Assembly: GCA_963799845.1 (NCBI GenBank)
Contig: CAWCYI010000006.1
Coordinates: 1,687,266-1,751,265, forward strand
From: an uncultured Nitrososphaerota archaeon
Lineage (GTDB): Archaea; Thermoproteota; Nitrososphaeria; Nitrososphaerales; CADDZS01
Length of the DNA: 64,000 nucleotides
Direction of reading: 5' to 3'
How positions within the stretch are numbered: position 1 is the first letter of the stretch; every line of letters begins with the position of its first letter. This document shows positions 1-64,000 of this stretch, in pieces. Made by a program: the position numbers and the translations under genes. The notes below the pieces were generated by a model, which worked only from the letters and a program-made list of their open reading frames with translations, ran no database searches and had not been told where the DNA came from.

Positions 1-253
1 TCTTGTCTGCAAGTGGCCTTATTCTTTTGGCTTGAAACAAGTCCTGCATATCGCCCGAGAAACGCTCAAAGTTGGGAATCTCGAATTTCCTCGCTCTTTC
101 AAGCAAACTGAGTTCCAACAATGAATAAGGTGATAGTAACAAATCCTTCTCTCTTTCTTCGTCGAGTATCTTGAGGGAGTACGGCCTGAGAGGATCGATA
201 GGATTTATCGCGGCAAGCAGAACATCGGTTTCGATTAGCAAGTGTATGCTCAC
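1..253 (-). CDS. vapC: PIN-domain toxin (VapC-like), runs off the window start
   Basis: Manual translation from GTG at 253 gives MSIHLLIETDVLLAAINPIDPL...LLLSPYSLLEL, a PIN N-terminal pattern (IETD, SPYSLLE). It lies directly downstream of an AbrB-type gene. Not in the ORF track. Confidence 0.8.
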   Translation of the reverse strand, partial: MSIHLLIETDVLLAAINPIDPLRPYSLKILDEEREKDLLLSPYSLLELSLLERARKFEIPNFERFSGDMQDLFQAKRIRPLADK

Positions 254-289
254 TCAGTCGACATGATCAATTGAGGAAACTTTTGAGTT

Positions 290-553
290 TTAGACCTTCG
301 ACTGCACTTCTTTTAGCAGCTGCTTCCCAGCCGCTCTTCTGAGGCTAGGAAGCGACTTTTCGACACTCCTAAAATTGAATTTTACATCGCTTGCAACTCT
401 ATCATAGAGGTTTGAAATAGGTTCGATTGAAAACGAGCCATTTTCTTCAATCTTCACGGTAACTGACTTTTTTATCCCCAACCTCTCTCGTACTTCTCTC
501 GGTATTTGCAGGCGTCCCTTTTCGTCCACCTTGAGAGTCCTTACCTCTGTCAT
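290..553 (-). CDS. AbrB/MazE/SpoVT-family antitoxin
   Basis: KVDEKGRLQIPREVRERLGI swapped-hairpin signature; likely start is ATG at 553; upstream of the PIN gene. Confidence 0.85.
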   Translation of the reverse strand: MTEVRTLKVDEKGRLQIPREVRERLGIKKSVTVKIEENGSFSIEPISNLYDRVASDVKFNFRSVEKSLPSLRRAAGKQLLKEVQSKV

Positions 554-677
554 CCCACTTTTCCTTAGTGAAGTGGGACTTATAAACGATCGTTTAGGTA
601 TGCAGGTCTTTTGCACAGACCTGAAAAAATCCATAAGATAAGGTACCGGTAGTACAAGCTTTGCAGCTCAGATGAGC

Positions 678-1646
678 TCATGACGAAACTTTGGGAACGG
701 TCGTCTTGCCGATTATTTCCTCGATGATGCTTTCGGGCTTTGTTCCTCTGAGCCAGTTATCCGCCGTGAGGATTAACCTGTGGTTCAGTGCAGAGATCGC
801 GACTGCCTTGATATCGTCCGGAATGACATAATCCCTCTGATCCAGCCACGCGTTTGCCTTCGATAGCTTCAAGATTGCAAGCGAACCCCTCGGGCTCGAG
901 CCGACTTCAACGGAGGGATGATCGCGAGTTTTCCCGACAATTTCAGCGATGTATTTTTCAACATCTCGTTCTATGTGGACTGACTCGACGAGAGACTGCA
1001 TCTCCAGTAGCGCGTTTTTTTCGACGACTTTTTCCAATGAAAAATCATCGCTTCGCCTCGCTGATCTCCTCTCAAGTATGGAAGTCTCTTCTTCAATGGT
1101 AGGATATCCGATGGTAGTTTTCACTATAAACCGGTCGAGCTGAGCTTCGGGGAGCGGATAAGTCCCCTCGTATTCAATCGGGTTTTGGGTTGCAAACACG
1201 ATGAAAGGGGCTCCCAGTTTCATCGTTTCATTTTCGATCGTGACCTGCCGCTCTTGCATAGCTTCAAGCAACGCTGATTGCGTCCGGGGAGGAGCCCTGT
1301 TGATCTCATCGGCCAGGAGAATGTTGCAAAAGATTGGCCCCTTGCGCAGCTCGAACGCCGAAGTTGCTCGATTGTAAACGTAGCTTCCGGTCACATCGGC
1401 CGGAAGAAGGTCGGAGGTAAACTGGATCCGCTTGAACTCGCATCCTAGGCTCTGCGCGAAAGATCTTGCGGTGAGGGTTTTCGCCAACCCCGGCAGGTCT
1501 TCAAACAAGACATGGCCATTACACAGGATCGAAAGCAAGATCAGCCTCAACACTGCTTTTTTTCCGACGATAGCCGTCCCTACCACATCCAAGATCTTCA
1601 GCGCCGAGTTTTGCGCCCGCTCTGGTTCAGCCATAAAAATGGTCAC
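678..1646 (-). CDS. MoxR-family AAA+ ATPase
   Basis: EDLPGLAKT Walker A, RIQFTSDLLPADVTG, LLADEINRAPPRTQSALLEAMQE, ATQNPIEYEGTYPLPEAQLDRF. Confidence 0.95.
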   Translation of the reverse strand: MTIFMAEPERAQNSALKILDVVGTAIVGKKAVLRLILLSILCNGHVLFEDLPGLAKTLTARSFAQSLGCEFKRIQFTSDLLPADVTGSYVYNRATSAFELRKGPIFCNILLADEINRAPPRTQSALLEAMQERQVTIENETMKLGAPFIVFATQNPIEYEGTYPLPEAQLDRFIVKTTIGYPTIEEETSILERRSARRSDDFSLEKVVEKNALLEMQSLVESVHIERDVEKYIAEIVGKTRDHPSVEVGSSPRGSLAILKLSKANAWLDQRDYVIPDDIKAVAISALNHRLILTADNWLRGTKPESIIEEIIGKTTVPKVSS

Positions 1647-1667
1647 GATGATAGTTTGGCTCGGAGT

Positions 1668-2241
1668 TCACTGGTCTCCGAGTTTCTGGACAATGCGCTC
1701 TAAACTTGTTAGATAAGCTTCTCTTTCCTGCCTCGACATCCTTGTCTTGGACGCCCTTCTTCCAAAGGTTTGACTCCCATCAGAAGTAAACGGAATTACG
1801 ACTCGCTCCAGGTCCGACTGAAAAAGCCTATCATTTGACATGTCCCGGTATTTCTTGGACGCGTTATCTTCCATGACATTCTTGATAACATGAGCTCATC
1901 TCCCGACGCGAGTGGTCGGAACCGCGTGATGCGTACTTTACGTAGATGTTCATCGAATTAACTACATCATTTCCCTTTCCGCCGTCGGAGCCTCTTCGAG
2001 GATCTGCGGGAAACGAGTCTTCTTCGGGCCTTGAATACATTATGAACACGGATATGGAGACTCCCTCGAGAAGGATGCAAACGTACAGGGAAATCACAAG
2101 TATGATTTGAGAATTCCTGAGCAAAGCAAGAATCAGAATTGCGACTAGGAGAACAATACTGACAATCCCCGCGGACCGCCTCGACCGACTTCGCGAGCTG
2201 CTCTTCCCTTCAAGTTGGAGGCCCGACCAACTACTTAGCAA
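1668..2241 (-). CDS. Membrane protein of the MoxR/DUF4129 operon, frameshifted near 1870-1890
   Basis: Two hydrophobic segments in ORF 1864-2241. Overlapping ORF 1668-1874 looks like its C-terminus. Position between the DUF4129-like gene and MoxR. Confidence 0.55.
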
Positions 2242-2248
2242 AACGAAA

Positions 2249-3034
2249 TCACTCTGTCCCAGAATTTATCTCTCTTAACACGCTACTAAGATTCGACAGT
2301 GACTCGATCGCAAGATCTGCATCTTCTTTTGATATTTCCTTGAGGCTGTATCGCGCTATCTCGAAGATTTCAGTAACTTGCGAAAGGTACGGGGTGTCGA
2401 GTTTCAAACTTGTGGACACGGTCTTCTCAAATTCCCTTGCCGTTAGCGGCCTTCCATCAATCGAGGACTTAGCTTCGAGCAGTTCGGATATCCGTCTATA
2501 ACACTCTAGTACCGTCCTGCGATATTCATTTCCCCGTCTAAGTTCGGAAACGGCATCGTCCAAGGCGTTGGCGACTTCAATTCTTTGCGATTCAAGATCC
2601 TTGGCCCCGTCGAATCCCGTGACACTATTTTGTCGCCGAACGTTCCTCACAACGGCAAGGCCAACTATAAAGAAAACAATTACGATGATTGCAACAAGAT
2701 ATGCGCTTGGGACTGAAATACTTGGAAAGAAGTTCGGAAATTGCGGGCTGTTCTGAATCGCGGAGGCGTTCAATTCGATAGAAGTTATGGTATTGTTGAT
2801 CGTGGCCGTGAAGTAGATACCACTGGGTGAACCCAAGTTCAGGAAATTGAAAAGCGGGGCGTTGGTCGCAACAACGTTCAGCGAGGAGTAAAAGGCAAAT
2901 AGGACAGCGATGGGAAACGCTAGTATCGCCACTATTATGGTAATTTTTGCTCTGCGATCTAGTCCGCTCATCCGTGAATTGTCATCCGCGCCGCTAGGCT
3001 TGGATCTCGTCCCATCACCTAAATTCAAAAGCAA
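2249..3034 (-). CDS. DUF4129-domain membrane protein
   Basis: Two TM segments, then YRRISELLE...LTAREF...TEIFEIARYS; typical MoxR neighbour. Confidence 0.8.
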   Translation of the reverse strand: MLLNLGDGTRSKPSGADDNSRMSGLDRRAKITIIVAILAFPIAVLFAFYSSLNVVATNAPLFNFLNLGSPSGIYFTATINNTITSIELNASAIQNSPQFPNFFPSISVPSAYLVAIIVIVFFIVGLAVVRNVRRQNSVTGFDGAKDLESQRIEVANALDDAVSELRRGNEYRRTVLECYRRISELLEAKSSIDGRPLTAREFEKTVSTSLKLDTPYLSQVTEIFEIARYSLKEISKEDADLAIESLSNLSSVLREINSGTE

Positions 3035-3407
3035 GTTAAATAATGACGGATGATGCCATAAGACTTTCCAGAGGAATTACCCTACTAGACCGCGGAGCTC
3101 TGAAAATGAGCTTTCGTGAGTCTCAGCGACAGAACAAGGTCGTCCTCATCGACCTCAACCAGTCCTCCGGAACCGATTTTGAGTTCCGCGACGATTGACC
3201 TGTTGATCGATTTCATACCGCTTCCAAACATGTCTTGCAAAGCTGAGACGAAGTCCTCCAGTCGTTTGGGTATTTCCTCTTTTGGGAGATTATTTGCGTG
3301 CTCTAATCTAAAGTAAACCACCTGGGCTACTCCTTGACCATACTATTAAGCCCGCTGTCTATGCAACGAAGAAGCAGTGAATTTGGATCGTCCTTCCCAC
3401 GATCAGA

Positions 3408-4586
3408 CAGTAGATGCGAATGAATTCAAGCGTTTTCGGCCGTAATTATTATGGCCAGCGTGCCTTAGGGCTTCTTTCCGACATTCATTGAAGGTCAATT
3501 CAAGAAAGCTGCATGAATTCGTGAAGAAAAGTATCTCAGGATTGCTAACATACGACCTCAAGGAGAGAGCCATTTACTCAAAAGCCGATCACCTAAAACT
3601 GCTTATTTCTGCAAGCTTGGTGAATGGGTTTGCAGAAGGTGTTTCAAAGTCTCTAGACGAATCACCGACAGCAGAAACTCTTCTTTCGTACATCAAATCA
3701 CAAAGAGAAGAGAGGCTCAAACGAATCTTCGATGATTTGGTAGACATGAATGTAAAGAAGCTCCGAAAACGACGGAAATTACGACTTCCAGTCCCCGTAG
3801 CGGTGGATCTGCACGATGTCATGTATTACGGCGATCATGAAGAAACACCGATGGTCATCGGAACCATGCACCGAGATGGAAGCAATTATGCGTTCAAGTA
3901 TCTTACAGCTTCTGTTCTGGTAGATGGGGAAAGACTGATCGTAGCTGTTACAGGGTTAGAATCAGCTGCGGAACTTGCTTCATCTGCCGAACAAATTGTG
4001 CGAAAACTGCGAGAAGAGCTGGAAATCAGAATTCGATACTTGGTGTTTGACGGTGGATTCCTTAGCACAGGCTTCCTGAGATTTCTTGAGGAATCTGGAC
4101 TCAAGTACATCGTCCGAATGGCTCCGACCTACAGCACAAAGAAAATGAGGCTCTGGAATGGCAGGAGATTCACATACACGACTAGTGGACACAGGAGAAG
4201 AAAGTCCGAACAAACGTCATTTGATGTGGTCGTGGTCTACGACAAATCAAAGGATTACAAGTACCTGTTTGCAACCAATCTTCCCTACAAAGCTGAGACA
4301 GTATTGAGATTGTTCAAGAATCGTTGGGGCATAGAGACGAGCTACCGGATGTCAAATCAGTTCCTGGTAAAAACAACATCAAGGAACTATGTTGTAAGGT
4401 TATTTTACTATCTCTTTGCATGTCTTGTATACAACGCGTGGGTCATGTACAATGCCGATCGAGAGATACTCCATCCGAATGACTATGTATCGATCAAAGT
4501 AATCCAAATGAAACTCTATCTCATCGGTCTAATAATGAACGGGTCATTTGACATGAGAGGAAAGCATACTTGATTCGCATCTACTG
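3408..4586 (+). mobile_element. ISH3-family insertion sequence
   Basis: Terminal IR CAGTAGATGCGAAT at 3408 and ATTCGCATCTACTG ending 4586; 4-bp duplication CAGA at 3404-3407 and 4587-4590; encloses a DDE transposase. Confidence 0.9.
3488..4573 (+). CDS. ISH3-family DDE transposase
   Basis: VAVDLHDVMYYG, LVFDGGFLS, FKNRWGIETSYR motifs. Confidence 0.9.
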   Translation: MKVNSRKLHEFVKKSISGLLTYDLKERAIYSKADHLKLLISASLVNGFAEGVSKSLDESPTAETLLSYIKSQREERLKRIFDDLVDMNVKKLRKRRKLRLPVPVAVDLHDVMYYGDHEETPMVIGTMHRDGSNYAFKYLTASVLVDGERLIVAVTGLESAAELASSAEQIVRKLREELEIRIRYLVFDGGFLSTGFLRFLEESGLKYIVRMAPTYSTKKMRLWNGRRFTYTTSGHRRRKSEQTSFDVVVVYDKSKDYKYLFATNLPYKAETVLRLFKNRWGIETSYRMSNQFLVKTTSRNYVVRLFYYLFACLVYNAWVMYNADREILHPNDYVSIKVIQMKLYLIGLIMNGSFDMRGKHT

Positions 4587-5153
4587 CAGAGTGGGTGGAC
4601 AATCTAGTCATATCAGTCAACTACAACCCTGCACTTTCCAGAACGAATTTTTTTCAACGAAAACCAATTTTCCAATCCAAGACAAAAATTTGGGATGGGG
4701 AGGTTGAGCGCTGCCCTAATTTCAGAATTTCGGTTTCTTGTATTCTAGTGCGAAATTGGTCCGGGTCCGATCGTTTCCAGAAGGGGATGATGCCCAGCTG
4801 GTACATACCCGAAGTGAATGGCTGCGGCTATAGCGGATAATACCGAGAGTGCAACTAGTCCCAGTTTGATTTTGTCATCGATGGACATTGGTCTAGTGGA
4901 TTAGATGTTTTAGAAAAATCTGTCGGTTTTGGCCTCAAAACTAATAATATTCAGTTATTCATACCAAATGGATTTAAAGAGTCTACGAGTGCGGTGTACG
5001 AAAATGGGAATATGACATAGATTTGCCTCGTAGGAGACCAGAAGATATTGAAAGCTGAGTCAGGAATCTAGGCGACAGGCTCCTAGGAGCAACCGCTCCG
5101 GGCAAAAGTAAATAGCACGAATGTTTTCTTAATTTATTTGAGACGTTCAAGAG

Positions 5154-5633
5154 ATGGACAAACCACCAGAAGATCTAGTGAAAATACTCGGACCGAATGA
5201 ACAGGTCGAACTCTACATCCAGCAGAAAATTTTTCATCCGAGAATAAATATTGAATCCGTTGTCATTACAAACGAGCGCATCATTTTTCGCCACCCGCAT
5301 GATCTGAATCTCAAAAAAGACTACACCGATTACAATTTTCAGGACATTTCCAATGTGATTCTGGACAAGGGAATCCTTCGATCAACTTTGAAACTCACTT
5401 TGCGGTTCGGTGGAGACGCACTTGACTTAAAAGATCTTCCAAATTCGGACGCTGAAAAAGCATACGGGATTATCAGGGAGAATTTGGTTCGTTACCAATC
5501 TCCCTTCACCGCAGGGGCTACTGGAATCCCTCCGATGCAACAACAGCCCCAAAGGGCAATGGTCTGTCCGAAGTGCGGAGCTGCAGTGGCAGCTGGTCAA
5601 CGTTTCTGCGGCAGCTGCGGTGCGGCAGTCTAG
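5154..5633 (+). CDS. Bacterial-type PH-domain protein with C-terminal zinc ribbon
   Basis: VVITNERIIF PH-like motif; C-terminal CPKCG...FCGSCG. Confidence 0.75.
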   Translation: MDKPPEDLVKILGPNEQVELYIQQKIFHPRINIESVVITNERIIFRHPHDLNLKKDYTDYNFQDISNVILDKGILRSTLKLTLRFGGDALDLKDLPNSDAEKAYGIIRENLVRYQSPFTAGATGIPPMQQQPQRAMVCPKCGAAVAAGQRFCGSCGAAV

Positions 5634-5637
5634 CGTC

Positions 5638-6288
5638 ATGTATACACCACGCTGGTTCAAGGAAGACAGGTTACCTGTTATTCACGAAGCCATAGAGAGA
5701 ATCGCATTTGGAACTCTTGTCACCAGCACACCCAAAGGATTGATCGCAAGCCACATTCCGATGTTCGTGGAAAAGTCGAAGGGAACCTACGGCACCCTCT
5801 ACGGGCATATAGCCCGCGGAAATTCGCAGTGGAGAGATTCTTCTCCGGGGGTTGAATCCCTGGCGATGTTCGTGGGTCCCGACGCGTACATCACCCCAAA
5901 TTGGTACCAGACCAGAATTGACACAGGAAAAGTGGTACCGACCTGGAACTATGTGGCGATCCATGTTTATGGGTGTCCTGTGTTTTTCGAAGACAAGGAT
6001 CGTCTGCTGAAACTCGTGACGCATCTCACAAATGTCCATGAAGCTCCTTTCGACAACCCATGGAAAGTCAGCGACGCACCGCGAGACTACATCGAAGCAG
6101 AGTTGAAATCAATCGTAGGCTTTGAAATGCCGATCTCGCGAATAGAAGGCAAGTGGAAGATGAACCAGAATCGGTCAGATGCAGATCGCAAGGGGGTTAT
6201 CAAGGGACTGGGCGAAATGCACGACGAGACAGCTGATCTCGTCGCCGCGGAAATAAGAAAACGAGAAGAGGAGTACAGATCTCCGTAA
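5638..6288 (+). CDS. PaiB-family FMN-binding split-barrel protein
   Basis: MYTPRWF start, LYGHIARGN, GPDAYITPNWY, VPTWNYVAIHVYG, KWKMNQNR. Confidence 0.9.
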   Translation: MYTPRWFKEDRLPVIHEAIERIAFGTLVTSTPKGLIASHIPMFVEKSKGTYGTLYGHIARGNSQWRDSSPGVESLAMFVGPDAYITPNWYQTRIDTGKVVPTWNYVAIHVYGCPVFFEDKDRLLKLVTHLTNVHEAPFDNPWKVSDAPRDYIEAELKSIVGFEMPISRIEGKWKMNQNRSDADRKGVIKGLGEMHDETADLVAAEIRKREEEYRSP

Positions 6289-6351
6289 TGACTTATTCTA
6301 GAAGCGAGAGCTCGTTCTCCAAACTTTGGATTCTTCTATTTATCGAATTGA

Positions 6352-7602
6352 CTAGATTGTAGTCATCGAAGTATGACTGGTTTCTGAAGTCGTACTCGAA
6401 GTGCCGCTTGTTGTTGTCGTTGTGTTTGCGATGGTCAGTGAAATAAGTTGATACTCTGAGATCTCCGTCCCCGTCGCAGGTGACGAAATGTAAGAGTCAA
6501 CCAACGTTACCAGGGTTGTATTTGTTCCAGGAAGCTTTCCCACCTGAATTATCGTATACCCCGTGGAGTTTAGTTGGGGCACGCTGGAATTACCGCAGTT
6601 TGAGTCCGAATTTGACGACGTTGTCGAGCTCGAAGAGTTAGAGGCTGGTATCGTCACGTTGTAATTTGTAACGTCCATCGTTACATTTCCAAGATTGATT
6701 GTTGTTTGATTGATTTCGGTCATTACCTGATAATCCGATTGCACCGCTGAAATTATGCTTGAGTAAAGCAACGAAAGTTCGAAAAAGACCATAAGATCTG
6801 CAGCAGTTGAAGTAGCGAGAGCACCCGTTATGGTATTGCTCCCTGAAACAATCAGCGTTGCATTCCACGCAGGATTAAAATAAATTGTTCCAGTCTGATT
6901 TTGTGATCCTCCGAACGATTGCGTTCCATTCGTTGAAAGATCTAAAGTATAATTCACTAAAGTGAATTGACTCCCGTTGATTACCTTAGTCCCAACTACA
7001 GAGTACGATCCAAGTATAAGCTCGGTTACATTAACGACACTCGAATTTCCGAGCGTTGACTCATTTAGATTAGAGTTTATGTAAAATCGGAGAGACATTT
7101 GGGAAAAGTTTCCTAAAAGATCCTTTGTCATACTTGAGGAAAAGATGCCCGAAAGAATATTCAAAACGCCTGATTGCGACTCGCTCGTAGAATAAGTGCA
7201 GGTGCTTGACTCTGTGAGTGTAGTCGCATAAGTCAACGATGTTTCCATAGAAGTTTCCGTTGTAGTGAAAAGCGTTGTAGTCGAGGTGACTGACGATTGT
7301 GTCTCGTAAGAGGTTGTGGATGGTTCTGTCTCGGAAGAGGTTGACGTCGAGCCAGTACTCGTGGATGTTGAGCCGCTGCTCGTGGACGTTGAACTCGTCG
7401 CTGGTTGAGCAGAGCTACTCGATGAAGGCTGTGTTGACGAAGATGTTTCGGGAACAACCGTACTCGAAATCGATTCGGTTGCATTCTTGTTCTGAGTAAA
7501 GGCGTAGTAACCACCGACTCCGGCGGCTCCGACAATTAAGAATGTGACCACAACGGTAACCACACTGGCGACTGCATTCCCCGAATGCCCGTAGCGTAAC
7601 AT
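6352..7602 (-). CDS. Ser/Thr-rich membrane-anchored surface (glyco)protein
   Basis: N-terminal hydrophobic anchor, long S/T tracts, many N-x-S/T sequons. Confidence 0.8.
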   Translation of the reverse strand: MLRYGHSGNAVASVVTVVVTFLIVGAAGVGGYYAFTQNKNATESISSTVVPETSSSTQPSSSSSAQPATSSTSTSSGSTSTSTGSTSTSSETEPSTTSYETQSSVTSTTTLFTTTETSMETSLTYATTLTESSTCTYSTSESQSGVLNILSGIFSSSMTKDLLGNFSQMSLRFYINSNLNESTLGNSSVVNVTELILGSYSVVGTKVINGSQFTLVNYTLDLSTNGTQSFGGSQNQTGTIYFNPAWNATLIVSGSNTITGALATSTAADLMVFFELSLLYSSIISAVQSDYQVMTEINQTTINLGNVTMDVTNYNVTIPASNSSSSTTSSNSDSNCGNSSVPQLNSTGYTIIQVGKLPGTNTTLVTLVDSYISSPATGTEISEYQLISLTIANTTTTTSGTSSTTSETSHTSMTTI

Positions 7603-7804
7603 CGTGCCTCAATCACCCTTGTCAGCGTAGAGATTTAGGAAACACGTCGAATTTAGAAAAAACACGGTCATACTATTCTGGAATATGGCAATAATCTGTA
7701 ATAAATAGGCATATCTCGGAAATCGAAATCTCCCTCGATGCCTGATTTCAACCGCCTGCCTCTTTGTAAAATGTGAAATAAGCGATGCCTCGGCGGGACC
7801 TTGC

Positions 7805-9851
7805 TTGAGCTCAAAGTTACTTGAAACTTTCATCGGCATAGATGTCGGAGGAACATTTACGGACGTCATCCTCTTCAATGCAAGTTCAAAGGAAACTAAA
7901 GTTATCAAAGTCTCCACTTCTCCTGGGAAAATCGAGGAGGCGATAGTTAACGCTCTCTCCTCCGAAGACATTGATCCTTCCAACACAAAGATGATGAGCC
8001 ATGCTACTACAACTGCGACAAATGCTCTTCTAACATCTAGCGGTCTCGCGAAAACGGCATTGGTTACTAACGCGGGATTCAGGGATGTTCTAGAAATCGG
8101 GCGGCAAAGAAGACCCGAGATATACAACCTCTACAGCAAAAGGCCAACTCCGCTCGTCAAGAGACACGATCGTTATACGATTAAGAGTAGAATGCTCTAT
8201 GATGGTAAGGAGTGAGGGCCCGTTCAGGGAACGGAAGTGCGGCGTCTTGCAAAAAAGCTCGCACGGGAAAAGTATGATTGCGTCGTTGTTGGGCTCCTCA
8301 ATTCATACGCCAATCCCTCTCATGAAGCGGCAGTGGAAAAAATAATCAAGAGAGATTACGACGGACGGATCGTCACGTCAAGTAGTGTGAATAACGAGTA
8401 CAGAGAATACGAGAGATTCAGCACCGCAGTGGTTAATGCCGCCCTTATTCCACTTGTCTCAAACTACCTCGATAATCTGAGCAAGAGTCTGAAGACCAAA
8501 GGCTTCGTTGCCCCAATTTACATAATGAACTCGGATGGTAATGTGAGCTCCCTTGCACAGGCTTCTAGATTTCCCATATCCATTATTGAATCGGGTCCCG
8601 CCGCCGGAGTTCTTGCATGTGCTGACCTAGCGAAATCACTTTCCCTCCTTAAGGTGGCGACTTTTGACATGGGCGGCACAACTGCAAAGGCCGGCATGAT
8701 TACCAACTATCAGCCGGACATTTCATATGAGTTCGAAGCTTCGGGATCTACCCACAGCGGAAGATCGATCAAGGGAAGTGGATACCCCGTCAGGTACCCG
8801 TTTGTCGATCTGGCGGAGGTCAGCTCTGGCGGAGGAACCATTGCCTGGGTTGATGATGGTGGGGCGTTGCGGCTGGGTCCCAAGAGCGCTGGGGCAGAAC
8901 CTGGGCCTGCAGCCTATGGGAGGGGTGGAGTCAATCCCACAATAACTGATGCTAACATAATTCTTGGGCGTCTCAGTCCCGTCCATCTTCTGGGAGGTAA
9001 GATGAATGTTCATCCTGAGCTTGCAAGGAAAGCTATCCTAGAACATGTCGCGGATAAACTTCGCTTGACAGCTGGCGAAGCTTCCCAGGCAATCATCAGG
9101 CTGGTAAATCACAACATGGCAAGGGCAATTTCGATTGTTTCCGTTGAACGTGGGCGCGACCCGAGAGAGTACACACTTTTTTCTTTTGGTGGCGCAGGAC
9201 CGCTGCATGCGTGCGATTCTGGCCGAAGAAATGTCAATTACTAGAGTTATAGTACCGCTTCACCCTGGACTATTCTCGGCATACGGTCTCCTGACGGTGG
9301 ATCTAGCGAGGATGTTTTCGATTCCGGTAATGAGCACAGATCTTCAATCACTGGGCAGGGTGTTTCATAAACTAAGGAAAGAGTGCGTGAAAGAACTCCA
9401 CATAGAGAAACTGGACAATTTTGTGTTGAATGAGTCCGTCGATGTTAGGTATCAAGGTCAATCATACGAAATCAATCTTCCCCACCAGCCCCCGGACTCG
9501 TTAAGAAATCTCTTCGATGCAAAACACAAGGAACTCTATGGTTACTCGTCACCTGAGGCAAATGTTGAGGTTGTCAACGCGAAAATCAAAGCCGTAGTTC
9601 CGGTTCCGAAAATTGAGAGAAAGAGGGAGGAAATCATTACAAGTCGTGAACCAAGAGAAATGGGAAATCGAGAGGCTTGGGTTTCCGGAAAGAATTCTCT
9701 AGTTCCTGCATATGTCCGCGAAGAGCTTTCCCCGGGAAATAATGGCGTCGGACCGGCAATAGTGGAGGAATATGACTCGACGACTGTTATCAACAGCAGC
9801 TGGTCTTGGATGATTGATGAATATCGTAATATCCGTTTAGAAAGGATTTAG
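7805..9851 (+). CDS. Hydantoinase A / 5-oxoprolinase ATP-binding subunit; in-frame TGA at 8213-8215 and frameshift near 9220
   Basis: IGIDVGGTFTD, HATTTATNALL, ESGPAAG, DMGGTTAK, GPKSAGAEPGP, FGGAGPLHA; C-terminal part DVRYQGQSYE, GPAIVEEYDSTTV. Confidence 0.9.
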
Positions 9852-11545
9852 ATGAAGTTGATCGATCCAATCACCTCCGATCTAATTCGGAGCTCGCTGC
9901 TCTATGCGAGTGAAGAAATGGGGATTGCCCTAAGAAATTCCTCGTATTCACCAAACATTAAGGAGAGGATGGATCATTCTGCTGCAATTTTTGATCCGGT
10001 TGGAAGACTGCTCTCGCAGGCGGAACATATCCCCGTTCATCTGGGTTCACTGCCCTGGGGTATGAAAAATCTCTTGGATTACGCAGACGCTGAGCATATG
10101 ATCCTCGAGGAGGGCACTATGATAGTTACGAACAATCCCTACATCGCTGGCACTCATTTGAATGATATAACTGTCGTGCGCCCGATCTATCATACGGGAC
10201 AACTAGTCGCATTCGCCGCTAACAAGGCGCATCACTCGGACGTTGGTGGAAGAGTGCCCGGAAGCATTTCTGTCGACGCTCATAGCTTGTATGAAGAAGG
10301 ACTCGTGATCAACCCATCCTATCTGATGAGACGGGGCGAGTTCGACCACCAGGTTATATCTCTCATAACGTCGAATTCGCGTACTCCGATTGAAAGAACG
10401 GGGGACCTGAAAGCGCAGGTCGCAGCAAACTATGTGGGAGAGAAGAGAGTGCTCGAGATCGTTGAAAAATACGGGCGCGACAGCTTCCAGGAATCCTCCA
10501 CACGCTCGTTTGAGTACGCGGAAAAGATGATGCGTTCAAGACTGTCGCAAATCAAGAAGGGTCGCTATTCAGCTGAAGACGTGCTGGAATCCCCGGACGG
10601 TGACGACATCAAATTAAAAGTCAGTGCCACGGTGGGCGATGACGGAACGCTCGAATTCGATTATACTGGAACGGCAAAGCAGGTCGAGAATCCAATGAAT
10701 TCTGTCTTTGGGGTAACTATCTCTGGAGTCCACTACGTCGTCAGGACACTTATTGGAGATGACGTACCCGCGAACTACGGGGCTTTCTCCGCCCTAAAAA
10801 TATTCGCCCCTCAAGGAACGATAATAAACCCGACGTTCCCACATCCCGTAGCGATTGGTAATCTCGAGACGAGTCAGAGAAATGCTGATCTAGTTTTTCG
10901 AGCGTTGTCCAAAGTCCTTCCAGACAGGGTTCCCGCTGCCAGTGGAGGTTCGATGAATAATATTATGATGGGCGGTATTCACAAAGGGCTGGCCTGGGCG
11001 TTTTACGAAACAATGGGCGTCGGCCTGGGCGCTAGACCGAAACTTGATGGGATCGACGGTATCCAGTGCAACATGACCAACACGATGAACACTCCGGCCG
11101 AAGACATTGAGCGGTCGCTGCCTGTCCTCTTGAGAATGTACGAATTTCGACCGGACAGTTCCGGGGCAGGAAAATTTAGGGGAGGATGCGGATTAGTCAG
11201 GATGTTCGAGATTACCGGCGAATCCACAACCGTTACAATCGTCTCTGATCGATCGCGGCATCATCCTTGGGGTCTGAAGGGCGGAAAAGAGGGATCGTGT
11301 GTCGAGGTCATCCTACACGAAAAGATAGGGAACAAGACGAAGAAAAAGAAAGTGCCCGCAAAGACCACCCTGGTATTGAAACGAGGAGATTCCATTGAGC
11401 TTCGAACCGCGGGCGGAGGAGGTTTTGGTAATCCATCATCGCGCGAAATGTCAAGTATTGAAGAGATCTCAGGAATGGTATGTTATCAGAAGGTTATGTG
11501 AGGAAAAACTATCCTGCATCTGATCGCAAGTGTATGCGCAATTAG
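9852..11545 (+). CDS. Hydantoinase B / 5-oxoprolinase catalytic subunit; C-terminal frameshift near 11465
   Basis: SPNIKERMDHS, HIPVHLGS, NNPYIAGTHLND, KAHHSDVGG, TAGGGGFG. The conserved tail DLRNGMLSEGY continues in another frame to TAG at 11545. Confidence 0.9.
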
Positions 11546-11644
11546 AAATTTCTAGAACTGTTCGAAGCAACTCTTAGGCACGAATCCATGGAGAAACGGC
11601 GCGAAAATGTGATGGCTGCGTCGTAAAAGTCGCCTAGCTTGCTT

Positions 11645-12286
11645 TCAGGCCATCTCTTCTTCAAACTTCTGCAAGGACATGTGCTCTAAACAATAGACGA
11701 TAGCTCGATTCGCGCTTTCAATAATAGAATCTAGAGGTAGTGAGGGATAGTTCTTGTTGTTGTTTCTCGCGATCCATTCGCTGTGGCAGGGAATATGTAT
11801 GAAACCACCGCTGAAATTCTGCCTTCTCGCCTCTCGGACGATGACAAACATTGCGTTGTTGCACAGGTACCCTCCGGCAGACAGACTGATAGAAGAGGGG
11901 ATACCGCTCTTGTTGAGAGATTCCACCATGCCTTCGACCGGGAGGTTGGTAAAAATGCCATCAGGAAGTTTGGGGTCAATTGGTGTTCCTTTCATTATCC
12001 TTCCCGCGTTATCCGGTTCGCTCGCATATCGATAATTTACGGCGATCTTTTCCGGAGTGATCTTCTGGCGACTTTGAGCAAGCCCGAAGCCGATTACGAG
12101 TTGCGGCCTGACTCTCGTTAGTTGAGTGACGATTTTTTCCTCGACCATAGAATAGTCGACAGGCAGAACTACACTCGTTACTTCGTGATCTTTTATCTTT
12201 CTATTTTGGAGATGCTGAACCAGTAGCTGGGATGGGTTTTCGTCAAACTCCAGAAACGGCTCGAATCCAAATACGAGGATGGACAT
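11645..12286 (-). CDS. pcp: Pyroglutamyl-peptidase I (pyrrolidone-carboxylate peptidase)
   Basis: GFEPF, PEKIAVN, SLSAGGYLCN (catalytic Cys), GFIHIP. Confidence 0.92.
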   Translation of the reverse strand: MSILVFGFEPFLEFDENPSQLLVQHLQNRKIKDHEVTSVVLPVDYSMVEEKIVTQLTRVRPQLVIGFGLAQSRQKITPEKIAVNYRYASEPDNAGRIMKGTPIDPKLPDGIFTNLPVEGMVESLNKSGIPSSISLSAGGYLCNNAMFVIVREARRQNFSGGFIHIPCHSEWIARNNNKNYPSLPLDSIIESANRAIVYCLEHMSLQKFEEEMA

Positions 12287-12328
12287 GTGCTAGACAGGAT
12301 AAGCGCTCGATTTATCGATTTTGCGATT

Positions 12329-12808
12329 CTAGGGGTAGATGCGCTCTCCAGTTTCCTCGTCTTCCAATATTATTGCGCGATACGGACACGATTGTGCGGC
12401 GTAGAATATCCTTTCGGGATCGGCTCCCTTCTTGTCAAGCAAGACCAGCGGTGCGGGATCAAAGACAGATTTTTTCTTTTCCCAGTCCAGCCTGAATACC
12501 TTTGGTGCCAGTTCAACGCAGCTGGCGGCCCCCATACACGAATTCCAATCCACCTTTATGCCGACCTTTCTTTCTCCGACCACCATCCCAGTCCACCAGC
12601 CGCCCTTCTCGCTTGAGAATTTTTTCTTTATCTTCGTGTCAATTATTAGGGCGATTGCGGCGGGAACAGAAACAAACTCGAGAAAAACAAGTGATTGTGT
12701 TCCGCCGAAATAGAAGTAGATAAGTAAGGCTAATGCGACGATGCCAGCGAACCCAACAACCAGAACGAATCTGAATGAACTTGACCAGTTTGTCGTTTTA
12801 GGTTTCAA
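12329..12808 (-). CDS. Membrane-anchored monocluster ferredoxin (probably 3Fe-4S)
   Basis: Two N-terminal TM helices, then VDWNSCMGAASCVELAPKVF...AAQSCPYRAI. Confidence 0.8.
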   Translation of the reverse strand: MKPKTTNWSSSFRFVLVVGFAGIVALALLIYFYFGGTQSLVFLEFVSVPAAIALIIDTKIKKKFSSEKGGWWTGMVVGERKVGIKVDWNSCMGAASCVELAPKVFRLDWEKKKSVFDPAPLVLLDKKGADPERIFYAAQSCPYRAIILEDEETGERIYP

Positions 12809-13049
12809 TCAAGAATGCTCAATTGTTCCTTTAGGCTTTTCCCCAGATTCCCGATGATGCCGGTAATTGCAATCTTTCGTGTGGACGTTAGGGATTGAGA
12901 TATTGTTTCCCAATTGCCGTTCCTTGACTATGGTTCGAATATCTTGTTAAAAATCCGTAAATTCCATTCGTCAGGAACGTGGTTTAGGACCCCGGATTGG
13001 AGACTAATCTAGATACGCTTTTATCATTCGATCTTCCTATCAAAAACTT

Positions 13050-13445
13050 ATGAGCATGCTCTTGGAACATCTCTCGAAAGAATTCATGCGCGAAATCGGA
13101 GTCAGGTCAAGGGACGTTTATGAAATGATATTACCACCAGTTGACATGTTTGAGGACGGTTCTGAACTTGTTGTGATGCTGGATATGCCTGGATTTGAAA
13201 AGGACAAAATCAGAACGAGGCTTTCGGAACACTCTTTGCTCGTAAGCGCAAAACGGGATCGAATTGAAAGGGACGGAATGACTTACTGGGAACAGAGACC
13301 GCTCAGAGTCCAGAAAAAAATCCAGCTCCCGGTGAAGATTGAAGTTGACGAGGAAGATGAAACTGGAGTAAAGGCGAAGTACGAGAATGGCGTGCTTACC
13401 GTGAGACTTCCGATCAAGGGAATCGGAAGGGTCGTCGTAGAATAA
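13050..13445 (+). CDS. Small heat-shock protein (Hsp20 family)
   Basis: PPVDMFED, LDMPGFEK, AKYENGVLTVRLP. Confidence 0.92.
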   Translation: MSMLLEHLSKEFMREIGVRSRDVYEMILPPVDMFEDGSELVVMLDMPGFEKDKIRTRLSEHSLLVSAKRDRIERDGMTYWEQRPLRVQKKIQLPVKIEVDEEDETGVKAKYENGVLTVRLPIKGIGRVVVE

Positions 13446-13447
13446 AT

Positions 13448-15058
13448 TCAGCTTCTAAAAATCACTGAAAATACCACAATAGCTAGTGACAGGACGAACC
13501 CGATTTTTCCGTCCGTCGTGTTGAGATAAAAGATCGAAAATGCGGTTCCCGCGAGTCCTATGCCGGCGATGAATCCGGGCAAGAACTTTGATCTGCGTCT
13601 TCGCGAATTTGTCATTCCTGCACTTCTCACTCCAGTCGGGTCATAGTTTTGCTCGAGATATCCCTTCAGCATGGGCATCACGTCGATTGATGCGTCGAGC
13701 GCTTTTCCGATGCGCTTCATCAGATCCCTGATCTCCTCCTGGTAGGCTTCATCCACAAGCCCCTCTTCCTCCAGAACGTTTCCCAGAATGTGCACGAATC
13801 GGAATTTTGGATCAAGGGCAAGGCACACCCCTTCGAGGATCGACAGCATTCTCATGTAAAGGACGAGGCTCTTCGGGAGTCGAAAAGGGAACTGATAGAT
13901 CGTCCGGTTTGCGATTTCAAGGAGTGCCTTTACTTCCGTCTCCTCGACCTTCTGGCCGTGCATGTCGGCGAGCGCCAGCTCGACTCCCCGCCGAATAACG
14001 TACCGGTTCGTGTCCGGCTGCAGCAGTCCCAGGGCGACCATCATGTCAACAACTCTAGAAGCGTTCATATCGACCAGCGCCGAGTAAAATCTGACGAGTT
14101 TGATCCTAGTTTCGGGATCCAAAGTACCGGTCATTCCAAAATCGTACAGGACGATTTTTGTAAGCTTCTTGCCCTCAGGAGATTCTTCCACCATGATCGA
14201 GATGTTGCCGGGATGGGGATCAGCGTGGAAAAGACTCTGGCTCAAAAGCATCGTGAAAAAGATCTTCGCTACTCGTCGCGCAAGTTTTTTTCTGTCGACA
14301 CCGGCGGCATCGAGTTCCTTCACATTGCTGATTTTGATTCCGCCGATATATTCCAAGACGAGAACGCTTTCAGATGAAATTTCCGGATAAACTCGGGGTA
14401 TCAGAACGTCCTTCTGCGATCTGAGATTTTTCTTGATACCCGCCAGATTCTCGGCTTCCTTTTTGTAGTTCATCTCCTCTTTTACCGTCTCGGAGAACTG
14501 CTCGACCACAGATTGAGCGGTAACCTTGAGGGACTGATCGATGAACCTACCGATCAGGGGAACAACTCGAAACAGAACTTTGGTGTCAATTCTCATCTGC
14601 TCGTGGATTCCCGGCCTGTTGACCTTGACGACGACGTCGTCGCCCTTGTACTTTGCACGATACACCTGACCAAGGCTGGCACCCGTAACCGCGCTCGCAT
14701 CAAAGGAATCAAAGACTTCTATGATGGGCTTTCCCAGATCTTTCTCTATCGTCGGCTTTACTTCTTCAAAAGGAGCCGCGGGGACTTCGTCCTGGAGTTT
14801 CGCGAACTCGTCGATATACGGTTGAGGAATTACATCGGGCCGCACAGAGAGCAGCTGACCGAGTTTGATGTACGCAGGACCAAGCTCGATGAATGTCTCG
14901 ACCGCTTTCTTCCCGTGTTTTTTGTATACCCCTGGATGAACGAGCCTGCCCTCGGCTCTGCGTATTTCCCTTCGATCGCGTCGATAGTTTAGAGCAACCG
15001 GGAGAAGCTTCCACATCACCTGGATGAAGCGCTTTGTTTCCGGCTTGAGCAATGGCAT
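13448..15058 (-). CDS. AarF/ABC1/UbiB-family atypical kinase
   Basis: ELGPAYIKLGQLLSVRPD, ASLGQVYRA, FHADPHPGN, YDFGM. Confidence 0.93.
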   Translation of the reverse strand: MPLLKPETKRFIQVMWKLLPVALNYRRDRREIRRAEGRLVHPGVYKKHGKKAVETFIELGPAYIKLGQLLSVRPDVIPQPYIDEFAKLQDEVPAAPFEEVKPTIEKDLGKPIIEVFDSFDASAVTGASLGQVYRAKYKGDDVVVKVNRPGIHEQMRIDTKVLFRVVPLIGRFIDQSLKVTAQSVVEQFSETVKEEMNYKKEAENLAGIKKNLRSQKDVLIPRVYPEISSESVLVLEYIGGIKISNVKELDAAGVDRKKLARRVAKIFFTMLLSQSLFHADPHPGNISIMVEESPEGKKLTKIVLYDFGMTGTLDPETRIKLVRFYSALVDMNASRVVDMMVALGLLQPDTNRYVIRRGVELALADMHGQKVEETEVKALLEIANRTIYQFPFRLPKSLVLYMRMLSILEGVCLALDPKFRFVHILGNVLEEEGLVDEAYQEEIRDLMKRIGKALDASIDVMPMLKGYLEQNYDPTGVRSAGMTNSRRRRSKFLPGFIAGIGLAGTAFSIFYLNTTDGKIGFVLSLAIVVFSVIFRS

Positions 15059-15071
15059 GAGGATTTCTCTT

Positions 15072-15434
15072 TCAGAATAACAGCCACTTTAGTTTGCGAA
15101 GAATACTATTGAGCGACAAGAAAATCAATAGGAAACTCAGCGGGCCGCCCAATGAGCGGGAATGATTTTTTGCAGAACTGTTTAGAATCGTCGCTGCTCC
15201 GAAGGCAACCAGAGTTTCCGGGGAATCGCGAACGAGATGGCCCACTGGATCTAAGCGCGGGTCTACTTGATCTTGATGGATTTCAAAATAATTCTCGTAT
15301 TCTCTGACGTGAAGGCCGTTCGCACCCCTGTATTGCCTCAAACATCCTCTTGGATCACCGAGGAGCGTCTCGTCGAATTCGAACCCATCGAGGGAGGGCA
15401 GCACTTCTTTGGAGACTAGAAAAGAATCGTCCAT
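15072..15434 (-). CDS. Hypothetical protein
   Basis: 120-aa ORF co-oriented with the ABC1 kinase; LHVREY..F.IH.D.VDP..DP.GHL resembles a conserved archaeal hypothetical. Confidence 0.65.
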   Translation of the reverse strand: MDDSFLVSKEVLPSLDGFEFDETLLGDPRGCLRQYRGANGLHVREYENYFEIHQDQVDPRLDPVGHLVRDSPETLVAFGAATILNSSAKNHSRSLGGPLSFLLIFLSLNSILRKLKWLLF

Positions 15435-15488
15435 GCCGACCCGTCCATATTGACGAGTCCGTCTCCCTCAATTCAATTTATGGGTTTC

Positions 15489-15522
15489 AAAAAATGGGGA
15501 GGTCGATCCGAAGATCGACTCC
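15489..15522 (-). terminator. Stem-loop with cUUCGg tetraloop followed by a T-tract
   Basis: Minus strand reads GGAGTCGATC-TTCG-GATCGACCTCC-CCA-TTTTTT. Confidence 0.55.
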
Positions 15523-15778
15523 GATGTAAGACTAGGGATTCATTGTCTACCTGCGTCACGGTCTTTCCGGTCGCAGTCCCGTATAAAGCCGAAACCTAGA
15601 CGGTTGCTATCACTAGAACTGCAACGATCGGCCGAAAAATCGCGTTGGTTACTCCGCTCTTGATTCCCGAAAATTTGTTCGTCATTTCCCAAATAAAACT
15701 CGGTACCTATTTAGCAGATACCAACACTGTCTTCCATGTCTGTTACAGATTTGTTACAAGTTCCGGAGTTTGATATCT

Positions 15779-16558
15779 TCACTTGAATCGCGCGTCGATG
15801 AGCTTGATGTCGGCCTCGGACAATCTCCAGCCTGATGCATCGCAGTTTTCCCTCACGTGTTGCGTGTTGTCCGCCTTCGGGATCGCCACAACATTTTCTT
15901 CGCGCGTCAGAAAGTTTAGAGCAACCTGAGCTCTCGTCTTTCCATATTTTGCAGCGATCTTGTCGAGCACCTCGTCCTTCTTCTTGCTTACCTGACCGCG
16001 AGATAGCGGCGAGTACGCAACTATCGTAATTTTTTGTTCCTTGCAGAAAGGAATCAGCTCATTCTCGACACCCCTTGTCGCGAGATTGTATTCGACCTGA
16101 TTTGACACTATTTCCTGGGACGACATAGCATCCTGCGCTTGCCTCAGATCTTCGACAGAAAAGTTGCTCACGCCGATATACCTTATCTTTCCTTTCTTGA
16201 CCAGATCTTCCATCGCCTTCATTGTCTCTTTGATCGGGATGCGTGGATTCGGCCAGTGGATCATGTAGAGATCGATTACCTTGGTATCAAGCCGGCTCAG
16301 GCTACCTTCGGCCGCCTTGATCACATCGTCGTAATGCAGATGTTGCGGCGAAACCTTGGTCGCAAGAAAAACTTTGTCCCTGATGTCAGCGATGGCTTTG
16401 CCGACAACGCCCTCGGTCCCATACATCTCCGCGGTATCCACATGAGTCGCGCCGAGTGAAACTCCAAGCCTCAACGGCTCGACCCCACCTCGGTACGCCC
16501 AAGTTCCCTGTCCGATTTCCGAAATCTTGATCCCGCTTTTTCCAAGAGATTTTTGAAG
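15779..16558 (-). CDS. Aldo/keto reductase
   Basis: IGQGTW, DTAEMYGTE, DLYMIHWP, IGVSNFS, NQVEYNL, AYSPL, AIPKA. Start uncertain. Confidence 0.93.
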   Translation of the reverse strand, partial: LQKSLGKSGIKISEIGQGTWAYRGGVEPLRLGVSLGATHVDTAEMYGTEGVVGKAIADIRDKVFLATKVSPQHLHYDDVIKAAEGSLSRLDTKVIDLYMIHWPNPRIPIKETMKAMEDLVKKGKIRYIGVSNFSVEDLRQAQDAMSSQEIVSNQVEYNLATRGVENELIPFCKEQKITIVAYSPLSRGQVSKKKDEVLDKIAAKYGKTRAQVALNFLTREENVVAIPKADNTQHVRENCDASGWRLSEADIKLIDARFK

Positions 16559-16642
16559 CATAATCGAATCGAAGAAATTGACAAACAATGCTCAGATAAT
16601 GATTGCTATGTTTTTATTTGCAATCCAGTGGGTCAATCCAGA

Positions 16643-17566
16643 ATGCCGTTCATTGACGACTGCGGATTGATGCTCGAACCCCAGGAGGGCATGAGTGTCG
16701 AGGAAATAGTCGGATGGGCTAGTTACGCGGAAAGATCAGGTTACGGATACATCTTCAGGTCTGATCATCTGATTCCCACCTCGGGTACGAAAGGACTTGC
16801 GTCACCCGAGTGCTGGGTGACATTGGGTGCCATCGCCGCAAGAACTGATCGTATAAAATTTGGACCAATGGTTTCTCCCATTGGGTTCCGGAATCCCGCC
16901 ATACTCGCTAACATGGCGTGCGCGTTGTATTCCTATTCTATGGGGAGGGCTATTCTTTCGATCGGTGCGGGATGGTACCAGGCCGAGTACGAGGCGCACG
17001 GGATTATATTTCCAGATCTAAATCAAAGGAAAGAAGGCTTCCACGAAGCGCTCCAGATCATAAGCCCGCTAACGGAGGGGAAACGCGCAACTTTCAAGGG
17101 CAAGTATTATTCAGCAGACGTCGAGTGCTATCCAAAACCTGTCCCCAAAATTCACCTCATCGTTGGCGGGCGTGATTCTCAGATCATGAAGTGGGCCAGC
17201 GAGTTTGCAGACGAGCTCAACATTTACAGCCCAACTATGAAGTGGGTCGAAAAAGCTCGGGGGATACTCGGTGAAGACAGTAGTGTCGCCCTTTCGCAGA
17301 TGGGACCATTTTTCATCGGCGAATCAGAAGTCGATCTCAACAAAAGAGTTCAGCGCTTTCTGAAGGTGAACGGTCTCGAAGGAAGTGTAGAGGATCAGAT
17401 TGCCAATTTTAGAGAGCGCGGAATCTTCTGCGGCGCTCCGGAAGATTTCATCGACCAGATAAAGGAAAAGAAAAACGCGGGCATGAACAAATTCTACTTC
17501 CAGCTCAGCGATCCCGCCGACAAGGAAGCAACGGAGATCCTGACCAAAACAGTTCGCAGGCTCTAG
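16643..17566 (+). CDS. LLM-class (luciferase-like, probably F420-dependent) oxidoreductase
   Basis: EPQEG, FRSDHL, WVTLGAIAART, FRNPAILA, IGAGWYQAE. Start taken at MPFIDD. Confidence 0.88.
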   Translation: MPFIDDCGLMLEPQEGMSVEEIVGWASYAERSGYGYIFRSDHLIPTSGTKGLASPECWVTLGAIAARTDRIKFGPMVSPIGFRNPAILANMACALYSYSMGRAILSIGAGWYQAEYEAHGIIFPDLNQRKEGFHEALQIISPLTEGKRATFKGKYYSADVECYPKPVPKIHLIVGGRDSQIMKWASEFADELNIYSPTMKWVEKARGILGEDSSVALSQMGPFFIGESEVDLNKRVQRFLKVNGLEGSVEDQIANFRERGIFCGAPEDFIDQIKEKKNAGMNKFYFQLSDPADKEATEILTKTVRRL

Positions 17567-18315
17567 ACAATTTCCAAACTAAATTCTTCGATTAGCTTTG
17601 ATGCCAGATCAAAGTTTCTAGAAACCTGGTCCGGATAGTGGGAATCAGATCCATAACTTACCTTGCAATTTGCTCGGTGACATGCGGAAGCCAACTTGCT
17701 GACAAGTTCCGGAGTCCTTGAAAGATCCGCCCCATTGAGCTCGACAGCCTTCCCATTCTTCCTTGCGACTTTGGCCAGATCAAACATCAAATCCTCGAAG
17801 TCGTCTGGAATCGACGGGGTGCCCACCGCGAGCCTTTCTGGATGTGTCAGTATGTCAAACGGAATGAAATCGCTCTCTAATGCCTCCTTCTGAGTTTCGA
17901 CGTACTCCCTCCACCTTTTCTCGACGCTTTTCTTGTCCATGGGCAATTTATTCTCCTCCACGTCTATCCCCCCGGCCAACTCGTGAACCGAGCAAAGAAG
18001 TACGTCCCACTTTTTGCTCGAAACTATCCGACCGATTTCAGAGCTGTATTGCCCGATATAGTCAACCTCCAGTCCTCTCCTTACGTGGATTCCCTCGAGG
18101 CCCCTTATCTTTTCGAATTCTTTTAGATAATCATCGAACGAGGAGAACATGCGCCCGGATTCGTGCACGGAACCGAACTTTACTTTCTGCCTTACAAACG
18201 TGAATTGCGAAATGTGCTCTGTCGTAGAAAGACGGCTCACGTTTGTCTTTTTCGCGGCATCTGCCATTGATTCTATGCCGGCGAGGATAATGTGGCTGTG
18301 GTTATCGTAATGCAA
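17563..18315 (-). CDS. PHP-domain phosphoesterase (histidinol-phosphatase-like)
   Basis: DNHSH, TEH, GLEVDY, SVH, LTHPE, GSDSH. Confidence 0.88.
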   Translation of the reverse strand: MHYDNHSHIILAGIESMADAAKKTNVSRLSTTEHISQFTFVRQKVKFGSVHESGRMFSSFDDYLKEFEKIRGLEGIHVRRGLEVDYIGQYSSEIGRIVSSKKWDVLLCSVHELAGGIDVEENKLPMDKKSVEKRWREYVETQKEALESDFIPFDILTHPERLAVGTPSIPDDFEDLMFDLAKVARKNGKAVELNGADLSRTPELVSKLASACHRANCKVSYGSDSHYPDQVSRNFDLASKLIEEFSLEIV

Positions 18316-19324
18316 AAGTCTTGCTCAATAGAAATAATTTCTGAATGGTTTTTCAACAGATCGGGCAGTACAGATCAGATTCTGAACAAAAGATTCTCGA
18401 ATTAAAGTGACGGACGCAAGAAGAAATTGCTTTATACCAAATTAAAGTGGGATGAGATTGAGTAAGAGATGAATACTGGTGTTTTAGTTTGGCTCTCGTA
18501 GCCTGAATCTTGTACAGAACGAAGATCCTCTCTCGCCCGAAACTCTCAATCGCCTTCCAAGCAATCCAAAATCTAGCAGGCCGAAATTTGGCCTCGCGTT
18601 TCAAGCGAGCCAGCCACTCGATCATTACGTGGAATGCGCGAAGCTCGCGAAGAAATACCAATTTGATATGGTACAGGTCTATGACGACCTGCTCTTCAAA
18701 CCGGCTTGGCCGATACTATTCGCGATGGCCCGCGAGCTGAGGGGCAGCGGCACAACTATTGGACCTGGAGTCGTGAATCCCTACCACATGCACCCAGCGC
18801 TAATTGCAACGCATCTAGCGTCCCTTAACGAAGAGATGAATGGCGATTCCTTCCTCATGATCGGAAAGGGTGCATTCCATGATCTCTTCGATGTGAAAAC
18901 CCCGAAGCCGATTACTGCCACAAAAGAAGCGATCGAGATTATCTACAATCTTCTCTCTGGGAGTCCGACAGATTACATCGGGGAGATATTCAAGATGAAC
19001 ATCGGGGCCAAGTTCCGCTGGGAATATGCTGTACGCAAGCTCCCAAAGATATGGATAGGAAGCTGGGGTCCAAAGATGTGCGAGCTCGCTGGCAAAATGA
19101 GGCAAGTCTCCGGCATCATGGTCAGCAGCATCACAGATCCGTGCTACCTGAGATATCTCAGAGAACGGTGTCGCGCGGGAGCTCATTCAGCGGGTCGTGA
19201 ACCGGATGAAATTGAGATCGGATGCGTCCCCGGGACGATTATCTCGGAGGACAGAGACGCAGCTCTAGCTCTCGCGAGAAAGGCCAGCGCGGTATATCTT
19301 CCCTACCTTGAGCCAATGACCGAA

Positions 19325-20959
19325 GAGACTGTGTGAGAACTATTTAAAGGCAAATACTTTGGCCGACAGGCCTATCTACGAGTACGCCCTAATGCATGAA
19401 CGTGAGTAATAGCGGTCACGTGGAGGGTAGTGAGCGAAGGCAGAGGATACTCCTTCCAGACATGTTGGACGAATACGTAGACGAAGACAATCCAGTCAGG
19501 TTCATTGATGCATTTGTAGACAAGCTCAGCCTGAAGAAGCTCGGATTCAAGCATTCCGTCCCAAGCGAGACTGGAAGACCGTCGTACGACCCCGCAGATC
19601 TTCTCAAGCTATACATCTATGGATACCTGAACCAGATTCGTTCCAGCAGAAAGCTCGAGCGAGAGTGCAGGAGAAATCTTGAACTCGTCTGGCTCATGAA
19701 GAAACTCACTCCGGACTTCAAGACCATATCCGATTTTCGGAAGAACAACGTAGACTCGATCAAGCCAGTCTTCAAGGAATTCGTCTTTCTTTGCAAGAGC
19801 CTTGATCTCTTCGGGCTTGAGCTCGTCGGCATCGACGGGAGTAAGTTCAAAGCTGTCAACTCCAAAGACAAGAGCTGACTTTAACGAAAGAAAACTCGAG
19901 AACAGCTTGAAACTCACGAACGAAAAGATAGAACGATACCTGAAGGAGATCGAGGAGAATGACAAAAATGACGTTGACGATGATAACGACAAAGAGCAGG
20001 AGACTAGGGAGCTCAAAGAGAAGATTGGCAAGCTTGAGGAGAAGCGGAACGAATACATTCGAATACAGAATGAGATGAAGGAGAGCGGAAAGAAAGAGAT
20101 GACGCTCAACGACCCGGAGAGCAGACTGATGAAGGCTGGCAGGGGGCTCGACGTGTGCTACAACGTAGAATCTGCCGTCGATTCAAAGTACCACATGGTT
20201 TGTGAGTATTATATCACGAATCATCCTAGTGACAAGAACGAACTTGCAAATGTTGCAATAGGAGCTATGAAGACACTGGGCGTCGGAAAGCTTGATGCAA
20301 CCGCAGATAGCGGATTCTTCGACGCGGAGCATATCAGAGAATGCATCCAAAATGGGATAACTCCGTACGTCACCGAGCAGAAGTCCATCGGGAGTGCGAA
20401 GAGGAGAGGCATACCAACGCCGGAATTTTACAAGAGCGAGTTCTTCTACGACAAAGAAGCAGATGCGTACACTTGTCCCGCGGGAGAGAATCTTTGGTCC
20501 ATGTACGTAATGGACAAGGGGAAGGGTAAGCGAATGAGGGTCTACGGGACAACGGCGTGCTCCAACTGCCCATTCTTCCTTACAAAATGTACAGCCGACA
20601 GAACTGGCAGGAAGATATACAGAGGACTTCACGAAGAGCTAATCGAAGAGATGAGGCAAAGAATCAAGGACGACCCTTCCAAAACAAAATTTAGGAAGGA
20701 GCTCTGCGAGCATCCGTTTGGTACGATGAAGAGGGCGTTCAACCAGGGCTACCTTCTTCTCAAAGGATTAAGGAAGGTTGGCGGTGAAGTCGGATTCACC
20801 ATGCTTGCATATAACATGAGGAGAGCAATCAATGTACTCGGAACAAAGGCATTGATAGGATCGCTCGGACTGTAGTCGAGATCCACTAGCCCTCTTTATG
20901 AAGTAACATCGAATAGATCTCATCGTGGGAGCGGATCAAATGAGTTTTAACACAGTCTC
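19325..20959 (+). mobile_element. IS1182-family insertion sequence
   Basis: IR GAGACTGTGTGAGAACT / AGTTTTAACACAGTCTC; 4-bp duplication CGAA at 19321-19324 and 20960-20963. Confidence 0.9.
19396..20875 (+). pseudogene. IS1182-family transposase, frameshifted near 19873
   Basis: GRPSYDP, SSRKLE, PDFKTISDFR, IDGSK, DPESRLM, ADSGF, EHPFGTMK, LAYNMRR. Confidence 0.88.
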
Positions 20960-21326
20960 CGAATTCGTTGGGATAAATCGAAACGAAATAGAGTCTGTCA
21001 AAGAAGCCCTTTCAAGAAATGACCTATCGACGGCCGCTTCCAGAATTTCTGATAAGGCGGTTAACTCGTTCAAACTGTGGGGAACTCCCGACGATATTGT
21101 AGAAAAGACACTCAAGATGTTGGACAGCGGTCGAGGAGCGGAAAGGATAAACTTTGGGTTTGGGCGCGGCAAAGATGACATCGAGAGCATCGAACTCTTG
21201 GGGCAGAAAGTAATGCCTTACTTGCGGGACAAATCTGGAAAGAGGTAAGTCAGTCTCTTCACTTTCTCGGCGATTGCCTCGGCAAAGCCTATCTACTGCA
21301 ATTGAAACCGCTCAATTTGGTTTTAC

Positions 21327-22112
21327 ATGGCAATTATAGCGGTCTCGGATCAACATCTGGGAATAGAAACTGCCGACAAAGCCGCATTCAATCGCTTCCT
21401 CGACCAGCTTCAATCTGATGCGAGCCTGACGGATCTTGTCCTGCTTGGAGATGTCGTGGACATGTGGAGGAGAGATGCCTCGGGAGTATTCCTCGAAAAT
21501 AAAGACGTTCTCGATCGAGTCATTGTCCTGCAGAAGAAAATCCGCGTCCACTACATAGCGGGAAATCATGATTTCCACGTCCTCAAGCTGCAGGGTCACG
21601 GCTATCCATTCACCTTTGTGAGGAACCTCACTCTGCAACAGGACGGCGTAAATTACAGGTTCAACCACGGGTGGGAGTACGACGAGATGCAAAGAGAGCA
21701 CTTCATGGAATCTCTTTGCCATGCGATGTCTGACCAAAAGGGAGAACGCGACAACAACCTCTGGGCGAGCCTGGGCCGTGACAAGAGTGACCTGTCATAC
21801 TTCTTTTCTGTACTTATGAGGAAGGATAGTCTGCGACACCAGGCAGAGCAGATGCAGTTAGATCCCTCCGTGAGATTGAAAGAGACCCTGAAAGGCGTCG
21901 AAAAAAAGGCCTGCTCAACAGTTCAGCCCGGGGAAGTTCTGGTCTTTGGGCACACTCACCGACCGTTCGTGAACAATGCAGAAAATACAGCAAACACGGG
22001 TTCATGGATCACGACTGCACCTACTCACAATACCTATGTGCGTCTGGAAGGTGGCAAACCCAAGTTATTCGTCTTCGAAGGACAGGAAATTACAGAAAGG
22101 GCCGAGATTTGA
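21327..22112 (+). CDS. Calcineurin-like metallophosphoesterase
   Basis: SDQHLG, LLGDVVD, AGNHD, FNHG, FGHTH. Confidence 0.9.
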   Translation: MAIIAVSDQHLGIETADKAAFNRFLDQLQSDASLTDLVLLGDVVDMWRRDASGVFLENKDVLDRVIVLQKKIRVHYIAGNHDFHVLKLQGHGYPFTFVRNLTLQQDGVNYRFNHGWEYDEMQREHFMESLCHAMSDQKGERDNNLWASLGRDKSDLSYFFSVLMRKDSLRHQAEQMQLDPSVRLKETLKGVEKKACSTVQPGEVLVFGHTHRPFVNNAENTANTGSWITTAPTHNTYVRLEGGKPKLFVFEGQEITERAEI

Positions 22113-22142
22113 ACGAACGTAATTAGCGCTTTTCTTGCGCAT

Positions 22143-23057
22143 TCAAATTGTTCGGATGAAGACCAACGACAGGAAAAACGCCAAACCCGCGCTGGAGGCA
22201 GTCACGAGCGCCCACCCCACGAAAAGAATTCCAATCTCTCTATTGTTAGTTACAGACGGCCTCTGGGAGATCCCGGCGCCGAACATTCCTCCAATGACGA
22301 CTTGAGTGAGAGAGACAGGAACTGAGAAGGCGGTCAAGACTCCCGTAACGATCGCGGAGGCGAGCATTGCTGCCAGAGTCTTCATCTGACCGAGGCCGAC
22401 GATTCTGTCACCGACCACTTTGGCAATCATCTTCCCAAACAAGACCATGCCGAGAGCCGCCGCGCCGAAAATGGCAATTCCAAAAATATCTGGAGCAAGT
22501 GGGATGCTCGTTCCGATCGATGCAAATGAATCGATCAGTCCCAGGTTGTTGGCTCCCAATGTGAAAGAAACAAAGAATACTACCAAGAGCAGAATAATAC
22601 GGTTGCCTCTCATTATGCTGATCAAAGATCGTGACTTTTCTGCTCTCATTACAAGCTCGTAGATGATGAAGCTAGTTAGAGCACAAACAAACGGGACAGC
22701 GATCCAGGACCCGAAAATCTCCAAAAGGAAAGCAACTTTGATTTGTGTGTTACTGGCGAGAGCCGCCCCAAGGAATGCCCCCACGGTGCAGTTTGAAAGG
22801 CTCACGGGCAGTCGGAGTAGAGTGAGAATGAATAGCATCAAAACTGACACGAATACTGCGGTGAAAATTGAAGATGCCGGGAGGCTGTTTGACACGAGCT
22901 TCCCCAGGATCGAGCCGGCCATGATTTTTCCACCGATAGCAAAGCCCGCGAATACTCCGGCCAGCGTTAGAAAAAGAGCGAGATTGTAGTTTATGAGATT
23001 TGATAGATTACCGGTCGTAAGCCCCGAATTATTCCAGCCAAAGACAAAAGCGAACAA
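22143..23057 (-). CDS. PiT-family inorganic phosphate transporter
   Basis: GWNNSG and GANNLG repeats, PVSLS/PVSLTQ, multiple TM helices; next to DUF47. Confidence 0.85.
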   Translation of the reverse strand: MFAFVFGWNNSGLTTGNLSNLINYNLALFLTLAGVFAGFAIGGKIMAGSILGKLVSNSLPASSIFTAVFVSVLMLFILTLLRLPVSLSNCTVGAFLGAALASNTQIKVAFLLEIFGSWIAVPFVCALTSFIIYELVMRAEKSRSLISIMRGNRIILLLVVFFVSFTLGANNLGLIDSFASIGTSIPLAPDIFGIAIFGAAALGMVLFGKMIAKVVGDRIVGLGQMKTLAAMLASAIVTGVLTAFSVPVSLTQVVIGGMFGAGISQRPSVTNNREIGILFVGWALVTASSAGLAFFLSLVFIRTI

Positions 23058-23093
23058 GAGTAGCAGGAGAAGAAAGAGAAACGTCGGTGCCAG

Positions 23094-23771
23094 TTAGGAA
23101 TACCCCTTGGCGACCAGGATCGAAAGGACGTCTGATCCGTTTTCTGAATTATCGGCGATATCGTCTGCAGTCTCAAGAAAATCCCTCAACATCACGATGT
23201 CAAGGGATTTAGCGTTGATCTCGTTCTTGAATAAATGTTGAATGATGGCATACTTCATCGTGTCTGCCTCCCTTTCTTTTGCCTCTACTTTTTCCGCTAT
23301 GGTCAAGACCTCGTCCTTGGTTCGTTCGAGAGCTTCGATCCCTTCCCCCAGCAGCTCGGCGTCAGAAATGCAGGTTGAGATGAATAATTCTACGTCGTCT
23401 TTGAACAGGTAGTCAATAACATCCTGTGGAACTTGTCGCTCGTGGAATACCCTTGCCGCTCGCTTGGAAGTATCTGAAATATTGCTGATGAGCTCGAGCA
23501 AGGTGAGAAGGTCTTCCCTTATCCCACCAAAGAACGAACCGGTGCATAGCTCCCTTACCAAGTTCCGATGATCCTGAGCCACCTGCTCATCGTGATCAGC
23601 AATCGTGGCGTACTCGCGTTCAACAGCATCGTAGTCGTATTTCTTGAGATACCCCACAAGCGGGAGAAGGTGCTTGCTCGTTTCCATCGAACTATCAAGG
23701 AGGTTGAGGACGCGCGCGAGAATCTGCCGCTCTCCGTTGCCAAGAAAGCTAAAGAAATTCCGAAGAGACAC
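23094..23771 (-). CDS. DUF47 / PhoU-like phosphate transport accessory protein
   Basis: REDLLTLLE, EREAD, DDIADNSENGSD; adjacent to PiT. Confidence 0.88.
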   Translation of the reverse strand: MSLRNFFSFLGNGERQILARVLNLLDSSMETSKHLLPLVGYLKKYDYDAVEREYATIADHDEQVAQDHRNLVRELCTGSFFGGIREDLLTLLELISNISDTSKRAARVFHERQVPQDVIDYLFKDDVELFISTCISDAELLGEGIEALERTKDEVLTIAEKVEAKEREADTMKYAIIQHLFKNEINAKSLDIVMLRDFLETADDIADNSENGSDVLSILVAKGYS

Positions 23772-23791
23772 CTAGACTACTCCCGAAGCGA

Positions 23792-23929
23792 CTAGCACGA
23801 CCTGGTGTCTCCTTCCTCTTCATCCTCTTCGAAATCGTCTTCTTCCGACTCTTCCTCTGACTTTTCTTCAGATTCTCCTTCGAATTCGTCTTCCGCCTCT
23901 CTTTCCTTCTTCTTGTCTGGCATAATCAT
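23792..23929 (-). CDS. 45-aa hyperacidic small protein
   Basis: Manual translation MIMPDKKKEREAEDEFEGESEEKSEEESEEDDFEEDEEEGDTRSC; ends 20 nt before the DUF47 gene. Confidence 0.6.
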   Translation of the reverse strand: MIMPDKKKEREAEDEFEGESEEKSEEESEEDDFEEDEEEGDTRSC

Positions 23930-24450
23930 CTGACGTTGAATTTACAAATTCCCCTGCATTAGAGGTTTTCAGAGTTCTCGAGTATGCAGTCAGAATATCT
24001 GCTACGTTCTGGATTCTGTGTGTGCACGGCGCTTTGAAAAGTATCCTGGAGACCTTCTTTGGATCTTTCGCATCATCCAGAATGTCGAAGGGGATCTCTT
24101 CGTCGATTATCGCGACTCCTCCAAGACCCGCTGTGCCTCGGAATCGCCGAGGATTTTCACACCATGCAGTAGGATTTTAGACTCGAGAGATTGGCATGCC
24201 TTGATGTTACCCTAGAGGTAACACCACGGATATTAGATCTCGCTAGCAGAGCACGGCTTAACAACAGCGTTGAAGAATGATAGAGATAAGCAAAATAGAT
24301 GTCAGCTGGAAATTTCAGATGAAGGAAGTTCCTGGCTTCGGGCTAGATTTCGTCAAGGATAACCTCTCCGAAGAAACCGAAAAACCCCTGAATGAACTCG
24401 TTGCGGAGACCGAGAATTCGACCATCTAACTTCGGCATAGATGTTACAAA

Positions 24451-25184
24451 ATGAAAACCGAGCAGATGACTCCAGTCGAAAAGAAAACGTCTGACTTCAA
24501 ACGAGCCGGATTATTGTTTACATTTGCCGGCTCTGCTTTTATTCTGCTGATCTTCCTGCTTGAGGCGCTCTATCCCGGATATAGCGTTCACTCGAACTCG
24601 ATAAGTGATCTTCTGGCGACGACTGCAAGGACCTCGATAATTGGTGAGCCGATAGGTTTCGCAATTTCTGTCTCGTGGATAGTCGGAGGATTCTACCTCC
24701 TCAGAGGAACAGAAAGAAGGGATTATTGGTTTTGAACCTGCTACCGGGAACAGGTTTCCTTCTGGCGGTACTTTCTCCCGAAAACGTCAATGTCGCGATA
24801 CATTCGGTGGGTGCCGTACTGGCTTTCTTTCCCGGGGCGATCGTGATGCTCCTCGCATTCAGGACGATTCAAACTCAGTTTAGATATTTCTCGCTGTTCT
24901 TCGGGCTGGTCAGTTTCGTTGGGATAATTTTCGAGTTCGGGGGGTATTATTCGCCTCTGGTCCAGCAGACTCTACGTCCCGGAGGATGGGAAAGAGTCAT
25001 TGTATACCCGATTTTGATCTGGCTGGTCGGATACAGGAATTATCTGCTCACAATGAGTACAGGCGCGCGGTTGCAGAGCTCCCCTAGGGGGCCCTCACTC
25101 CATAATAGCTTCAAACGAGCTCTTCGGCCAAAAAGTATACCCGTGTGTGAAACGCAGAGAGAATTCAGTACTAAAGATGTATAG
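24451..25184 (+). CDS. DUF998-family membrane protein, frameshifted near 24715
   Basis: YPGYSVHSNSISDL, IHSVGA, GGWERVIVYP. 3' end uncertain. Confidence 0.75.
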
Positions 25185-25569
25185 TTCTCGAGCAAAGATC
25201 TGGTAAATCGGCTAAAATTTCTAGAACATCTTCGAAAACTCGAAATCCCAGTACGAAATGATCAACTCGACGATTGTCGAGTATACTCATATCGCAGCTT
25301 TCTTTGTGCCTCCGTTCAATTCGTTCTGAGCTTGAGCTCCGTTCAGCTCGTTTCAAGCTCTTCTGAGCTAACAGAGCTTGAACGTCAGCTCTTCAGTCAA
25401 AAGGTACGAGCGGTTGCGAAACGGCAGAATTTTTTTCTTTAAGAATCAATGGGAACTCGTATATGAAGCATCATGGGGATATAGTAGCGAAGTCGATGAG
25501 CTCGTTGACGGAGTTGCATGAAACTTTGGAAACCCACACTAAACAAAATAATCCAAGCAAGAGACAAGT

Positions 25570-26025
25570 TTGAGTAATGCAATTTTGCAAGGGGAAGTAA
25601 CAAAATTGGTTTCCCTCCGAGATAAAATTCTGGCCGTAAAGGAAGGCAAAGCAGATGTGCCGATCATGAAGACGCTTGGCATTGACGTGGTTCAGTTTGG
25701 AGAGGGGAAGGCCGTGCTCACGATGAGCGTCGACAAGAGATTCCACAATCCAATGGGAACTCTTCACGGAGGCATCATGACCGACCTGGCCGACGCGAGC
25801 ATGGGAGTGGCGATGATGAGCGTCTTGGGAGACGAGGAGTCCTTTACGACCCTGGAGCTAAAGATGAATTTCCTGCGACCAGTTTACGAAGGAGAACTCA
25901 CCGCCGAAGCAAAAGTACTTCACAGAGGACGAACCGTAGCCCTGGTGGAATCGGTTTTGAAGAATAGTGAAGGAAAGGAGGTTGCCAGAGCTTCTGCTAC
26001 GCAGCTGGTTTTACATCCCAGATGA
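25570..26025 (+). CDS. PaaI-family thioesterase
   Basis: NPMGTLHGG, LADASMG, TTLELKMNFLRP. Confidence 0.92.
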   Translation: MSNAILQGEVTKLVSLRDKILAVKEGKADVPIMKTLGIDVVQFGEGKAVLTMSVDKRFHNPMGTLHGGIMTDLADASMGVAMMSVLGDEESFTTLELKMNFLRPVYEGELTAEAKVLHRGRTVALVESVLKNSEGKEVARASATQLVLHPR

Positions 26026-26145
26026 TAGGAAAGTTTGTCGGAAGAATTTGCATGGTGCTATTTCAGAAATTTTTCAGATTCGTGTTAAGACGCGACATTA
26101 TTTGGAGAAAAAAGATAAAACACTTTATCGCTTGTCCTGAGATAG

Positions 26146-26454
26146 TTGATCAATAAGGGTCGAATAATTGCGGATTATCTAGTTTCAGGAATAATTGTGG
26201 GCGGACTACTTACAATCGAGAGTCAACTGGGTTATCCACTATCCTTCAATCTTTTGGTGCTGGGAATCTACGACATCTTCATCATTATTCATGTATTGAC
26301 GGTTGCGGTACATCCCATCGGGCTAACACTATTTCTACCTCTAGCTTTCTCCGAGATCTGGATTGGCGGAGGGTTAGCATATCTCTTGTTCTTCCTTTCT
26401 CTGGCAGCCATTCTTGGAATCGCAGTTGAACTAGATCTCTTCGGGAGGCATTAG
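26146..26454 (+). CDS. Small hypothetical membrane protein
   Basis: 102-aa, almost wholly hydrophobic ORF. Confidence 0.5.
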   Translation: MINKGRIIADYLVSGIIVGGLLTIESQLGYPLSFNLLVLGIYDIFIIIHVLTVAVHPIGLTLFLPLAFSEIWIGGGLAYLLFFLSLAAILGIAVELDLFGRH

Positions 26455-26792
26455 AACACGAGAAGATCTCTGCTTGCAATGTTCATGTAATTACTCGAAA
26501 CGAAGATAGATGGCATATGCTGGAACGAAATTCTCGTTCTGGTTCAACTTTGATTCTAACGGAAATATCGTCTCTGTGGAGGTTACAATCACTTATCATA
26601 CCAGCTCCATCGACCCATCGAATCGACTCGAATTGTGATTTATTCTTTTTCGTGCTTGTTTTTGCTTGAAGGTAGAAAGGCCAAAATTCCTGCGATTGAT
26701 GTTTTCTTGAGTCGAAAGTATTTTGCTAGCGATCTTAGAACATGAGATTCACACGCAAGTCTCACGGGACATTATATTCTAGGTTGTTGCAT

Positions 26793-27245
26793 CTATTGCG
26801 TTAGATTTCCCACCAGAGCATTGTTGAGCGAAATGATATCTTTAGGTTTCAATTCCAGGATCCTGTCTGTAGTTCCTCCCCCGCAGAAAATTGTTTCATG
26901 TTTCAAGAGAGATTCGTCCATGACAACGGTTAGCGACAACCTGTGACCTACTGAAGGCGTACCGCCAGGTGGATAACCACTGATACTTTCTGCCTCTCCA
27001 AAGGGAATCAAAGAAACGTTCTTTGTCCCGAGTATGCGTGAAGCTTTCTTTAGGTCAACTCTCTTGTTGCCGGGTACGATCAGCAACACGAACTTCCCCT
27101 CGCTAGTCGCACCAACAAGATTTTTCGTAAGTTGGTTCAGATCAACTCCCGTAACCTTCGAAGCATCCGAAGTGTGGATGGTTTCTGGCTTTGCGATAAA
27201 TCTGTGCCATATTTTCTTTGACTCTAGGAATTCCTCAAGTGTCAA
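26793..27245 (-). CDS. YbaK/EbsC-family aminoacyl-tRNA deacylase
   Basis: LTKNLV, GYPPGGTPSVG, CGGG. Confidence 0.88.
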   Translation of the reverse strand: MTLEEFLESKKIWHRFIAKPETIHTSDASKVTGVDLNQLTKNLVGATSEGKFVLLIVPGNKRVDLKKASRILGTKNVSLIPFGEAESISGYPPGGTPSVGHRLSLTVVMDESLLKHETIFCGGGTTDRILELKPKDIISLNNALVGNLTQ

Positions 27246-27429
27246 ACAAATCGACTACTCATCACAGGAATCTCTGGGAAATAAGAAATGTCCTTCAAGC
27301 CTAGACAGAGGACAAATTCCTCCTTTAGGTGGTAACGAATTGAACCCAACTAGACTCAAATCTATCCTGTTCTAATGTGATTATGAGTATTCGTCATGCT
27401 GATTCACGGGAAAATAGGGAGAGGTCTCA

Positions 27430-28242
27430 TTAGCTTGGGTAATCTTGTTTATCTTTAACTGGATCGGAATCTCTCAGACTTGCCAAAGTTTCTTTTATTG
27501 GTTTGAATGCTCTAACTAGATTTGTCACAACCGAGGGTGACATCATAGAAGGCTTCCACGCTTTTTCTGTTAGTAAGTCGCTGATGGTGAAAACAGCGGC
27601 TGTCGCAACTCCCTTGACTTGTCCGACAGCGAATACGGCGGCTGCTTCCATTTCAACTGTCAAGACGCCTTCTGATCTATATTTGACTAGTTCTTTCACA
27701 GTCTCGCGATAAGGCGCATCAATCGTCCAGCTTGATCCTATGTACAATTTCTTAAACTCCAGTGATAATGATTTGTACAAAGTATCTGTGAGACCTTTGG
27801 ATGCAAACGCAAATTTCGAATTCTTAAGATAGTGGTGAGAGGTTCCTTCATCTCGAATGCTTTTGCTGCAAACAACAATATCTCCCGGCCTTAATTTGTC
27901 GCTTATCGCTCCAGCCATTCCAAGGACCACAAACCGTTTGGCTCCCCACGCCATCAATTCTTCCATGTGCATGATCGTTGTTGGCGCTCCCACTCCGAAT
28001 CCTGCGAGGATTCCGACTTTGTTGTTGGTCCCGCCGACTGAATAAAGTTGAGTACCCGAATGACCAAAAATGCCTTCGACTTCGATGATATCGTGGATGT
28101 TCCTGATCTGATCAAGCAGCCGCTTCGAATAGCATAGTATGATACTCTCAGGCTTAGCTGCGGGAGCTATGCCAATTTTCTTAGCATATTTTAGGTAGTC
28201 CTCATGCGAGATAATTGGACTCTCGGCGTGTTTCCCCTTCAT
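27430..28242 (-). CDS. Nucleoside phosphorylase (PNP/UDP family)
   Basis: GVGAP, RDEGTSHHY, WTIDAPYRET, VEMEAAA, ISD. Confidence 0.92.
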   Translation of the reverse strand: MKGKHAESPIISHEDYLKYAKKIGIAPAAKPESIILCYSKRLLDQIRNIHDIIEVEGIFGHSGTQLYSVGGTNNKVGILAGFGVGAPTTIMHMEELMAWGAKRFVVLGMAGAISDKLRPGDIVVCSKSIRDEGTSHHYLKNSKFAFASKGLTDTLYKSLSLEFKKLYIGSSWTIDAPYRETVKELVKYRSEGVLTVEMEAAAVFAVGQVKGVATAAVFTISDLLTEKAWKPSMMSPSVVTNLVRAFKPIKETLASLRDSDPVKDKQDYPS

Positions 28243-28521
28243 CTTAGGATAGGATAATCGACGCCACCGACAGGAATCACGATTACAAGCCGAAAAAAAG
28301 TAATCTGCTTGAGCACTGCGCAGGTTTTCAATACCAAAAGCAGGAATTGAGAAAGACTCAAACTTCTTAGTTAAGTAAAATTTTCAATTTCATTGCAAAT
28401 AAATCTCGAACTACTTGAATAGAATTTGGGATTTAGTGATTGACAGTTCTCCTGTCAGAACTTGAAGAGCGCTTATTCTAATAAATACGACTGATTACAA
28501 TGCCTAAAAGGTGGTTGAACT

Positions 28522-29469
28522 GTGAACGTTCTGATAACCGGTGGAACTGGTTTTATCGGATCTCACGTCGCTCGTGAATTTGTTCTCTCTGGGCACAACG
28601 TTACGCTTTTTGATCTTCAGCCCGAAACAGTATTGGTAAACGATCTTCTGGAGCGAGTGGGAATCGTCAGAGGGGACATCCGAAACCTGAACGAGATTAT
28701 CCTGTCGTGTAAGGAGTACGAGATTGATAGCATAATTCACCTTGCATACTTGTTTACCAGGCCCTCGCAACAAAATCCTATGCTAGCGACCAATGTGAAT
28801 ATCCTGGGAACATTGAATGTTTTCGAATCTTTGAGATTACTTGATCTAAAGCGAGTTGTTTGGGCTAGTTCCAACTCAGTCTACGGTCGTAGTTTGAGAT
28901 ACAATGCGTCCAAGGCCCTTATCGAGAATGATCCAGTTAGTCCGTCTACCGTTTACGGTGCTTGCAAGGCATACAACGAATTCATTGCTGACTCGTATTG
29001 TCGAGAGTTTGGCTTAAGCATCGTGGGGCTGAGAATCTGTGCAGTTCCGTATGGTCTAGGAATGTCGAGAAGAAAGGATAGCGCGGTAAGCTTCCTTTTC
29101 GATTTATTCGACCATGGAATCAGGGGAGAGCCATGTTTAATCTCAGCTGCAGATTTGGTCATGCAATGGCAGTATGTCAAAGACCTTGCTGGACTTTTCA
29201 AAAAGGCTTGTACCCAAAACATAGTTCACCACACTCTATTCAACACAGGTGGTGAATTTGCCTCGTTGAGGCAAGTCGCCGCTATTGTGCAGGAAACTAC
29301 CGGGGCCCAGATTCGATATTCTAGTGAAATACCGGAGTTCGCGGACGAGGTTTTTAACATCGATTATTCTTTGATCAAAGAGGAGTTTGGGTATATTCCT
29401 ACTTACGACATCAAGCAAGGTGTGAAAGATTTTGTCAATATGACCTTGCAATGGGGGAGACAATCTTGA
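28522..29469 (+). CDS. NAD-dependent epimerase/dehydratase (extended SDR)
   Basis: TGGTGFIG, ASSNSVYG, YGACK. Confidence 0.92.
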   Translation: MNVLITGGTGFIGSHVAREFVLSGHNVTLFDLQPETVLVNDLLERVGIVRGDIRNLNEIILSCKEYEIDSIIHLAYLFTRPSQQNPMLATNVNILGTLNVFESLRLLDLKRVVWASSNSVYGRSLRYNASKALIENDPVSPSTVYGACKAYNEFIADSYCREFGLSIVGLRICAVPYGLGMSRRKDSAVSFLFDLFDHGIRGEPCLISAADLVMQWQYVKDLAGLFKKACTQNIVHHTLFNTGGEFASLRQVAAIVQETTGAQIRYSSEIPEFADEVFNIDYSLIKEEFGYIPTYDIKQGVKDFVNMTLQWGRQS

Positions 29470-29506
29470 TTTTTCTTCATCGAACATTAAATGTGGTTAG
29501 GGCAGA

Positions 29507-30562
29507 ATGAAAGACGTTGCAACTGTTACGGGAGCCGTACCAGCAAACGAGCTTGGAATCACCCTCCCACACGAACACATTGTCATCAATCTGAATGAAG
29601 CAAAATATACTCTTGGTAAGAAAAAGCAAGGTGACCTTAAAATATCGATGGAGAACATGTGGAGACTACACCGAGATCCAAATGCCTCCATGGATAACTT
29701 GAAGATCGACGAATTAAAGACCAGTGTGAATGAGCTTCGAGAGTTCCGTCAAATGGGTGGCGGGACTGTTGTTGATCTAACTCCCTCAGAACTCGGGAGA
29801 GATCTTCTCAAGATTAAACGAATTTCCCTCTTAACGAAAGTTAGAATTATTGTTTCAACAGGATGGTACGTCCGAAGCACTCACCCCAACATAGTTAGAA
29901 AAATGCCATTAAGATGGCTCAAAGAAAAAATGGTAAAGGAGATAGAAGAAGGCATAGAGGATTCTGGGATAAAGGCGGGTGTAATAGGCGAAATTGGATG
30001 TAGTGAACCAGTTCCATTTCACAAAGACGAGGAGAAAGTTCTCACAGCTGCAGCGATGGCTCAGTCAGCCTCAGGAGTTCCTCTGACGGTTCACCCAGTC
30101 TTGTACGAATCCCGAACTGGAAAGAGATCTCTTCCGGGATTTTCTTACCTCAAGATATTGGAGAATAACGGTGCAGCACTAGACAAATTCTATCTGAGTC
30201 ATTCCGACTTTACTTGCTCTAGTTTAGATTATCACAGAAAACTAATGGACAAAGGGATAATTCTATCTTACGATTGCTTTGGTAAGGAATTGTATTATGA
30301 AAGTTGGTTTCCGGGAGCCAGAGGTCGTACCGATTGGGAGAGAATACAATCTGTCGTCGAATTGTGTAATGAAGGTTACGATGGTCAAATCTTGCTTTCT
30401 CAAGATATTTGTTTCAAAATTGGGTTGAAAAAATACGGCGGGTTTGGTTATTCGCACATTCTTCGTGACATCGTACCCGAATTGATTAGGCAGGGCGTAA
30501 AGAAAAAGCAGGTTCGCAAAATGCTCGTGGAAAACCCAGAGCGCCTTTTCGGACGCTCTTAG
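29507..30562 (+). CDS. Phosphotriesterase-related (PTER-like) amidohydrolase
   Basis: LGITLPHEH, GVIGEIG, LTVHP, LSHSD, LSQDI, YGGFGYSHI. Confidence 0.9.
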   Translation: MKDVATVTGAVPANELGITLPHEHIVINLNEAKYTLGKKKQGDLKISMENMWRLHRDPNASMDNLKIDELKTSVNELREFRQMGGGTVVDLTPSELGRDLLKIKRISLLTKVRIIVSTGWYVRSTHPNIVRKMPLRWLKEKMVKEIEEGIEDSGIKAGVIGEIGCSEPVPFHKDEEKVLTAAAMAQSASGVPLTVHPVLYESRTGKRSLPGFSYLKILENNGAALDKFYLSHSDFTCSSLDYHRKLMDKGIILSYDCFGKELYYESWFPGARGRTDWERIQSVVELCNEGYDGQILLSQDICFKIGLKKYGGFGYSHILRDIVPELIRQGVKKKQVRKMLVENPERLFGRS

Positions 30563-30613
30563 CTTTAACGAGGTATTCAGATGCTCTACTTCGTTAATTC
30601 TAATGGAACGATG

Positions 30614-32344
30614 TCATAGTTCGCCGCCCCATATCCCGAGAGAGAAAACGGACATTTGATCTTTGATAGCTTCCTTAGTAGCGAAAGCCAGTTTCACATC
30701 GATTAGGGCTGGTTTACCGGCAGATAGGGCTTCCTTAATCGTGTCGCGAATCTCTGATGTCTTCTCAACACTCTTTCCCCAGCAGCCAAATCCCTGAGCA
30801 ACTTTGGCAAAGTCCACATTCGTAAAGTGTATCTCGTGATCGTAGCTGTTCCATAGCACCTCTTCAATTAATGAATTGCCCGCGAGTGTTTGGTTATTCA
30901 GTACAAAGACGACGACATCAAGTCCATATCTCAAAGCGGTTTCCAATTCTTGGACTTGTCCGACCATAAATCCACCGTCGCCATCAAAGCAGAAAACTTT
31001 CTTTTGTGGGGCGGCAAGTTTTGCTCCGAGCGCAAGTGGAAGCGCCATCCCTAGAGCGCCAAGACCCCTAGGCTGGAGAAAACATCTACCAGCACTTAGA
31101 GCTTGAAGATGGCTCGCAGCCCATGCCGAGCATTGGGACGCGTCAGATGCGACTATTGAATTGTGGTCGACGAACTCTTTCATAACATTGTAAAGATCAA
31201 CAGATCGAATAGTCGATCCACTAAATCTTGTGATCGACTCGTCGTTGGCTCTTTGCCACTCTTGTCTTAGTTTCACAATTTGGGCTGCCCTCGAATCTTT
31301 AGCTTGACTCTGTTTCTTCCCTTGAACCGATATGACATCACACAAAGCTCTCAGACCCAATTTCGCATCGGAGACAATTCCGATCTCTGTTTTGTAGTTC
31401 CTGCCGATTTCCGTAGGATCAATATCAATGTGAATGATGCGCGAGCTTTGAGTTGGAAACCTCCACCCGATAGTTGACATCTCGTCTGTTCTCGTCCCAA
31501 CGAGAAGCACGAGGTCTGATTCTTGAATAATCTTATTTGCGACTTTACCATGCCCTAAAGGTCCGCTGACGTATGCACCTACGGGGCCGAGGCTTAGGGG
31601 ATGGCTTTCTAGAAAGGCGCCTTTACCCATTATTGTGGTCGCGACAGGAATTAGAAGGAGTTCCGCAAGATCTTTGAGCTCGACCATCGCTTGCGACGTT
31701 AGCACACCTCCGCCCGCTATGATGCATGGCCTCTCTGCAGCCAAAAGGGCTCGCGCCGCTTCGGAAACCCTGGATTGTTCCGGCGCGATCCTAATGGCGG
31801 GAACCTTATTGAAATCAGACTCGACGATCACTTTATCGGAAGATTCTTCGGACAAGGCTTCGGGACGGATGTTTAAAACAACGGGTCCCGGTCTCCCAGA
31901 TGTTGCAACTCTGAAAGCCAAGCGGACAGTTTCAGACATTTTATCGGGAGACATAACGTCAATAACGAGCTTGGATATAGGCCTGAAAAGCTCCACTTGC
32001 TCGACGTCCTGGGCAGCGTTCTTCCTTTCTAAAGACTCAGGAATTCCACCAGTGATCGCAATCACCGGTATGGATGATTTCCATGCCTCGGCGATGCCTG
32101 TGACCAAATTTGTTGCGCCGGCGCCATGGTCTCCAAAACATACTGAAGGTTTGGACGATACTTGGGAATATCCTGTTGCCATCAGAGCACCCATTGTCTC
32201 TTGGTGAATAGTGATGGGTTTTATCGCCCGCTTGTTCTTCTCTACAGCTTCGTAGAAAGTTTCTGGCGAATCCATTCCGAATACGTACTTTACTCCATAA
32301 CCTACGAACGTATCGTGGAGTACATCTGCTCCTGTCTTAGGCAT
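30614..32344 (-). CDS. ThDP-dependent enzyme (acetolactate-synthase-like superfamily)
   Basis: HQE, GAGATN, SGRPGPV, HIDIDPTEIG, GDGG...NN ThDP motif. No regulatory subunit nearby. Confidence 0.9.
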   Translation of the reverse strand: MPKTGADVLHDTFVGYGVKYVFGMDSPETFYEAVEKNKRAIKPITIHQETMGALMATGYSQVSSKPSVCFGDHGAGATNLVTGIAEAWKSSIPVIAITGGIPESLERKNAAQDVEQVELFRPISKLVIDVMSPDKMSETVRLAFRVATSGRPGPVVLNIRPEALSEESSDKVIVESDFNKVPAIRIAPEQSRVSEAARALLAAERPCIIAGGGVLTSQAMVELKDLAELLLIPVATTIMGKGAFLESHPLSLGPVGAYVSGPLGHGKVANKIIQESDLVLLVGTRTDEMSTIGWRFPTQSSRIIHIDIDPTEIGRNYKTEIGIVSDAKLGLRALCDVISVQGKKQSQAKDSRAAQIVKLRQEWQRANDESITRFSGSTIRSVDLYNVMKEFVDHNSIVASDASQCSAWAASHLQALSAGRCFLQPRGLGALGMALPLALGAKLAAPQKKVFCFDGDGGFMVGQVQELETALRYGLDVVVFVLNNQTLAGNSLIEEVLWNSYDHEIHFTNVDFAKVAQGFGCWGKSVEKTSEIRDTIKEALSAGKPALIDVKLAFATKEAIKDQMSVFSLGIWGGEL

Positions 32345-32398
32345 GATTTCCTCATCCGCCAGTTTGCAGTACTTAAACTTCCTCTAATTGGCCAGATG

Positions 32399-32779
32399 TT
32401 AGTCGACTGAAATTTCAAGCTCCTTCTTTGTTTTTGAAGGAGCTATCACCGCCACTAATCTTGCAACAGAGGTTTTTGATAGATTCTTGATCGTCGTGGT
32501 AATGGACATTGGGATGAAGACGGAATCACCTGGCATTAGTTTTCTCCTCTTCCTCTTCCACTGAATTTGCACTTTCCCATTCAATACGAAAAGAGCCTCG
32601 TCCTTGTCTGGATAACAATCTGTAGACACTGCACTAGCATCTAAGCTCACGATTGATAGCATGAATCTATGCGAATCCGTTGTCGGACCTGTTATCAGAC
32701 GCTTGGACCAAAAGCCCTTAGCAAGCTCCCTTGATACTACGTCTTTTGAACTAACGATTCTGAGTTCTCTTGAAACCAA
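32399..32779 (-). CDS. Cupin-domain protein
   Basis: DEALFVLNG, LMPGDSVFIP; the usual metal-binding His residues appear absent. Confidence 0.75.
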   Translation of the reverse strand: MVSRELRIVSSKDVVSRELAKGFWSKRLITGPTTDSHRFMLSIVSLDASAVSTDCYPDKDEALFVLNGKVQIQWKRKRRKLMPGDSVFIPMSITTTIKNLSKTSVARLVAVIAPSKTKKELEISVD

Positions 32780-32866
32780 AAAAGCTATATCCTATTTCTC
32801 TCCGTCCGATTCAAGTTATTCTAATTCGTAGTGTTTGTCGAGGTGACTAGCATGGGAGTCTCATTG

Positions 32867-35161
32867 CTAGTACATGGTCGCGAAATAGTACCCGGTCGGC
32901 TGCAAAGGAAGGGACGGATTGTAAAAGAATCCATGAATATTAGACGTCATGACGTAGAAGAATTCAGGATTTAGTGTCCACTGATACATCACTATTTGGT
33001 TGGCTAGAGAATTCATTTCGTTGGAAATAGAGACGACGCCTGAAACATTGTTTGCAGCACTCACTTTCTGTAACTCTGACCATAGTTGAGACATTTGAGT
33101 CAAGTTGAAGTTGTTGAAAGAAGTGAAGATTTGTCCCGGAGGGAACATCGGGCCGATATAGTCAAGCACCCATGGATAGTCTGGCAACAAGGTTATGAAC
33201 CCCCAATAGGTTTCTCCGGTGACTTGTAATGTAAAGAGTTGACCAAAGGGAACCGGGACAACCGAGACAGACAATCCCATGTTGTATGTTGAGCTGATAT
33301 TGTTCACAACGGTCGCCATCTGCAAAGCAATACCTCCATCGACGGAATCACCTGTTGGATAATTGAGGAAGATTGTCTGCGATACTGGATGGCTGCACTG
33401 ACCTGCAGAATTCAGAGTAGAGCAGCCAAATGTATTGTTAAAGTAACCCTGTGGTGCAGCTGTTCCGTTCCGGAATGTGAATTGGGTTAAGGGCTGTTCC
33501 ATCGCATTGAGAAGGAGATCTTGGGTAGCTGTCAGATTGTAGGAATACCTAGTGGACAAGGAAGAGTTGTATGCTCCGACAGGAGGCTCGCCTGGCGGTA
33601 CCATTTCCGTTGCTACCTTTCCAAGACCATTGTTGAAATCTGTATTTATTTCTGACATGTTCACAGAATCAGCGAACGCGAGTCGGAAACGGAGGTCGGA
33701 AAAAGGTTGAAACTGGAAATATGACCCTGTGTTACTGTTAGTTACATTAGTGTCGAATGAGTCGAGATTGGTTGCGTAAGCTGTGTACGGTCCATAAAGA
33801 CTAACTCCAGGTATAACCGACACCAGCTGCCCAGTGTTGAGCCAAGTTGATCGATTAGCAACATCGTAAAGATTCTCGGGAGTAACATCGATTGTTACTG
33901 GTTGTCCTGATTTCGCCCCGTTTTCAAGGTCAATTTCTCTTGTGCTTTCCTGAGGAACATAATTGATATTTATCGTAGGAATCTGTGGTGTTATTTTGCT
34001 TCCACCCAGGTATTGATACGCGCCCCCCCAATAGTTAGGGTTAGATTGTAGTATGATGTTACCAGTCGCCTGTGTGACTTTTTCTATCATGTAGGGGCCG
34101 GTTCCTGCCATGGAACCTTCATAGGATCCATCGAGATATGTCGTGGCGCATCCCTTGGGAGTTATGCCGGCATTGCAAGTTGCAACCTCATCATAGAAAT
34201 ATTGGTCGATAATCGCGGTAGCATTACTGCCAGACGGTGTGGGATCTGGCAACGTATAGCCATTACTAGATTGACTCCATAATTGAATGTCATGCTGCAT
34301 CACGTAATCAGGCGCCAGCAATCCTGTGATTGGATTAGCTAGCAAATATTGCAAGGCTGGATTAGGAACCTGAATGTTAAGCGTGAAAGTCAACGGGCCA
34401 GTAATTTGAACAAAGTTCTGAGCAAGAACTTGATTAGCCCAGCTTTGGGAGTAAGATTGTGCACAGCAAAGGGTCGAGCTAAGGCTCGTATTTTCAAGTT
34501 GTTGAATGATCCAAGCAAGTTGAGTTGCATGCCCTACAGGAGAACTGGCGTCAATTATTAGCAGCCTGTTTAAGGAGAAATAGACTGCCGTTGAATTCAA
34601 TGCCTCGCCATCGGCAAACTTGATTCCACTTCTTAAAGTAAAATTAGCAGTCTTACCATCTGGCGAGATCGTATAATTCTGAGCAAGCCACGGAACTATC
34701 TGGGTACCACTGGTGCCATTGTACCATAACAGAGGCTCATAGACATTCGTGATGATTGTTCCATCAAATGGAAAGTCTTCAACACTAGGATCGATATAGA
34801 CAATAGTATTAGTTGTGTCCCAAGTCAACGATTGCGGGACTGTTCCAGTCGACTGTGAAGTCGTCGACGAACTCGATACACTACTCGAGGAAGTTTGTGA
34901 TACAGTGCTCGAGGAAGAGCTACTAGCGGTAGAAACACTACTTGAACTTGAGCTCGCACTCGAAGAAATCGAACTGGATGAACTGCTTACCGTACTAGAT
35001 GTCTGGGTCGATGATGATGAGGTGGACGATGTCTTTATACTCAGTGCGGCATATCCTCCTATAACTAGAACAATGATTATGACTAAGACAATCACAATTG
35101 TAGTTGACCTCGCTAGACCGGAACTAGATCGCGAAATAGTGTGCAAGTTGTTGTCCTGCAA
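32867..35161 (-). CDS. ABC transporter substrate-binding protein, family 5
   Basis: N-terminal anchor plus Ser/Thr linker, NVYEPLL, PWLAQNYTISPDG, FTLRSGIKFADG, GTGPY, PFSDLRFRLAF. Confidence 0.9.
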   Translation of the reverse strand: MQDNNLHTISRSSSGLARSTTIVIVLVIIIVLVIGGYAALSIKTSSTSSSSTQTSSTVSSSSSSISSSASSSSSSVSTASSSSSSTVSQTSSSSVSSSSTTSQSTGTVPQSLTWDTTNTIVYIDPSVEDFPFDGTIITNVYEPLLWYNGTSGTQIVPWLAQNYTISPDGKTANFTLRSGIKFADGEALNSTAVYFSLNRLLIIDASSPVGHATQLAWIIQQLENTSLSSTLCCAQSYSQSWANQVLAQNFVQITGPLTFTLNIQVPNPALQYLLANPITGLLAPDYVMQHDIQLWSQSSNGYTLPDPTPSGSNATAIIDQYFYDEVATCNAGITPKGCATTYLDGSYEGSMAGTGPYMIEKVTQATGNIILQSNPNYWGGAYQYLGGSKITPQIPTININYVPQESTREIDLENGAKSGQPVTIDVTPENLYDVANRSTWLNTGQLVSVIPGVSLYGPYTAYATNLDSFDTNVTNSNTGSYFQFQPFSDLRFRLAFADSVNMSEINTDFNNGLGKVATEMVPPGEPPVGAYNSSLSTRYSYNLTATQDLLLNAMEQPLTQFTFRNGTAAPQGYFNNTFGCSTLNSAGQCSHPVSQTIFLNYPTGDSVDGGIALQMATVVNNISSTYNMGLSVSVVPVPFGQLFTLQVTGETYWGFITLLPDYPWVLDYIGPMFPPGQIFTSFNNFNLTQMSQLWSELQKVSAANNVSGVVSISNEMNSLANQIVMYQWTLNPEFFYVMTSNIHGFFYNPSLPLQPTGYYFATMY

Positions 35162-35291
35162 CCTAAGCCGCTTAATATAAGGATTTTTTGAGGGTGCAAG
35201 CGTGCTGTGAAGAAATCGTCTGTGGATACCAACCCATGCGAATTTCTTCCTTCGCGTTTATTCATTTTACAAAAGTCAAAAAACACGATTG

Positions 35292-36338
35292 CTACGGCGT
35301 TAATACCACCCTAATGGGGTTTCCATCTTTTTCGCGAAGAATGCGGAAACCTTCGTTAACCTCGTCAAGGGGAAGTCTGTTTGTTATCATTCGCTTGAGA
35401 TTGATTTTTCTTGTCGAAAGAAGCGATAATATTCTAGGCAAATATGGTCTTAGTTGTCCAAAACAAGCATAGATTGTGAGTTCATTCCAAAGGAGTTGCC
35501 TAATCCCTACCTTGAATTCTTCGTTGCTTCCACCGACGACTCCGACTTTGCCTCCTCTTCTTACGCTCCGAATCGCGGCCTCGATTGTTGCACGCCCCCC
35601 AACCATCTCGATAGACGAATCCACTCCTCGGCCAGAAGTCAGGCTCTTGATTCTGATTGCTGGATCGGTCTCGCGAGCATTAATTAGAACATCCGCCCCT
35701 AACTCTTTAGCGATATTCAATTTCTCATCTAGGACATCGACTGCAATGACGTAAGCGCCGCGCAATTTTGCCAATTGGACGGCATTCATTCCCAGGCCGC
35801 CTATCCCAAACAACGCAACCGAGTCTCCTGGTTGCACGCTAAGGCGTTCCAAAGCGTGGAATGGAGTTGCAAGGGAGTCTGTAAGTATGGCAGCCTCATC
35901 GAAATCAATTTCTGAAGAGAATTTGTAGACGTTTTCCTTTCTAACACAAACATATTCTTCAAAGCCTCCGTCGACGCTTTCTCCGTATGATTCTCTCTTC
36001 TCGCATAAAGTGTACGCCCCTATAGTGCAATAATAACATCTGCCACAGGAAATCGCAGAATCTACTAGCACGCGATCACCGATTTGGACATCCGAGACAT
36101 CATTTCCAACTTCCTCGATGGTACCACTTATTTCATGACCTAACACGATAGGAAGTTTCATGTTGCTACCTTCTACTCCTGGAATTTGAATTAATTCGCC
36201 ATCTTGAATGTGCAAGTCCGTCCCACATATCCCCGCTGCCTTCACTCTGATCAGTACCTCACTCGATCCTACTTTCGGTACAGGTATCTGCTCAATCTTT
36301 AGAGGACTTGCCGGCTCATGAAGTCTTGCTGCTTTCAT
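35292..36338 (-). CDS. Zn-dependent alcohol dehydrogenase (MDR)
   Basis: GICGTD, LGHEISG, CGRCYYC...C, GIGGLG. Confidence 0.93.
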   Translation of the reverse strand: MKAARLHEPASPLKIEQIPVPKVGSSEVLIRVKAAGICGTDLHIQDGELIQIPGVEGSNMKLPIVLGHEISGTIEEVGNDVSDVQIGDRVLVDSAISCGRCYYCTIGAYTLCEKRESYGESVDGGFEEYVCVRKENVYKFSSEIDFDEAAILTDSLATPFHALERLSVQPGDSVALFGIGGLGMNAVQLAKLRGAYVIAVDVLDEKLNIAKELGADVLINARETDPAIRIKSLTSGRGVDSSIEMVGGRATIEAAIRSVRRGGKVGVVGGSNEEFKVGIRQLLWNELTIYACFGQLRPYLPRILSLLSTRKINLKRMITNRLPLDEVNEGFRILREKDGNPIRVVLTP

Positions 36339-36461
36339 GAGAACGGTCGAAACTCACCAAGTTGAATAGCTTTTCTCCGTTTGAATGAAATATTTCTTGG
36401 AAGGTATTGCCCTTGAGGAAAACATGAAATTCGATAATCGCGAGAGGAACTTTAGTTCAAA

Positions 36462-37529
36462 ATGGGCGGAAAGATTCAGACGGTTTGTGGCGAAATCTCA
36501 AGTGAAGTTCTTGGCATTACTTTGTGTCATGAGCATATCTCACTAAATATTGGCTTCAAATTATTATCACGTTTACCTTCTGTTCCCAGCTCGTCTGTTG
36601 CAGATGAAATTTCCAGAGCCTCTACTGAACTGTTGGGGTTGAAGAATCTGTGGATAGTCGAAAGATACAATGAAATCTCCCCGGACAATCTCGTTTTAGA
36701 TGATATTCCGATCGCGGTCAAAGAGTTGTCCTACTTCAAGAAGATGGGAGGATCTACAGTGATCGAGTTAAGTAATAACGGGATGGGACGAAATCCCGAA
36801 GCTCTGAAAGAAATATCTTTGGCGACAGGGCTTAATCTGATTGCCTCCACGGGCTATTACACGGAAAACTCACATCCGAAATTTGTGCAAGATGCAACAA
36901 TCAACGAGCTGGCTGATGAAATGGTGAACGATGTCCAAAAGGGAATCGGAAGAAGTGATGTGAGGGCTGGAATAATTGGCGAGATTGGGACGAGTAGCAT
37001 ACTTACGACTCAGGAGGAAAAAGTCCTAAGAGGAGCATGTCGAGCTCAACTTCGCACTAATGTTGCATTAACCATTCACTTGGCAAACATCAAAGGGAGC
37101 GAGGCCGAAAAAATTACGACACTTGTTGAGGAAGAAGGTGTGGATTTGAATAGGGTCATCCTTGGTCACATGGATGTCAGCTATTCCTACTTGAATGATA
37201 TAGAAAGATTATTGTCGCTCGCTAAGAAAGGTCCTTACTTGGAATTTGATACTTTTTCCCTAGAATCTTACGACTTTGACAGAAATATTGTTTTTCCTAG
37301 AGATGTGGATCGAGTAAGATGTATTAGAAAACTCAGAGATAAGGGCGTTGGGGAAAGAATTCTGATTTCGCAGGACATTGACATGAAAATTCGTCTCAAG
37401 CAATGGGGCGGACAGGGTTACGATCACATTTTACGCAACGTTGTTCCGATTTTCAAATTATATGGACTAAGCGACGCCGATATCAGGCAAATTCTAATTG
37501 ATAATCCTTCCCGCGTTTTGTGCAATTGA
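36462..37529 (+). CDS. Second PTER-like amidohydrolase
   Basis: LGITLCHEH, GIIGEIG, LTIH, LGHMD, ISQDI, WGGQGYDHI. Confidence 0.9.
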   Translation: MGGKIQTVCGEISSEVLGITLCHEHISLNIGFKLLSRLPSVPSSSVADEISRASTELLGLKNLWIVERYNEISPDNLVLDDIPIAVKELSYFKKMGGSTVIELSNNGMGRNPEALKEISLATGLNLIASTGYYTENSHPKFVQDATINELADEMVNDVQKGIGRSDVRAGIIGEIGTSSILTTQEEKVLRGACRAQLRTNVALTIHLANIKGSEAEKITTLVEEEGVDLNRVILGHMDVSYSYLNDIERLLSLAKKGPYLEFDTFSLESYDFDRNIVFPRDVDRVRCIRKLRDKGVGERILISQDIDMKIRLKQWGGQGYDHILRNVVPIFKLYGLSDADIRQILIDNPSRVLCN

Positions 37530-37695
37530 AAAATTTTCCAACAATGTTGATTCCCAGAAAATGCGAATTATTCCGATTCAAGTTTCGAGAATTTCAAGAT
37601 GTCTACTCAGTAATAATGATATAGGCTTTGAAAATTTCGTTTCTACTGATCACAAGTTTTCGATCATAGGTCATTAAAAAGGTAATGCTAAGTAG

Positions 37696-38539
37696 TTGAG
37701 CGACCGGTCTAATTCAGAGGAGAGAATCGCAGAACTCATTAGCTTTGGCCTAAACAGACTTGAGGCAAGGGTGTACCTTGAGACTCTCAAGAGCGGAAGA
37801 ATTAGGGCAAGGGACCTATCAACAAATCTAGGGGTCAACAGAGTTTCCGTTTACAGAGCTCTAAGAGATCTGAAGAAGAAGGGAATGTTGCAAGTCACAC
37901 CTCTTTCACCTTACTATTTTATGGCTGACCTTGAAGCTAGCCTGGGTCGTGTTGTAGAGGATAAGGAGAAAGACCTAGCTTCGTTGAGAAAGAAAAAAGA
38001 AGATCTGGCTGCTTGGCTCACTTCAATTTCAATTGCAAAGAGCGTGCCCTCAGAATCCAAAGAGACTTTCTATCGGTTACTATTCGGTGAACAACATTAC
38101 GCGATCCTAGAAAAACTACTTGCTAGGTGCAACTCCGAAGTTATGCGAGTAATATCTTCGAATGGGTTGAAACTGAATTTGGAAAATGATGTACCGCTTT
38201 GGGAGTCAAAATGCAAGGCGTCAGGTGTTAAGATCAAAGTTGTAAGTGAGATTGTCAGGACTAACGCCAAGGAGGCCCGCCAGTACTCATCAACGGTTGA
38301 GCTGAGACACCTCTCTGGGATTTCAAGTTCGCTAAGATACACGGTATTCGATGAGAGAGAAATGCTTCTGACGCTGAGTGTTCCCTCAAATGAAACCTCC
38401 CGGCTGGCAATGTTATGGACCAATAACGCTGTCCTGTTAGAAGTCTGCGATCAAAGATTTCCACAGGGCCTGGGACTCCTCAACTGATGCCGTACAAAGA
38501 TTACGTGAATTAGAAAAGACCGGTGAATCTGTGTTATAA
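37696..38539 (+). CDS. TrmB-family transcriptional regulator; frameshift near 38440
   Basis: FGLNRLEARVY...RVSVYRALRDL HTH and VFDEREML effector domain. The tail DFHRAWDSS...ESVL continues in another frame to TAA at 38539. Confidence 0.88.
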
Positions 38540-38590
38540 CAAGCTGTTACACACACTTCGCTTACAAATGGGGATGGCTGATTTCTGTTT

Positions 38591-39496
38591 GTGGGCGCAC
38601 AGAAAACAAGTTTTCTGCTCGATGTTAGAGAATCCATTCCTGTAGAACTCATCAGTATTTCTCCCCGAGTCCTTAGGATGTCGTTGGGAGACCTTACGGA
38701 ACTTGCTTCCTCAATCCAACAGATTGGGCTTATTCAGCCAATACTAATCCGCCCTTCGAACGACGATATGTATCAACTAGTTGCCGGAAATCGGAGGCTG
38801 GCGGCCTGCAAGCTCCTTAGATTATCGACTGTTCCTTGTATCATTCGTTCTTTGAGCGATAAAGAAGCATTTGAGATTAGTCTAGTTGAAAACATTCAAA
38901 GGCATACGCTCAACCCAATTGAAGAGGCTGGAGCGTTCCGAAAATATGTTCAGGAGTATGGCTATGGAGGAATTTCCGAGCTTGCAAAGAGAATTGGTAA
39001 GAGCCAAGAATACGTTTCTCAGAGAATTCTACTTCTTGAACTCCCTGAAGAAATTTTGTCGAAAGTTATTTCACGTGAACTATCTGCGAGTAGCGCAAGA
39101 GAGCTTGTATGGCTCAAGAGTGAGTCGAAACAATTGGAGATGGTAACAGAGATCGGTGATCGGTCCATTCCTGTAAAGAAGATACATGAGGCAGTAATGG
39201 TAGCTAAACGTGGTATCTCTGTGAAAAGAGCAATCGAAACTGTTCTCAATGAAAACTCTGAGCCAGAGTTTCTGATAAACAACTTCTCTGACAAGCAAGA
39301 TGAGTACACCAAGGCAATCGACAAGCTGATCGTAATACTGCGAGTTGCAATGCTTCGGGTTGACTCGATGGTCGAGACCTCTGCTTCGGCTGAAACACGA
39401 AAAATGCTGATAGGAAAGAGATATGCGATACATCAATTGATTGATGATTCAATTAGAGAAAGAATCTCGTCGATCCGCGAAACGAAGTTAAAATGA
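38591..39496 (+). CDS. ParB/Spo0J-family protein
   Basis: LASSIQQIGLIQPILIR, VAGNRRLAA, LVENIQR, HTH LAKRIGKSQEYVS. Confidence 0.9.
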   Translation: MGAQKTSFLLDVRESIPVELISISPRVLRMSLGDLTELASSIQQIGLIQPILIRPSNDDMYQLVAGNRRLAACKLLRLSTVPCIIRSLSDKEAFEISLVENIQRHTLNPIEEAGAFRKYVQEYGYGGISELAKRIGKSQEYVSQRILLLELPEEILSKVISRELSASSARELVWLKSESKQLEMVTEIGDRSIPVKKIHEAVMVAKRGISVKRAIETVLNENSEPEFLINNFSDKQDEYTKAIDKLIVILRVAMLRVDSMVETSASAETRKMLIGKRYAIHQLIDDSIRERISSIRETKLK

Positions 39497-39538
39497 CGAC
39501 GTCAAGCCTGTAACGCAAGAAGAGTTTCGTGAGCAATA

Positions 39539-40326
39539 CTATTTGCTAGGGGAGGTATACCTACCGTCAGAATCTATCGTTCTTAGCAAACGAAGCTCCA
39601 CATCAGTGGGAGGAGAATTAACAGGCATCTTACCTCTTCCTTCTTGCGCTTGAATTTCGAATCCAGTGTTGGCTTGCACCTCTTCAAAAGAAACACCTGG
39701 GTTCAGTGATTGCACCTCCATGCGTCTGGTCGAAGGGTTGAATCCCATAACACACAGATGAGTGATTATCTTGTGAACCGATCCGAAAATGAGGCCAAGC
39801 TTTCCCTTGATGTTCCACCGGTAAGATACCCAGGACTAGTAACAAAGTCAACCTTCTCAACAAACCTCCGTTTTTCATGGTGCGTTGCAACAATGGTCTT
39901 TGTGCAACAAGAAATGATGTCGTTGCCACCCCCACTTCCAGGAAGTCTGACCTTTGGCTTTTCCTTTGGTCCAATAATTGAAGTATTGATGTTTCCGTAC
40001 TTGTCGATCTGGGCACCCCCGAGAAAACCATAATCAACGTAGCCTCTCTGTTGAAGATAGAATAGTTCGAGTGGAGAGAGTATTGCGAGCGCTCTATTCG
40101 CAGCGCGCGCCTCATTGGTCGATGGCGGCAACCTTCCAATCTGGATGTCGGGAGCAATCACCCCGCCCTCAAATAATATTGTAAGGTTAGGAGCATGCGA
40201 CTTCTGAGCCAAGACGGCTGAGACAAGTGGCATTCCCGCCCCAACAAAGACCACCTTGTTATCTTCCAGCGCCCTAGCGCTTATGACCGCGACTAATTCA
40301 GCGGTATTGTATGGTTGAGAGCTCAA
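39539..40326 (-). CDS. Family I CoA-transferase beta subunit (GctB/CatJ-like), frameshifted near 39770
   Basis: HAPNLTILFEGG, GGAQIDKYGNIN, RLPGSGGGND, VDFVTSPG; C-terminal SLNPGVSFEEVQANTGF in the next frame. Confidence 0.88.
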
Positions 40327-40336
40327 TTTTCCTTTT

Positions 40337-41263
40337 CTACCTCACTCCTTTGTTTGGCGTAATTCCAAGTGACTCTAGGTATCCTTCGTGAGAGCCTGGC
40401 TGAACGATGTATTTGTCGATGTATTCCTTCACGGCATCGACGCCTCTTGCGTCGACAGATTTTACATAATTGTCGATGTGTTCGAAATCCGGATCATACA
40501 AACCCATGCATTCGCCAGGAGAACTTCCATAAGGTGCTTCCACGACCGCGTCTACACAAAAGAAAGGGACCGCTGTTTGCGTGGGGCTACTTCTAAAAAC
40601 ATCAGAATCTACAATTTCTTCAGCTGTGACTATGACTCTACCAGCTGATGCGGCTATTTCGTGATCTATGAATGGAAGGCCATCAATCTGAGCATTTCCA
40701 AAGCAGTCAGCTCGTTGCACATGAATAACCGCTACGTCGGGAAAAAGCGCAGGCACCAGACAGAGCTTCTCTCCAGTAAAGGGACAAACAGATTCCTTGA
40801 CCAAATCAGCTTTCATCAAATCTGATCCTAGCATCGAAAATGTTGGCAGATATGGTACGCCCATTGCCCCGGCTTTGAATCTAAGTGAGATTGCCATGTG
40901 GCTCCACTCCTCGAAGTCGAGCCTGCCGCTCTCGCAGTAGATTCTCATTATTTTTGACAGGCCCCACGTTACTCCGATTCCGTACCAACTGCTAACGACT
41001 TTCTTGACAGCTCCAGAAACTACCAACAGATCCGTTTCGAAAGAGACCAAATTTCTTGACAGGGTAAGACCAGTTCTTTTTTGCCGAATGATTTCTCCGA
41101 TTACTGGCATAGAAGTCCTGGAATACATACAGCCTCCGAAAGCAACGTCATCGTTATCATGGATGAGGGTAGCACATGCCTCCTGAAGACTGGTCACCTT
41201 ATCCCGAAGAGCTTTGTTCTTATTCTCCGTTAGCTTACGAGTTTGTCTAAAATTCTCCGACAA
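40337..41263 (-). CDS. Family I CoA-transferase alpha subunit (GctA/CatI-like)
   Basis: EEWSH, AGAMGVPYLP, GSDL, PDVAVIHVQRAD.FGN, VDAVVEAPYG. Confidence 0.9.
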   Translation of the reverse strand: MSENFRQTRKLTENKNKALRDKVTSLQEACATLIHDNDDVAFGGCMYSRTSMPVIGEIIRQKRTGLTLSRNLVSFETDLLVVSGAVKKVVSSWYGIGVTWGLSKIMRIYCESGRLDFEEWSHMAISLRFKAGAMGVPYLPTFSMLGSDLMKADLVKESVCPFTGEKLCLVPALFPDVAVIHVQRADCFGNAQIDGLPFIDHEIAASAGRVIVTAEEIVDSDVFRSSPTQTAVPFFCVDAVVEAPYGSSPGECMGLYDPDFEHIDNYVKSVDARGVDAVKEYIDKYIVQPGSHEGYLESLGITPNKGVR

Positions 41264-41368
41264 CAGTGATCAAATCTTTAGCGATCGCGAATAACCAGTC
41301 CGAAATAAAAGACTTTGAAATTTGGCTTGGAATATTTCTTGAGGATACGGATGAATCAAGTAGCCAGG

Positions 41369-42846
41369 TTATTCAAACGCCTGCTTGGAATCAATGTTGA
41401 TGTGCTTTATTTCAGTGAATTCGTTCAACCCTTCGATCCCCCTTAATCGTCCTAACCCGCTCTGTTTGTAGCCCCCGAATTCGGCCGGTGCGTAGTTTTT
41501 GCCGTAGGTATTGATCCAGACAGTTCCAGCTTTTACCTTTCTTGATACCTTCAAAGCCCTATCGAGATTCTTTGTCCATACAGCCGCAGCGAGCCCGTAT
41601 TTCGTGTCATTCGCCATCTCGATCGCCTCGTCTTCGTTCTCAAATGTTGCTACAGAAAGAACAGGTCCAAAAATCTCTTCCTGTGCTATCTTGGAATCTT
41701 TAGGCACGGCGTCGAAAATTGTTGGGGAAATGAAAAATCCCTTCGATAACTGTTCTTTTTCCAGCCTGCTTCCTCCAGTTACAAGTTTAGCGGATCGTTT
41801 ACCTTCGTCGATAAACTCAATGACCTTTTCCATCTGAGCCTCTGATATCAATGGACCAAGCTCGACGCTGGGATCAATTCCGTAGCCGACCTTCATTTGA
41901 TTTGCTAATTTTGAAGCCTCTAAAATGAACTTATCATGGATTGCTTTGTCTATGAGAAGCCTACTCCCGGCGAAACAAACTTGACCTGAAGTGAGAAAAG
42001 CACCTCTTATCGCAGCGGTTATTGCTTTTTCAAACGGTGCATCAGCAAAGACGATATTCGGTGACTTGCCTCCAAGCTCAAGTGAGAGCTTCTTTACGTT
42101 GTTAGATGCCAATCTCATAATTTCTTTGCCTGTTTCCGTCTCTCCCGTGAAACTAACCATGTCCACAGTTTCGTTTCGTGCGAGTTCTCTTCCTATCGTC
42201 GACCCAGACCCAGTTATACAATTGACAATGCCATCAGGGAATTTGTTCGTCGAGTGCAACAACTGGATGAATCTGTAGTTAGTTACCGGAGTTATGCTCG
42301 ACGGTTTTATTATGACAGAATTGCCGGCAGCTGAGAGCAGGAGCTGAGGGATCTTATTAGTAACAGAAGGGGCCAATTCCATGGGGTAATTATTGCAACT
42401 ACCCCGATTGGTTCCCTGACTAAAAGAGCAAAAGAGGTTGGTGAGAGGTCTATCGATTTTCCATAAACATTTCTTGCCAAACCAGAATAATATTCTAGGG
42501 TATCAATACAGACATTCAACTCTAAATCTGCATCTCGGGTGGTCTTGCCTGCATCTTTCACCAGGAGTTCGACCAATTCCGATCGATGTTCTTCCATTTG
42601 TGATGCAAGCAAGTACAATGCCTTGGAGCGGGCTGTTGGATTGACAGACCAGTCTGTAGATTCAAATGCCCTTGCCGCAATATCCACAGCCTCTTTCGCG
42701 ATGTCTATGCCACTTTGTGGAGTGGTCCCGACCAATTCTCCTGTAGCCGGATTGTAAGATCTGATAATTTCATTGTTGTCTGTGACGAGAAATTTTCCGC
42801 CGATGTAATTCTCACAAATCAGAGGAGAATCAAAATGCATATCCAA
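41369..42846 (-). CDS. NAD(P)-dependent aldehyde dehydrogenase, frameshifted near 42345
   Basis: ITPWNWP, FTGETETG, LELGGKSP, GQVCFAGSR, EEIFGPV, FGGYKQSG. Confidence 0.92.
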
Positions 42847-43031
42847 CTGGTTAACTTCAGTCTTATAATAGGCTTAATTTGGAATCTAAAACACCCCATT
42901 TTGCACCAAACATAAGACTACAGCGGGTCCAAATGCCGACTCGAATTTTAAAAATGCTAGATCAACCGTTCTGACTTACTGAGCAATACAAAACACGCGT
43001 CCATTCGGTCAGTTAATTGGCGTCATTAACA

Positions 43032-45467
43032 TCAAACACCCGAGCACAATTTCCAAACTTCTTCAGGAGTAAGCGGAAGACGGGTGACCTCTCTTCCAGA
43101 TCCGTAGATTGCATCCGATAGAGCGTTAGCAATTGCAGCAGGAACAGTTTCTGTACTACTTTCACCCGCACCCTTTGAACCTAAAGTGGTAAATGGCGAA
43201 GGAGATACAACATGATCTATTCGCGGAGCGTAGTGCTCCATTGCCGTCGGACATAGATAGTCAATGAAGGTTGACGCTTGCAACTGTCCATCCTTGTCAT
43301 ACAACAGCTCTTCGTACAATGCTCCCGCAAGACCGTGTAGAAATGCACCATGAACTTGTCCTTCAAGGATGAGAGGATTAATCACAGTCCCAACATCGTG
43401 AACAGTCGCGTAATCGAGAATCTTCATTTTCCCAGTAGCTTGGTCAATTTCAACTACAGCTACGTCTGCTGCAAAACCGTAGGTTCCAGATGAATTAACT
43501 CTGTCGTGATCATCAGGAGGCTTCAGCGTAGCCAGATTGAACTGACAGTAGCCAAAAAGCCCGGGTTCAACATCAGGAGGCAACGAATCAGGATTCCAGT
43601 GGGCAATTCCTGCTATGTGTCTGAAGCTTATCTTTTTCTCGGGAGAGGATCTCACGTACACATATCCTCCACTTGCATCAAGCTCGTTGTATTTTACTCC
43701 CAGAGACTTTGCCGCTATCTTCAAGACCTTTTCTTGAACTCTTCTGCTCGCTACCGCGACCGCGCTAGTACCTACTGAAGCAAATCTACTCGAATAAGTA
43801 CCAGACGAAACGGTCCACATGTTTTCTACAACACTAAAGTTTGTGTCCACATACACGTCCTCGGGTTTGATTCCCAATTCGTCGCTGACAATCTGCGTAA
43901 TAACCGTCTCGTGCCCTTGACCTTGAGGATTGGAGTCGATTTTGACAACCACCTTTCCACTGGGTTCCACCTTAACACTTGCAGTGTGCGCACCTCCGGA
44001 CTTTGGAAGATAGTCTTTGCGATTCCTAAGATTTGGGTCGAAAGCAAGGGTAACATAGCCCATGTTAGAGACAGATGGGTCTACTGCTACTGCTATCCCA
44101 ATCCCAATAAGTCGACCCTCTTTCTTCAAAGTCTGTTGTTTCTTTTTCCATTCTAGGTAATTTCCAAGCTCCAGAGCTCTAATCAGGACACGTGAATAAT
44201 CACCACTATCATAAAGACCACCCGTAGGGGTCAGATACGGAAACTCGTCAGATTTTATGAAGTTCTTAAGCCGAATCTCGGCAGCAGATAGACCTAGTTT
44301 GTTTGCTAGTTTGTCCATTATCCGCTCCCAACAAAAGTACAAATGTTGGCAACCATATCCCCGATTTGGACCGGTGGGACATTTGTTTGTCACCACTGCA
44401 TATGCATCCAATTCCACGTTTCTCACCCTGTAAGGGCCCACTATATTCCCTATTGACCGGAATATGCTACCTGGCTCTGGTGCTCTAACATATGCCCCCA
44501 TGTTATCCATGAATCTTGCAGACATCACGGTCAGGGTACCATCTTTCTTCGCTCCAACTTTGATGACCGCTAGTCTGTCGACATGAGACGAAGCGGCAAG
44601 CAGATGCTCTTTTCGTGATTCAATCCACTTGATGGGAACTCCAAATTTCATTGAGGCGAGCGAAATAAGAGCGATGTGTGGAAACATGCTACTCTTGATC
44701 CCAAATCCTCCGCCGTTGTCTCTTGGTATCTCAAATCGTAGTTTATCGGAGGATAGACGGAGCGCCTTTACCACCAAGCCGAACATTGTCCACGGACCCT
44801 GAAAGTTGGACTGGACAGTCACAACTCCAGTTGCTTTGTCGTAACTAGATAGAACTGCAAATGTCTCGAGCGGGCATGATGTGTACCTAGGAAAATAATA
44901 TTCATCTTCGACAATAACTTCTGCTTCGTCAAGAGCTTTTTCTGGTTCGCCGTATTTCAGATGCCTATGCATCGCGATGTTGCTGTTCAATTCATCATGA
45001 AGGATTGGGGCACTTCCACTAATGGCATCTTTGATGTCAACCACTGAGGCGAGAGGCACATACAGTACCTCGACTAGTTCTGCCGCATCTTCGGCGGTAT
45101 ACGGATCCTTCGCAACCACCACGGCGACTGGCTCTCCTACATACCTAGCTTTATCAATCGCTGCGGCGTACTGCTGCGGCGGATTTGTTATTCCGACAGG
45201 AAAAGGATCGGACATCTCACCAACTTCTTTTCCGGTCAAAACCCCTAATACACCAGGATGATCTAGGGCCTTACTTACATCGATTGACTCGATCCTTGCA
45301 TGAGCATAAGGGCTTCTAACAATGGATGCATAATACATTCCTGCAATTTTGAAATCGTCGAGAAACTTGCCCGAGCCTGCGAGTAATCGTCTATCCTCGA
45401 CCCGGAGCATCGCTGATCCAGTCAATCTCAATCGAGACTTGGGTTTCTCTAATATTGCAACTTCCAA
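43032..45467 (-). CDS. Xanthine-dehydrogenase-family Mo-binding large subunit, HmfA (2-furoyl-CoA dehydrogenase)-like
   Basis: RSPYAHARI, GGGFGIK, PNRGYG, QGQGHET, GSKGAGE. PSVSNMGY, SSGTYSSRFA, HWNP and DRVNSS match my recollection of the HmfA clade. Confidence 0.85.
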   Translation of the reverse strand: MEVAILEKPKSRLRLTGSAMLRVEDRRLLAGSGKFLDDFKIAGMYYASIVRSPYAHARIESIDVSKALDHPGVLGVLTGKEVGEMSDPFPVGITNPPQQYAAAIDKARYVGEPVAVVVAKDPYTAEDAAELVEVLYVPLASVVDIKDAISGSAPILHDELNSNIAMHRHLKYGEPEKALDEAEVIVEDEYYFPRYTSCPLETFAVLSSYDKATGVVTVQSNFQGPWTMFGLVVKALRLSSDKLRFEIPRDNGGGFGIKSSMFPHIALISLASMKFGVPIKWIESRKEHLLAASSHVDRLAVIKVGAKKDGTLTVMSARFMDNMGAYVRAPEPGSIFRSIGNIVGPYRVRNVELDAYAVVTNKCPTGPNRGYGCQHLYFCWERIMDKLANKLGLSAAEIRLKNFIKSDEFPYLTPTGGLYDSGDYSRVLIRALELGNYLEWKKKQQTLKKEGRLIGIGIAVAVDPSVSNMGYVTLAFDPNLRNRKDYLPKSGGAHTASVKVEPSGKVVVKIDSNPQGQGHETVITQIVSDELGIKPEDVYVDTNFSVVENMWTVSSGTYSSRFASVGTSAVAVASRRVQEKVLKIAAKSLGVKYNELDASGGYVYVRSSPEKKISFRHIAGIAHWNPDSLPPDVEPGLFGYCQFNLATLKPPDDHDRVNSSGTYGFAADVAVVEIDQATGKMKILDYATVHDVGTVINPLILEGQVHGAFLHGLAGALYEELLYDKDGQLQASTFIDYLCPTAMEHYAPRIDHVVSPSPFTTLGSKGAGESSTETVPAAIANALSDAIYGSGREVTRLPLTPEEVWKLCSGV

Positions 45468-45724
45468 TGCAAACGTAACCTCTTATCCATCCGCTGGTAA
45501 TTTCTTTTTGCGTCTTAAACGTTCCATAGATTGCCCGTTATTGATTTAGTTCTTCAACAAAGAACCAAATTTCAAACATGGGACCGTGTTAAGCGAATAG
45601 ATTTGGAAAGTAGAAATTGACGATCGCTTGGAAATCAATGGAGTTGCCAGTATGATCTTGAGAGATTAGCATTGACGGCGACGTTCTAAAACAAATAAAT
45701 GAGAATGATTCGGCATCTCGTAAT

Positions 45725-46069
45725 ATGGTTAAGCCAGAACTTGAGTTCTTCGATGTAGATCAGATCGAATGGCAGCCGATTGCCGAATCTCCAGGGACGT
45801 GGGAAAGAATACTAAGTAAAGACCCTAACACACAGTCGTACACCCGAATGCTTCGATTTAACCCAAAAGCAACGACCAAGGACACACTTTCTCATGATTT
45901 TTGGGAAGAAGTATACATTGTGAGTGGAAGCCTCAAGGACCTGGGGAAAGACAAGTTGTTCACAAAGGGAATGTATGCTTGTCGACCACCTGGAATGAAG
46001 CATGGTCCTTACCACTCTCCAGACGGCTGCGTGACAGTTGAAATGCGGTACTATCCAGAGAGATATTAA
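45725..46069 (+). CDS. ChrR-like / DUF4437-type cupin
   Basis: HDFWEEVYIVSG, YACRPPGMKHGP. Confidence 0.8.
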   Translation: MVKPELEFFDVDQIEWQPIAESPGTWERILSKDPNTQSYTRMLRFNPKATTKDTLSHDFWEEVYIVSGSLKDLGKDKLFTKGMYACRPPGMKHGPYHSPDGCVTVEMRYYPERY

Positions 46070-46728
46070 TGAAACACGAATTTGAAGTAGAAACTCCTGA
46101 TGGATTAACCAGACTCCAGTTTGAGGTAATGCGTCTCGTCGCGGCAGGCTACACCGGCAGGAACAGAAACGATGTCTTGCGCCACATCGAAGAGTTGAGC
46201 AAACTTGGAGTGAAACCACCGGATAAGGTTCCCGCAAAATATGTTCTATCCCCTGAACAACTGACGACTGACAAAAAGATCTGGGTTCATGGAGACTCGA
46301 CTAGTGGGGAAGTCGAGTACGTAATTCTGATCGGATCTGAAATCTACATAGGTGTTGGAAGTGATCACACCGACAGGGAGATCGAAAAAAGCGACGTACT
46401 AGAGTCGAAGAGAGTATGTCCAAAGGTGATGGGAGCTAGGATTTGGCGGCTCTCTGACTTGGAGGGACATTGGGATAGTCTCGTCCTCAGCTCTTGGATT
46501 CAAGAAAAGGGAGAAGAGATTCCCTACCAGCGTTCGGATCTGACGTTGATGATGTTGCCGCATGATATCCTTAGAGAGATGGACGAGAAAGAACAAGGCA
46601 CAGTGATTTTCTCTGGTACTCCAGTTCTATTGCGAGAAACAACATACGCCGCCCATTTCAAGGAGAGATTACATGATCCTATCCTTCGTCGACTTATTGA
46701 TCATGAATATGATGTGGAAGTAAGATAG
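46069..46728 (+). CDS. DUF2848-family protein (FAH-like fold)
   Basis: AGYTGRN...HIEEL, TSGEVE, VGSDHTDR, SKRVCPK. Confidence 0.85.
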   Translation: MKHEFEVETPDGLTRLQFEVMRLVAAGYTGRNRNDVLRHIEELSKLGVKPPDKVPAKYVLSPEQLTTDKKIWVHGDSTSGEVEYVILIGSEIYIGVGSDHTDREIEKSDVLESKRVCPKVMGARIWRLSDLEGHWDSLVLSSWIQEKGEEIPYQRSDLTLMMLPHDILREMDEKEQGTVIFSGTPVLLRETTYAAHFKERLHDPILRRLIDHEYDVEVR

Positions 46729-46911
46729 ACAGAACACTCACATCAGACCAGGATGCAATTGAACTTAGGGCGTGTAACGAGAGGCCAACGCGGCGATGAT
46801 TCGGGTATAGGGTTGGGAATAATTACTCCAGCCAAACTGCTAGTGTTTCCGGAAACAAATGCGGCCACGGTAATGATATTAGATCTGGCTAGGCTTGACT
46901 AGAGAAATCGA

Positions 46912-48306
46912 TTATCCATTCTTTTCCGCAGATCGATTGAGCGAACCACCACTGTATTTTGAGAATATGGCCTCTACTTCTTCCAAGGCGACCTGGGACA
47001 CTACACCGACAGGCGGGTAGTTCTGCAGGAGAGGTTTTGCCGTGGCATCGATGCCAACCTTCGAAGTGATACCTTCCTCGCTGCAGGAGGGGTCAAGATC
47101 TGAACCCCGAGAATTACGGATGACCAAGATGTCTCTGTCAGGCTGAACCCTGGTTGCCATCGCCCATAGAACTTGCCTCGTATCCTGAACATCAATATCG
47201 TCGTCAACTACAACTACTTGTTTCATATAAAGGTCGGAAGTGAAGGCCGCGAGCAGAGCATTTATCCCCTGACCTTGGGCTCGCTTCTTGATAGAAATAA
47301 AGCACGTAAGCCCGGTTGGTACATGCACGTCCGTGATCGATGGGACGGCTGCTCTAACTCCTTTGAAAATATTCGCCTCCATCGGGATTGCACCCATGAG
47401 TAGATGCTCGTAATGAGATCCACTACAAATCGTTTGATATATGGCATCGTTTCTGTGAGTTATAGCCTTCACTCGAACAACTGGTTTCTTGGCAGCGTCC
47501 ACCATGTAACCGGCAAACTCACAGAATGGTCCCTCATCATCGAGTTCGTCTGGGAGTATCTCCCCCTCGATTACCAATTCTGAACTAGCCGGCACTTCGA
47601 TGTTTACGGTCTTGGCGGGAACTATCTCCAACGATTTCCCAATCAAGCCTCCAATAATATCGTATTCATCGACGCCGAAAGCACCAGGGTATAGAGAGCC
47701 GAGTGAAATACCAGGATGATTGCCTAATACGACACAGATTTCAAGAGATCTCCCTAGATCCTTCGCAGCCCTATGGCACTCCCACAAATGCTTACCGACC
47801 GTCATATGGATGCACATCTTATTCCTGTCTTTGATCATCAGCCGGTTGTAACTTAGGTTCCTTATCCCAGTCTTCGGGTGCTTTGCGATCACCAGCCCCG
47901 CGGTGATGTAAGGTCCGCCCTCATTTTGATGAAAAAAGATCTCGGGTAAATCAAAGAGATTTACATCATCTCCTTGGATGATGCACTCGTGGATCGGGGA
48001 ATCAGAGACTATGGTTGGTTTATGCGGGTTATCCAGGGCAGAAAGGTACCTGTTGAAGAGTTCGTCCCTGCTAACTCCGAGAGATCTCGCTATCCTTTTT
48101 CTGGAGGCACAGACATTAACCACACACGGAAACTTACTTCCGCGAACATTTTTGAATAGAATTATGGGAGATTTGCGCGAACGCTCAAATCGGTCTACTA
48201 CTGCCATGATTTGGTATTTAGGATCAATTTCTTCGTTCACGACAATGTAGTCCTCATTATTTGGACTAGCATTCTGAACTGCTTCCAAGTACTCTCTAAG
48301 GCTCAT
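46912..48306 (-). CDS. UbiD-family (prFMN-dependent) decarboxylase
   Basis: GGPYITAG, RNLSYNR, EGPFCEFAGY, VVVVDDDID, WAMATR, LDPS, KVGIDAT. Confidence 0.93.
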   Translation of the reverse strand: MSLREYLEAVQNASPNNEDYIVVNEEIDPKYQIMAVVDRFERSRKSPIILFKNVRGSKFPCVVNVCASRKRIARSLGVSRDELFNRYLSALDNPHKPTIVSDSPIHECIIQGDDVNLFDLPEIFFHQNEGGPYITAGLVIAKHPKTGIRNLSYNRLMIKDRNKMCIHMTVGKHLWECHRAAKDLGRSLEICVVLGNHPGISLGSLYPGAFGVDEYDIIGGLIGKSLEIVPAKTVNIEVPASSELVIEGEILPDELDDEGPFCEFAGYMVDAAKKPVVRVKAITHRNDAIYQTICSGSHYEHLLMGAIPMEANIFKGVRAAVPSITDVHVPTGLTCFISIKKRAQGQGINALLAAFTSDLYMKQVVVVDDDIDVQDTRQVLWAMATRVQPDRDILVIRNSRGSDLDPSCSEEGITSKVGIDATAKPLLQNYPPVGVVSQVALEEVEAIFSKYSGGSLNRSAEKNG

Positions 48307-48607
48307 ATTAAGCTAGAAAGACGACAAGGGCTTATCTATTTAAGGAGTAAAATTTCGTTGTTCTATTCAATTCTTTGCTCCTTGAGATTGGAAGCCATAC
48401 TTTTGTGCATGGCAAACGTAAATGACAGGAAATTACTTGGCGTCAAGAATGCTCGGTACGAAGCGTGGGGAACCTAACAATACCCAATTATCAAAATATA
48501 TCTCGCAAAATAATTTTGTCTTCGACAGGTCAAATTGATACAATCGAGCTTCCGCTAACAAGAAGAAAATGAAGAAAAATTCCTTTCGGCACGATGATTA
48601 ATGAATC

Positions 48608-49396
48608 TCAGGTACTGAGCCTATATGATGTACTTTTTGTCTGTGAGAGTACGGGCATTGATTCTCGAACTGTATTGAGTCGATTTTTGTCGAGATGTGC
48701 GATCTCCAATCTTTCGCCGCCACCGAGATCGAGATCTGTTATCCCATCGGGTCCTATGAGAGAGCTTCGTCCAATGAACTGGGGAGCGCTATTTCCTACT
48801 CCGACGACGTATTCTGTGTTTTCTAAAGCACGCGCGCGTAGAAATGTCAACCATACCTCTTCTTTTGCGAAACCTCTGTACCACCCTGCAGGCACTAGTA
48901 GCACTTCAGAACCGTTGAGGGCCAAAAGGCGGCTCAATTCGGGAAACCGGATATCGTAACATATGATAAGACCAAAATTCCAACCTTCGAGATTAAATGA
49001 GACTGCTTCATTCCCAGGCTTGAAGACGTCCCCTTCCCTCACACCGAGAGCGTTGAAGAGATTTATCTTTCTGTATCGTCCATTCGTCTTACCTTTCTCA
49101 ATGAAAACGGCAGTGTCGAATAGATTGCCCTTATCCTCTTCGTATATTGGCAAAATTGCAGAAACATTAGTTGAAGCGGATGCGTCTATAACAGAACCGA
49201 CAAAATCTCCCGTTATTGGCTCTGCAAGTTTCTCGACGTATTCTCGAGGAGCCCCGTCCTTGTTAACTCCCATACAATATTCAGGGAAGACTACAAGGTC
49301 TGCAGCACCTTCGCATTTCTTAATGACGCTTACTATCTTGGCAAGGTTGTCTTGTTTTGAAGGTATGCAATTCATTTGACTTAGGGCGACTTTCAA
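48608..49396 (-). CDS. Carbon-nitrogen hydrolase (Nit/omega-amidase-like)
   Basis: E-K-C triad in FPEY, YRKINLF, ICYDIRFPE; RARALEN. Confidence 0.92.
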   Translation of the reverse strand: MKVALSQMNCIPSKQDNLAKIVSVIKKCEGAADLVVFPEYCMGVNKDGAPREYVEKLAEPITGDFVGSVIDASASTNVSAILPIYEEDKGNLFDTAVFIEKGKTNGRYRKINLFNALGVREGDVFKPGNEAVSFNLEGWNFGLIICYDIRFPELSRLLALNGSEVLLVPAGWYRGFAKEEVWLTFLRARALENTEYVVGVGNSAPQFIGRSSLIGPDGITDLDLGGGERLEIAHLDKNRLNTVRESMPVLSQTKSTSYRLST

Positions 49397-49822
49397 ATTT
49401 CCTTCTTCCTTTTACGGTTCGAACAAACTATGAATTGGGTATTAAAAGTAAGTTGTGGGTACGCTGCAGATTTGAGTCTTGACTATCTGAAGGGATAGAA
49501 CTTCGAAAAATCGCTTTGAATCTGACTGAGAGAATCGAGTCGTCCCCGTAAATGAAGTATGATTTACATTCATATTCCCTGAATATTTAGGGCTCGAGGT
49601 AGTGAAAATTCCATCAAACATCAGTCAAGCATGGGTGATCTTTTGATATGTTCTTGGATTGACAGGAATGTAGAATTGCCTTCAGGAATCTTATCTCCCC
49701 CGGAATGTTCAATGGACTCGGCAAACAATCTAGCTCCTGGCGGGGATCTCTCTATAAGATCCGACTCGGGCTGGAAAGATTATAGTACTTCTAGAATAAG
49801 TTAGAAATGAAGAGGATAATTC

Positions 49823-50824
49823 TTGGCAATCAGTTTGATGCTTAGCGGGAATGGGAACTTTGACTCCAGGAAAATTTCAGATCTTTCAAGAAATGTCGAG
49901 AAAGTAGGATTAGATTGCTTGTGGTTCGGTGAAACTACTTCTAGAGACGCTTCTGTCCAAGCGACAGTGGCCGCCATCGCAACAGAAAAAATCAAAATAG
50001 GAACCTCCATAGTGAACATTTTCACAAGATCACCTGGTCAATTGGCGATGATGGGCGAAACGATAAACGAACTTTCATCGGGCCGTTTCACCCTTGGTCT
50101 AGGAGTAAGCTCTACACCAATAATTCAAGGTTGGCACGGGATGAGCTTCAATCAGCCTAATCGAAGGATGGAGGAAGTCGCTCAACTGGTGAAGTGTTAC
50201 TTTTCGGGGGAGAGGTTCAGTAAAGAAGGCAAGTTTTTTGCTCCCCGAAACGCGAGACTCCGAATCGGCCCACCACCAAGACTTGCTTTGGCTGCTCTCG
50301 GAGATCGAATGATCTTGAGGGCATCGAGATTGGCGGACAAAATCATACTGAATTTTCGTCCGGCGGATAGAATCAATGATGTCAGGAGCAAAGTGTCAGA
50401 ATATGTAAGCACCCTAGGTAAAGAGAAACCTCAACTTTCAGTCATGCTATATTTTGTTTTGGACGAAGGTGATCAAACCGGTATCGAAGTAGCCAGGGAG
50501 CTAATAAATTTCTACATGTATTCCGACTCTTATTGCAAACTTTTCACAAGTTTGGGATTTTCCTCTGAGGTGAATGCTGCTTCACGAGCGATTGCGAAAG
50601 GGGTTGCAACAGAGGCTAGAAAAAACATCTCTGAGAACATGATTGAAAAACTTCTCGTTGTTGGTGATATGAAAAAATTAATGGATCGAGCAAATGCGTG
50701 TCTTCAAAACGGCGCTGACGAAGTATTGCTAGTTCCTTCTCCATTCGGAAGTTACGAGAATTACATCAAACATATAGTTGCAGAGTATAGAAGTAAGAGT
50801 AATGAAAGTTACAATAACGCCTAA
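49823..50824 (+). CDS. LLM-class oxidoreductase
   Basis: WFGE, IGTSIVNIFTRSP, GRFTLGLG, LAALGDRM. Confidence 0.88.
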   Translation: MAISLMLSGNGNFDSRKISDLSRNVEKVGLDCLWFGETTSRDASVQATVAAIATEKIKIGTSIVNIFTRSPGQLAMMGETINELSSGRFTLGLGVSSTPIIQGWHGMSFNQPNRRMEEVAQLVKCYFSGERFSKEGKFFAPRNARLRIGPPPRLALAALGDRMILRASRLADKIILNFRPADRINDVRSKVSEYVSTLGKEKPQLSVMLYFVLDEGDQTGIEVARELINFYMYSDSYCKLFTSLGFSSEVNAASRAIAKGVATEARKNISENMIEKLLVVGDMKKLMDRANACLQNGADEVLLVPSPFGSYENYIKHIVAEYRSKSNESYNNA

Positions 50825-51009
50825 ATCGAATTAGGAGCTAATCAAAGCTCCGCTACAAGTTTGAATTGGTTAGGTGAGTTAGTTTGGAGCGTTTCTCTGT
50901 AGGAATAAGAAAACAAAACACTGAGATGATGTAGCGATAGAATATTGAGTTTGAGAAATAAGGTAAACCCGCATAGCTTAAATTGAATATTTTTCTCGGC
51001 ATCTTTTCC

Positions 51010-52146
51010 ATGGAGAATAGTAAATGGAATGAAGCCATAGACAGAATCATGACTAGAATAGACAATACTGTTGCATCACAACTAGATTACTTCCCGCATT
51101 ATGCTGACCCTACGACTGGAATATGGACAACGACACCTAATGGGGATTGGACCGGCGGATTCTGGATTGGACTGCTCTGGCTCGCGCACAAGTATACCCT
51201 GGATCCGAAGTATGTAAGATCAGCAGAATATTGGCTTGAGAAACTTCGTAAACGAATCAATTCACAGACAGTCTTTCGCGGATTCTTGTTTTATTATGGT
51301 GGTGCTATTGCAGAAATATTGTTTGCAAATACTAAAGCTAGAGAAATCGCCCTACTGGGAGCGGAGGGACTTTGTAAGCTATACAACGAGAAAGCTAAAC
51401 TGATACCATTGGGTGCCGAGGCTGAAGAAGCCAGTCATGTGGGACTAGCGGAGACGAATGTTGATTGCGTGATGCTGATAGCACTCCTTTCTTGGGCGTC
51501 GGAAAAGACAGGGAATCAGAAACTGCGAGAAATGGGAGTTCAGAATGCTAGGAGTCACGTACGACTATGCGTTCGGGATGACGGATCAGTTTGTCAATCC
51601 GCGTCTTTCGACACTAACACTGGGAGATTCGTCGCCAGATACACCCACAAGGGATTCTCGGATGATAGCACGTGGTCCAGAGCACAGGCTTGGGGCATGC
51701 TCGGATATTCACTCGCAGCCGCGAGCGCTCCCCACGAGGAAGAGTTTCTGAAAGTAGCGATTAAGGTTTCAGACTGGTGGATAGATCACGTTCCAGAAGA
51801 TAAGATTGCATTCTGGGATTTTGACGATCCAAAAGTCCCCTTGGTTGAAAGAGATACCTCAGCAACAGCCATTGCCACAAGTTCTTTGCTGAAGCTTTCA
51901 AAATTGGTAAAGAACTCGCAAAGGCAAAAATACATTCATGCCGCGGAAGAAACTTTGGAAAATCTTGTGAATCATCATATGACTCCTCTACATGAGAATG
52001 AATCTAGATCTGGCGGGATGCTTCTCCACGGTTGCTACAACAAGAAAATCAAATTAGCGACGAATAACGAACTTGTTTGGGGCGACTACTTTTTTCTAGA
52101 AGGTCTACTCGATCTAAATGGATCGTTTGGTGAGCGCATAATCTAA
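51010..52146 (+). CDS. GH88-family (unsaturated glucuronyl hydrolase-like) protein with a divergent active site
   Basis: DWTGGFW, STWSRAQAWG, WDFD, RDTSATAI, WGDYFFLE. Confidence 0.88.
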   Translation: MENSKWNEAIDRIMTRIDNTVASQLDYFPHYADPTTGIWTTTPNGDWTGGFWIGLLWLAHKYTLDPKYVRSAEYWLEKLRKRINSQTVFRGFLFYYGGAIAEILFANTKAREIALLGAEGLCKLYNEKAKLIPLGAEAEEASHVGLAETNVDCVMLIALLSWASEKTGNQKLREMGVQNARSHVRLCVRDDGSVCQSASFDTNTGRFVARYTHKGFSDDSTWSRAQAWGMLGYSLAAASAPHEEEFLKVAIKVSDWWIDHVPEDKIAFWDFDDPKVPLVERDTSATAIATSSLLKLSKLVKNSQRQKYIHAAEETLENLVNHHMTPLHENESRSGGMLLHGCYNKKIKLATNNELVWGDYFFLEGLLDLNGSFGERII

Positions 52147-52256
52147 TCCCAAATTCAAAAGCAAAAATTTCTCAACTTTTCTTGGGCATCCCCTAAAACA
52201 ATCCAATTAACCAGTTCTGAACCTACAGAAAACCAACCTAACTTTCCTTGTGTTAC

Positions 52257-53954
52257 CTATGTCCGTGGCGGACCAGCGTCAACCACCGCTCCATTGGAAT
52301 ACTTTCCGACGAGCTTTCCATAAACGTTCAGCCAGCTTCGTCCACCCACCCAATTTCGTCGAAACTTTGCATGCTTTCTTCGATTGTTGATCTCGCTTTT
52401 ACTCACCATTAAGTTCAGGGTGCATTCGTCAACATCTATCTTGATTTCGTCGCCCGTGGCTGCGTAGGCTAGGGGACCATCCTCGGCTGCCTCTGGCATC
52501 ACTTGTCCGACAACGAGACCGTGGTTCAGACCTGAAATTTCTCCGTCTGTTACAACACCAACCTCTTCTGAAAGACCCGAGCCGGACAAAGATGCAATGA
52601 AGTTGGCTGCAAAGACGGTTCCCGGCCCTCCTTTGGGACCCAGATTGCGGAGTATTACAACGGACCCAGCTTTGATGAAACCTTTTTCCAATGATTTGAG
52701 GGCTTCTTCTTCATCATTAAAAACGAGCCCTCTCCCATCGAACTTTCTCATAGACTCAGGAACCGCGGAGACCTTAACAAGCGCTCCTTCCGGTGCGAGT
52801 GTCCCACGTAAGATCCGGATACCAGCTTCTTTTGCCACAGGATTGTCGTACGTGCCAACAACCTTCGTGGTTCTAGTTCTAAACTGACCAAGATTTTCTT
52901 TAACTCGATTTCCAGAGACTGTAATAGAATTGAGATAGAGCTTTTCACGGAGACCACTCATCACTGAACGTGTTCCACCTGCTCTTTCAAGATCCTCTAT
53001 TCGATAATGACCATTGGGCCTGATTCTGGTGAGGAGAGGGATTTGATCTTGATATTTTTCGAAAGTTGCCAAAATGTCTATCGCGACCTGAGCTTCCGTC
53101 GCTATTCCGCCCAGATGCCTAACCGCATTTAGTGAACCACCTATTGCCAAGTCGAGCATCACAGCGTTTTCGAAAGACTCGCGGGACATAATCATCCGAG
53201 GTGTTATTTTTCGTTCAATCAGCTTGAGTATCATCTGACTTGATTGGTAAGCGAACTCTCTGAGCTTCCTGCCTCCTGCCCAAATTGGGGTTGAACCTGG
53301 CAGCGACATCCCCAGTGCTTCCGAGATCATCTGCATCGTGTTCGCAGTTCCGAGTCCCGCACAAACACCAGTACTGCCGATGGCATTATCGCACATCTCG
53401 GCAAGATTACCCATCGAGATCCTCCCTGTGGCTTGAGCTCCAACTTGTTCGTAAACATCTTCGATGTCCACCTGTTTTCCTCCACATACGCCCGGACTCT
53501 GGTAGCCACAGGCTAATACTATAGCAGGAATGTCCAATCGACCCGCAGCCATTAGGTGTCCGGGAACGGTTTTGTCGCAACTCGATAGAAGTACCATGCC
53601 ATCTAACTGAGCTCCTTCCACCATTACCTCGATGTCGTTCACTAAGAGATCACGACTTGGAAGAAGATACCTTCCGTTGCGTCCAAACCCTGTTCCAAAG
53701 TCCATCGGAGCTATTGTTCTTATCTCGAAACCCACTCCGCCTGCATCTCGGATGCCCGCTTTCATAACACCGACGAGACGATCGAGATGAGCATAGCATG
53801 CACCGAGATCGCTCGAGCTATTAATTATCGCAATTTTGGGTTTCCTGAAATCTTCCTCTCCAATGCCGACTGACTTCCATTCAGCCCTTCTCACAGCCCA
53901 TCTTGTGGTTCCCTCTGGAAAATTACTCCGCAACGTTTTTTCTGGCGTTGTCAT
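52257..53954 (-). CDS. IlvD/Edd-family dihydroxy-acid or sugar-acid dehydratase
   Basis: CDKTVPG, CAGLGTANTM, GGSLN, LAPEGA, GPKGGPG, VTDG, PEAA. Start taken at MTTPEK. Confidence 0.9.
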   Translation of the reverse strand: MTTPEKTLRSNFPEGTTRWAVRRAEWKSVGIGEEDFRKPKIAIINSSSDLGACYAHLDRLVGVMKAGIRDAGGVGFEIRTIAPMDFGTGFGRNGRYLLPSRDLLVNDIEVMVEGAQLDGMVLLSSCDKTVPGHLMAAGRLDIPAIVLACGYQSPGVCGGKQVDIEDVYEQVGAQATGRISMGNLAEMCDNAIGSTGVCAGLGTANTMQMISEALGMSLPGSTPIWAGGRKLREFAYQSSQMILKLIERKITPRMIMSRESFENAVMLDLAIGGSLNAVRHLGGIATEAQVAIDILATFEKYQDQIPLLTRIRPNGHYRIEDLERAGGTRSVMSGLREKLYLNSITVSGNRVKENLGQFRTRTTKVVGTYDNPVAKEAGIRILRGTLAPEGALVKVSAVPESMRKFDGRGLVFNDEEEALKSLEKGFIKAGSVVILRNLGPKGGPGTVFAANFIASLSGSGLSEEVGVVTDGEISGLNHGLVVGQVMPEAAEDGPLAYAATGDEIKIDVDECTLNLMVSKSEINNRRKHAKFRRNWVGGRSWLNVYGKLVGKYSNGAVVDAGPPRT

Positions 53955-53986
53955 CAGATAACTCACCTTTATGTACCATTTTATAG

Positions 53987-54277
53987 TTACATCCAACTAG
54001 TCGGATTTGCTACAGACACATCGCATCTTGGAATGCGTGTGAGCTTGTCATACAGCGGATAGATGAACCCGACCGATTCTAAAGCTAGATGCTTTTCCTT
54101 CGCGGGAAGAGATTGTACGAAGCTTTGAAGATCCTTTGTGGATATCCTTTTCTCTTGAAGAATTGTGCCTCCAGGTTCAAAGATAGCCAACTGAGTCTCT
54201 CTTTCGTGAACGTCTGCTCCTATATAGATCACACCTTGTTCATTCATATCCTTGGATTTTGCATTTTGCCTTTTCAA
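53987..54277 (-). pseudogene. IS110-family transposase N-terminal (RuvC-like DEDD) fragment
   Basis: IYIGADVHE, LALES, VANP, then truncated. Confidence 0.8.
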
Positions 54278-54796
54278 CGATAGCCATAGGATTCAGAGAT
54301 TCGGACCCGGATCCTGAGAATCTCAGTGTGTTAACGTTTAACTTTGGACATAGTGAACTGTTGCCGATTCAACCCGCGGGAATTTCACTAAGAGCATTCA
54401 ATTCTTGGCCGACATGAAAGCAGATCCTTTGAGGCAAGATGCAGCAGAAATAGTCGGCTAAAAGCGTAACTTATGAGGCGGCGAGCGCAAGTAGTTTCTC
54501 TTGGTGATGTCGGCCCATTGGCGCAGCTAGAAGGGCTGTCTATTTTTAATCTATGAAATTAGAGCAGGAGCGAATCAAAAAGTGGCCAGCAAAAAGAATT
54601 TCACCGAAGCAATCCTTTTCCGCCATTTCACTGGACGACCCGTGGCGCAAACTTGCAATTGCCCAACCAGACAGCGATCCGAAACTCCCTCTCATCTGGG
54701 TGGTGAGAGATACTAAGTCGGCGAAGCGTGATTGACGGGCATGACCGATAGAGACCGGATCTTCCTTCATCTCCTTCATTCTGTCATAACTAATTC

Positions 54797-55969
54797 TTAA
54801 TGCTTGGCGTAGTAATCCGCCACAGCCCTAAATGATTCCTTAGGTTCCCATGGCATGTCTGGATAAGTTGTTCCGTGCTTTCCAACATCGCCCACGAATT
54901 TTGCTAATTGGTCAGGATCAACATCAACACCCAAGAGCTCCTTGCCATGTTTTACCGTTTCCTTTATCATCTCTCCCAAGTTTTCTTTCTTAGCGTAACT
55001 TTTTACTAGGCTGTAGCTTGCCATGTCTGAATCGTATCTCGGGTCTTCATTGTGATATGAAGTAGGGGAGACAAAAGTGAATACGAAAGTTCCGTCAACA
55101 CCTGCAGCATCGAGTGCCCTTAACTGGTCTGTGAGCTCGTGCGCCTGGAGGCCCTCATCTCGGATGTAGTGGCCGTCTACCCGAGCCGGTACTTTGATAA
55201 CGTAGGCGATTGTTTTGGGAAGGCTTTGAATATCAATGTGAAGATATTCGGTTAACATCCCGAACATGATTGCCCAGCCCATTCCACCAAGCTTCTCTGC
55301 CCCTTGGTACGTACAGCAACCGAACTCACCTATCAGGACCGGCTTGTTGTGCATCGTGTACGCACTGACCATCCGACCGTATGCATCTCTAGTGCCTTCG
55401 TCGCGATAAAGGTCAACTCCTATGAAATCAAAGGAGCTCCAATCGACAGACTCAAGCGAGACCGAGAAATATGTGATTTTTCCATGAAAGACGTCCCTGA
55501 CAGCCTCGCTTGCTTTCGTCAAAAACTCATTCAGCTTCTTGTTGTGCCCCCCGGTTTTGACGGTCTCCATGAATGACGGGTTATTCATCCGCTCCAGGAG
55601 ATTGTTACCTTCCAATATTCCTTGCATGAAGAGCGTCAATTCTGATCCGAGAGAGAAGACCAGTTTGGGCCATCGCTCGCGCAAAGATTCAGCCGCAACG
55701 GCAGCTTTAAGCAAGTATTCAAGAGTCTCTTCCTGACTTTTTTCAAACATCTCTGGAGAAAAGCATGCTTCAAGATCTAGCTCTAGAGCATATTCGGCAG
55801 CCATTTTCACTCGGTCAATATCCAAGCCCTGAATTCTCACAGCATTGCAGTGCAAATCATTCTTGATTATCTCTAGCTCCCGGTGAACAACTCGCGGATC
55901 AAAAGTAGGGCGTTGGAGCGAACCTTCAAGAACGCGCCCGACGTCGTAGCAAACGCCTCTTCGATTCAT
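54797..55969 (-). CDS. Glycoside-hydrolase-fold TIM-barrel protein (family often labelled 'abortive infection protein')
   Basis: RGVCYDVG, RELEIIKNDLHCNAVRI, GSELTLF, GEFGCCTY, WEPKESF. Confidence 0.75.
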   Translation of the reverse strand: MNRRGVCYDVGRVLEGSLQRPTFDPRVVHRELEIIKNDLHCNAVRIQGLDIDRVKMAAEYALELDLEACFSPEMFEKSQEETLEYLLKAAVAAESLRERWPKLVFSLGSELTLFMQGILEGNNLLERMNNPSFMETVKTGGHNKKLNEFLTKASEAVRDVFHGKITYFSVSLESVDWSSFDFIGVDLYRDEGTRDAYGRMVSAYTMHNKPVLIGEFGCCTYQGAEKLGGMGWAIMFGMLTEYLHIDIQSLPKTIAYVIKVPARVDGHYIRDEGLQAHELTDQLRALDAAGVDGTFVFTFVSPTSYHNEDPRYDSDMASYSLVKSYAKKENLGEMIKETVKHGKELLGVDVDPDQLAKFVGDVGKHGTTYPDMPWEPKESFRAVADYYAKH

Positions 55970-56154
55970 TTAGGTCACTCCTAGTTTTGAATCCTGCTTG
56001 TGCATTCGCAGAACGATTCTGGAATCAGGCAACTGCTCTTTGATTTTATCATGATGAAGATTAACATCTCTCTGGATGGACCTTCGAGGCAAGCCATGAT
56101 TGCTCCAACGAGTAGATCTGAGTTGTCCTTGAGATTTCACTGGTAACCTGGCTG

Positions 56155-56823
56155 TCAAGAATGAGCTGTCGCATTTGAAAAGCAATCTCTACATAGGATA
56201 ACCTCATTCAATCTAGTCACTGGAAACGAGCCTCCGCACCTATCACAAAGAGCACTTTGGTCAGACGAGCGTGGGCCGGCTGGCGGGGAACTCGTACTCT
56301 GATTCTCTTCCATCGTAGTCTCTGTCTTTTCCCTGTTTTCGCGTGCTGAGTTGTCCGACGGTTCTCTCGTATGGTCTAGATCACCCAGGTTAGGTTTCGG
56401 CTTTGGGCCAGATTCCTTCTTTTTCATCAAATTATAGAGACCATTGATTGTATCCTCGTTGTTCTCAAGCCGCGCGAGTTGTTCGGGAGTAGCGTGTTCT
56501 AGAACATATAATCCTCTTGCGAGCGTTGCCCGACCGATGCCGTACCTTCCAGCTACAATTGAATATACATCCCCGACCTCCGTATCGTCCGATACAGAGG
56601 TTACTCTCTTTCCTAGTTTCTGGCGAGCTTGCGCTTTTTCTCTTTCCGTTCTTAGTTCTGGTTCCAGCATCCTGATTTTTTTGATGGGGCTCATGTTTCT
56701 GCGTAGCGCTGCTGCTTCCCTGACGAACCGCTCCTCCTCTTCCTTGCTTTTGAAAATTCTGACCCTGAACTTGATTTTCCTGCCAAGTTTTTTCAAATTG
56801 TGATAGAAATTCAGTCCACCCAT
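56155..56823 (-). CDS. Mobile-element ParB-associated/HTH-type protein with C-terminal zinc finger; N-terminus probably damaged
   Basis: RRNMSP...EREKAQARQ...VAGRYGIGRATLAR resembles virus/plasmid ParB-like proteins; CDRC...CRDC at the end. Confidence 0.5.
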   Translation of the reverse strand: MGGLNFYHNLKKLGRKIKFRVRIFKSKEEEERFVREAAALRRNMSPIKKIRMLEPELRTEREKAQARQKLGKRVTSVSDDTEVGDVYSIVAGRYGIGRATLARGLYVLEHATPEQLARLENNEDTINGLYNLMKKKESGPKPKPNLGDLDHTREPSDNSARENREKTETTMEENQSTSSPPAGPRSSDQSALCDRCGGSFPVTRLNEVILCRDCFSNATAHS

Positions 56824-56973
56824 CAGGCGATCAGGCGGAAGAAGATAGAGGAAGCATTTTCACTCATTGAAGATGACCGCGAGATCGTCAAGGAGCGGGC
56901 GGTTAAGATACTCCGTCATCATCTAATGAGATAGAAGCTAGTGAGTAAGTGAATCTCGAATGTGTTGTTATAT

Positions 56974-57405
56974 TCACTCCGGACACGTAACATGGTGCCA
57001 ATTAGCGAATGCCTTGCGCAGCACGGGTTCGACCTCCGTTGAATAGTTCGAGTCCCAGCTCGAAAAGAGCAGCAGCTTACCGCACCCCTTGGAGCAGGGA
57101 ACGGAGAAATTGGTTTCTGTGCGTCTAACCGCCTTTGCTGTTCGTGAGGCTGCATTGCGTTCAATTGTCGCACGTGATGTATTTAGCGCGTGCATGAACC
57201 TCGACTTCCCCAGCGCCTCTGCTCTGGCCTCCACTTGCTTCTGGAGGTCTACCTTGTTGACTAGAATAGCCAGGTGCATACAGGCAGGCTCCCAGGGCAG
57301 GTCCTCCTGAACCATGATTCTCATTACTTCTCTCTCCAGCGCCCATGGAATGGAGCGGCCGTTACTCCCATCTTTCGTCTTCACGCGTTTTATAGCTCCC
57401 GACAT
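56974..57405 (-). CDS. Hypothetical protein with a C-terminal Cys/His cluster
   Basis: 143-aa ORF containing CSKGC and HHVTC. Confidence 0.55.
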   Translation of the reverse strand: MSGAIKRVKTKDGSNGRSIPWALEREVMRIMVQEDLPWEPACMHLAILVNKVDLQKQVEARAEALGKSRFMHALNTSRATIERNAASRTAKAVRRTETNFSVPCSKGCGKLLLFSSWDSNYSTEVEPVLRKAFANWHHVTCPE

Positions 57406-58032
57406 TGTTATTTCACTGGCAAGATCATGCGCGGTTGGGTCGATAATTCCGTTTCGATAATTAGGCAGATTAATCTGATAACTTGACGGACGTCCACCGA
57501 ATTAATCATGAGCGTCGTTCGGTCGCTGGTGGGTCATTCCTCGGACACGAGTCGGGTGTCCGTCGGGTGCAATCTGGACGTCCCTAGGATGTTGGCCAGA
57601 GTAATTTTAGAGGGTTTCACGAGAGCAATTCAGAAGTTATTCGACCGTGTTATGAGTATTCTTAGGATGTTGATTGGTGGTGGGTTGGGGTCTTTACGGA
57701 AAAATGCCGACCCGAGCGTTTTTTCATAGATTAATTGAGGTAAAATTGAGTATGTTTTCAGGGTAAGAAACTCAAGCTGGTCCGGCGGCCATGATACGCC
57801 GGTACAATTTTGTTCAAACAGCATATTATTTTGCTAGGCTGTTCATCAATCCACCTAGTCGATATCTGATTCCTTTCTAACGAATCCAAGTGGCGCAAGT
57901 AGGTATCCTCATCGGTGGGACCGGAGTCTATATTGAGATTGTCTATTGAATTGGGACTCGGATCTGAACCAGATGTCAGGTGTTCTCGTCTGCGAGGACA
58001 GACCAACCCCTATTTCCCAGTCACGTAACTCT

Positions 58033-58458
58033 CTCCCATCTCGAATCCAAAAGATGAACGAATTCACGCAGATACAAGAAATCGAAGTCCGAAACTCGAA
58101 AAAGTTTGCGCCGGGCAGAAAAGCTCTGACGAGGAAAAAACGAGGGACAGAAATATACAAGAGCATACTCGCGCGAGCGCCGTCCAGAAACTCTAGCGAA
58201 GTTCCAATTTTGGTTTTGCTTTCACTGTCTCCAGCGGGAGAGATGAAGACGAAAGATGTGCTGGAGCAACTCAAAAACGGACCGTGGTTCGAGGAACTTT
58301 GAAAGCGACTTGGAGCCGTATACGAAAAAAGCCACAAGAATCTGTTTGATTCGATAGCAAAATATTCAAGGAAAACTCTCGTGATCAAAAGGCAACTTTG
58401 CCCTCTCGGACAAGAGTGCGAAATGGGCGTTTGGAAAATAACAAGATCCGGCATTTAA
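58033..58458 (+). pseudogene. Mrr N-terminal-like winged-helix protein with internal TGA at 58300-58302
   Basis: EVPILVLL...GEMKTKDVLEQL, then in frame after the stop NLFDSIAKYSRKTLV...GVWKITRSG. Confidence 0.6.
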
Positions 58459-58677
58459 CGGGCGCAAAAGGAGGGCCTGGAGGGAGACCGACATATGCGA
58501 TGCATCAGGCGCTGGAGGAGGATTCTGAGCCAAAATCATCTCCGGAATCCAGTATCGACGGGTCCGAATAGTGTAGATGAGAAAAGAGATGTGCTGCTCT
58601 CTATCCCATGGTAAAGCGTGCTGCTATGTGCAGTGCATACACTGCTATGGGGCCAGCTGGAGTCACCGTGTTTTTTT

Positions 58678-59037
58678 ATGACGCCGCGACCACGTTACAC
58701 TGTCGCAGTCAACATGAGATTGGAAGACCGACCCGTACTCGATTCTCTGCTTTTGATAGCGCAGAAGGAAGGATGTAACATTACGAGTATTTTCAGGACG
58801 GCACTGACAGAATTTGTGAATCGGAAAAACGCTCAAAAAGGTGAGATAGGGTCGAAACTTGACGACTTTTTAGCAGGTCCGATTTTACCAGATCAAATAT
58901 ATCGGCAGGTACTAACTCCTGTCGAATTGAAAGGTTGGAGCGAGGATGAGCTGCTTCGCACGGCTAAGGTCATCAGGGGACGGAAAGAGGAACTCGACTC
59001 GGAACTCAGGCGCCGCGGGCATTTCTTCAGATGGTAA
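58678..59037 (+). CDS. Ribbon-helix-helix (CopG-like) DNA-binding protein
   Basis: TVAVNMRLED...LIAQKEGCNITSIFRTALTEFV. Confidence 0.65.
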   Translation: MTPRPRYTVAVNMRLEDRPVLDSLLLIAQKEGCNITSIFRTALTEFVNRKNAQKGEIGSKLDDFLAGPILPDQIYRQVLTPVELKGWSEDELLRTAKVIRGRKEELDSELRRRGHFFRW

Positions 59038-59398
59038 GCGATTGGCAAACTCGAAGATAGTGAGGGTTTTTCTGAAAGAAATCGCATCGGATGACAATCT
59101 CGATTTAGGGGCGAAAGACCAAGCGGGCCTCTGGGGATTCGCACCTAATTAGGTACCAGGTACTATGGGAAGCTGCAATGTTCCGACAAGAAACTGGCTC
59201 GAATGCTAGGAACCAAATTTGAGGTTTCATAGGTGGGATTTGAAGCCGATAACGGGGTTATGTCAGTCGATCGATAAATCGAGCAAGTATCAGATTCTGA
59301 CTCAAAATGGACCATTTACAATTACAATTGTATTTGCATCAGTTCAACATTGTCTAGCCGTACCGATAAGTTTGTTGTTAACATCCCCGGAATACCAT

Positions 59399-59438
59399 GT
59401 GCGGGGGTCTCACATACCGCACTCGGGATTTACTGGTA
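59399..59438. repeat. 40-bp hairpin-forming direct repeat, copy 1
   Basis: GTGCGGGGGTCTCACATACCGCACTCGGGATTTACTGGTA; 35/40 identical to 60161-60200. Confidence 0.85.
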
Positions 59439-59441
59439 GAC

Positions 59442-60047
59442 TCATTGATCTTTTCTGCGTAGCTCATATCGAAGCAGAGCGACACCTGAGGCAAATGCTT
59501 TCGCTTCCACGAGTTTCAGATTCGTACTTGTTCCGTCCTTGTAAAGACGCTTTCCTTGCCCGCGGACGAGAGGATATACCCAGAGACTGAATTCATCAAC
59601 AAGGTTGTATCGCAACAAGCTGTCCACTAATTCGCGACTTCCGAAAATCAGGATGTTACCCTGACCCTGCTCTTGCTTTAGCCTGGAAATTTCCTCCTCG
59701 ATGTTTTGGTTGATGATGGTTGAATTATTCCACTTTACCTCTTTCACTGTGGTTGAGACAACATACTTCGGTAGAGTGTTCATTTTATCGGCATATCCTG
59801 AAGGATCCCTTTGCATGGACGGCCATGCAGCGGCAAAACCTTCGTAAGTGACACGTCCGAGTAAAAGGGCATCGCTCGTGAATAGTTCGTTGAGTTTGAC
59901 TTTCAGATAGTCTTCGCTCGGAGGGAACTGGAACGTCCAGCTTGGATCCTCCATGACCCCATCAAGCGTCACAAATTCTGAGGCAATCAGTTTTCTCAAG
60001 TTATGAAATCCATCTCGTAATGCTAAAGAGGCTGATCGTAATCGCAT
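59442..60047 (-). CDS. Dihydrofolate reductase/RibD C-terminal family protein
   Basis: FVTLDGVME, LLLGRVTYE, PKYVVST, IFGS, LVDE, YPLVRGQGKRL. The true start may be about 50 nt downstream. Confidence 0.9.
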   Translation of the reverse strand: MRLRSASLALRDGFHNLRKLIASEFVTLDGVMEDPSWTFQFPPSEDYLKVKLNELFTSDALLLGRVTYEGFAAAWPSMQRDPSGYADKMNTLPKYVVSTTVKEVKWNNSTIINQNIEEEISRLKQEQGQGNILIFGSRELVDSLLRYNLVDEFSLWVYPLVRGQGKRLYKDGTSTNLKLVEAKAFASGVALLRYELRRKDQ

Positions 60048-60160
60048 TTTTCAGTTTTCTTGCTTCATTTGGTAGCAAATTCGTGTCCGAATCCCGCTAC
60101 TCAACTGAGCAATCATTCTACGAATGTTCAGACGACGCTACATTTTTTACTAGTAAATTG

Positions 60161-60200
60161 GTGCGGGGGTCCTACATCTCGCACTCGGGATTTACTAGTA
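60161..60200. repeat. 40-bp direct repeat, copy 2, nested in a 15-bp perfect inverted repeat
   Basis: GTGCGGGGGTCCTACATCTCGCACTCGGGATTTACTAGTA; outer arms TTTTTACTAGTAAAT (60144-60158) and ATTTACTAGTAAAAA (60190-60204). Confidence 0.85.
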
Positions 60201-60338
60201 AAAACTGAAGCCAAATGCTCAAACTCACCGCAGCTCCCAAAGCGTTAGTGCGTTCATTTGCTGGCACAATTTACTGGCATCTCGAGGCTCAATTTAACCA
60301 ATAAATACCTTGAACATGCGTGAACGACGAGTGCGAAC

Positions 60339-60713
60339 TTGACAAAATCAAAACTCTCCTTCATACATGTCGGTTTACCCCTGGATCACCATTCTATCCC
60401 AATCGAAATTCAGAAGGAAGCGAGCGTGCAGCTCCCCCTGTTGCGCGACCGGATGCAAGCGGAAGGCTATGGATATGAGCTTGTGTTTGCTTCGCCCGAG
60501 GATGGCTTAGAGAACTTCAAGTCGCAGCTAGGGGCACGTACACCGGATGGCGTCGTCATAGGCGGAGGAGTGGTAGGCAATCCTCAAATGCGCTTCTTCA
60601 TGGAGCAGATCATTGATGTAATACGAACCTCTGCACCTAGAAGCAAAATCCTTCTAATTGGGAGGCCAGAGGAAGCGCCAGCCGCTGTTGCGCGATGGTT
60701 CCCAAAGACATAG
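60339..60713 (+). CDS. Hypothetical protein
   Basis: 124-aa ORF with DGVVIGGGV...FMEQII...AAVARW. Confidence 0.65.
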   Translation: MTKSKLSFIHVGLPLDHHSIPIEIQKEASVQLPLLRDRMQAEGYGYELVFASPEDGLENFKSQLGARTPDGVVIGGGVVGNPQMRFFMEQIIDVIRTSAPRSKILLIGRPEEAPAAVARWFPKT

Positions 60714-60726
60714 GTTGTTCTAAGTA

Positions 60727-60966
60727 ATGCGAGACCTGCGAGCGCACTTATTCTATGACTATAATGGAATGTTCGCATGGTTCGGTCTCCAGAAATCATA
60801 CGTTAGCCTCTTGCTGCGCCCTCCGACAATACAGACTTTTGAAAAGCAACTCGCAGGCTACACTACAACCAAAGCGGCTGTACACTTTCCATTGGATAGA
60901 CCCGTACCTGTATCTCTGGTGAAAAAGTTGGTGAAGACAAGTTTGGCGTTAATCAGATCAGCGTGA
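60727..60966 (+). pseudogene. DUF1801/YdhG-like C-terminal fragment
   Basis: LAGYTTTKAAVHFPLDRPVPVSLVKKLVK; the N-terminal half is missing. Confidence 0.7.
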
Positions 60967-61054
60967 TACCAGGGATTTTTGATAACGCTGAGACCAAACT
61001 CTATTCCGTTGGCGGAACCGGAAATAGGTCGGCTTGGAACACCTTCACATGTGA

Positions 61055-61642
61055 AGGCATAACCAACAAGCCCCAAACACGCCTAACGCCTTACTGAATT
61101 ACGCTTATTCGTTCTTGAAGATATACGTAAGACGCTCTCTAAACCTCGTAGGCCTAGATTCTACTCTTCCTTTTCTTCACGACTTACGGAAAAACAGTGG
61201 TCTAGTTTACGATCTAATGGAACTCTGGAGAACAAACTGCGATTACTCTGTGCTTCAAACACTTGAGATAATGAAACGCCAGAAGAAGAAACAGCATGCT
61301 ATTTCCTTCGTGGTAAAAGACGGATACGAAGTCAGACTAGAACCTGACACGGTGAATACACTTCTCGAAAGGCTGAGATCCAATATTTCTCATCAGGAAA
61401 TCATCTTCAATACTAGGATCCTATCTCGTTATCTTACAGGGAAGCGTAAGGATCTGTCCTTCGATTTAAGACCTGTAGAGGTTTCTAGAAAATTTGAAAC
61501 AGAGAAAGTAAAATCAAAAATCCTTTCCAAAACGGCCAGACAACTCAAGATGAATAAATCTACTCTCTGGTATCAGAAGAAAAGGCTAGAAGAGACTGGG
61601 GCCTTGAGGATCTACAGAAATACTAGGCATCATTTCGTTTAG
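61055..61642 (+). pseudogene. cas1: Truncated solo Cas1 of casposase type (catalytic C-terminal domain plus C-terminal HTH)
   Basis: The open frame extends upstream of the called ORF: HNQQAPNTPNALLNYAYSFL...VGLDSTLPFLH...LVYDLMELWR; tail ARQLKMNKSTLWYQKK. The N-terminal domain is absent. Confidence 0.85.
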
Positions 61643-61659
61643 CAGAAGTCGATTTTTGC

Positions 61660-62325
61660 TTGGCTGACCGGCCTTTTTTTGATATGCGATATGCTTTCCC
61701 CGGTTACACGCTTCTTTTAATTCTGTCCACGATCTATATACTTTCGATAATTCAGAAGCCCACTATTCTCCGTGTTCTTGCTACAACGGGTTTTTCAGGA
61801 GACCTTGTGTCTGGAATCATAATTGCCTTAGGCGGGGCTCCACTCGGATTCTTTCTGTCTCAATCTTGGTATTTTTTCCAATGGCCTATTAGTCATGATG
61901 GAATTGGGGGTATCGGAAGATCTCCTTTAGGTAGATATGTTGATACCTTAAGAATAAGGAACAGGCCGATCAGGTGGAACAGACGAAAGCTAGTAGTGGA
62001 TTATCTTGTCGTTCATTGTGCAAACAAAAAAGAATCAGGCTACATTAGTCGAAGATGGGATCTCTTGAATCTATTTGGTTCCGAGATTACCGTAATTGTC
62101 GAGGGCTACGTCATCATTCTTTTCCTAGGACTTGTCGATCCGAAGTTCTTACCTACACTGCCACTACTAGCACTTCCTTTCATAATTATGGCACTAGCGA
62201 TTTTGACTTTTTCCTTGAGTTTTATCATGATTAAACGGGAACAAGCACTTTTTATTGTGCAGGTTTTGCGACAATGCCATTGTGCTCAGACTTTACTGGA
62301 CTCCTTTCCTGACGATTATGTATGA
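61660..62325 (+). CDS. Hypothetical membrane protein
   Basis: 221 aa with about four hydrophobic segments. Confidence 0.65.
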   Translation: MADRPFFDMRYAFPGYTLLLILSTIYILSIIQKPTILRVLATTGFSGDLVSGIIIALGGAPLGFFLSQSWYFFQWPISHDGIGGIGRSPLGRYVDTLRIRNRPIRWNRRKLVVDYLVVHCANKKESGYISRRWDLLNLFGSEITVIVEGYVIILFLGLVDPKFLPTLPLLALPFIIMALAILTFSLSFIMIKREQALFIVQVLRQCHCAQTLLDSFPDDYV

Positions 62326-62507
62326 TCTCGATCCTCCTCGTACAGTGCATGGACTATAGACCCTCAACTTCTCACCGTTTTATTAAATCCAATTATCATC
62401 GTAATAGTCCTCTCCATCATAACATTCCTTTGGGCTCTGATTATCGATAGACGCTATAGTGCTTATATCACTAGGCTACTTGGTGATTTCACGACTCATG
62501 GCTGAAC

Positions 62508-62879
62508 ATGACACGCTTCAAGTCTGTTGGGATTTTCATACTCATTTATGTTGGAATCGTGGCAATAATTTTTCTGTTTCATTTACCATACTCAAAACAA
62601 ATTGAGTACTCAGAATTACTCGGATTACTAATGATTGTAATTTCGTCAACGTATTTTCTCTTTTCGCATTCGAATATCCCCAAAGAGACTCTGAAAAATC
62701 ATTACAAAACGCTCGCAAATGGAGCTTTTACAAAGATGAGAGACGCTAAGGTAGTGATTTCTTCGAGACATTCCTTTGATTTTCCAGAGGATGAAACCAT
62801 CTCAAAAATTCCACTATTTCTGGAAATTCAAGATCCCAAAATTGATGTAAAGATGTACGCGATGGCACGCAGGCATCTA
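62508..62879 (+). pseudogene. Membrane protein truncated by IS630 insertion
   Basis: Two N-terminal TM helices; the ORF runs into the IS left end and stops inside the IR. Confidence 0.6.
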
Positions 62880-64000
62880 ACCTGGCCGACATAAATTATT
62901 AGACTGAAAGGGCCACAGACCTAGACATTCTCATTTTTGGCCAACTTCCCTTCCTATCTCAGGTTGTATGTCTCGATTACAGGCACCGAAGGAGATTGTT
63001 GAAGAGGCTTATAGAGAGGAGAGGGACGCAAACGTAAGCAAGAGGATATTCCTCGTTCTGAAGGTCAAGTACGAGGGTGTCCCGGCGTCGCACGTAGCAA
63101 GGGAAGTTCACCGGCACAAATCATGGACGACACCGTGGCTTAGACGTTTCGAGAAAGATGGGCTAGAAGGACTCAAGACGATGGAAAGGAGCGGGAGACC
63201 TCCGAAGCTCGATCACAACAAGTTCATTGCGGTGAAGAGGAAGGTCGTGAAGAACGAATGCGGCTGGACCGTGAAGGAGGTCAGGGAGATGATCCGCAAG
63301 GAAGCAGACGTGGCATACACTGAGAGACACATCTACAGGTTGATGCAGAAGTGGGGAGTGAGAGCAATTGTCCCTGACAAGAGGTTACTTCACAAGGCTT
63401 CCCTCGAAGAGAGGCTCGAATTTAAAAAAGGACCGCAAGACTCCTCAGGAATATCCCGGAAGGCTTCACCGTAGCATCCGAAGACGAATCAATCTTCGTC
63501 CAGAACATAGAAACCAAAAGGGTGTGGGCGGTCAAAGGGATTCGACCGATTCGGATTGTGTCAGGCTCGCACGGCAACACCGTGGTGTTTGGAGCGATCA
63601 GCCTGGACGGGACACAAATCTTCAGGCAGTACGAGAAATTCAATGGCGAGACATTCCTCGACTACCTGAAGAAGGTGCACAGGAAGTTTGGATCACTCTA
63701 TCTCTTCCTTGACAAAGCAAGGCAACACCACAAAACCAGGATCGTAACTGATTATTTGGGTAAGAACAGGAAGACTCTCAGAGTCAGATGGATCCCGACA
63801 GCTTCGCCAGAGTTCAACATGATGGAGGAGTGTTGGCGCGAGGGTGAGAAGGATCTCTCAAGGCTTCCAACCTTTCCGACGTCATTGAAAGAACTGAAAT
63901 CAATCCTGGCAGAATACTATCGAACGCGAAGGTTTTGCTCGCATCTTGACATGAAGAAATTCCTTCTGACCAACAGGTGTCTATGAACTTATGTCGGCCA
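62880..64000 (+). mobile_element. IS630-family insertion sequence (last few bases beyond the window)
   Basis: Preceded by TA (62878-62879); IR TGGCCGACATAAATTATTAGAC versus GTCTATGAACTTATGTCGGCCA at the window end. Confidence 0.88.
62968..63986 (+). CDS. IS630 transposase in two ORFs joined by a -1 frameshift at TTTAAAAAAG (63421-63430)
   Basis: ORF A has HTH, RSGRPPKL and GWT. The -1 frame gives KRTARLL...SEDES...FLDKARQH...SPEFNMMEECW. Confidence 0.9.

Follow-up and report, generated by a model that had tools for sequence, protein, structure and literature searches.

A possible variant of the 2-furoate (hmf) lower pathway in a rare accessory gene cluster of a soil archaeon

The window analysed here, a stretch of 64,000 nucleotides from an uncultured Nitrososphaerota archaeon, carries between 28.5 and 54 kb a series of mostly catabolic genes, the strands of which alternate through the region (table 1). 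Every enzyme class named in a preliminary description of this DNA, made from the sequence alone, was recovered at its coordinates from open reading frames and Pfam families. The ThDP enzyme, the ParB-like gene, the F420-type oxidoreductase, the GH88 hydrolase and the IlvD/Edd-type dehydratase had been left out of that description.

Table 1. Genes and other features of the window, with the basis of each assignment.
Feature	Position	Strand	Basis and remarks
NAD epimerase	28522-29469		Pfam
PTE/PTER (two genes)	29507-30562 and 36462-37529		PTER-like 9EFA, 1e-50
ThDP enzyme, acetolactate-synthase-like	30614-32344		Pfam
Cupin	32399-32779		Pfam
SBP_bac_5	32867-35161		Pfam
Zn-ADH	35292-36338		Pfam
TrmB-family regulator	37696-38487	+	Pfam
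ParB-like protein	38591-39496	+	Pfam; mid-region
CoA-transferase beta subunit, GctB-like	39546..40326	-	Pfam CoA_trans; window ORF shortened to 39766-40326
CoA-transferase alpha subunit, GctA-like	40337..41263	-	Pfam CoA_trans, 2e-26
Aldehyde dehydrogenase (ALDH), one gene	41369..42846	-	Pfam Aldedh on both pieces
Mo hydroxylase large subunit, HmfA clade	43032..45467	-	Pfam Ald_Xan_dh_C, MoCoBD_1, MoCoBD_2
Cupin_7 (ChrR-like cupin)	45725..46069	+	Pfam Cupin_7, 3.4e-12; divergent from Mo operon
DUF2848, FAH-fold (predicted)	46069..46728	+	Pfam DUF2848, 4e-59; start overlaps Cupin_7 stop
UbiD-family (prFMN) decarboxylase, HmfF-like	46912..48306	-	Pfam UbiD_N, UbiD, UbiD_C
Nit-family C-N hydrolase	48608..49396	-	Pfam CN_hydrolase, 6e-39; upstream of UbiD
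F420-type luciferase-like (LLM) oxidoreductase	49823-50824		Pfam/NCBIfam
GH88 unsaturated glucuronyl hydrolase	50983-52146		1VD5, 1e-52; genuine
IlvD/Edd-type dehydratase	52257-53996		DHAD 6OVT, 4.5e-100
Putative IS110 stub	53987-54277		Pfam, E = 0.085, 13 bits; weak
Cas1 C-terminal fragment	61115-61642		
IS630-like element	62875-64000		at least 17 identical copies

At the nucleotide level, all 12 family genomes match the flank at 4-24 kb, whereas a single one (G003:C122) matches the region at 28.5-54 kb, a pattern that the island boundaries fit. The cluster is rare and accessory in this soil archaeon. GC content (45.1% versus 47.4 +/- 1.5%, 7.5th percentile) and tetranucleotide distance (top 10%) both depict a composition that is only mildly atypical. 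Neither flanking direct repeats nor tRNA or Rfam matches were detected at the region. As for its right end, the mobile debris further right is real, in a genome rich in IS elements, whereas the IS110 stub is doubtful.

In the window sequence, two apparent frameshifts affect the ALDH gene and one the CoA-transferase beta-subunit gene. Short-read (Logan) contigs from runs X1, X2 and X4 show three compensating single-base changes and otherwise no difference: two inserted nucleotides of the ALDH gene (42333 and 42346) are missing from them, and the 1-nt deletion near 39797, which changes the beta-subunit frame at about residue 177, corresponds to an extra G behind 39797. The ALDH frame change is also visible by tblastn. 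Because these contigs carry the compensating bases and both orthologs are intact in G003, another species of the same genus (ALDH: 491 aa, 92.5% identity), the frameshifts are assembly errors. The core genes are intact in the short-read contigs, and their proteins are 92-96% identical to those of G003.

The Mo hydroxylase large subunit (811 aa) had been described as HmfA-like, and the trees bear this out. Indeed, it belongs to a 25-row clade (UFBoot/SH-aLRT 100/100) together with the complete set of four canonical HmfA sequences of Proteobacteria (from hmfABCDE(+FGH) clusters), homologs from haloarchaea and that of G. kaustophilus pHTA426, whereas the paralogs of its own genome placed in the trees (16 in the larger, eight in another) all fall outside. 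Among approximately 17 paralogs, it is the reciprocal best match of canonical HmfA, with wide margins (647 bits with C. necator HmfA versus 426 for the next paralog; 791 versus 565 bits). KdhL, NdhL, CoxL and QorL, with which a phylogenetic comparison had been proposed, are absent from the trees and were set apart by PDB phmmer scores (no more than 445 bits). The subunit shares only 43% identity with HmfA of Proteobacteria, which is under the cut-off of 45% applied in PMC8091172, and its phmmer scores against them (660-702 bits) barely exceed those of sister-clade paralogs (606-661 bits). The JGI name '2-furoyl-CoA dehydrogenase large subunit' is borne by 18 of 120 homologs among the matches listed; the best NCBIfam model is the glyceraldehyde dehydrogenase alpha subunit (540 bits, under its cut-off of 790), and the KG.GE motif is invariant in our set A1. 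The clade is broad (43-66% identity), the subclade of the window is known from sequences alone, and haloarchaeal members adjoin BenE, a PaaI thioesterase and two ligases; given this breadth and these neighbours, substrates may differ between members. No FeS or FAD subunit was found within the 64-kb window, so that the large subunit is an orphan. The genome encodes seven FeS and seven FAD subunits versus approximately 17 intact large subunits, approximately 10 of which are without an S/M pair of their own.

The proposal that the UbiD decarboxylase is a counterpart of HmfF is likewise sustained, as its best solved relative is the FDCA decarboxylase PtHmfF (6H6V, entry identified through PMC8988006; 1.2e-87, 298 bits versus 175 for the next structure). 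Its motif YEHLLMGAIP (EHLLLGAIP in HmfF sequences) keeps the EHLL His, described as key to furan specificity (PMC7976604). Against HudA, a pyrrole-2-carboxylate decarboxylase with Asn at this position (PMC7976604), the score is only 108 bits, and against phthaloyl-CoA decarboxylase 77.5 bits. By score and by this His, the protein is closer to HmfF than to HudA, as had been asked, but it lies outside the canonical HmfF clade and groups with CoA-transferase-linked UbiDs (SH-aLRT 100). Three UbiD paralogs of the same genome match GkHmfF as well or better, and 11 of 120 UbiD homologs among the matches listed carry the JGI name '2,5-furandicarboxylate decarboxylase 1'. The sole UbiX gene of the genome, which appears split, lies at a distance of 300 kb.

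Both CoA-transferase subunits match Acidaminococcus fermentans GctAB (alpha versus 1POI_A, 1.6e-40; beta versus 1POI_B, 4e-30), and the beta catalytic Glu is kept (FEGG versus VESG). Judged by these similarities, it is a true GctAB-type enzyme, in agreement with the two-subunit CoA-transferase presented earlier as taking the place of a ligase. GctAB acts on C5 dicarboxylates. The alpha subunit is 92% identical to its homolog in G003:C122, and the beta subunit 66-69% identical to homologs adjoining Mo-subunit homologs. Cupin_7 matches 3O14 (2e-4), and its homolog in Ca. Caldarchaeum (L017) adjoins DUF2848. An FAH fold is predicted for DUF2848 by its AF2 model (pLDDT 79.7, pTM 0.80), with Foldseek matches to Cg1458, KdaD, HpcE and fumarylpyruvate hydrolase (probability 1.0, TM approx. 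0.6); its invariant SGExE...SDHTDR is similar to the motif for metal binding and catalysis in FAH proteins.

Gene neighbourhoods were compared across 81 loci encoding close Mo-subunit homologs (49-55% identity). FAD (70 loci) and FeS (63) subunits are the most frequent neighbours, followed by a ligase (24), an HmfE-type hydratase (17), UbiD (13), CoA-transferase A (nine, 52-56% identical) and B (seven), DUF2848 (seven) and Cupin_7 (four); no locus has both DUF2848 and the hydratase. Two gene orders recur: ligase-DUF2848-MoL-CoxG-M-S-ABC-CoATA-CoATB-(UbiD) and CoATA-CoATB-UbiD-UbiD2-..-MoL-M-S. The best homologs of the Mo large subunit (66%), UbiD (60%) and CoA-transferase A (58%) are all on JGI contigs of 77,027 bp. 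The co-occurrence elsewhere that the preliminary description called for is thus found for the CoA-transferase, UbiD, DUF2848 and Cupin_7. The module is not specifically archaeal: most homolog loci look bacterial, the named homologs belong to Acidobacteriota, Deltaproteobacteria, Rokubacteria and NC10, and the same variant is also present in many uncultured soil bacteria.

The view of the whole 25 kb as one pathway finds no support. PTER, ALDH, IlvD-like, SBP, TrmB, ParB, epimerase and cupin2 genes are found in none of the 81 loci, Nit (L067) and GH88 in one each, the TPP enzyme in two and Zn-ADH in six; conservation with the core does not extend to the flanking genes (PTER, TPP enzyme, SBP, Zn-ADH, Nit, LLM, GH88, IlvD-like). 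The coherent conserved module is restricted to 39.5-48.3 kb (GctAB-like CoA-transferase, ALDH, orphan Mo large subunit, Cupin_7, DUF2848, UbiD), and membership of the remaining genes in the core pathway is not demonstrable. The Nit hydrolase, which scores 185 bits against the NCBIfam deaminated-glutathione amidase (cut-off 355), is only loosely linked to the module, and in Ca. Caldarchaeum a GH88 homolog (48%) and the Mo ortholog are approximately 10 kb apart. The TrmB and ParB-like genes occur as a pair again at C6:1212-1214 kb and C6:1287-1290 kb, beside paralogs of the Mo large subunit, UbiD and ALDH, and are likely the regulator pair of the module.

For the core at 39.5-48.3 kb, we give an even chance to a variant of the bacterial 2-furoate/FDCA (hmf) lower pathway, of the furoyl-CoA type, in which a CoA-transferase and an uncharacterised hydrolase-fold protein are proposed to replace two usual enzymes. 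As to substrates, order of steps, subunit sharing and the role of DUF2848, we infer the following scheme. A formyl-substituted heteroaromatic acid would be oxidised by the ALDH, and the dicarboxylate so formed would lose one of its carboxyl groups through the HmfF-like UbiD. The GctAB-like CoA-transferase, standing in for the ligase HmfD, would then form the aroyl-CoA, and the HmfA-clade subunit, borrowing FeS and FAD subunits from other loci of the genome, would hydroxylate ring C5. Enol, lactone or 2-oxo-acid intermediates would pass to the FAH-fold DUF2848, perhaps with the cupin, in place of the HmfE-type hydratase; CoA would finally be recycled from the C5-dicarboxyl-CoA product by the CoA-transferase, releasing 2-oxoglutarate.

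The same enzyme logic could serve another (hetero)aromatic carboxylate (pyrrole-2-carboxylate, thiophene-2-carboxylate, a pyridine carboxylate, a benzoate or phthalate-type acid), which we regard as possible but rather unlikely. With an N-heterocycle, the Nit amidase and PTER amidohydrolases would process the amides or lactams formed, for example 2-oxoglutaramate. Indeed, Nit is directly upstream of UbiD here and of the Mo homolog in L067, two Nit-like genes occur in the paralogous locus C6:1291-1293 kb, and amidohydrolase-family neighbours in nine loci. The breadth of the clade and the benzoate-type transporter BenE beside its haloarchaeal members point the same way, and a CoA-transferase followed by UbiD mirrors phthaloyl-CoA decarboxylase logic. 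However, the near absence of Nit and PTE genes from the 81 loci argues against this, as do the low UbiD scores against HudA and phthaloyl-CoA decarboxylase and the Asn of HudA.

It is quite improbable that the region is mainly an oxidative sugar-acid/uronate route of Weimberg/Dahms type ending in 2-oxoglutarate. There, the SBP would serve uptake, GH88 free an unsaturated uronate, Zn-ADH act as sugar dehydrogenase, the PTER-like proteins as lactonases, the IlvD/Edd-type protein as sugar-acid dehydratase, DUF2848 as 2-keto-3-deoxy-acid dehydratase, the ALDH as 2-oxoglutarate-semialdehyde dehydrogenase, TrmB as sugar regulator and the Mo protein as aldehyde oxidoreductase. A candidate family for every Weimberg activity is thereby available within 25 kb: GH88 is genuine, TrmB regulators, according to Pfam, typically respond to sugars, KdaD and 2-keto-3-deoxy-xylonate dehydratase are among the best fold matches of DUF2848, and the top model of the Mo subunit is a glyceraldehyde dehydrogenase. 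The latter match is nevertheless below its cut-off and the trees group the subunit with HmfA; the IlvD-type protein is nearer true dihydroxy-acid dehydratases (339 bits) than sugar-acid dehydratases (234-244 bits); DUF2848 is elsewhere tied to the Mo homolog, ligase, CoA-transferase and UbiD, not to IlvD-type, PTE or ALDH genes; and the CoA-transferase and UbiD have no use in a Weimberg route. Finally, a patchwork of unrelated accessory genes around a non-functional orphan, one of many partnerless paralogs, would accommodate the alternating strands, the large subunits without S/M pairs, the abundant IS elements and the unconserved flanks, but is very improbable, given core genes intact and conserved in another species of the genus, catalytic motifs kept, a combination recurring in distant archaea and bacteria, and a Caldarchaeum ortholog that is also an orphan and retains the Cupin_7-DUF2848 pair.

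For the proposed furoyl-CoA type variant, the obvious reference is the hmf furfural-HMF clusters, reportedly described in Cupriavidus basilensis HMF14 by Koopman in 2010. Clusters hmfABCDE and hmfFGH are known from this strain and other Proteobacteria (Wierckx 2011, PMC3223595; Donoso 2021, PMC8091172). The archaeal module resembles them in its Mo large subunit, in its HmfF-type UbiD with the EHLL..G.IP motif and, by implication, in CoA-thioester chemistry; an ALDH is also part of the D. shibae pDSHI01 hmf cluster. By the published operational definition (PMC3223595), it is not an hmf cluster: of the counterpart claimed earlier for each hmf step, the HmfA-like, HmfF-like and CoA-transferase proteins stand, whereas HmfB, HmfC, HmfD and HmfE are missing, as are HmfG/UbiX and the HmfH oxidase. 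No HmfD-like ligase or HmfE-like hydratase was found near the module, the best genome matches (27% and 33% identical) lying elsewhere. The module has instead the GctAB-like CoA-transferase, DUF2848 and Cupin_7, a shorter large subunit (811 versus approx. 1012 aa), and TrmB and ParB-like rather than LysR or AraC regulators. Glutamate fermentation, the context of A. fermentans GctAB, also differs from a Mo hydroxylase and UbiD cluster.

The closest Mo homolog found in a cultured organism (49-50% identity, 896 phmmer bits) is on pHTA426 of G. kaustophilus HTA426 (L119), a 'preliminary' furfural degrader (PMC3223595). This cluster shares the short large subunit (approx. 810 aa) and a nearby UbiD, but in it the large subunit adjoins CoxG, FAD and FeS subunits, two ligases, a hydratase and XdhC, and there is neither a CoA-transferase nor DUF2848. 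By contrast, the module of the window recurs in uncharacterised metagenomic clusters (L039, L042, L046, L048, L049, L051, L106, L112) and in Ca. Caldarchaeum, with identities of 54-55% for the Mo large subunit, 52-56% and 66-69% for CoA-transferase A and B, 46-49% for UbiD, 38-44% for DUF2848 and 39-55% for Cupin_7. The metagenomic clusters, unlike the window, carry in addition genes for FAD and FeS subunits, CoxG, a ligase and an ABC transporter, whereas Ca. Caldarchaeum (Mo ortholog 54%, Cupin_7 55%, DUF2848 44%, GH88 48%) shares with the window both the orphan large subunit and the Cupin_7-DUF2848 pair.

The large subunit of the Mo hydroxylase (MoL) carries an a/b-hammerhead and two MoCo-binding domains (Pfam, 4e-28 to 3e-70), as well as a K765-G766-x-G768-E769 motif that is invariant or nearly so across 25 homologs and whose Glu (E769) we take to be the catalytic one. 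No NCBIfam model reached its cut-off on this protein, the best being glyceraldehyde dehydrogenase alpha (540 versus 790), and its best solved relatives were CoxL (445 bits), QorL (390) and a KdhL-type enzyme (377). With HmfA, the large subunit of 2-furoyl-CoA dehydrogenase, from the hmf cluster of C. necator NH9, it shares 43% identity (665 bits); the similarity of at least 40% by which HmfA homologs are recognized was thus established against the C. necator NH9 protein. Reciprocally, C. necator HmfA retrieved the window gene from the source genome at 647 bits (next paralog 426), and the Geobacillus protein did so at 791 bits (next paralog 565). When plasmids were searched with MoL (tblastn), the best hits in Cupriavidus, Paraburkholderia, Dinoroseobacter and Rhizobium were textbook hmf clusters, and the same search recovered the G. 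kaustophilus pHTA426 cluster. The order of the former, UbiD-UbiX-(GMC oxidase)-...-L-FAD-FeS-AMP ligase-enoyl-CoA hydratase-transporter (L, large subunit), agrees with the hmfABCDE/FGH layout as drawn in the cluster descriptions of PMC8091172 and PMC3223595.

The preliminary description had called this subunit HmfA-like, and the phylogeny upholds it. In trees whose rows did not include characterized KdhL, NdhL, QorL and CoxL, a single clade gathered the window protein, database homologs, the Ca. Caldarchaeum protein, two haloarchaeal plasmid proteins, the Geobacillus protein and four canonical HmfA, with an SH-aLRT of 100 in a quick tree of 67 rows and UFBoot/SH-aLRT of 100/100 in a careful tree of 37 rows. 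Every own paralog included (16 and 8 in the quick and careful tree, respectively) fell outside this clade, together with the best hits of the relatives. The branch of the proteobacterial HmfA is long, its composition is odd, and the phmmer scores of MoL to it (660-702) are barely higher than those to the sister clade (606-661). The two haloarchaeal members (47-48% identical to MoL), from a Halorussus vallis plasmid (L120) and Natrinema versiforme pNVE500 (L121), sit in BenE-DUF6282-PaaI thioesterase-AMP ligase-FAD-FeS-L-AMP ligase-XdhC clusters; these megaplasmid clusters are candidates for an archaeal aroyl-CoA hydroxylase.

No gene for an FeS (Fer2_2) or FAD (FAD_binding_5) subunit was found in the 64-kb window. 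Genome-wide there are 23 MoCoBD_1 matches, of which 17 lie in open reading frames 600 aa or longer, but only seven FeS and seven FAD subunits, the best matches to HmfB and HmfC being encoded at C6:623-625 kb; most of the Mo large subunits are orphans, and paralogs are found especially in one stretch of contig C6, the contig that the window terminates. Seven further UbiD-family paralogs bring that family to eight genes. Among 40 relatives, the best match to MoL is 44% identical, and 400 further sampled genomes of the class yielded one ortholog (G119:C96, 51%), on a 5-kb contig with no informative neighbours. Scanning genome contigs with this single protein gave nine loci, one ortholog among them. 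The protein database contains thousands of homologs at 50-66%; the organisms named among the 120 listed belong to Acidobacteriota, Deltaproteobacteria, Rokubacteria, Binatia, Methylomirabilis, Nitrospinota and Caldarchaeales, and 18 of the 120 bear the JGI name ‘2-furoyl-CoA dehydrogenase large subunit’.

The source genome (4.6 Mb in nine contigs, 86.7% complete) belongs to an order with hundreds of complete genomes of 1.5-2.8 Mb, presumably that of the ammonia-oxidizing archaea, and the runs containing the window sequence are labelled soil metagenome. As assembled, ALDH is split into two open reading frames and CoA-transferase B is truncated. Alignment with a same-genus contig (G003:C122; 86% identical in nucleotides and 92-96% in protein) shows two surplus bases in the window's ALDH and one missing base in its CoA-transferase B. 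Logan contigs of three runs from one soil study (X1, X2 and X4; run X3 gives no cover at these positions) carry a G behind the first site listed in the table and one base fewer at each of the other two, with zero differences beyond these over the covered parts. Since the short-read contigs supply exactly three compensating changes, the frameshifts are consensus errors, both genes are intact and their reading as pseudogenes is ruled out. Three single-base errors thus lie inside 3.3 kb of assembly, a density that points to many more. Other split genes may also be artefacts, namely one FeS gene, several Mo large subunits and the only UbiX-like locus of the genome, 300 kb away, whose two-frame reading is possibly an error of the same kind.

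Positions of the features in the window (or on contigs C6 and C4, where marked) and occurrence of the gene classes in the loci of MoL homologs
Feature	Position	Loci
Accessory region	28.5-54 kb	
Left flank	28522-37529	
Right flank	49823-53996	
Core module	39.5-48.3 kb	
MoL-ALDH-CoATA-CoATB operon, minus strand	45467 to about 39546	
MoL	43032-45467	
Consensus errors	39797, 42333, 42346	
TrmB/ParB-like pair	37696-39496	
Second TrmB/ParB-like pair	C6:1212222-1214061	
Third TrmB/ParB-like pair	C6:1287457-1289560	
Mo large subunit paralogs	C6:1.20-1.31 Mb	
Nearest FeS/FAD subunit genes	C6:1387 kb	
Split FeS gene	C6:1300034-1300262	
UbiX-like locus	C6:1383358-1383868	
Best match to HmfD	C4:440-442 kb	
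586-bp repeated element	4001-4586	
1.65-kb repeated element	19324-20971	
Repeat of ~400 bp	about 25050-25470	
IS110-labelled stub	53987-54277	
390-aa ORF	54797-55969	
Cas1-fragment ORF	61115-61642	
IS630-like element	62875-64000	
FAD subunit		70/81
FeS subunit		63/81
AMP ligase		24/81
HmfE-type hydratase		17/81
UbiD		13/81
CoxG		9/81
CoA-transferase A		9/81
CoA-transferase B		7/81
DUF2848		7/81
Zn-ADH		6/81
Cupin_7		4/81
ThDP enzyme		2/81
LLM		2/81
Nit		1/81
GH88		1/81
ALDH, PTE, IlvD-type, TrmB, ParB, SBP5, epimerase, cupin2		0/81 each

All enzyme classes that the preliminary description had assembled into a single furan or heteroaromatic carboxylate island were recovered in place by open reading frame listing and Pfam/NCBIfam scans, which added a ThDP enzyme, a ParB-like gene, an F420-type LLM oxidoreductase, a GH88 and an IlvD/Edd-type dehydratase. 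The GH88 is a genuine unsaturated glucuronyl hydrolase (1VD5, 1e-52), the dehydratase scores 339 bits to true dihydroxy-acid dehydratases versus 234-244 bits to sugar-acid dehydratases, and the PTE proteins are PTER-like (9EFA, 1e-50; also 3K2G, Pmi1525). The GC content of the region (45.1%) stands at the 7.5th percentile of the genome (mean 47.4 +/- 1.5% in 25-kb windows), and its tetranucleotide distance ranks among the top 10%. All 12 family genomes gave nucleotide matches to the neighbouring stretch on the left (4-24 kb), which in G003 is covered almost throughout, at 78-86%. For the accessory region, one match was obtained among these 12 genomes (G003:C122), hits to paralogs of the SBP aside, a result that reads ‘not found’ and not ‘absent’, as the relatives are only 58-96% complete. 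Scans for tRNA genes, Rfam families and flanking repeats detected none at the borders, and of the mobile border proposed earlier, the debris is real, with a Cas1 fragment and an IS630-like element further right, whereas the IS110 label proved weak (E = 0.085). Given this mild compositional shift, the sparse matches, the unmarked borders and the weak IS110, the stretch is read as a variable accessory region rather than as a proven mobile element.

Several repeated or truncated sequences were noted around it. Contig C6 ends inside the IS630-like element (HTH_33/HTH_32 + DDE_3), of which the genome contains at least 17 identical copies. The Cas1-like ORF matches the C-terminal 80 residues only (Pfam, 2.5e-8) and is perhaps what is left of a casposon or CRISPR locus. 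The 1.65-kb element has two 100% identical copies elsewhere, and the 586-bp one at least three identical copies plus diverged ones (84-98%). The source genome and same-genus G003 contain the ~400-bp repeat, which gave no Rfam or tRNA match, more than 20 times in diverged form (75-90% identity). The 390-aa ORF has a weak GH113-like match only (E = 0.0027); five family genomes keep it at 63-70% nucleotide identity, and its own genome has three paralogs.

The UbiD protein has a three-domain Pfam architecture and scores 360.8 on TIGR00148, above the cut-off of 244.85. Its closest solved structure is 6H6V (298 bits, next structure 175), identified as PtHmfF in the structural account of PMC8988006. 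The His that the PtHmfF residue analysis of PMC7976604 presents as key to furan specificity (H296/297) aligns in the window protein as E-H-L-L, a motif common to the HmfF of Cupriavidus, Paraburkholderia, Dinoroseobacter and Geobacillus; this His also occurs in the same column of three of the seven own paralogs. The tree placed the protein in its own clade with CoA-transferase-linked UbiDs (SH-aLRT 100), separate from the canonical HmfF clade. The CoA-transferase is GctAB-like in its alpha and beta subunits (1.6e-40 and 4e-30), the latter keeping the catalytic Glu, which is missing from the same column in AibB, a decarboxylase and non-transferase relative. For Cupin_7, a PDB sequence search returned only a ChrR cupin.

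DUF2848 has no relative in a sequence search of the PDB, and our literature search found no paper on it. Its structural model (pLDDT 79.7, pTM 0.80) gave 42 PDB matches with Foldseek at E <= 1e-3 (best 2.9e-7, TM 0.63), those shown being all of the FAH family (Cg1458, KdaD, HpcE, fumarylpyruvate hydrolase, YisK, FAHD1) with a probability of 1.0; PF01557 is annotated on 10% of members in one Atlas cluster. DUF2848 is thus predicted to adopt the FAH beta-sandwich/roll fold. Residues E81, E83, D99, T101, D102 and R103 (SGExE...SDHTDR) are invariant in seven sequences and resemble the FAH metal site, perhaps corresponding to its Glu-x-Glu ... Asp triad. The substrates of FAH enzymes are enolisable 2-oxo or 1,3-dicarbonyl acids. 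In the pathway scheme of PMC3223595, C5 hydroxylation of furoyl-CoA is followed by tautomerization, lactone opening (spontaneous or catalysed) and a second tautomerization, steps to which that scheme assigns no gene.

Conservation of the neighbourhood, a test set beforehand, was examined in 81 loci (80 metagenomic, plus Ca. Caldarchaeum L017) encoding MoL homologs at 49-55% identity; the closest homologs (63-66%; P0002 on a 77,027-bp JGI contig) lie outside the 80 metagenomic loci. Because long antisense frames in GC-rich contigs make greedy selection undercount subunits, all open reading frames of at least 80 aa were searched. Two orders recurred in the gene maps, ligase-DUF2848-L-CoxG-FAD-FeS-ABC transporter-CoATA-CoATB-(UbiD) and CoATA-CoATB-UbiD-UbiD2-...-L-FAD-FeS (CoATA and CoATB, CoA-transferase subunits), with identities to the window proteins of 52-56% (CoATA), 66-69% (CoATB), 46-49% (UbiD) and 38-43% (DUF2848). 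DUF2848 and the HmfE-type hydratase are mutually exclusive, no locus containing both. In Ca. Caldarchaeum, an orphan MoL ortholog (54%) has Cupin_7 (55%), DUF2848 (44%), UbiD (27%) and GH88 (48%) within 10 kb. The best database homologs of MoL (66%), UbiD (60%) and CoATA (58%) each come from a 77,027-bp JGI contig, and further homologs of UbiD (56%) and CoATA (56%) each from one of 27,493 bp; these equal lengths suggest co-location on single contigs. Co-occurrence is therefore borne out for the core but not for the flanks, whose genes appear in none to a few of the 81 loci, and the module also occurs outside the archaea. A patchwork of unrelated genes around a dead orphan subunit, which the orphan state of MoL might bring to mind, is very improbable beside this recurrence of the core.

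The gaps within the MoL operon are 185, 105 and 10 nt, and the Cupin_7-DUF2848 pair, whose start and stop overlap, is divergent from it. For the operon, this pair and UbiD together we infer a route of six steps. Formyl-furoate would be oxidized by ALDH to FDCA, which UbiD would decarboxylate to 2-furoate; the CoA-transferase would form 2-furoyl-CoA; the Mo enzyme, with FeS and FAD subunits encoded elsewhere, would hydroxylate it; DUF2848, perhaps with the cupin, would handle the product; and CoA would be transferred back, releasing 2-oxoglutarate. The adjoining TrmB and ParB-like genes (ParB_N + HTH_ParB) are likely the regulator of the operon. The genome has this pair at three places (ParB 39-44% and TrmB 25-32% identical), each time beside MoL, UbiD and ALDH paralogs, and it may be an undescribed regulator pair of aromatic-acid clusters.

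Taken to its full extent, the proposal is of an energy-saving, ligase-free furan-acid pathway, quite unlikely in this complete form. A 2-oxoglutaryl-CoA:furoate (or FDCA) CoA-transferase would recycle the thioester and so stand in for HmfD as well as HmfE, and the lactone intermediate, 5-hydroxy-furoyl, would be opened or tautomerized by DUF2848. In archaea, where both loci have a GH88 gene close to the module, this enzyme would release from polysaccharides unsaturated uronates that could dehydrate to 5-formyl-2-furoate; ALDH would turn this into FDCA and UbiD would yield furoate, from which the Mo enzyme would lead on to 2-oxoglutarate. Uronic and hexenuronic acids do give 5-formyl-2-furancarboxylic acid in the chemical dehydrations, under harsh conditions, that are described in PMC5137004 and PMC13473318; our search found no literature linking hexenuronic acid and furoic acid, and this connection between flank and core is speculative. 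The same Mo, CoA and UbiD logic could act on another heteroaromatic or aromatic acid, an explanation that is unlikely but has appreciable weight: Nit lies next to UbiD here and recurs in one homolog locus (L067), and BenE occurs in the haloarchaeal loci. A sugar-acid route of the Weimberg type is decidedly improbable; candidates for all its activities are found within 25 kb and DUF2848 resembles KdaD, but the conserved partners of DUF2848 are Mo and CoA genes.

If the furan-acid module works as proposed, it would represent a second, widespread furoyl-CoA-type architecture in uncultured soil bacteria and some archaea, a first testable function for DUF2848 and a CoA-recycling shortcut useful for engineering furan detoxification or FDCA production. 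The ligase-free pathway, if real, would further imply uronate-to-furan-to-TCA salvage in a non-ammonia-oxidizing relative of the ammonia-oxidizing archaea. More broadly, about 17 intact Mo large subunits, eight UbiD-family genes and three TrmB/ParB-linked clusters suggest heterotrophy on a wide range of aromatic acids in a lineage familiar mainly for its ammonia oxidizers. We found no literature report of an archaeal furoyl-CoA dehydrogenase or of archaeal furan-acid catabolism, of which, to our knowledge, genetic descriptions come only from bacteria and fungi. In PMC13398701, hmfF figures only as a soil gene marker.

The operational definition worded by Wierckx 2011 (PMC3223595) demands homologs of HmfA, HmfD and HmfE in mutual vicinity. 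The window contains neither an AMP-binding frame that could represent HmfD (furoyl-CoA synthetase; best genome match 27% identical) nor an HmfE (2-oxoglutaroyl-CoA hydrolase, crotonase fold; best genome matches 31-33%, in other parts of contigs C4 and C6), and by this definition the module is not an hmf cluster. Unlike hmf clusters, it has no adjacent electron-transfer subunits. Both systems have in common an HmfA-clade and an HmfF-like enzyme, whereas the ligase and hydrolase of hmf clusters are replaced in the module by a CoA-transferase and a protein of predicted FAH fold.
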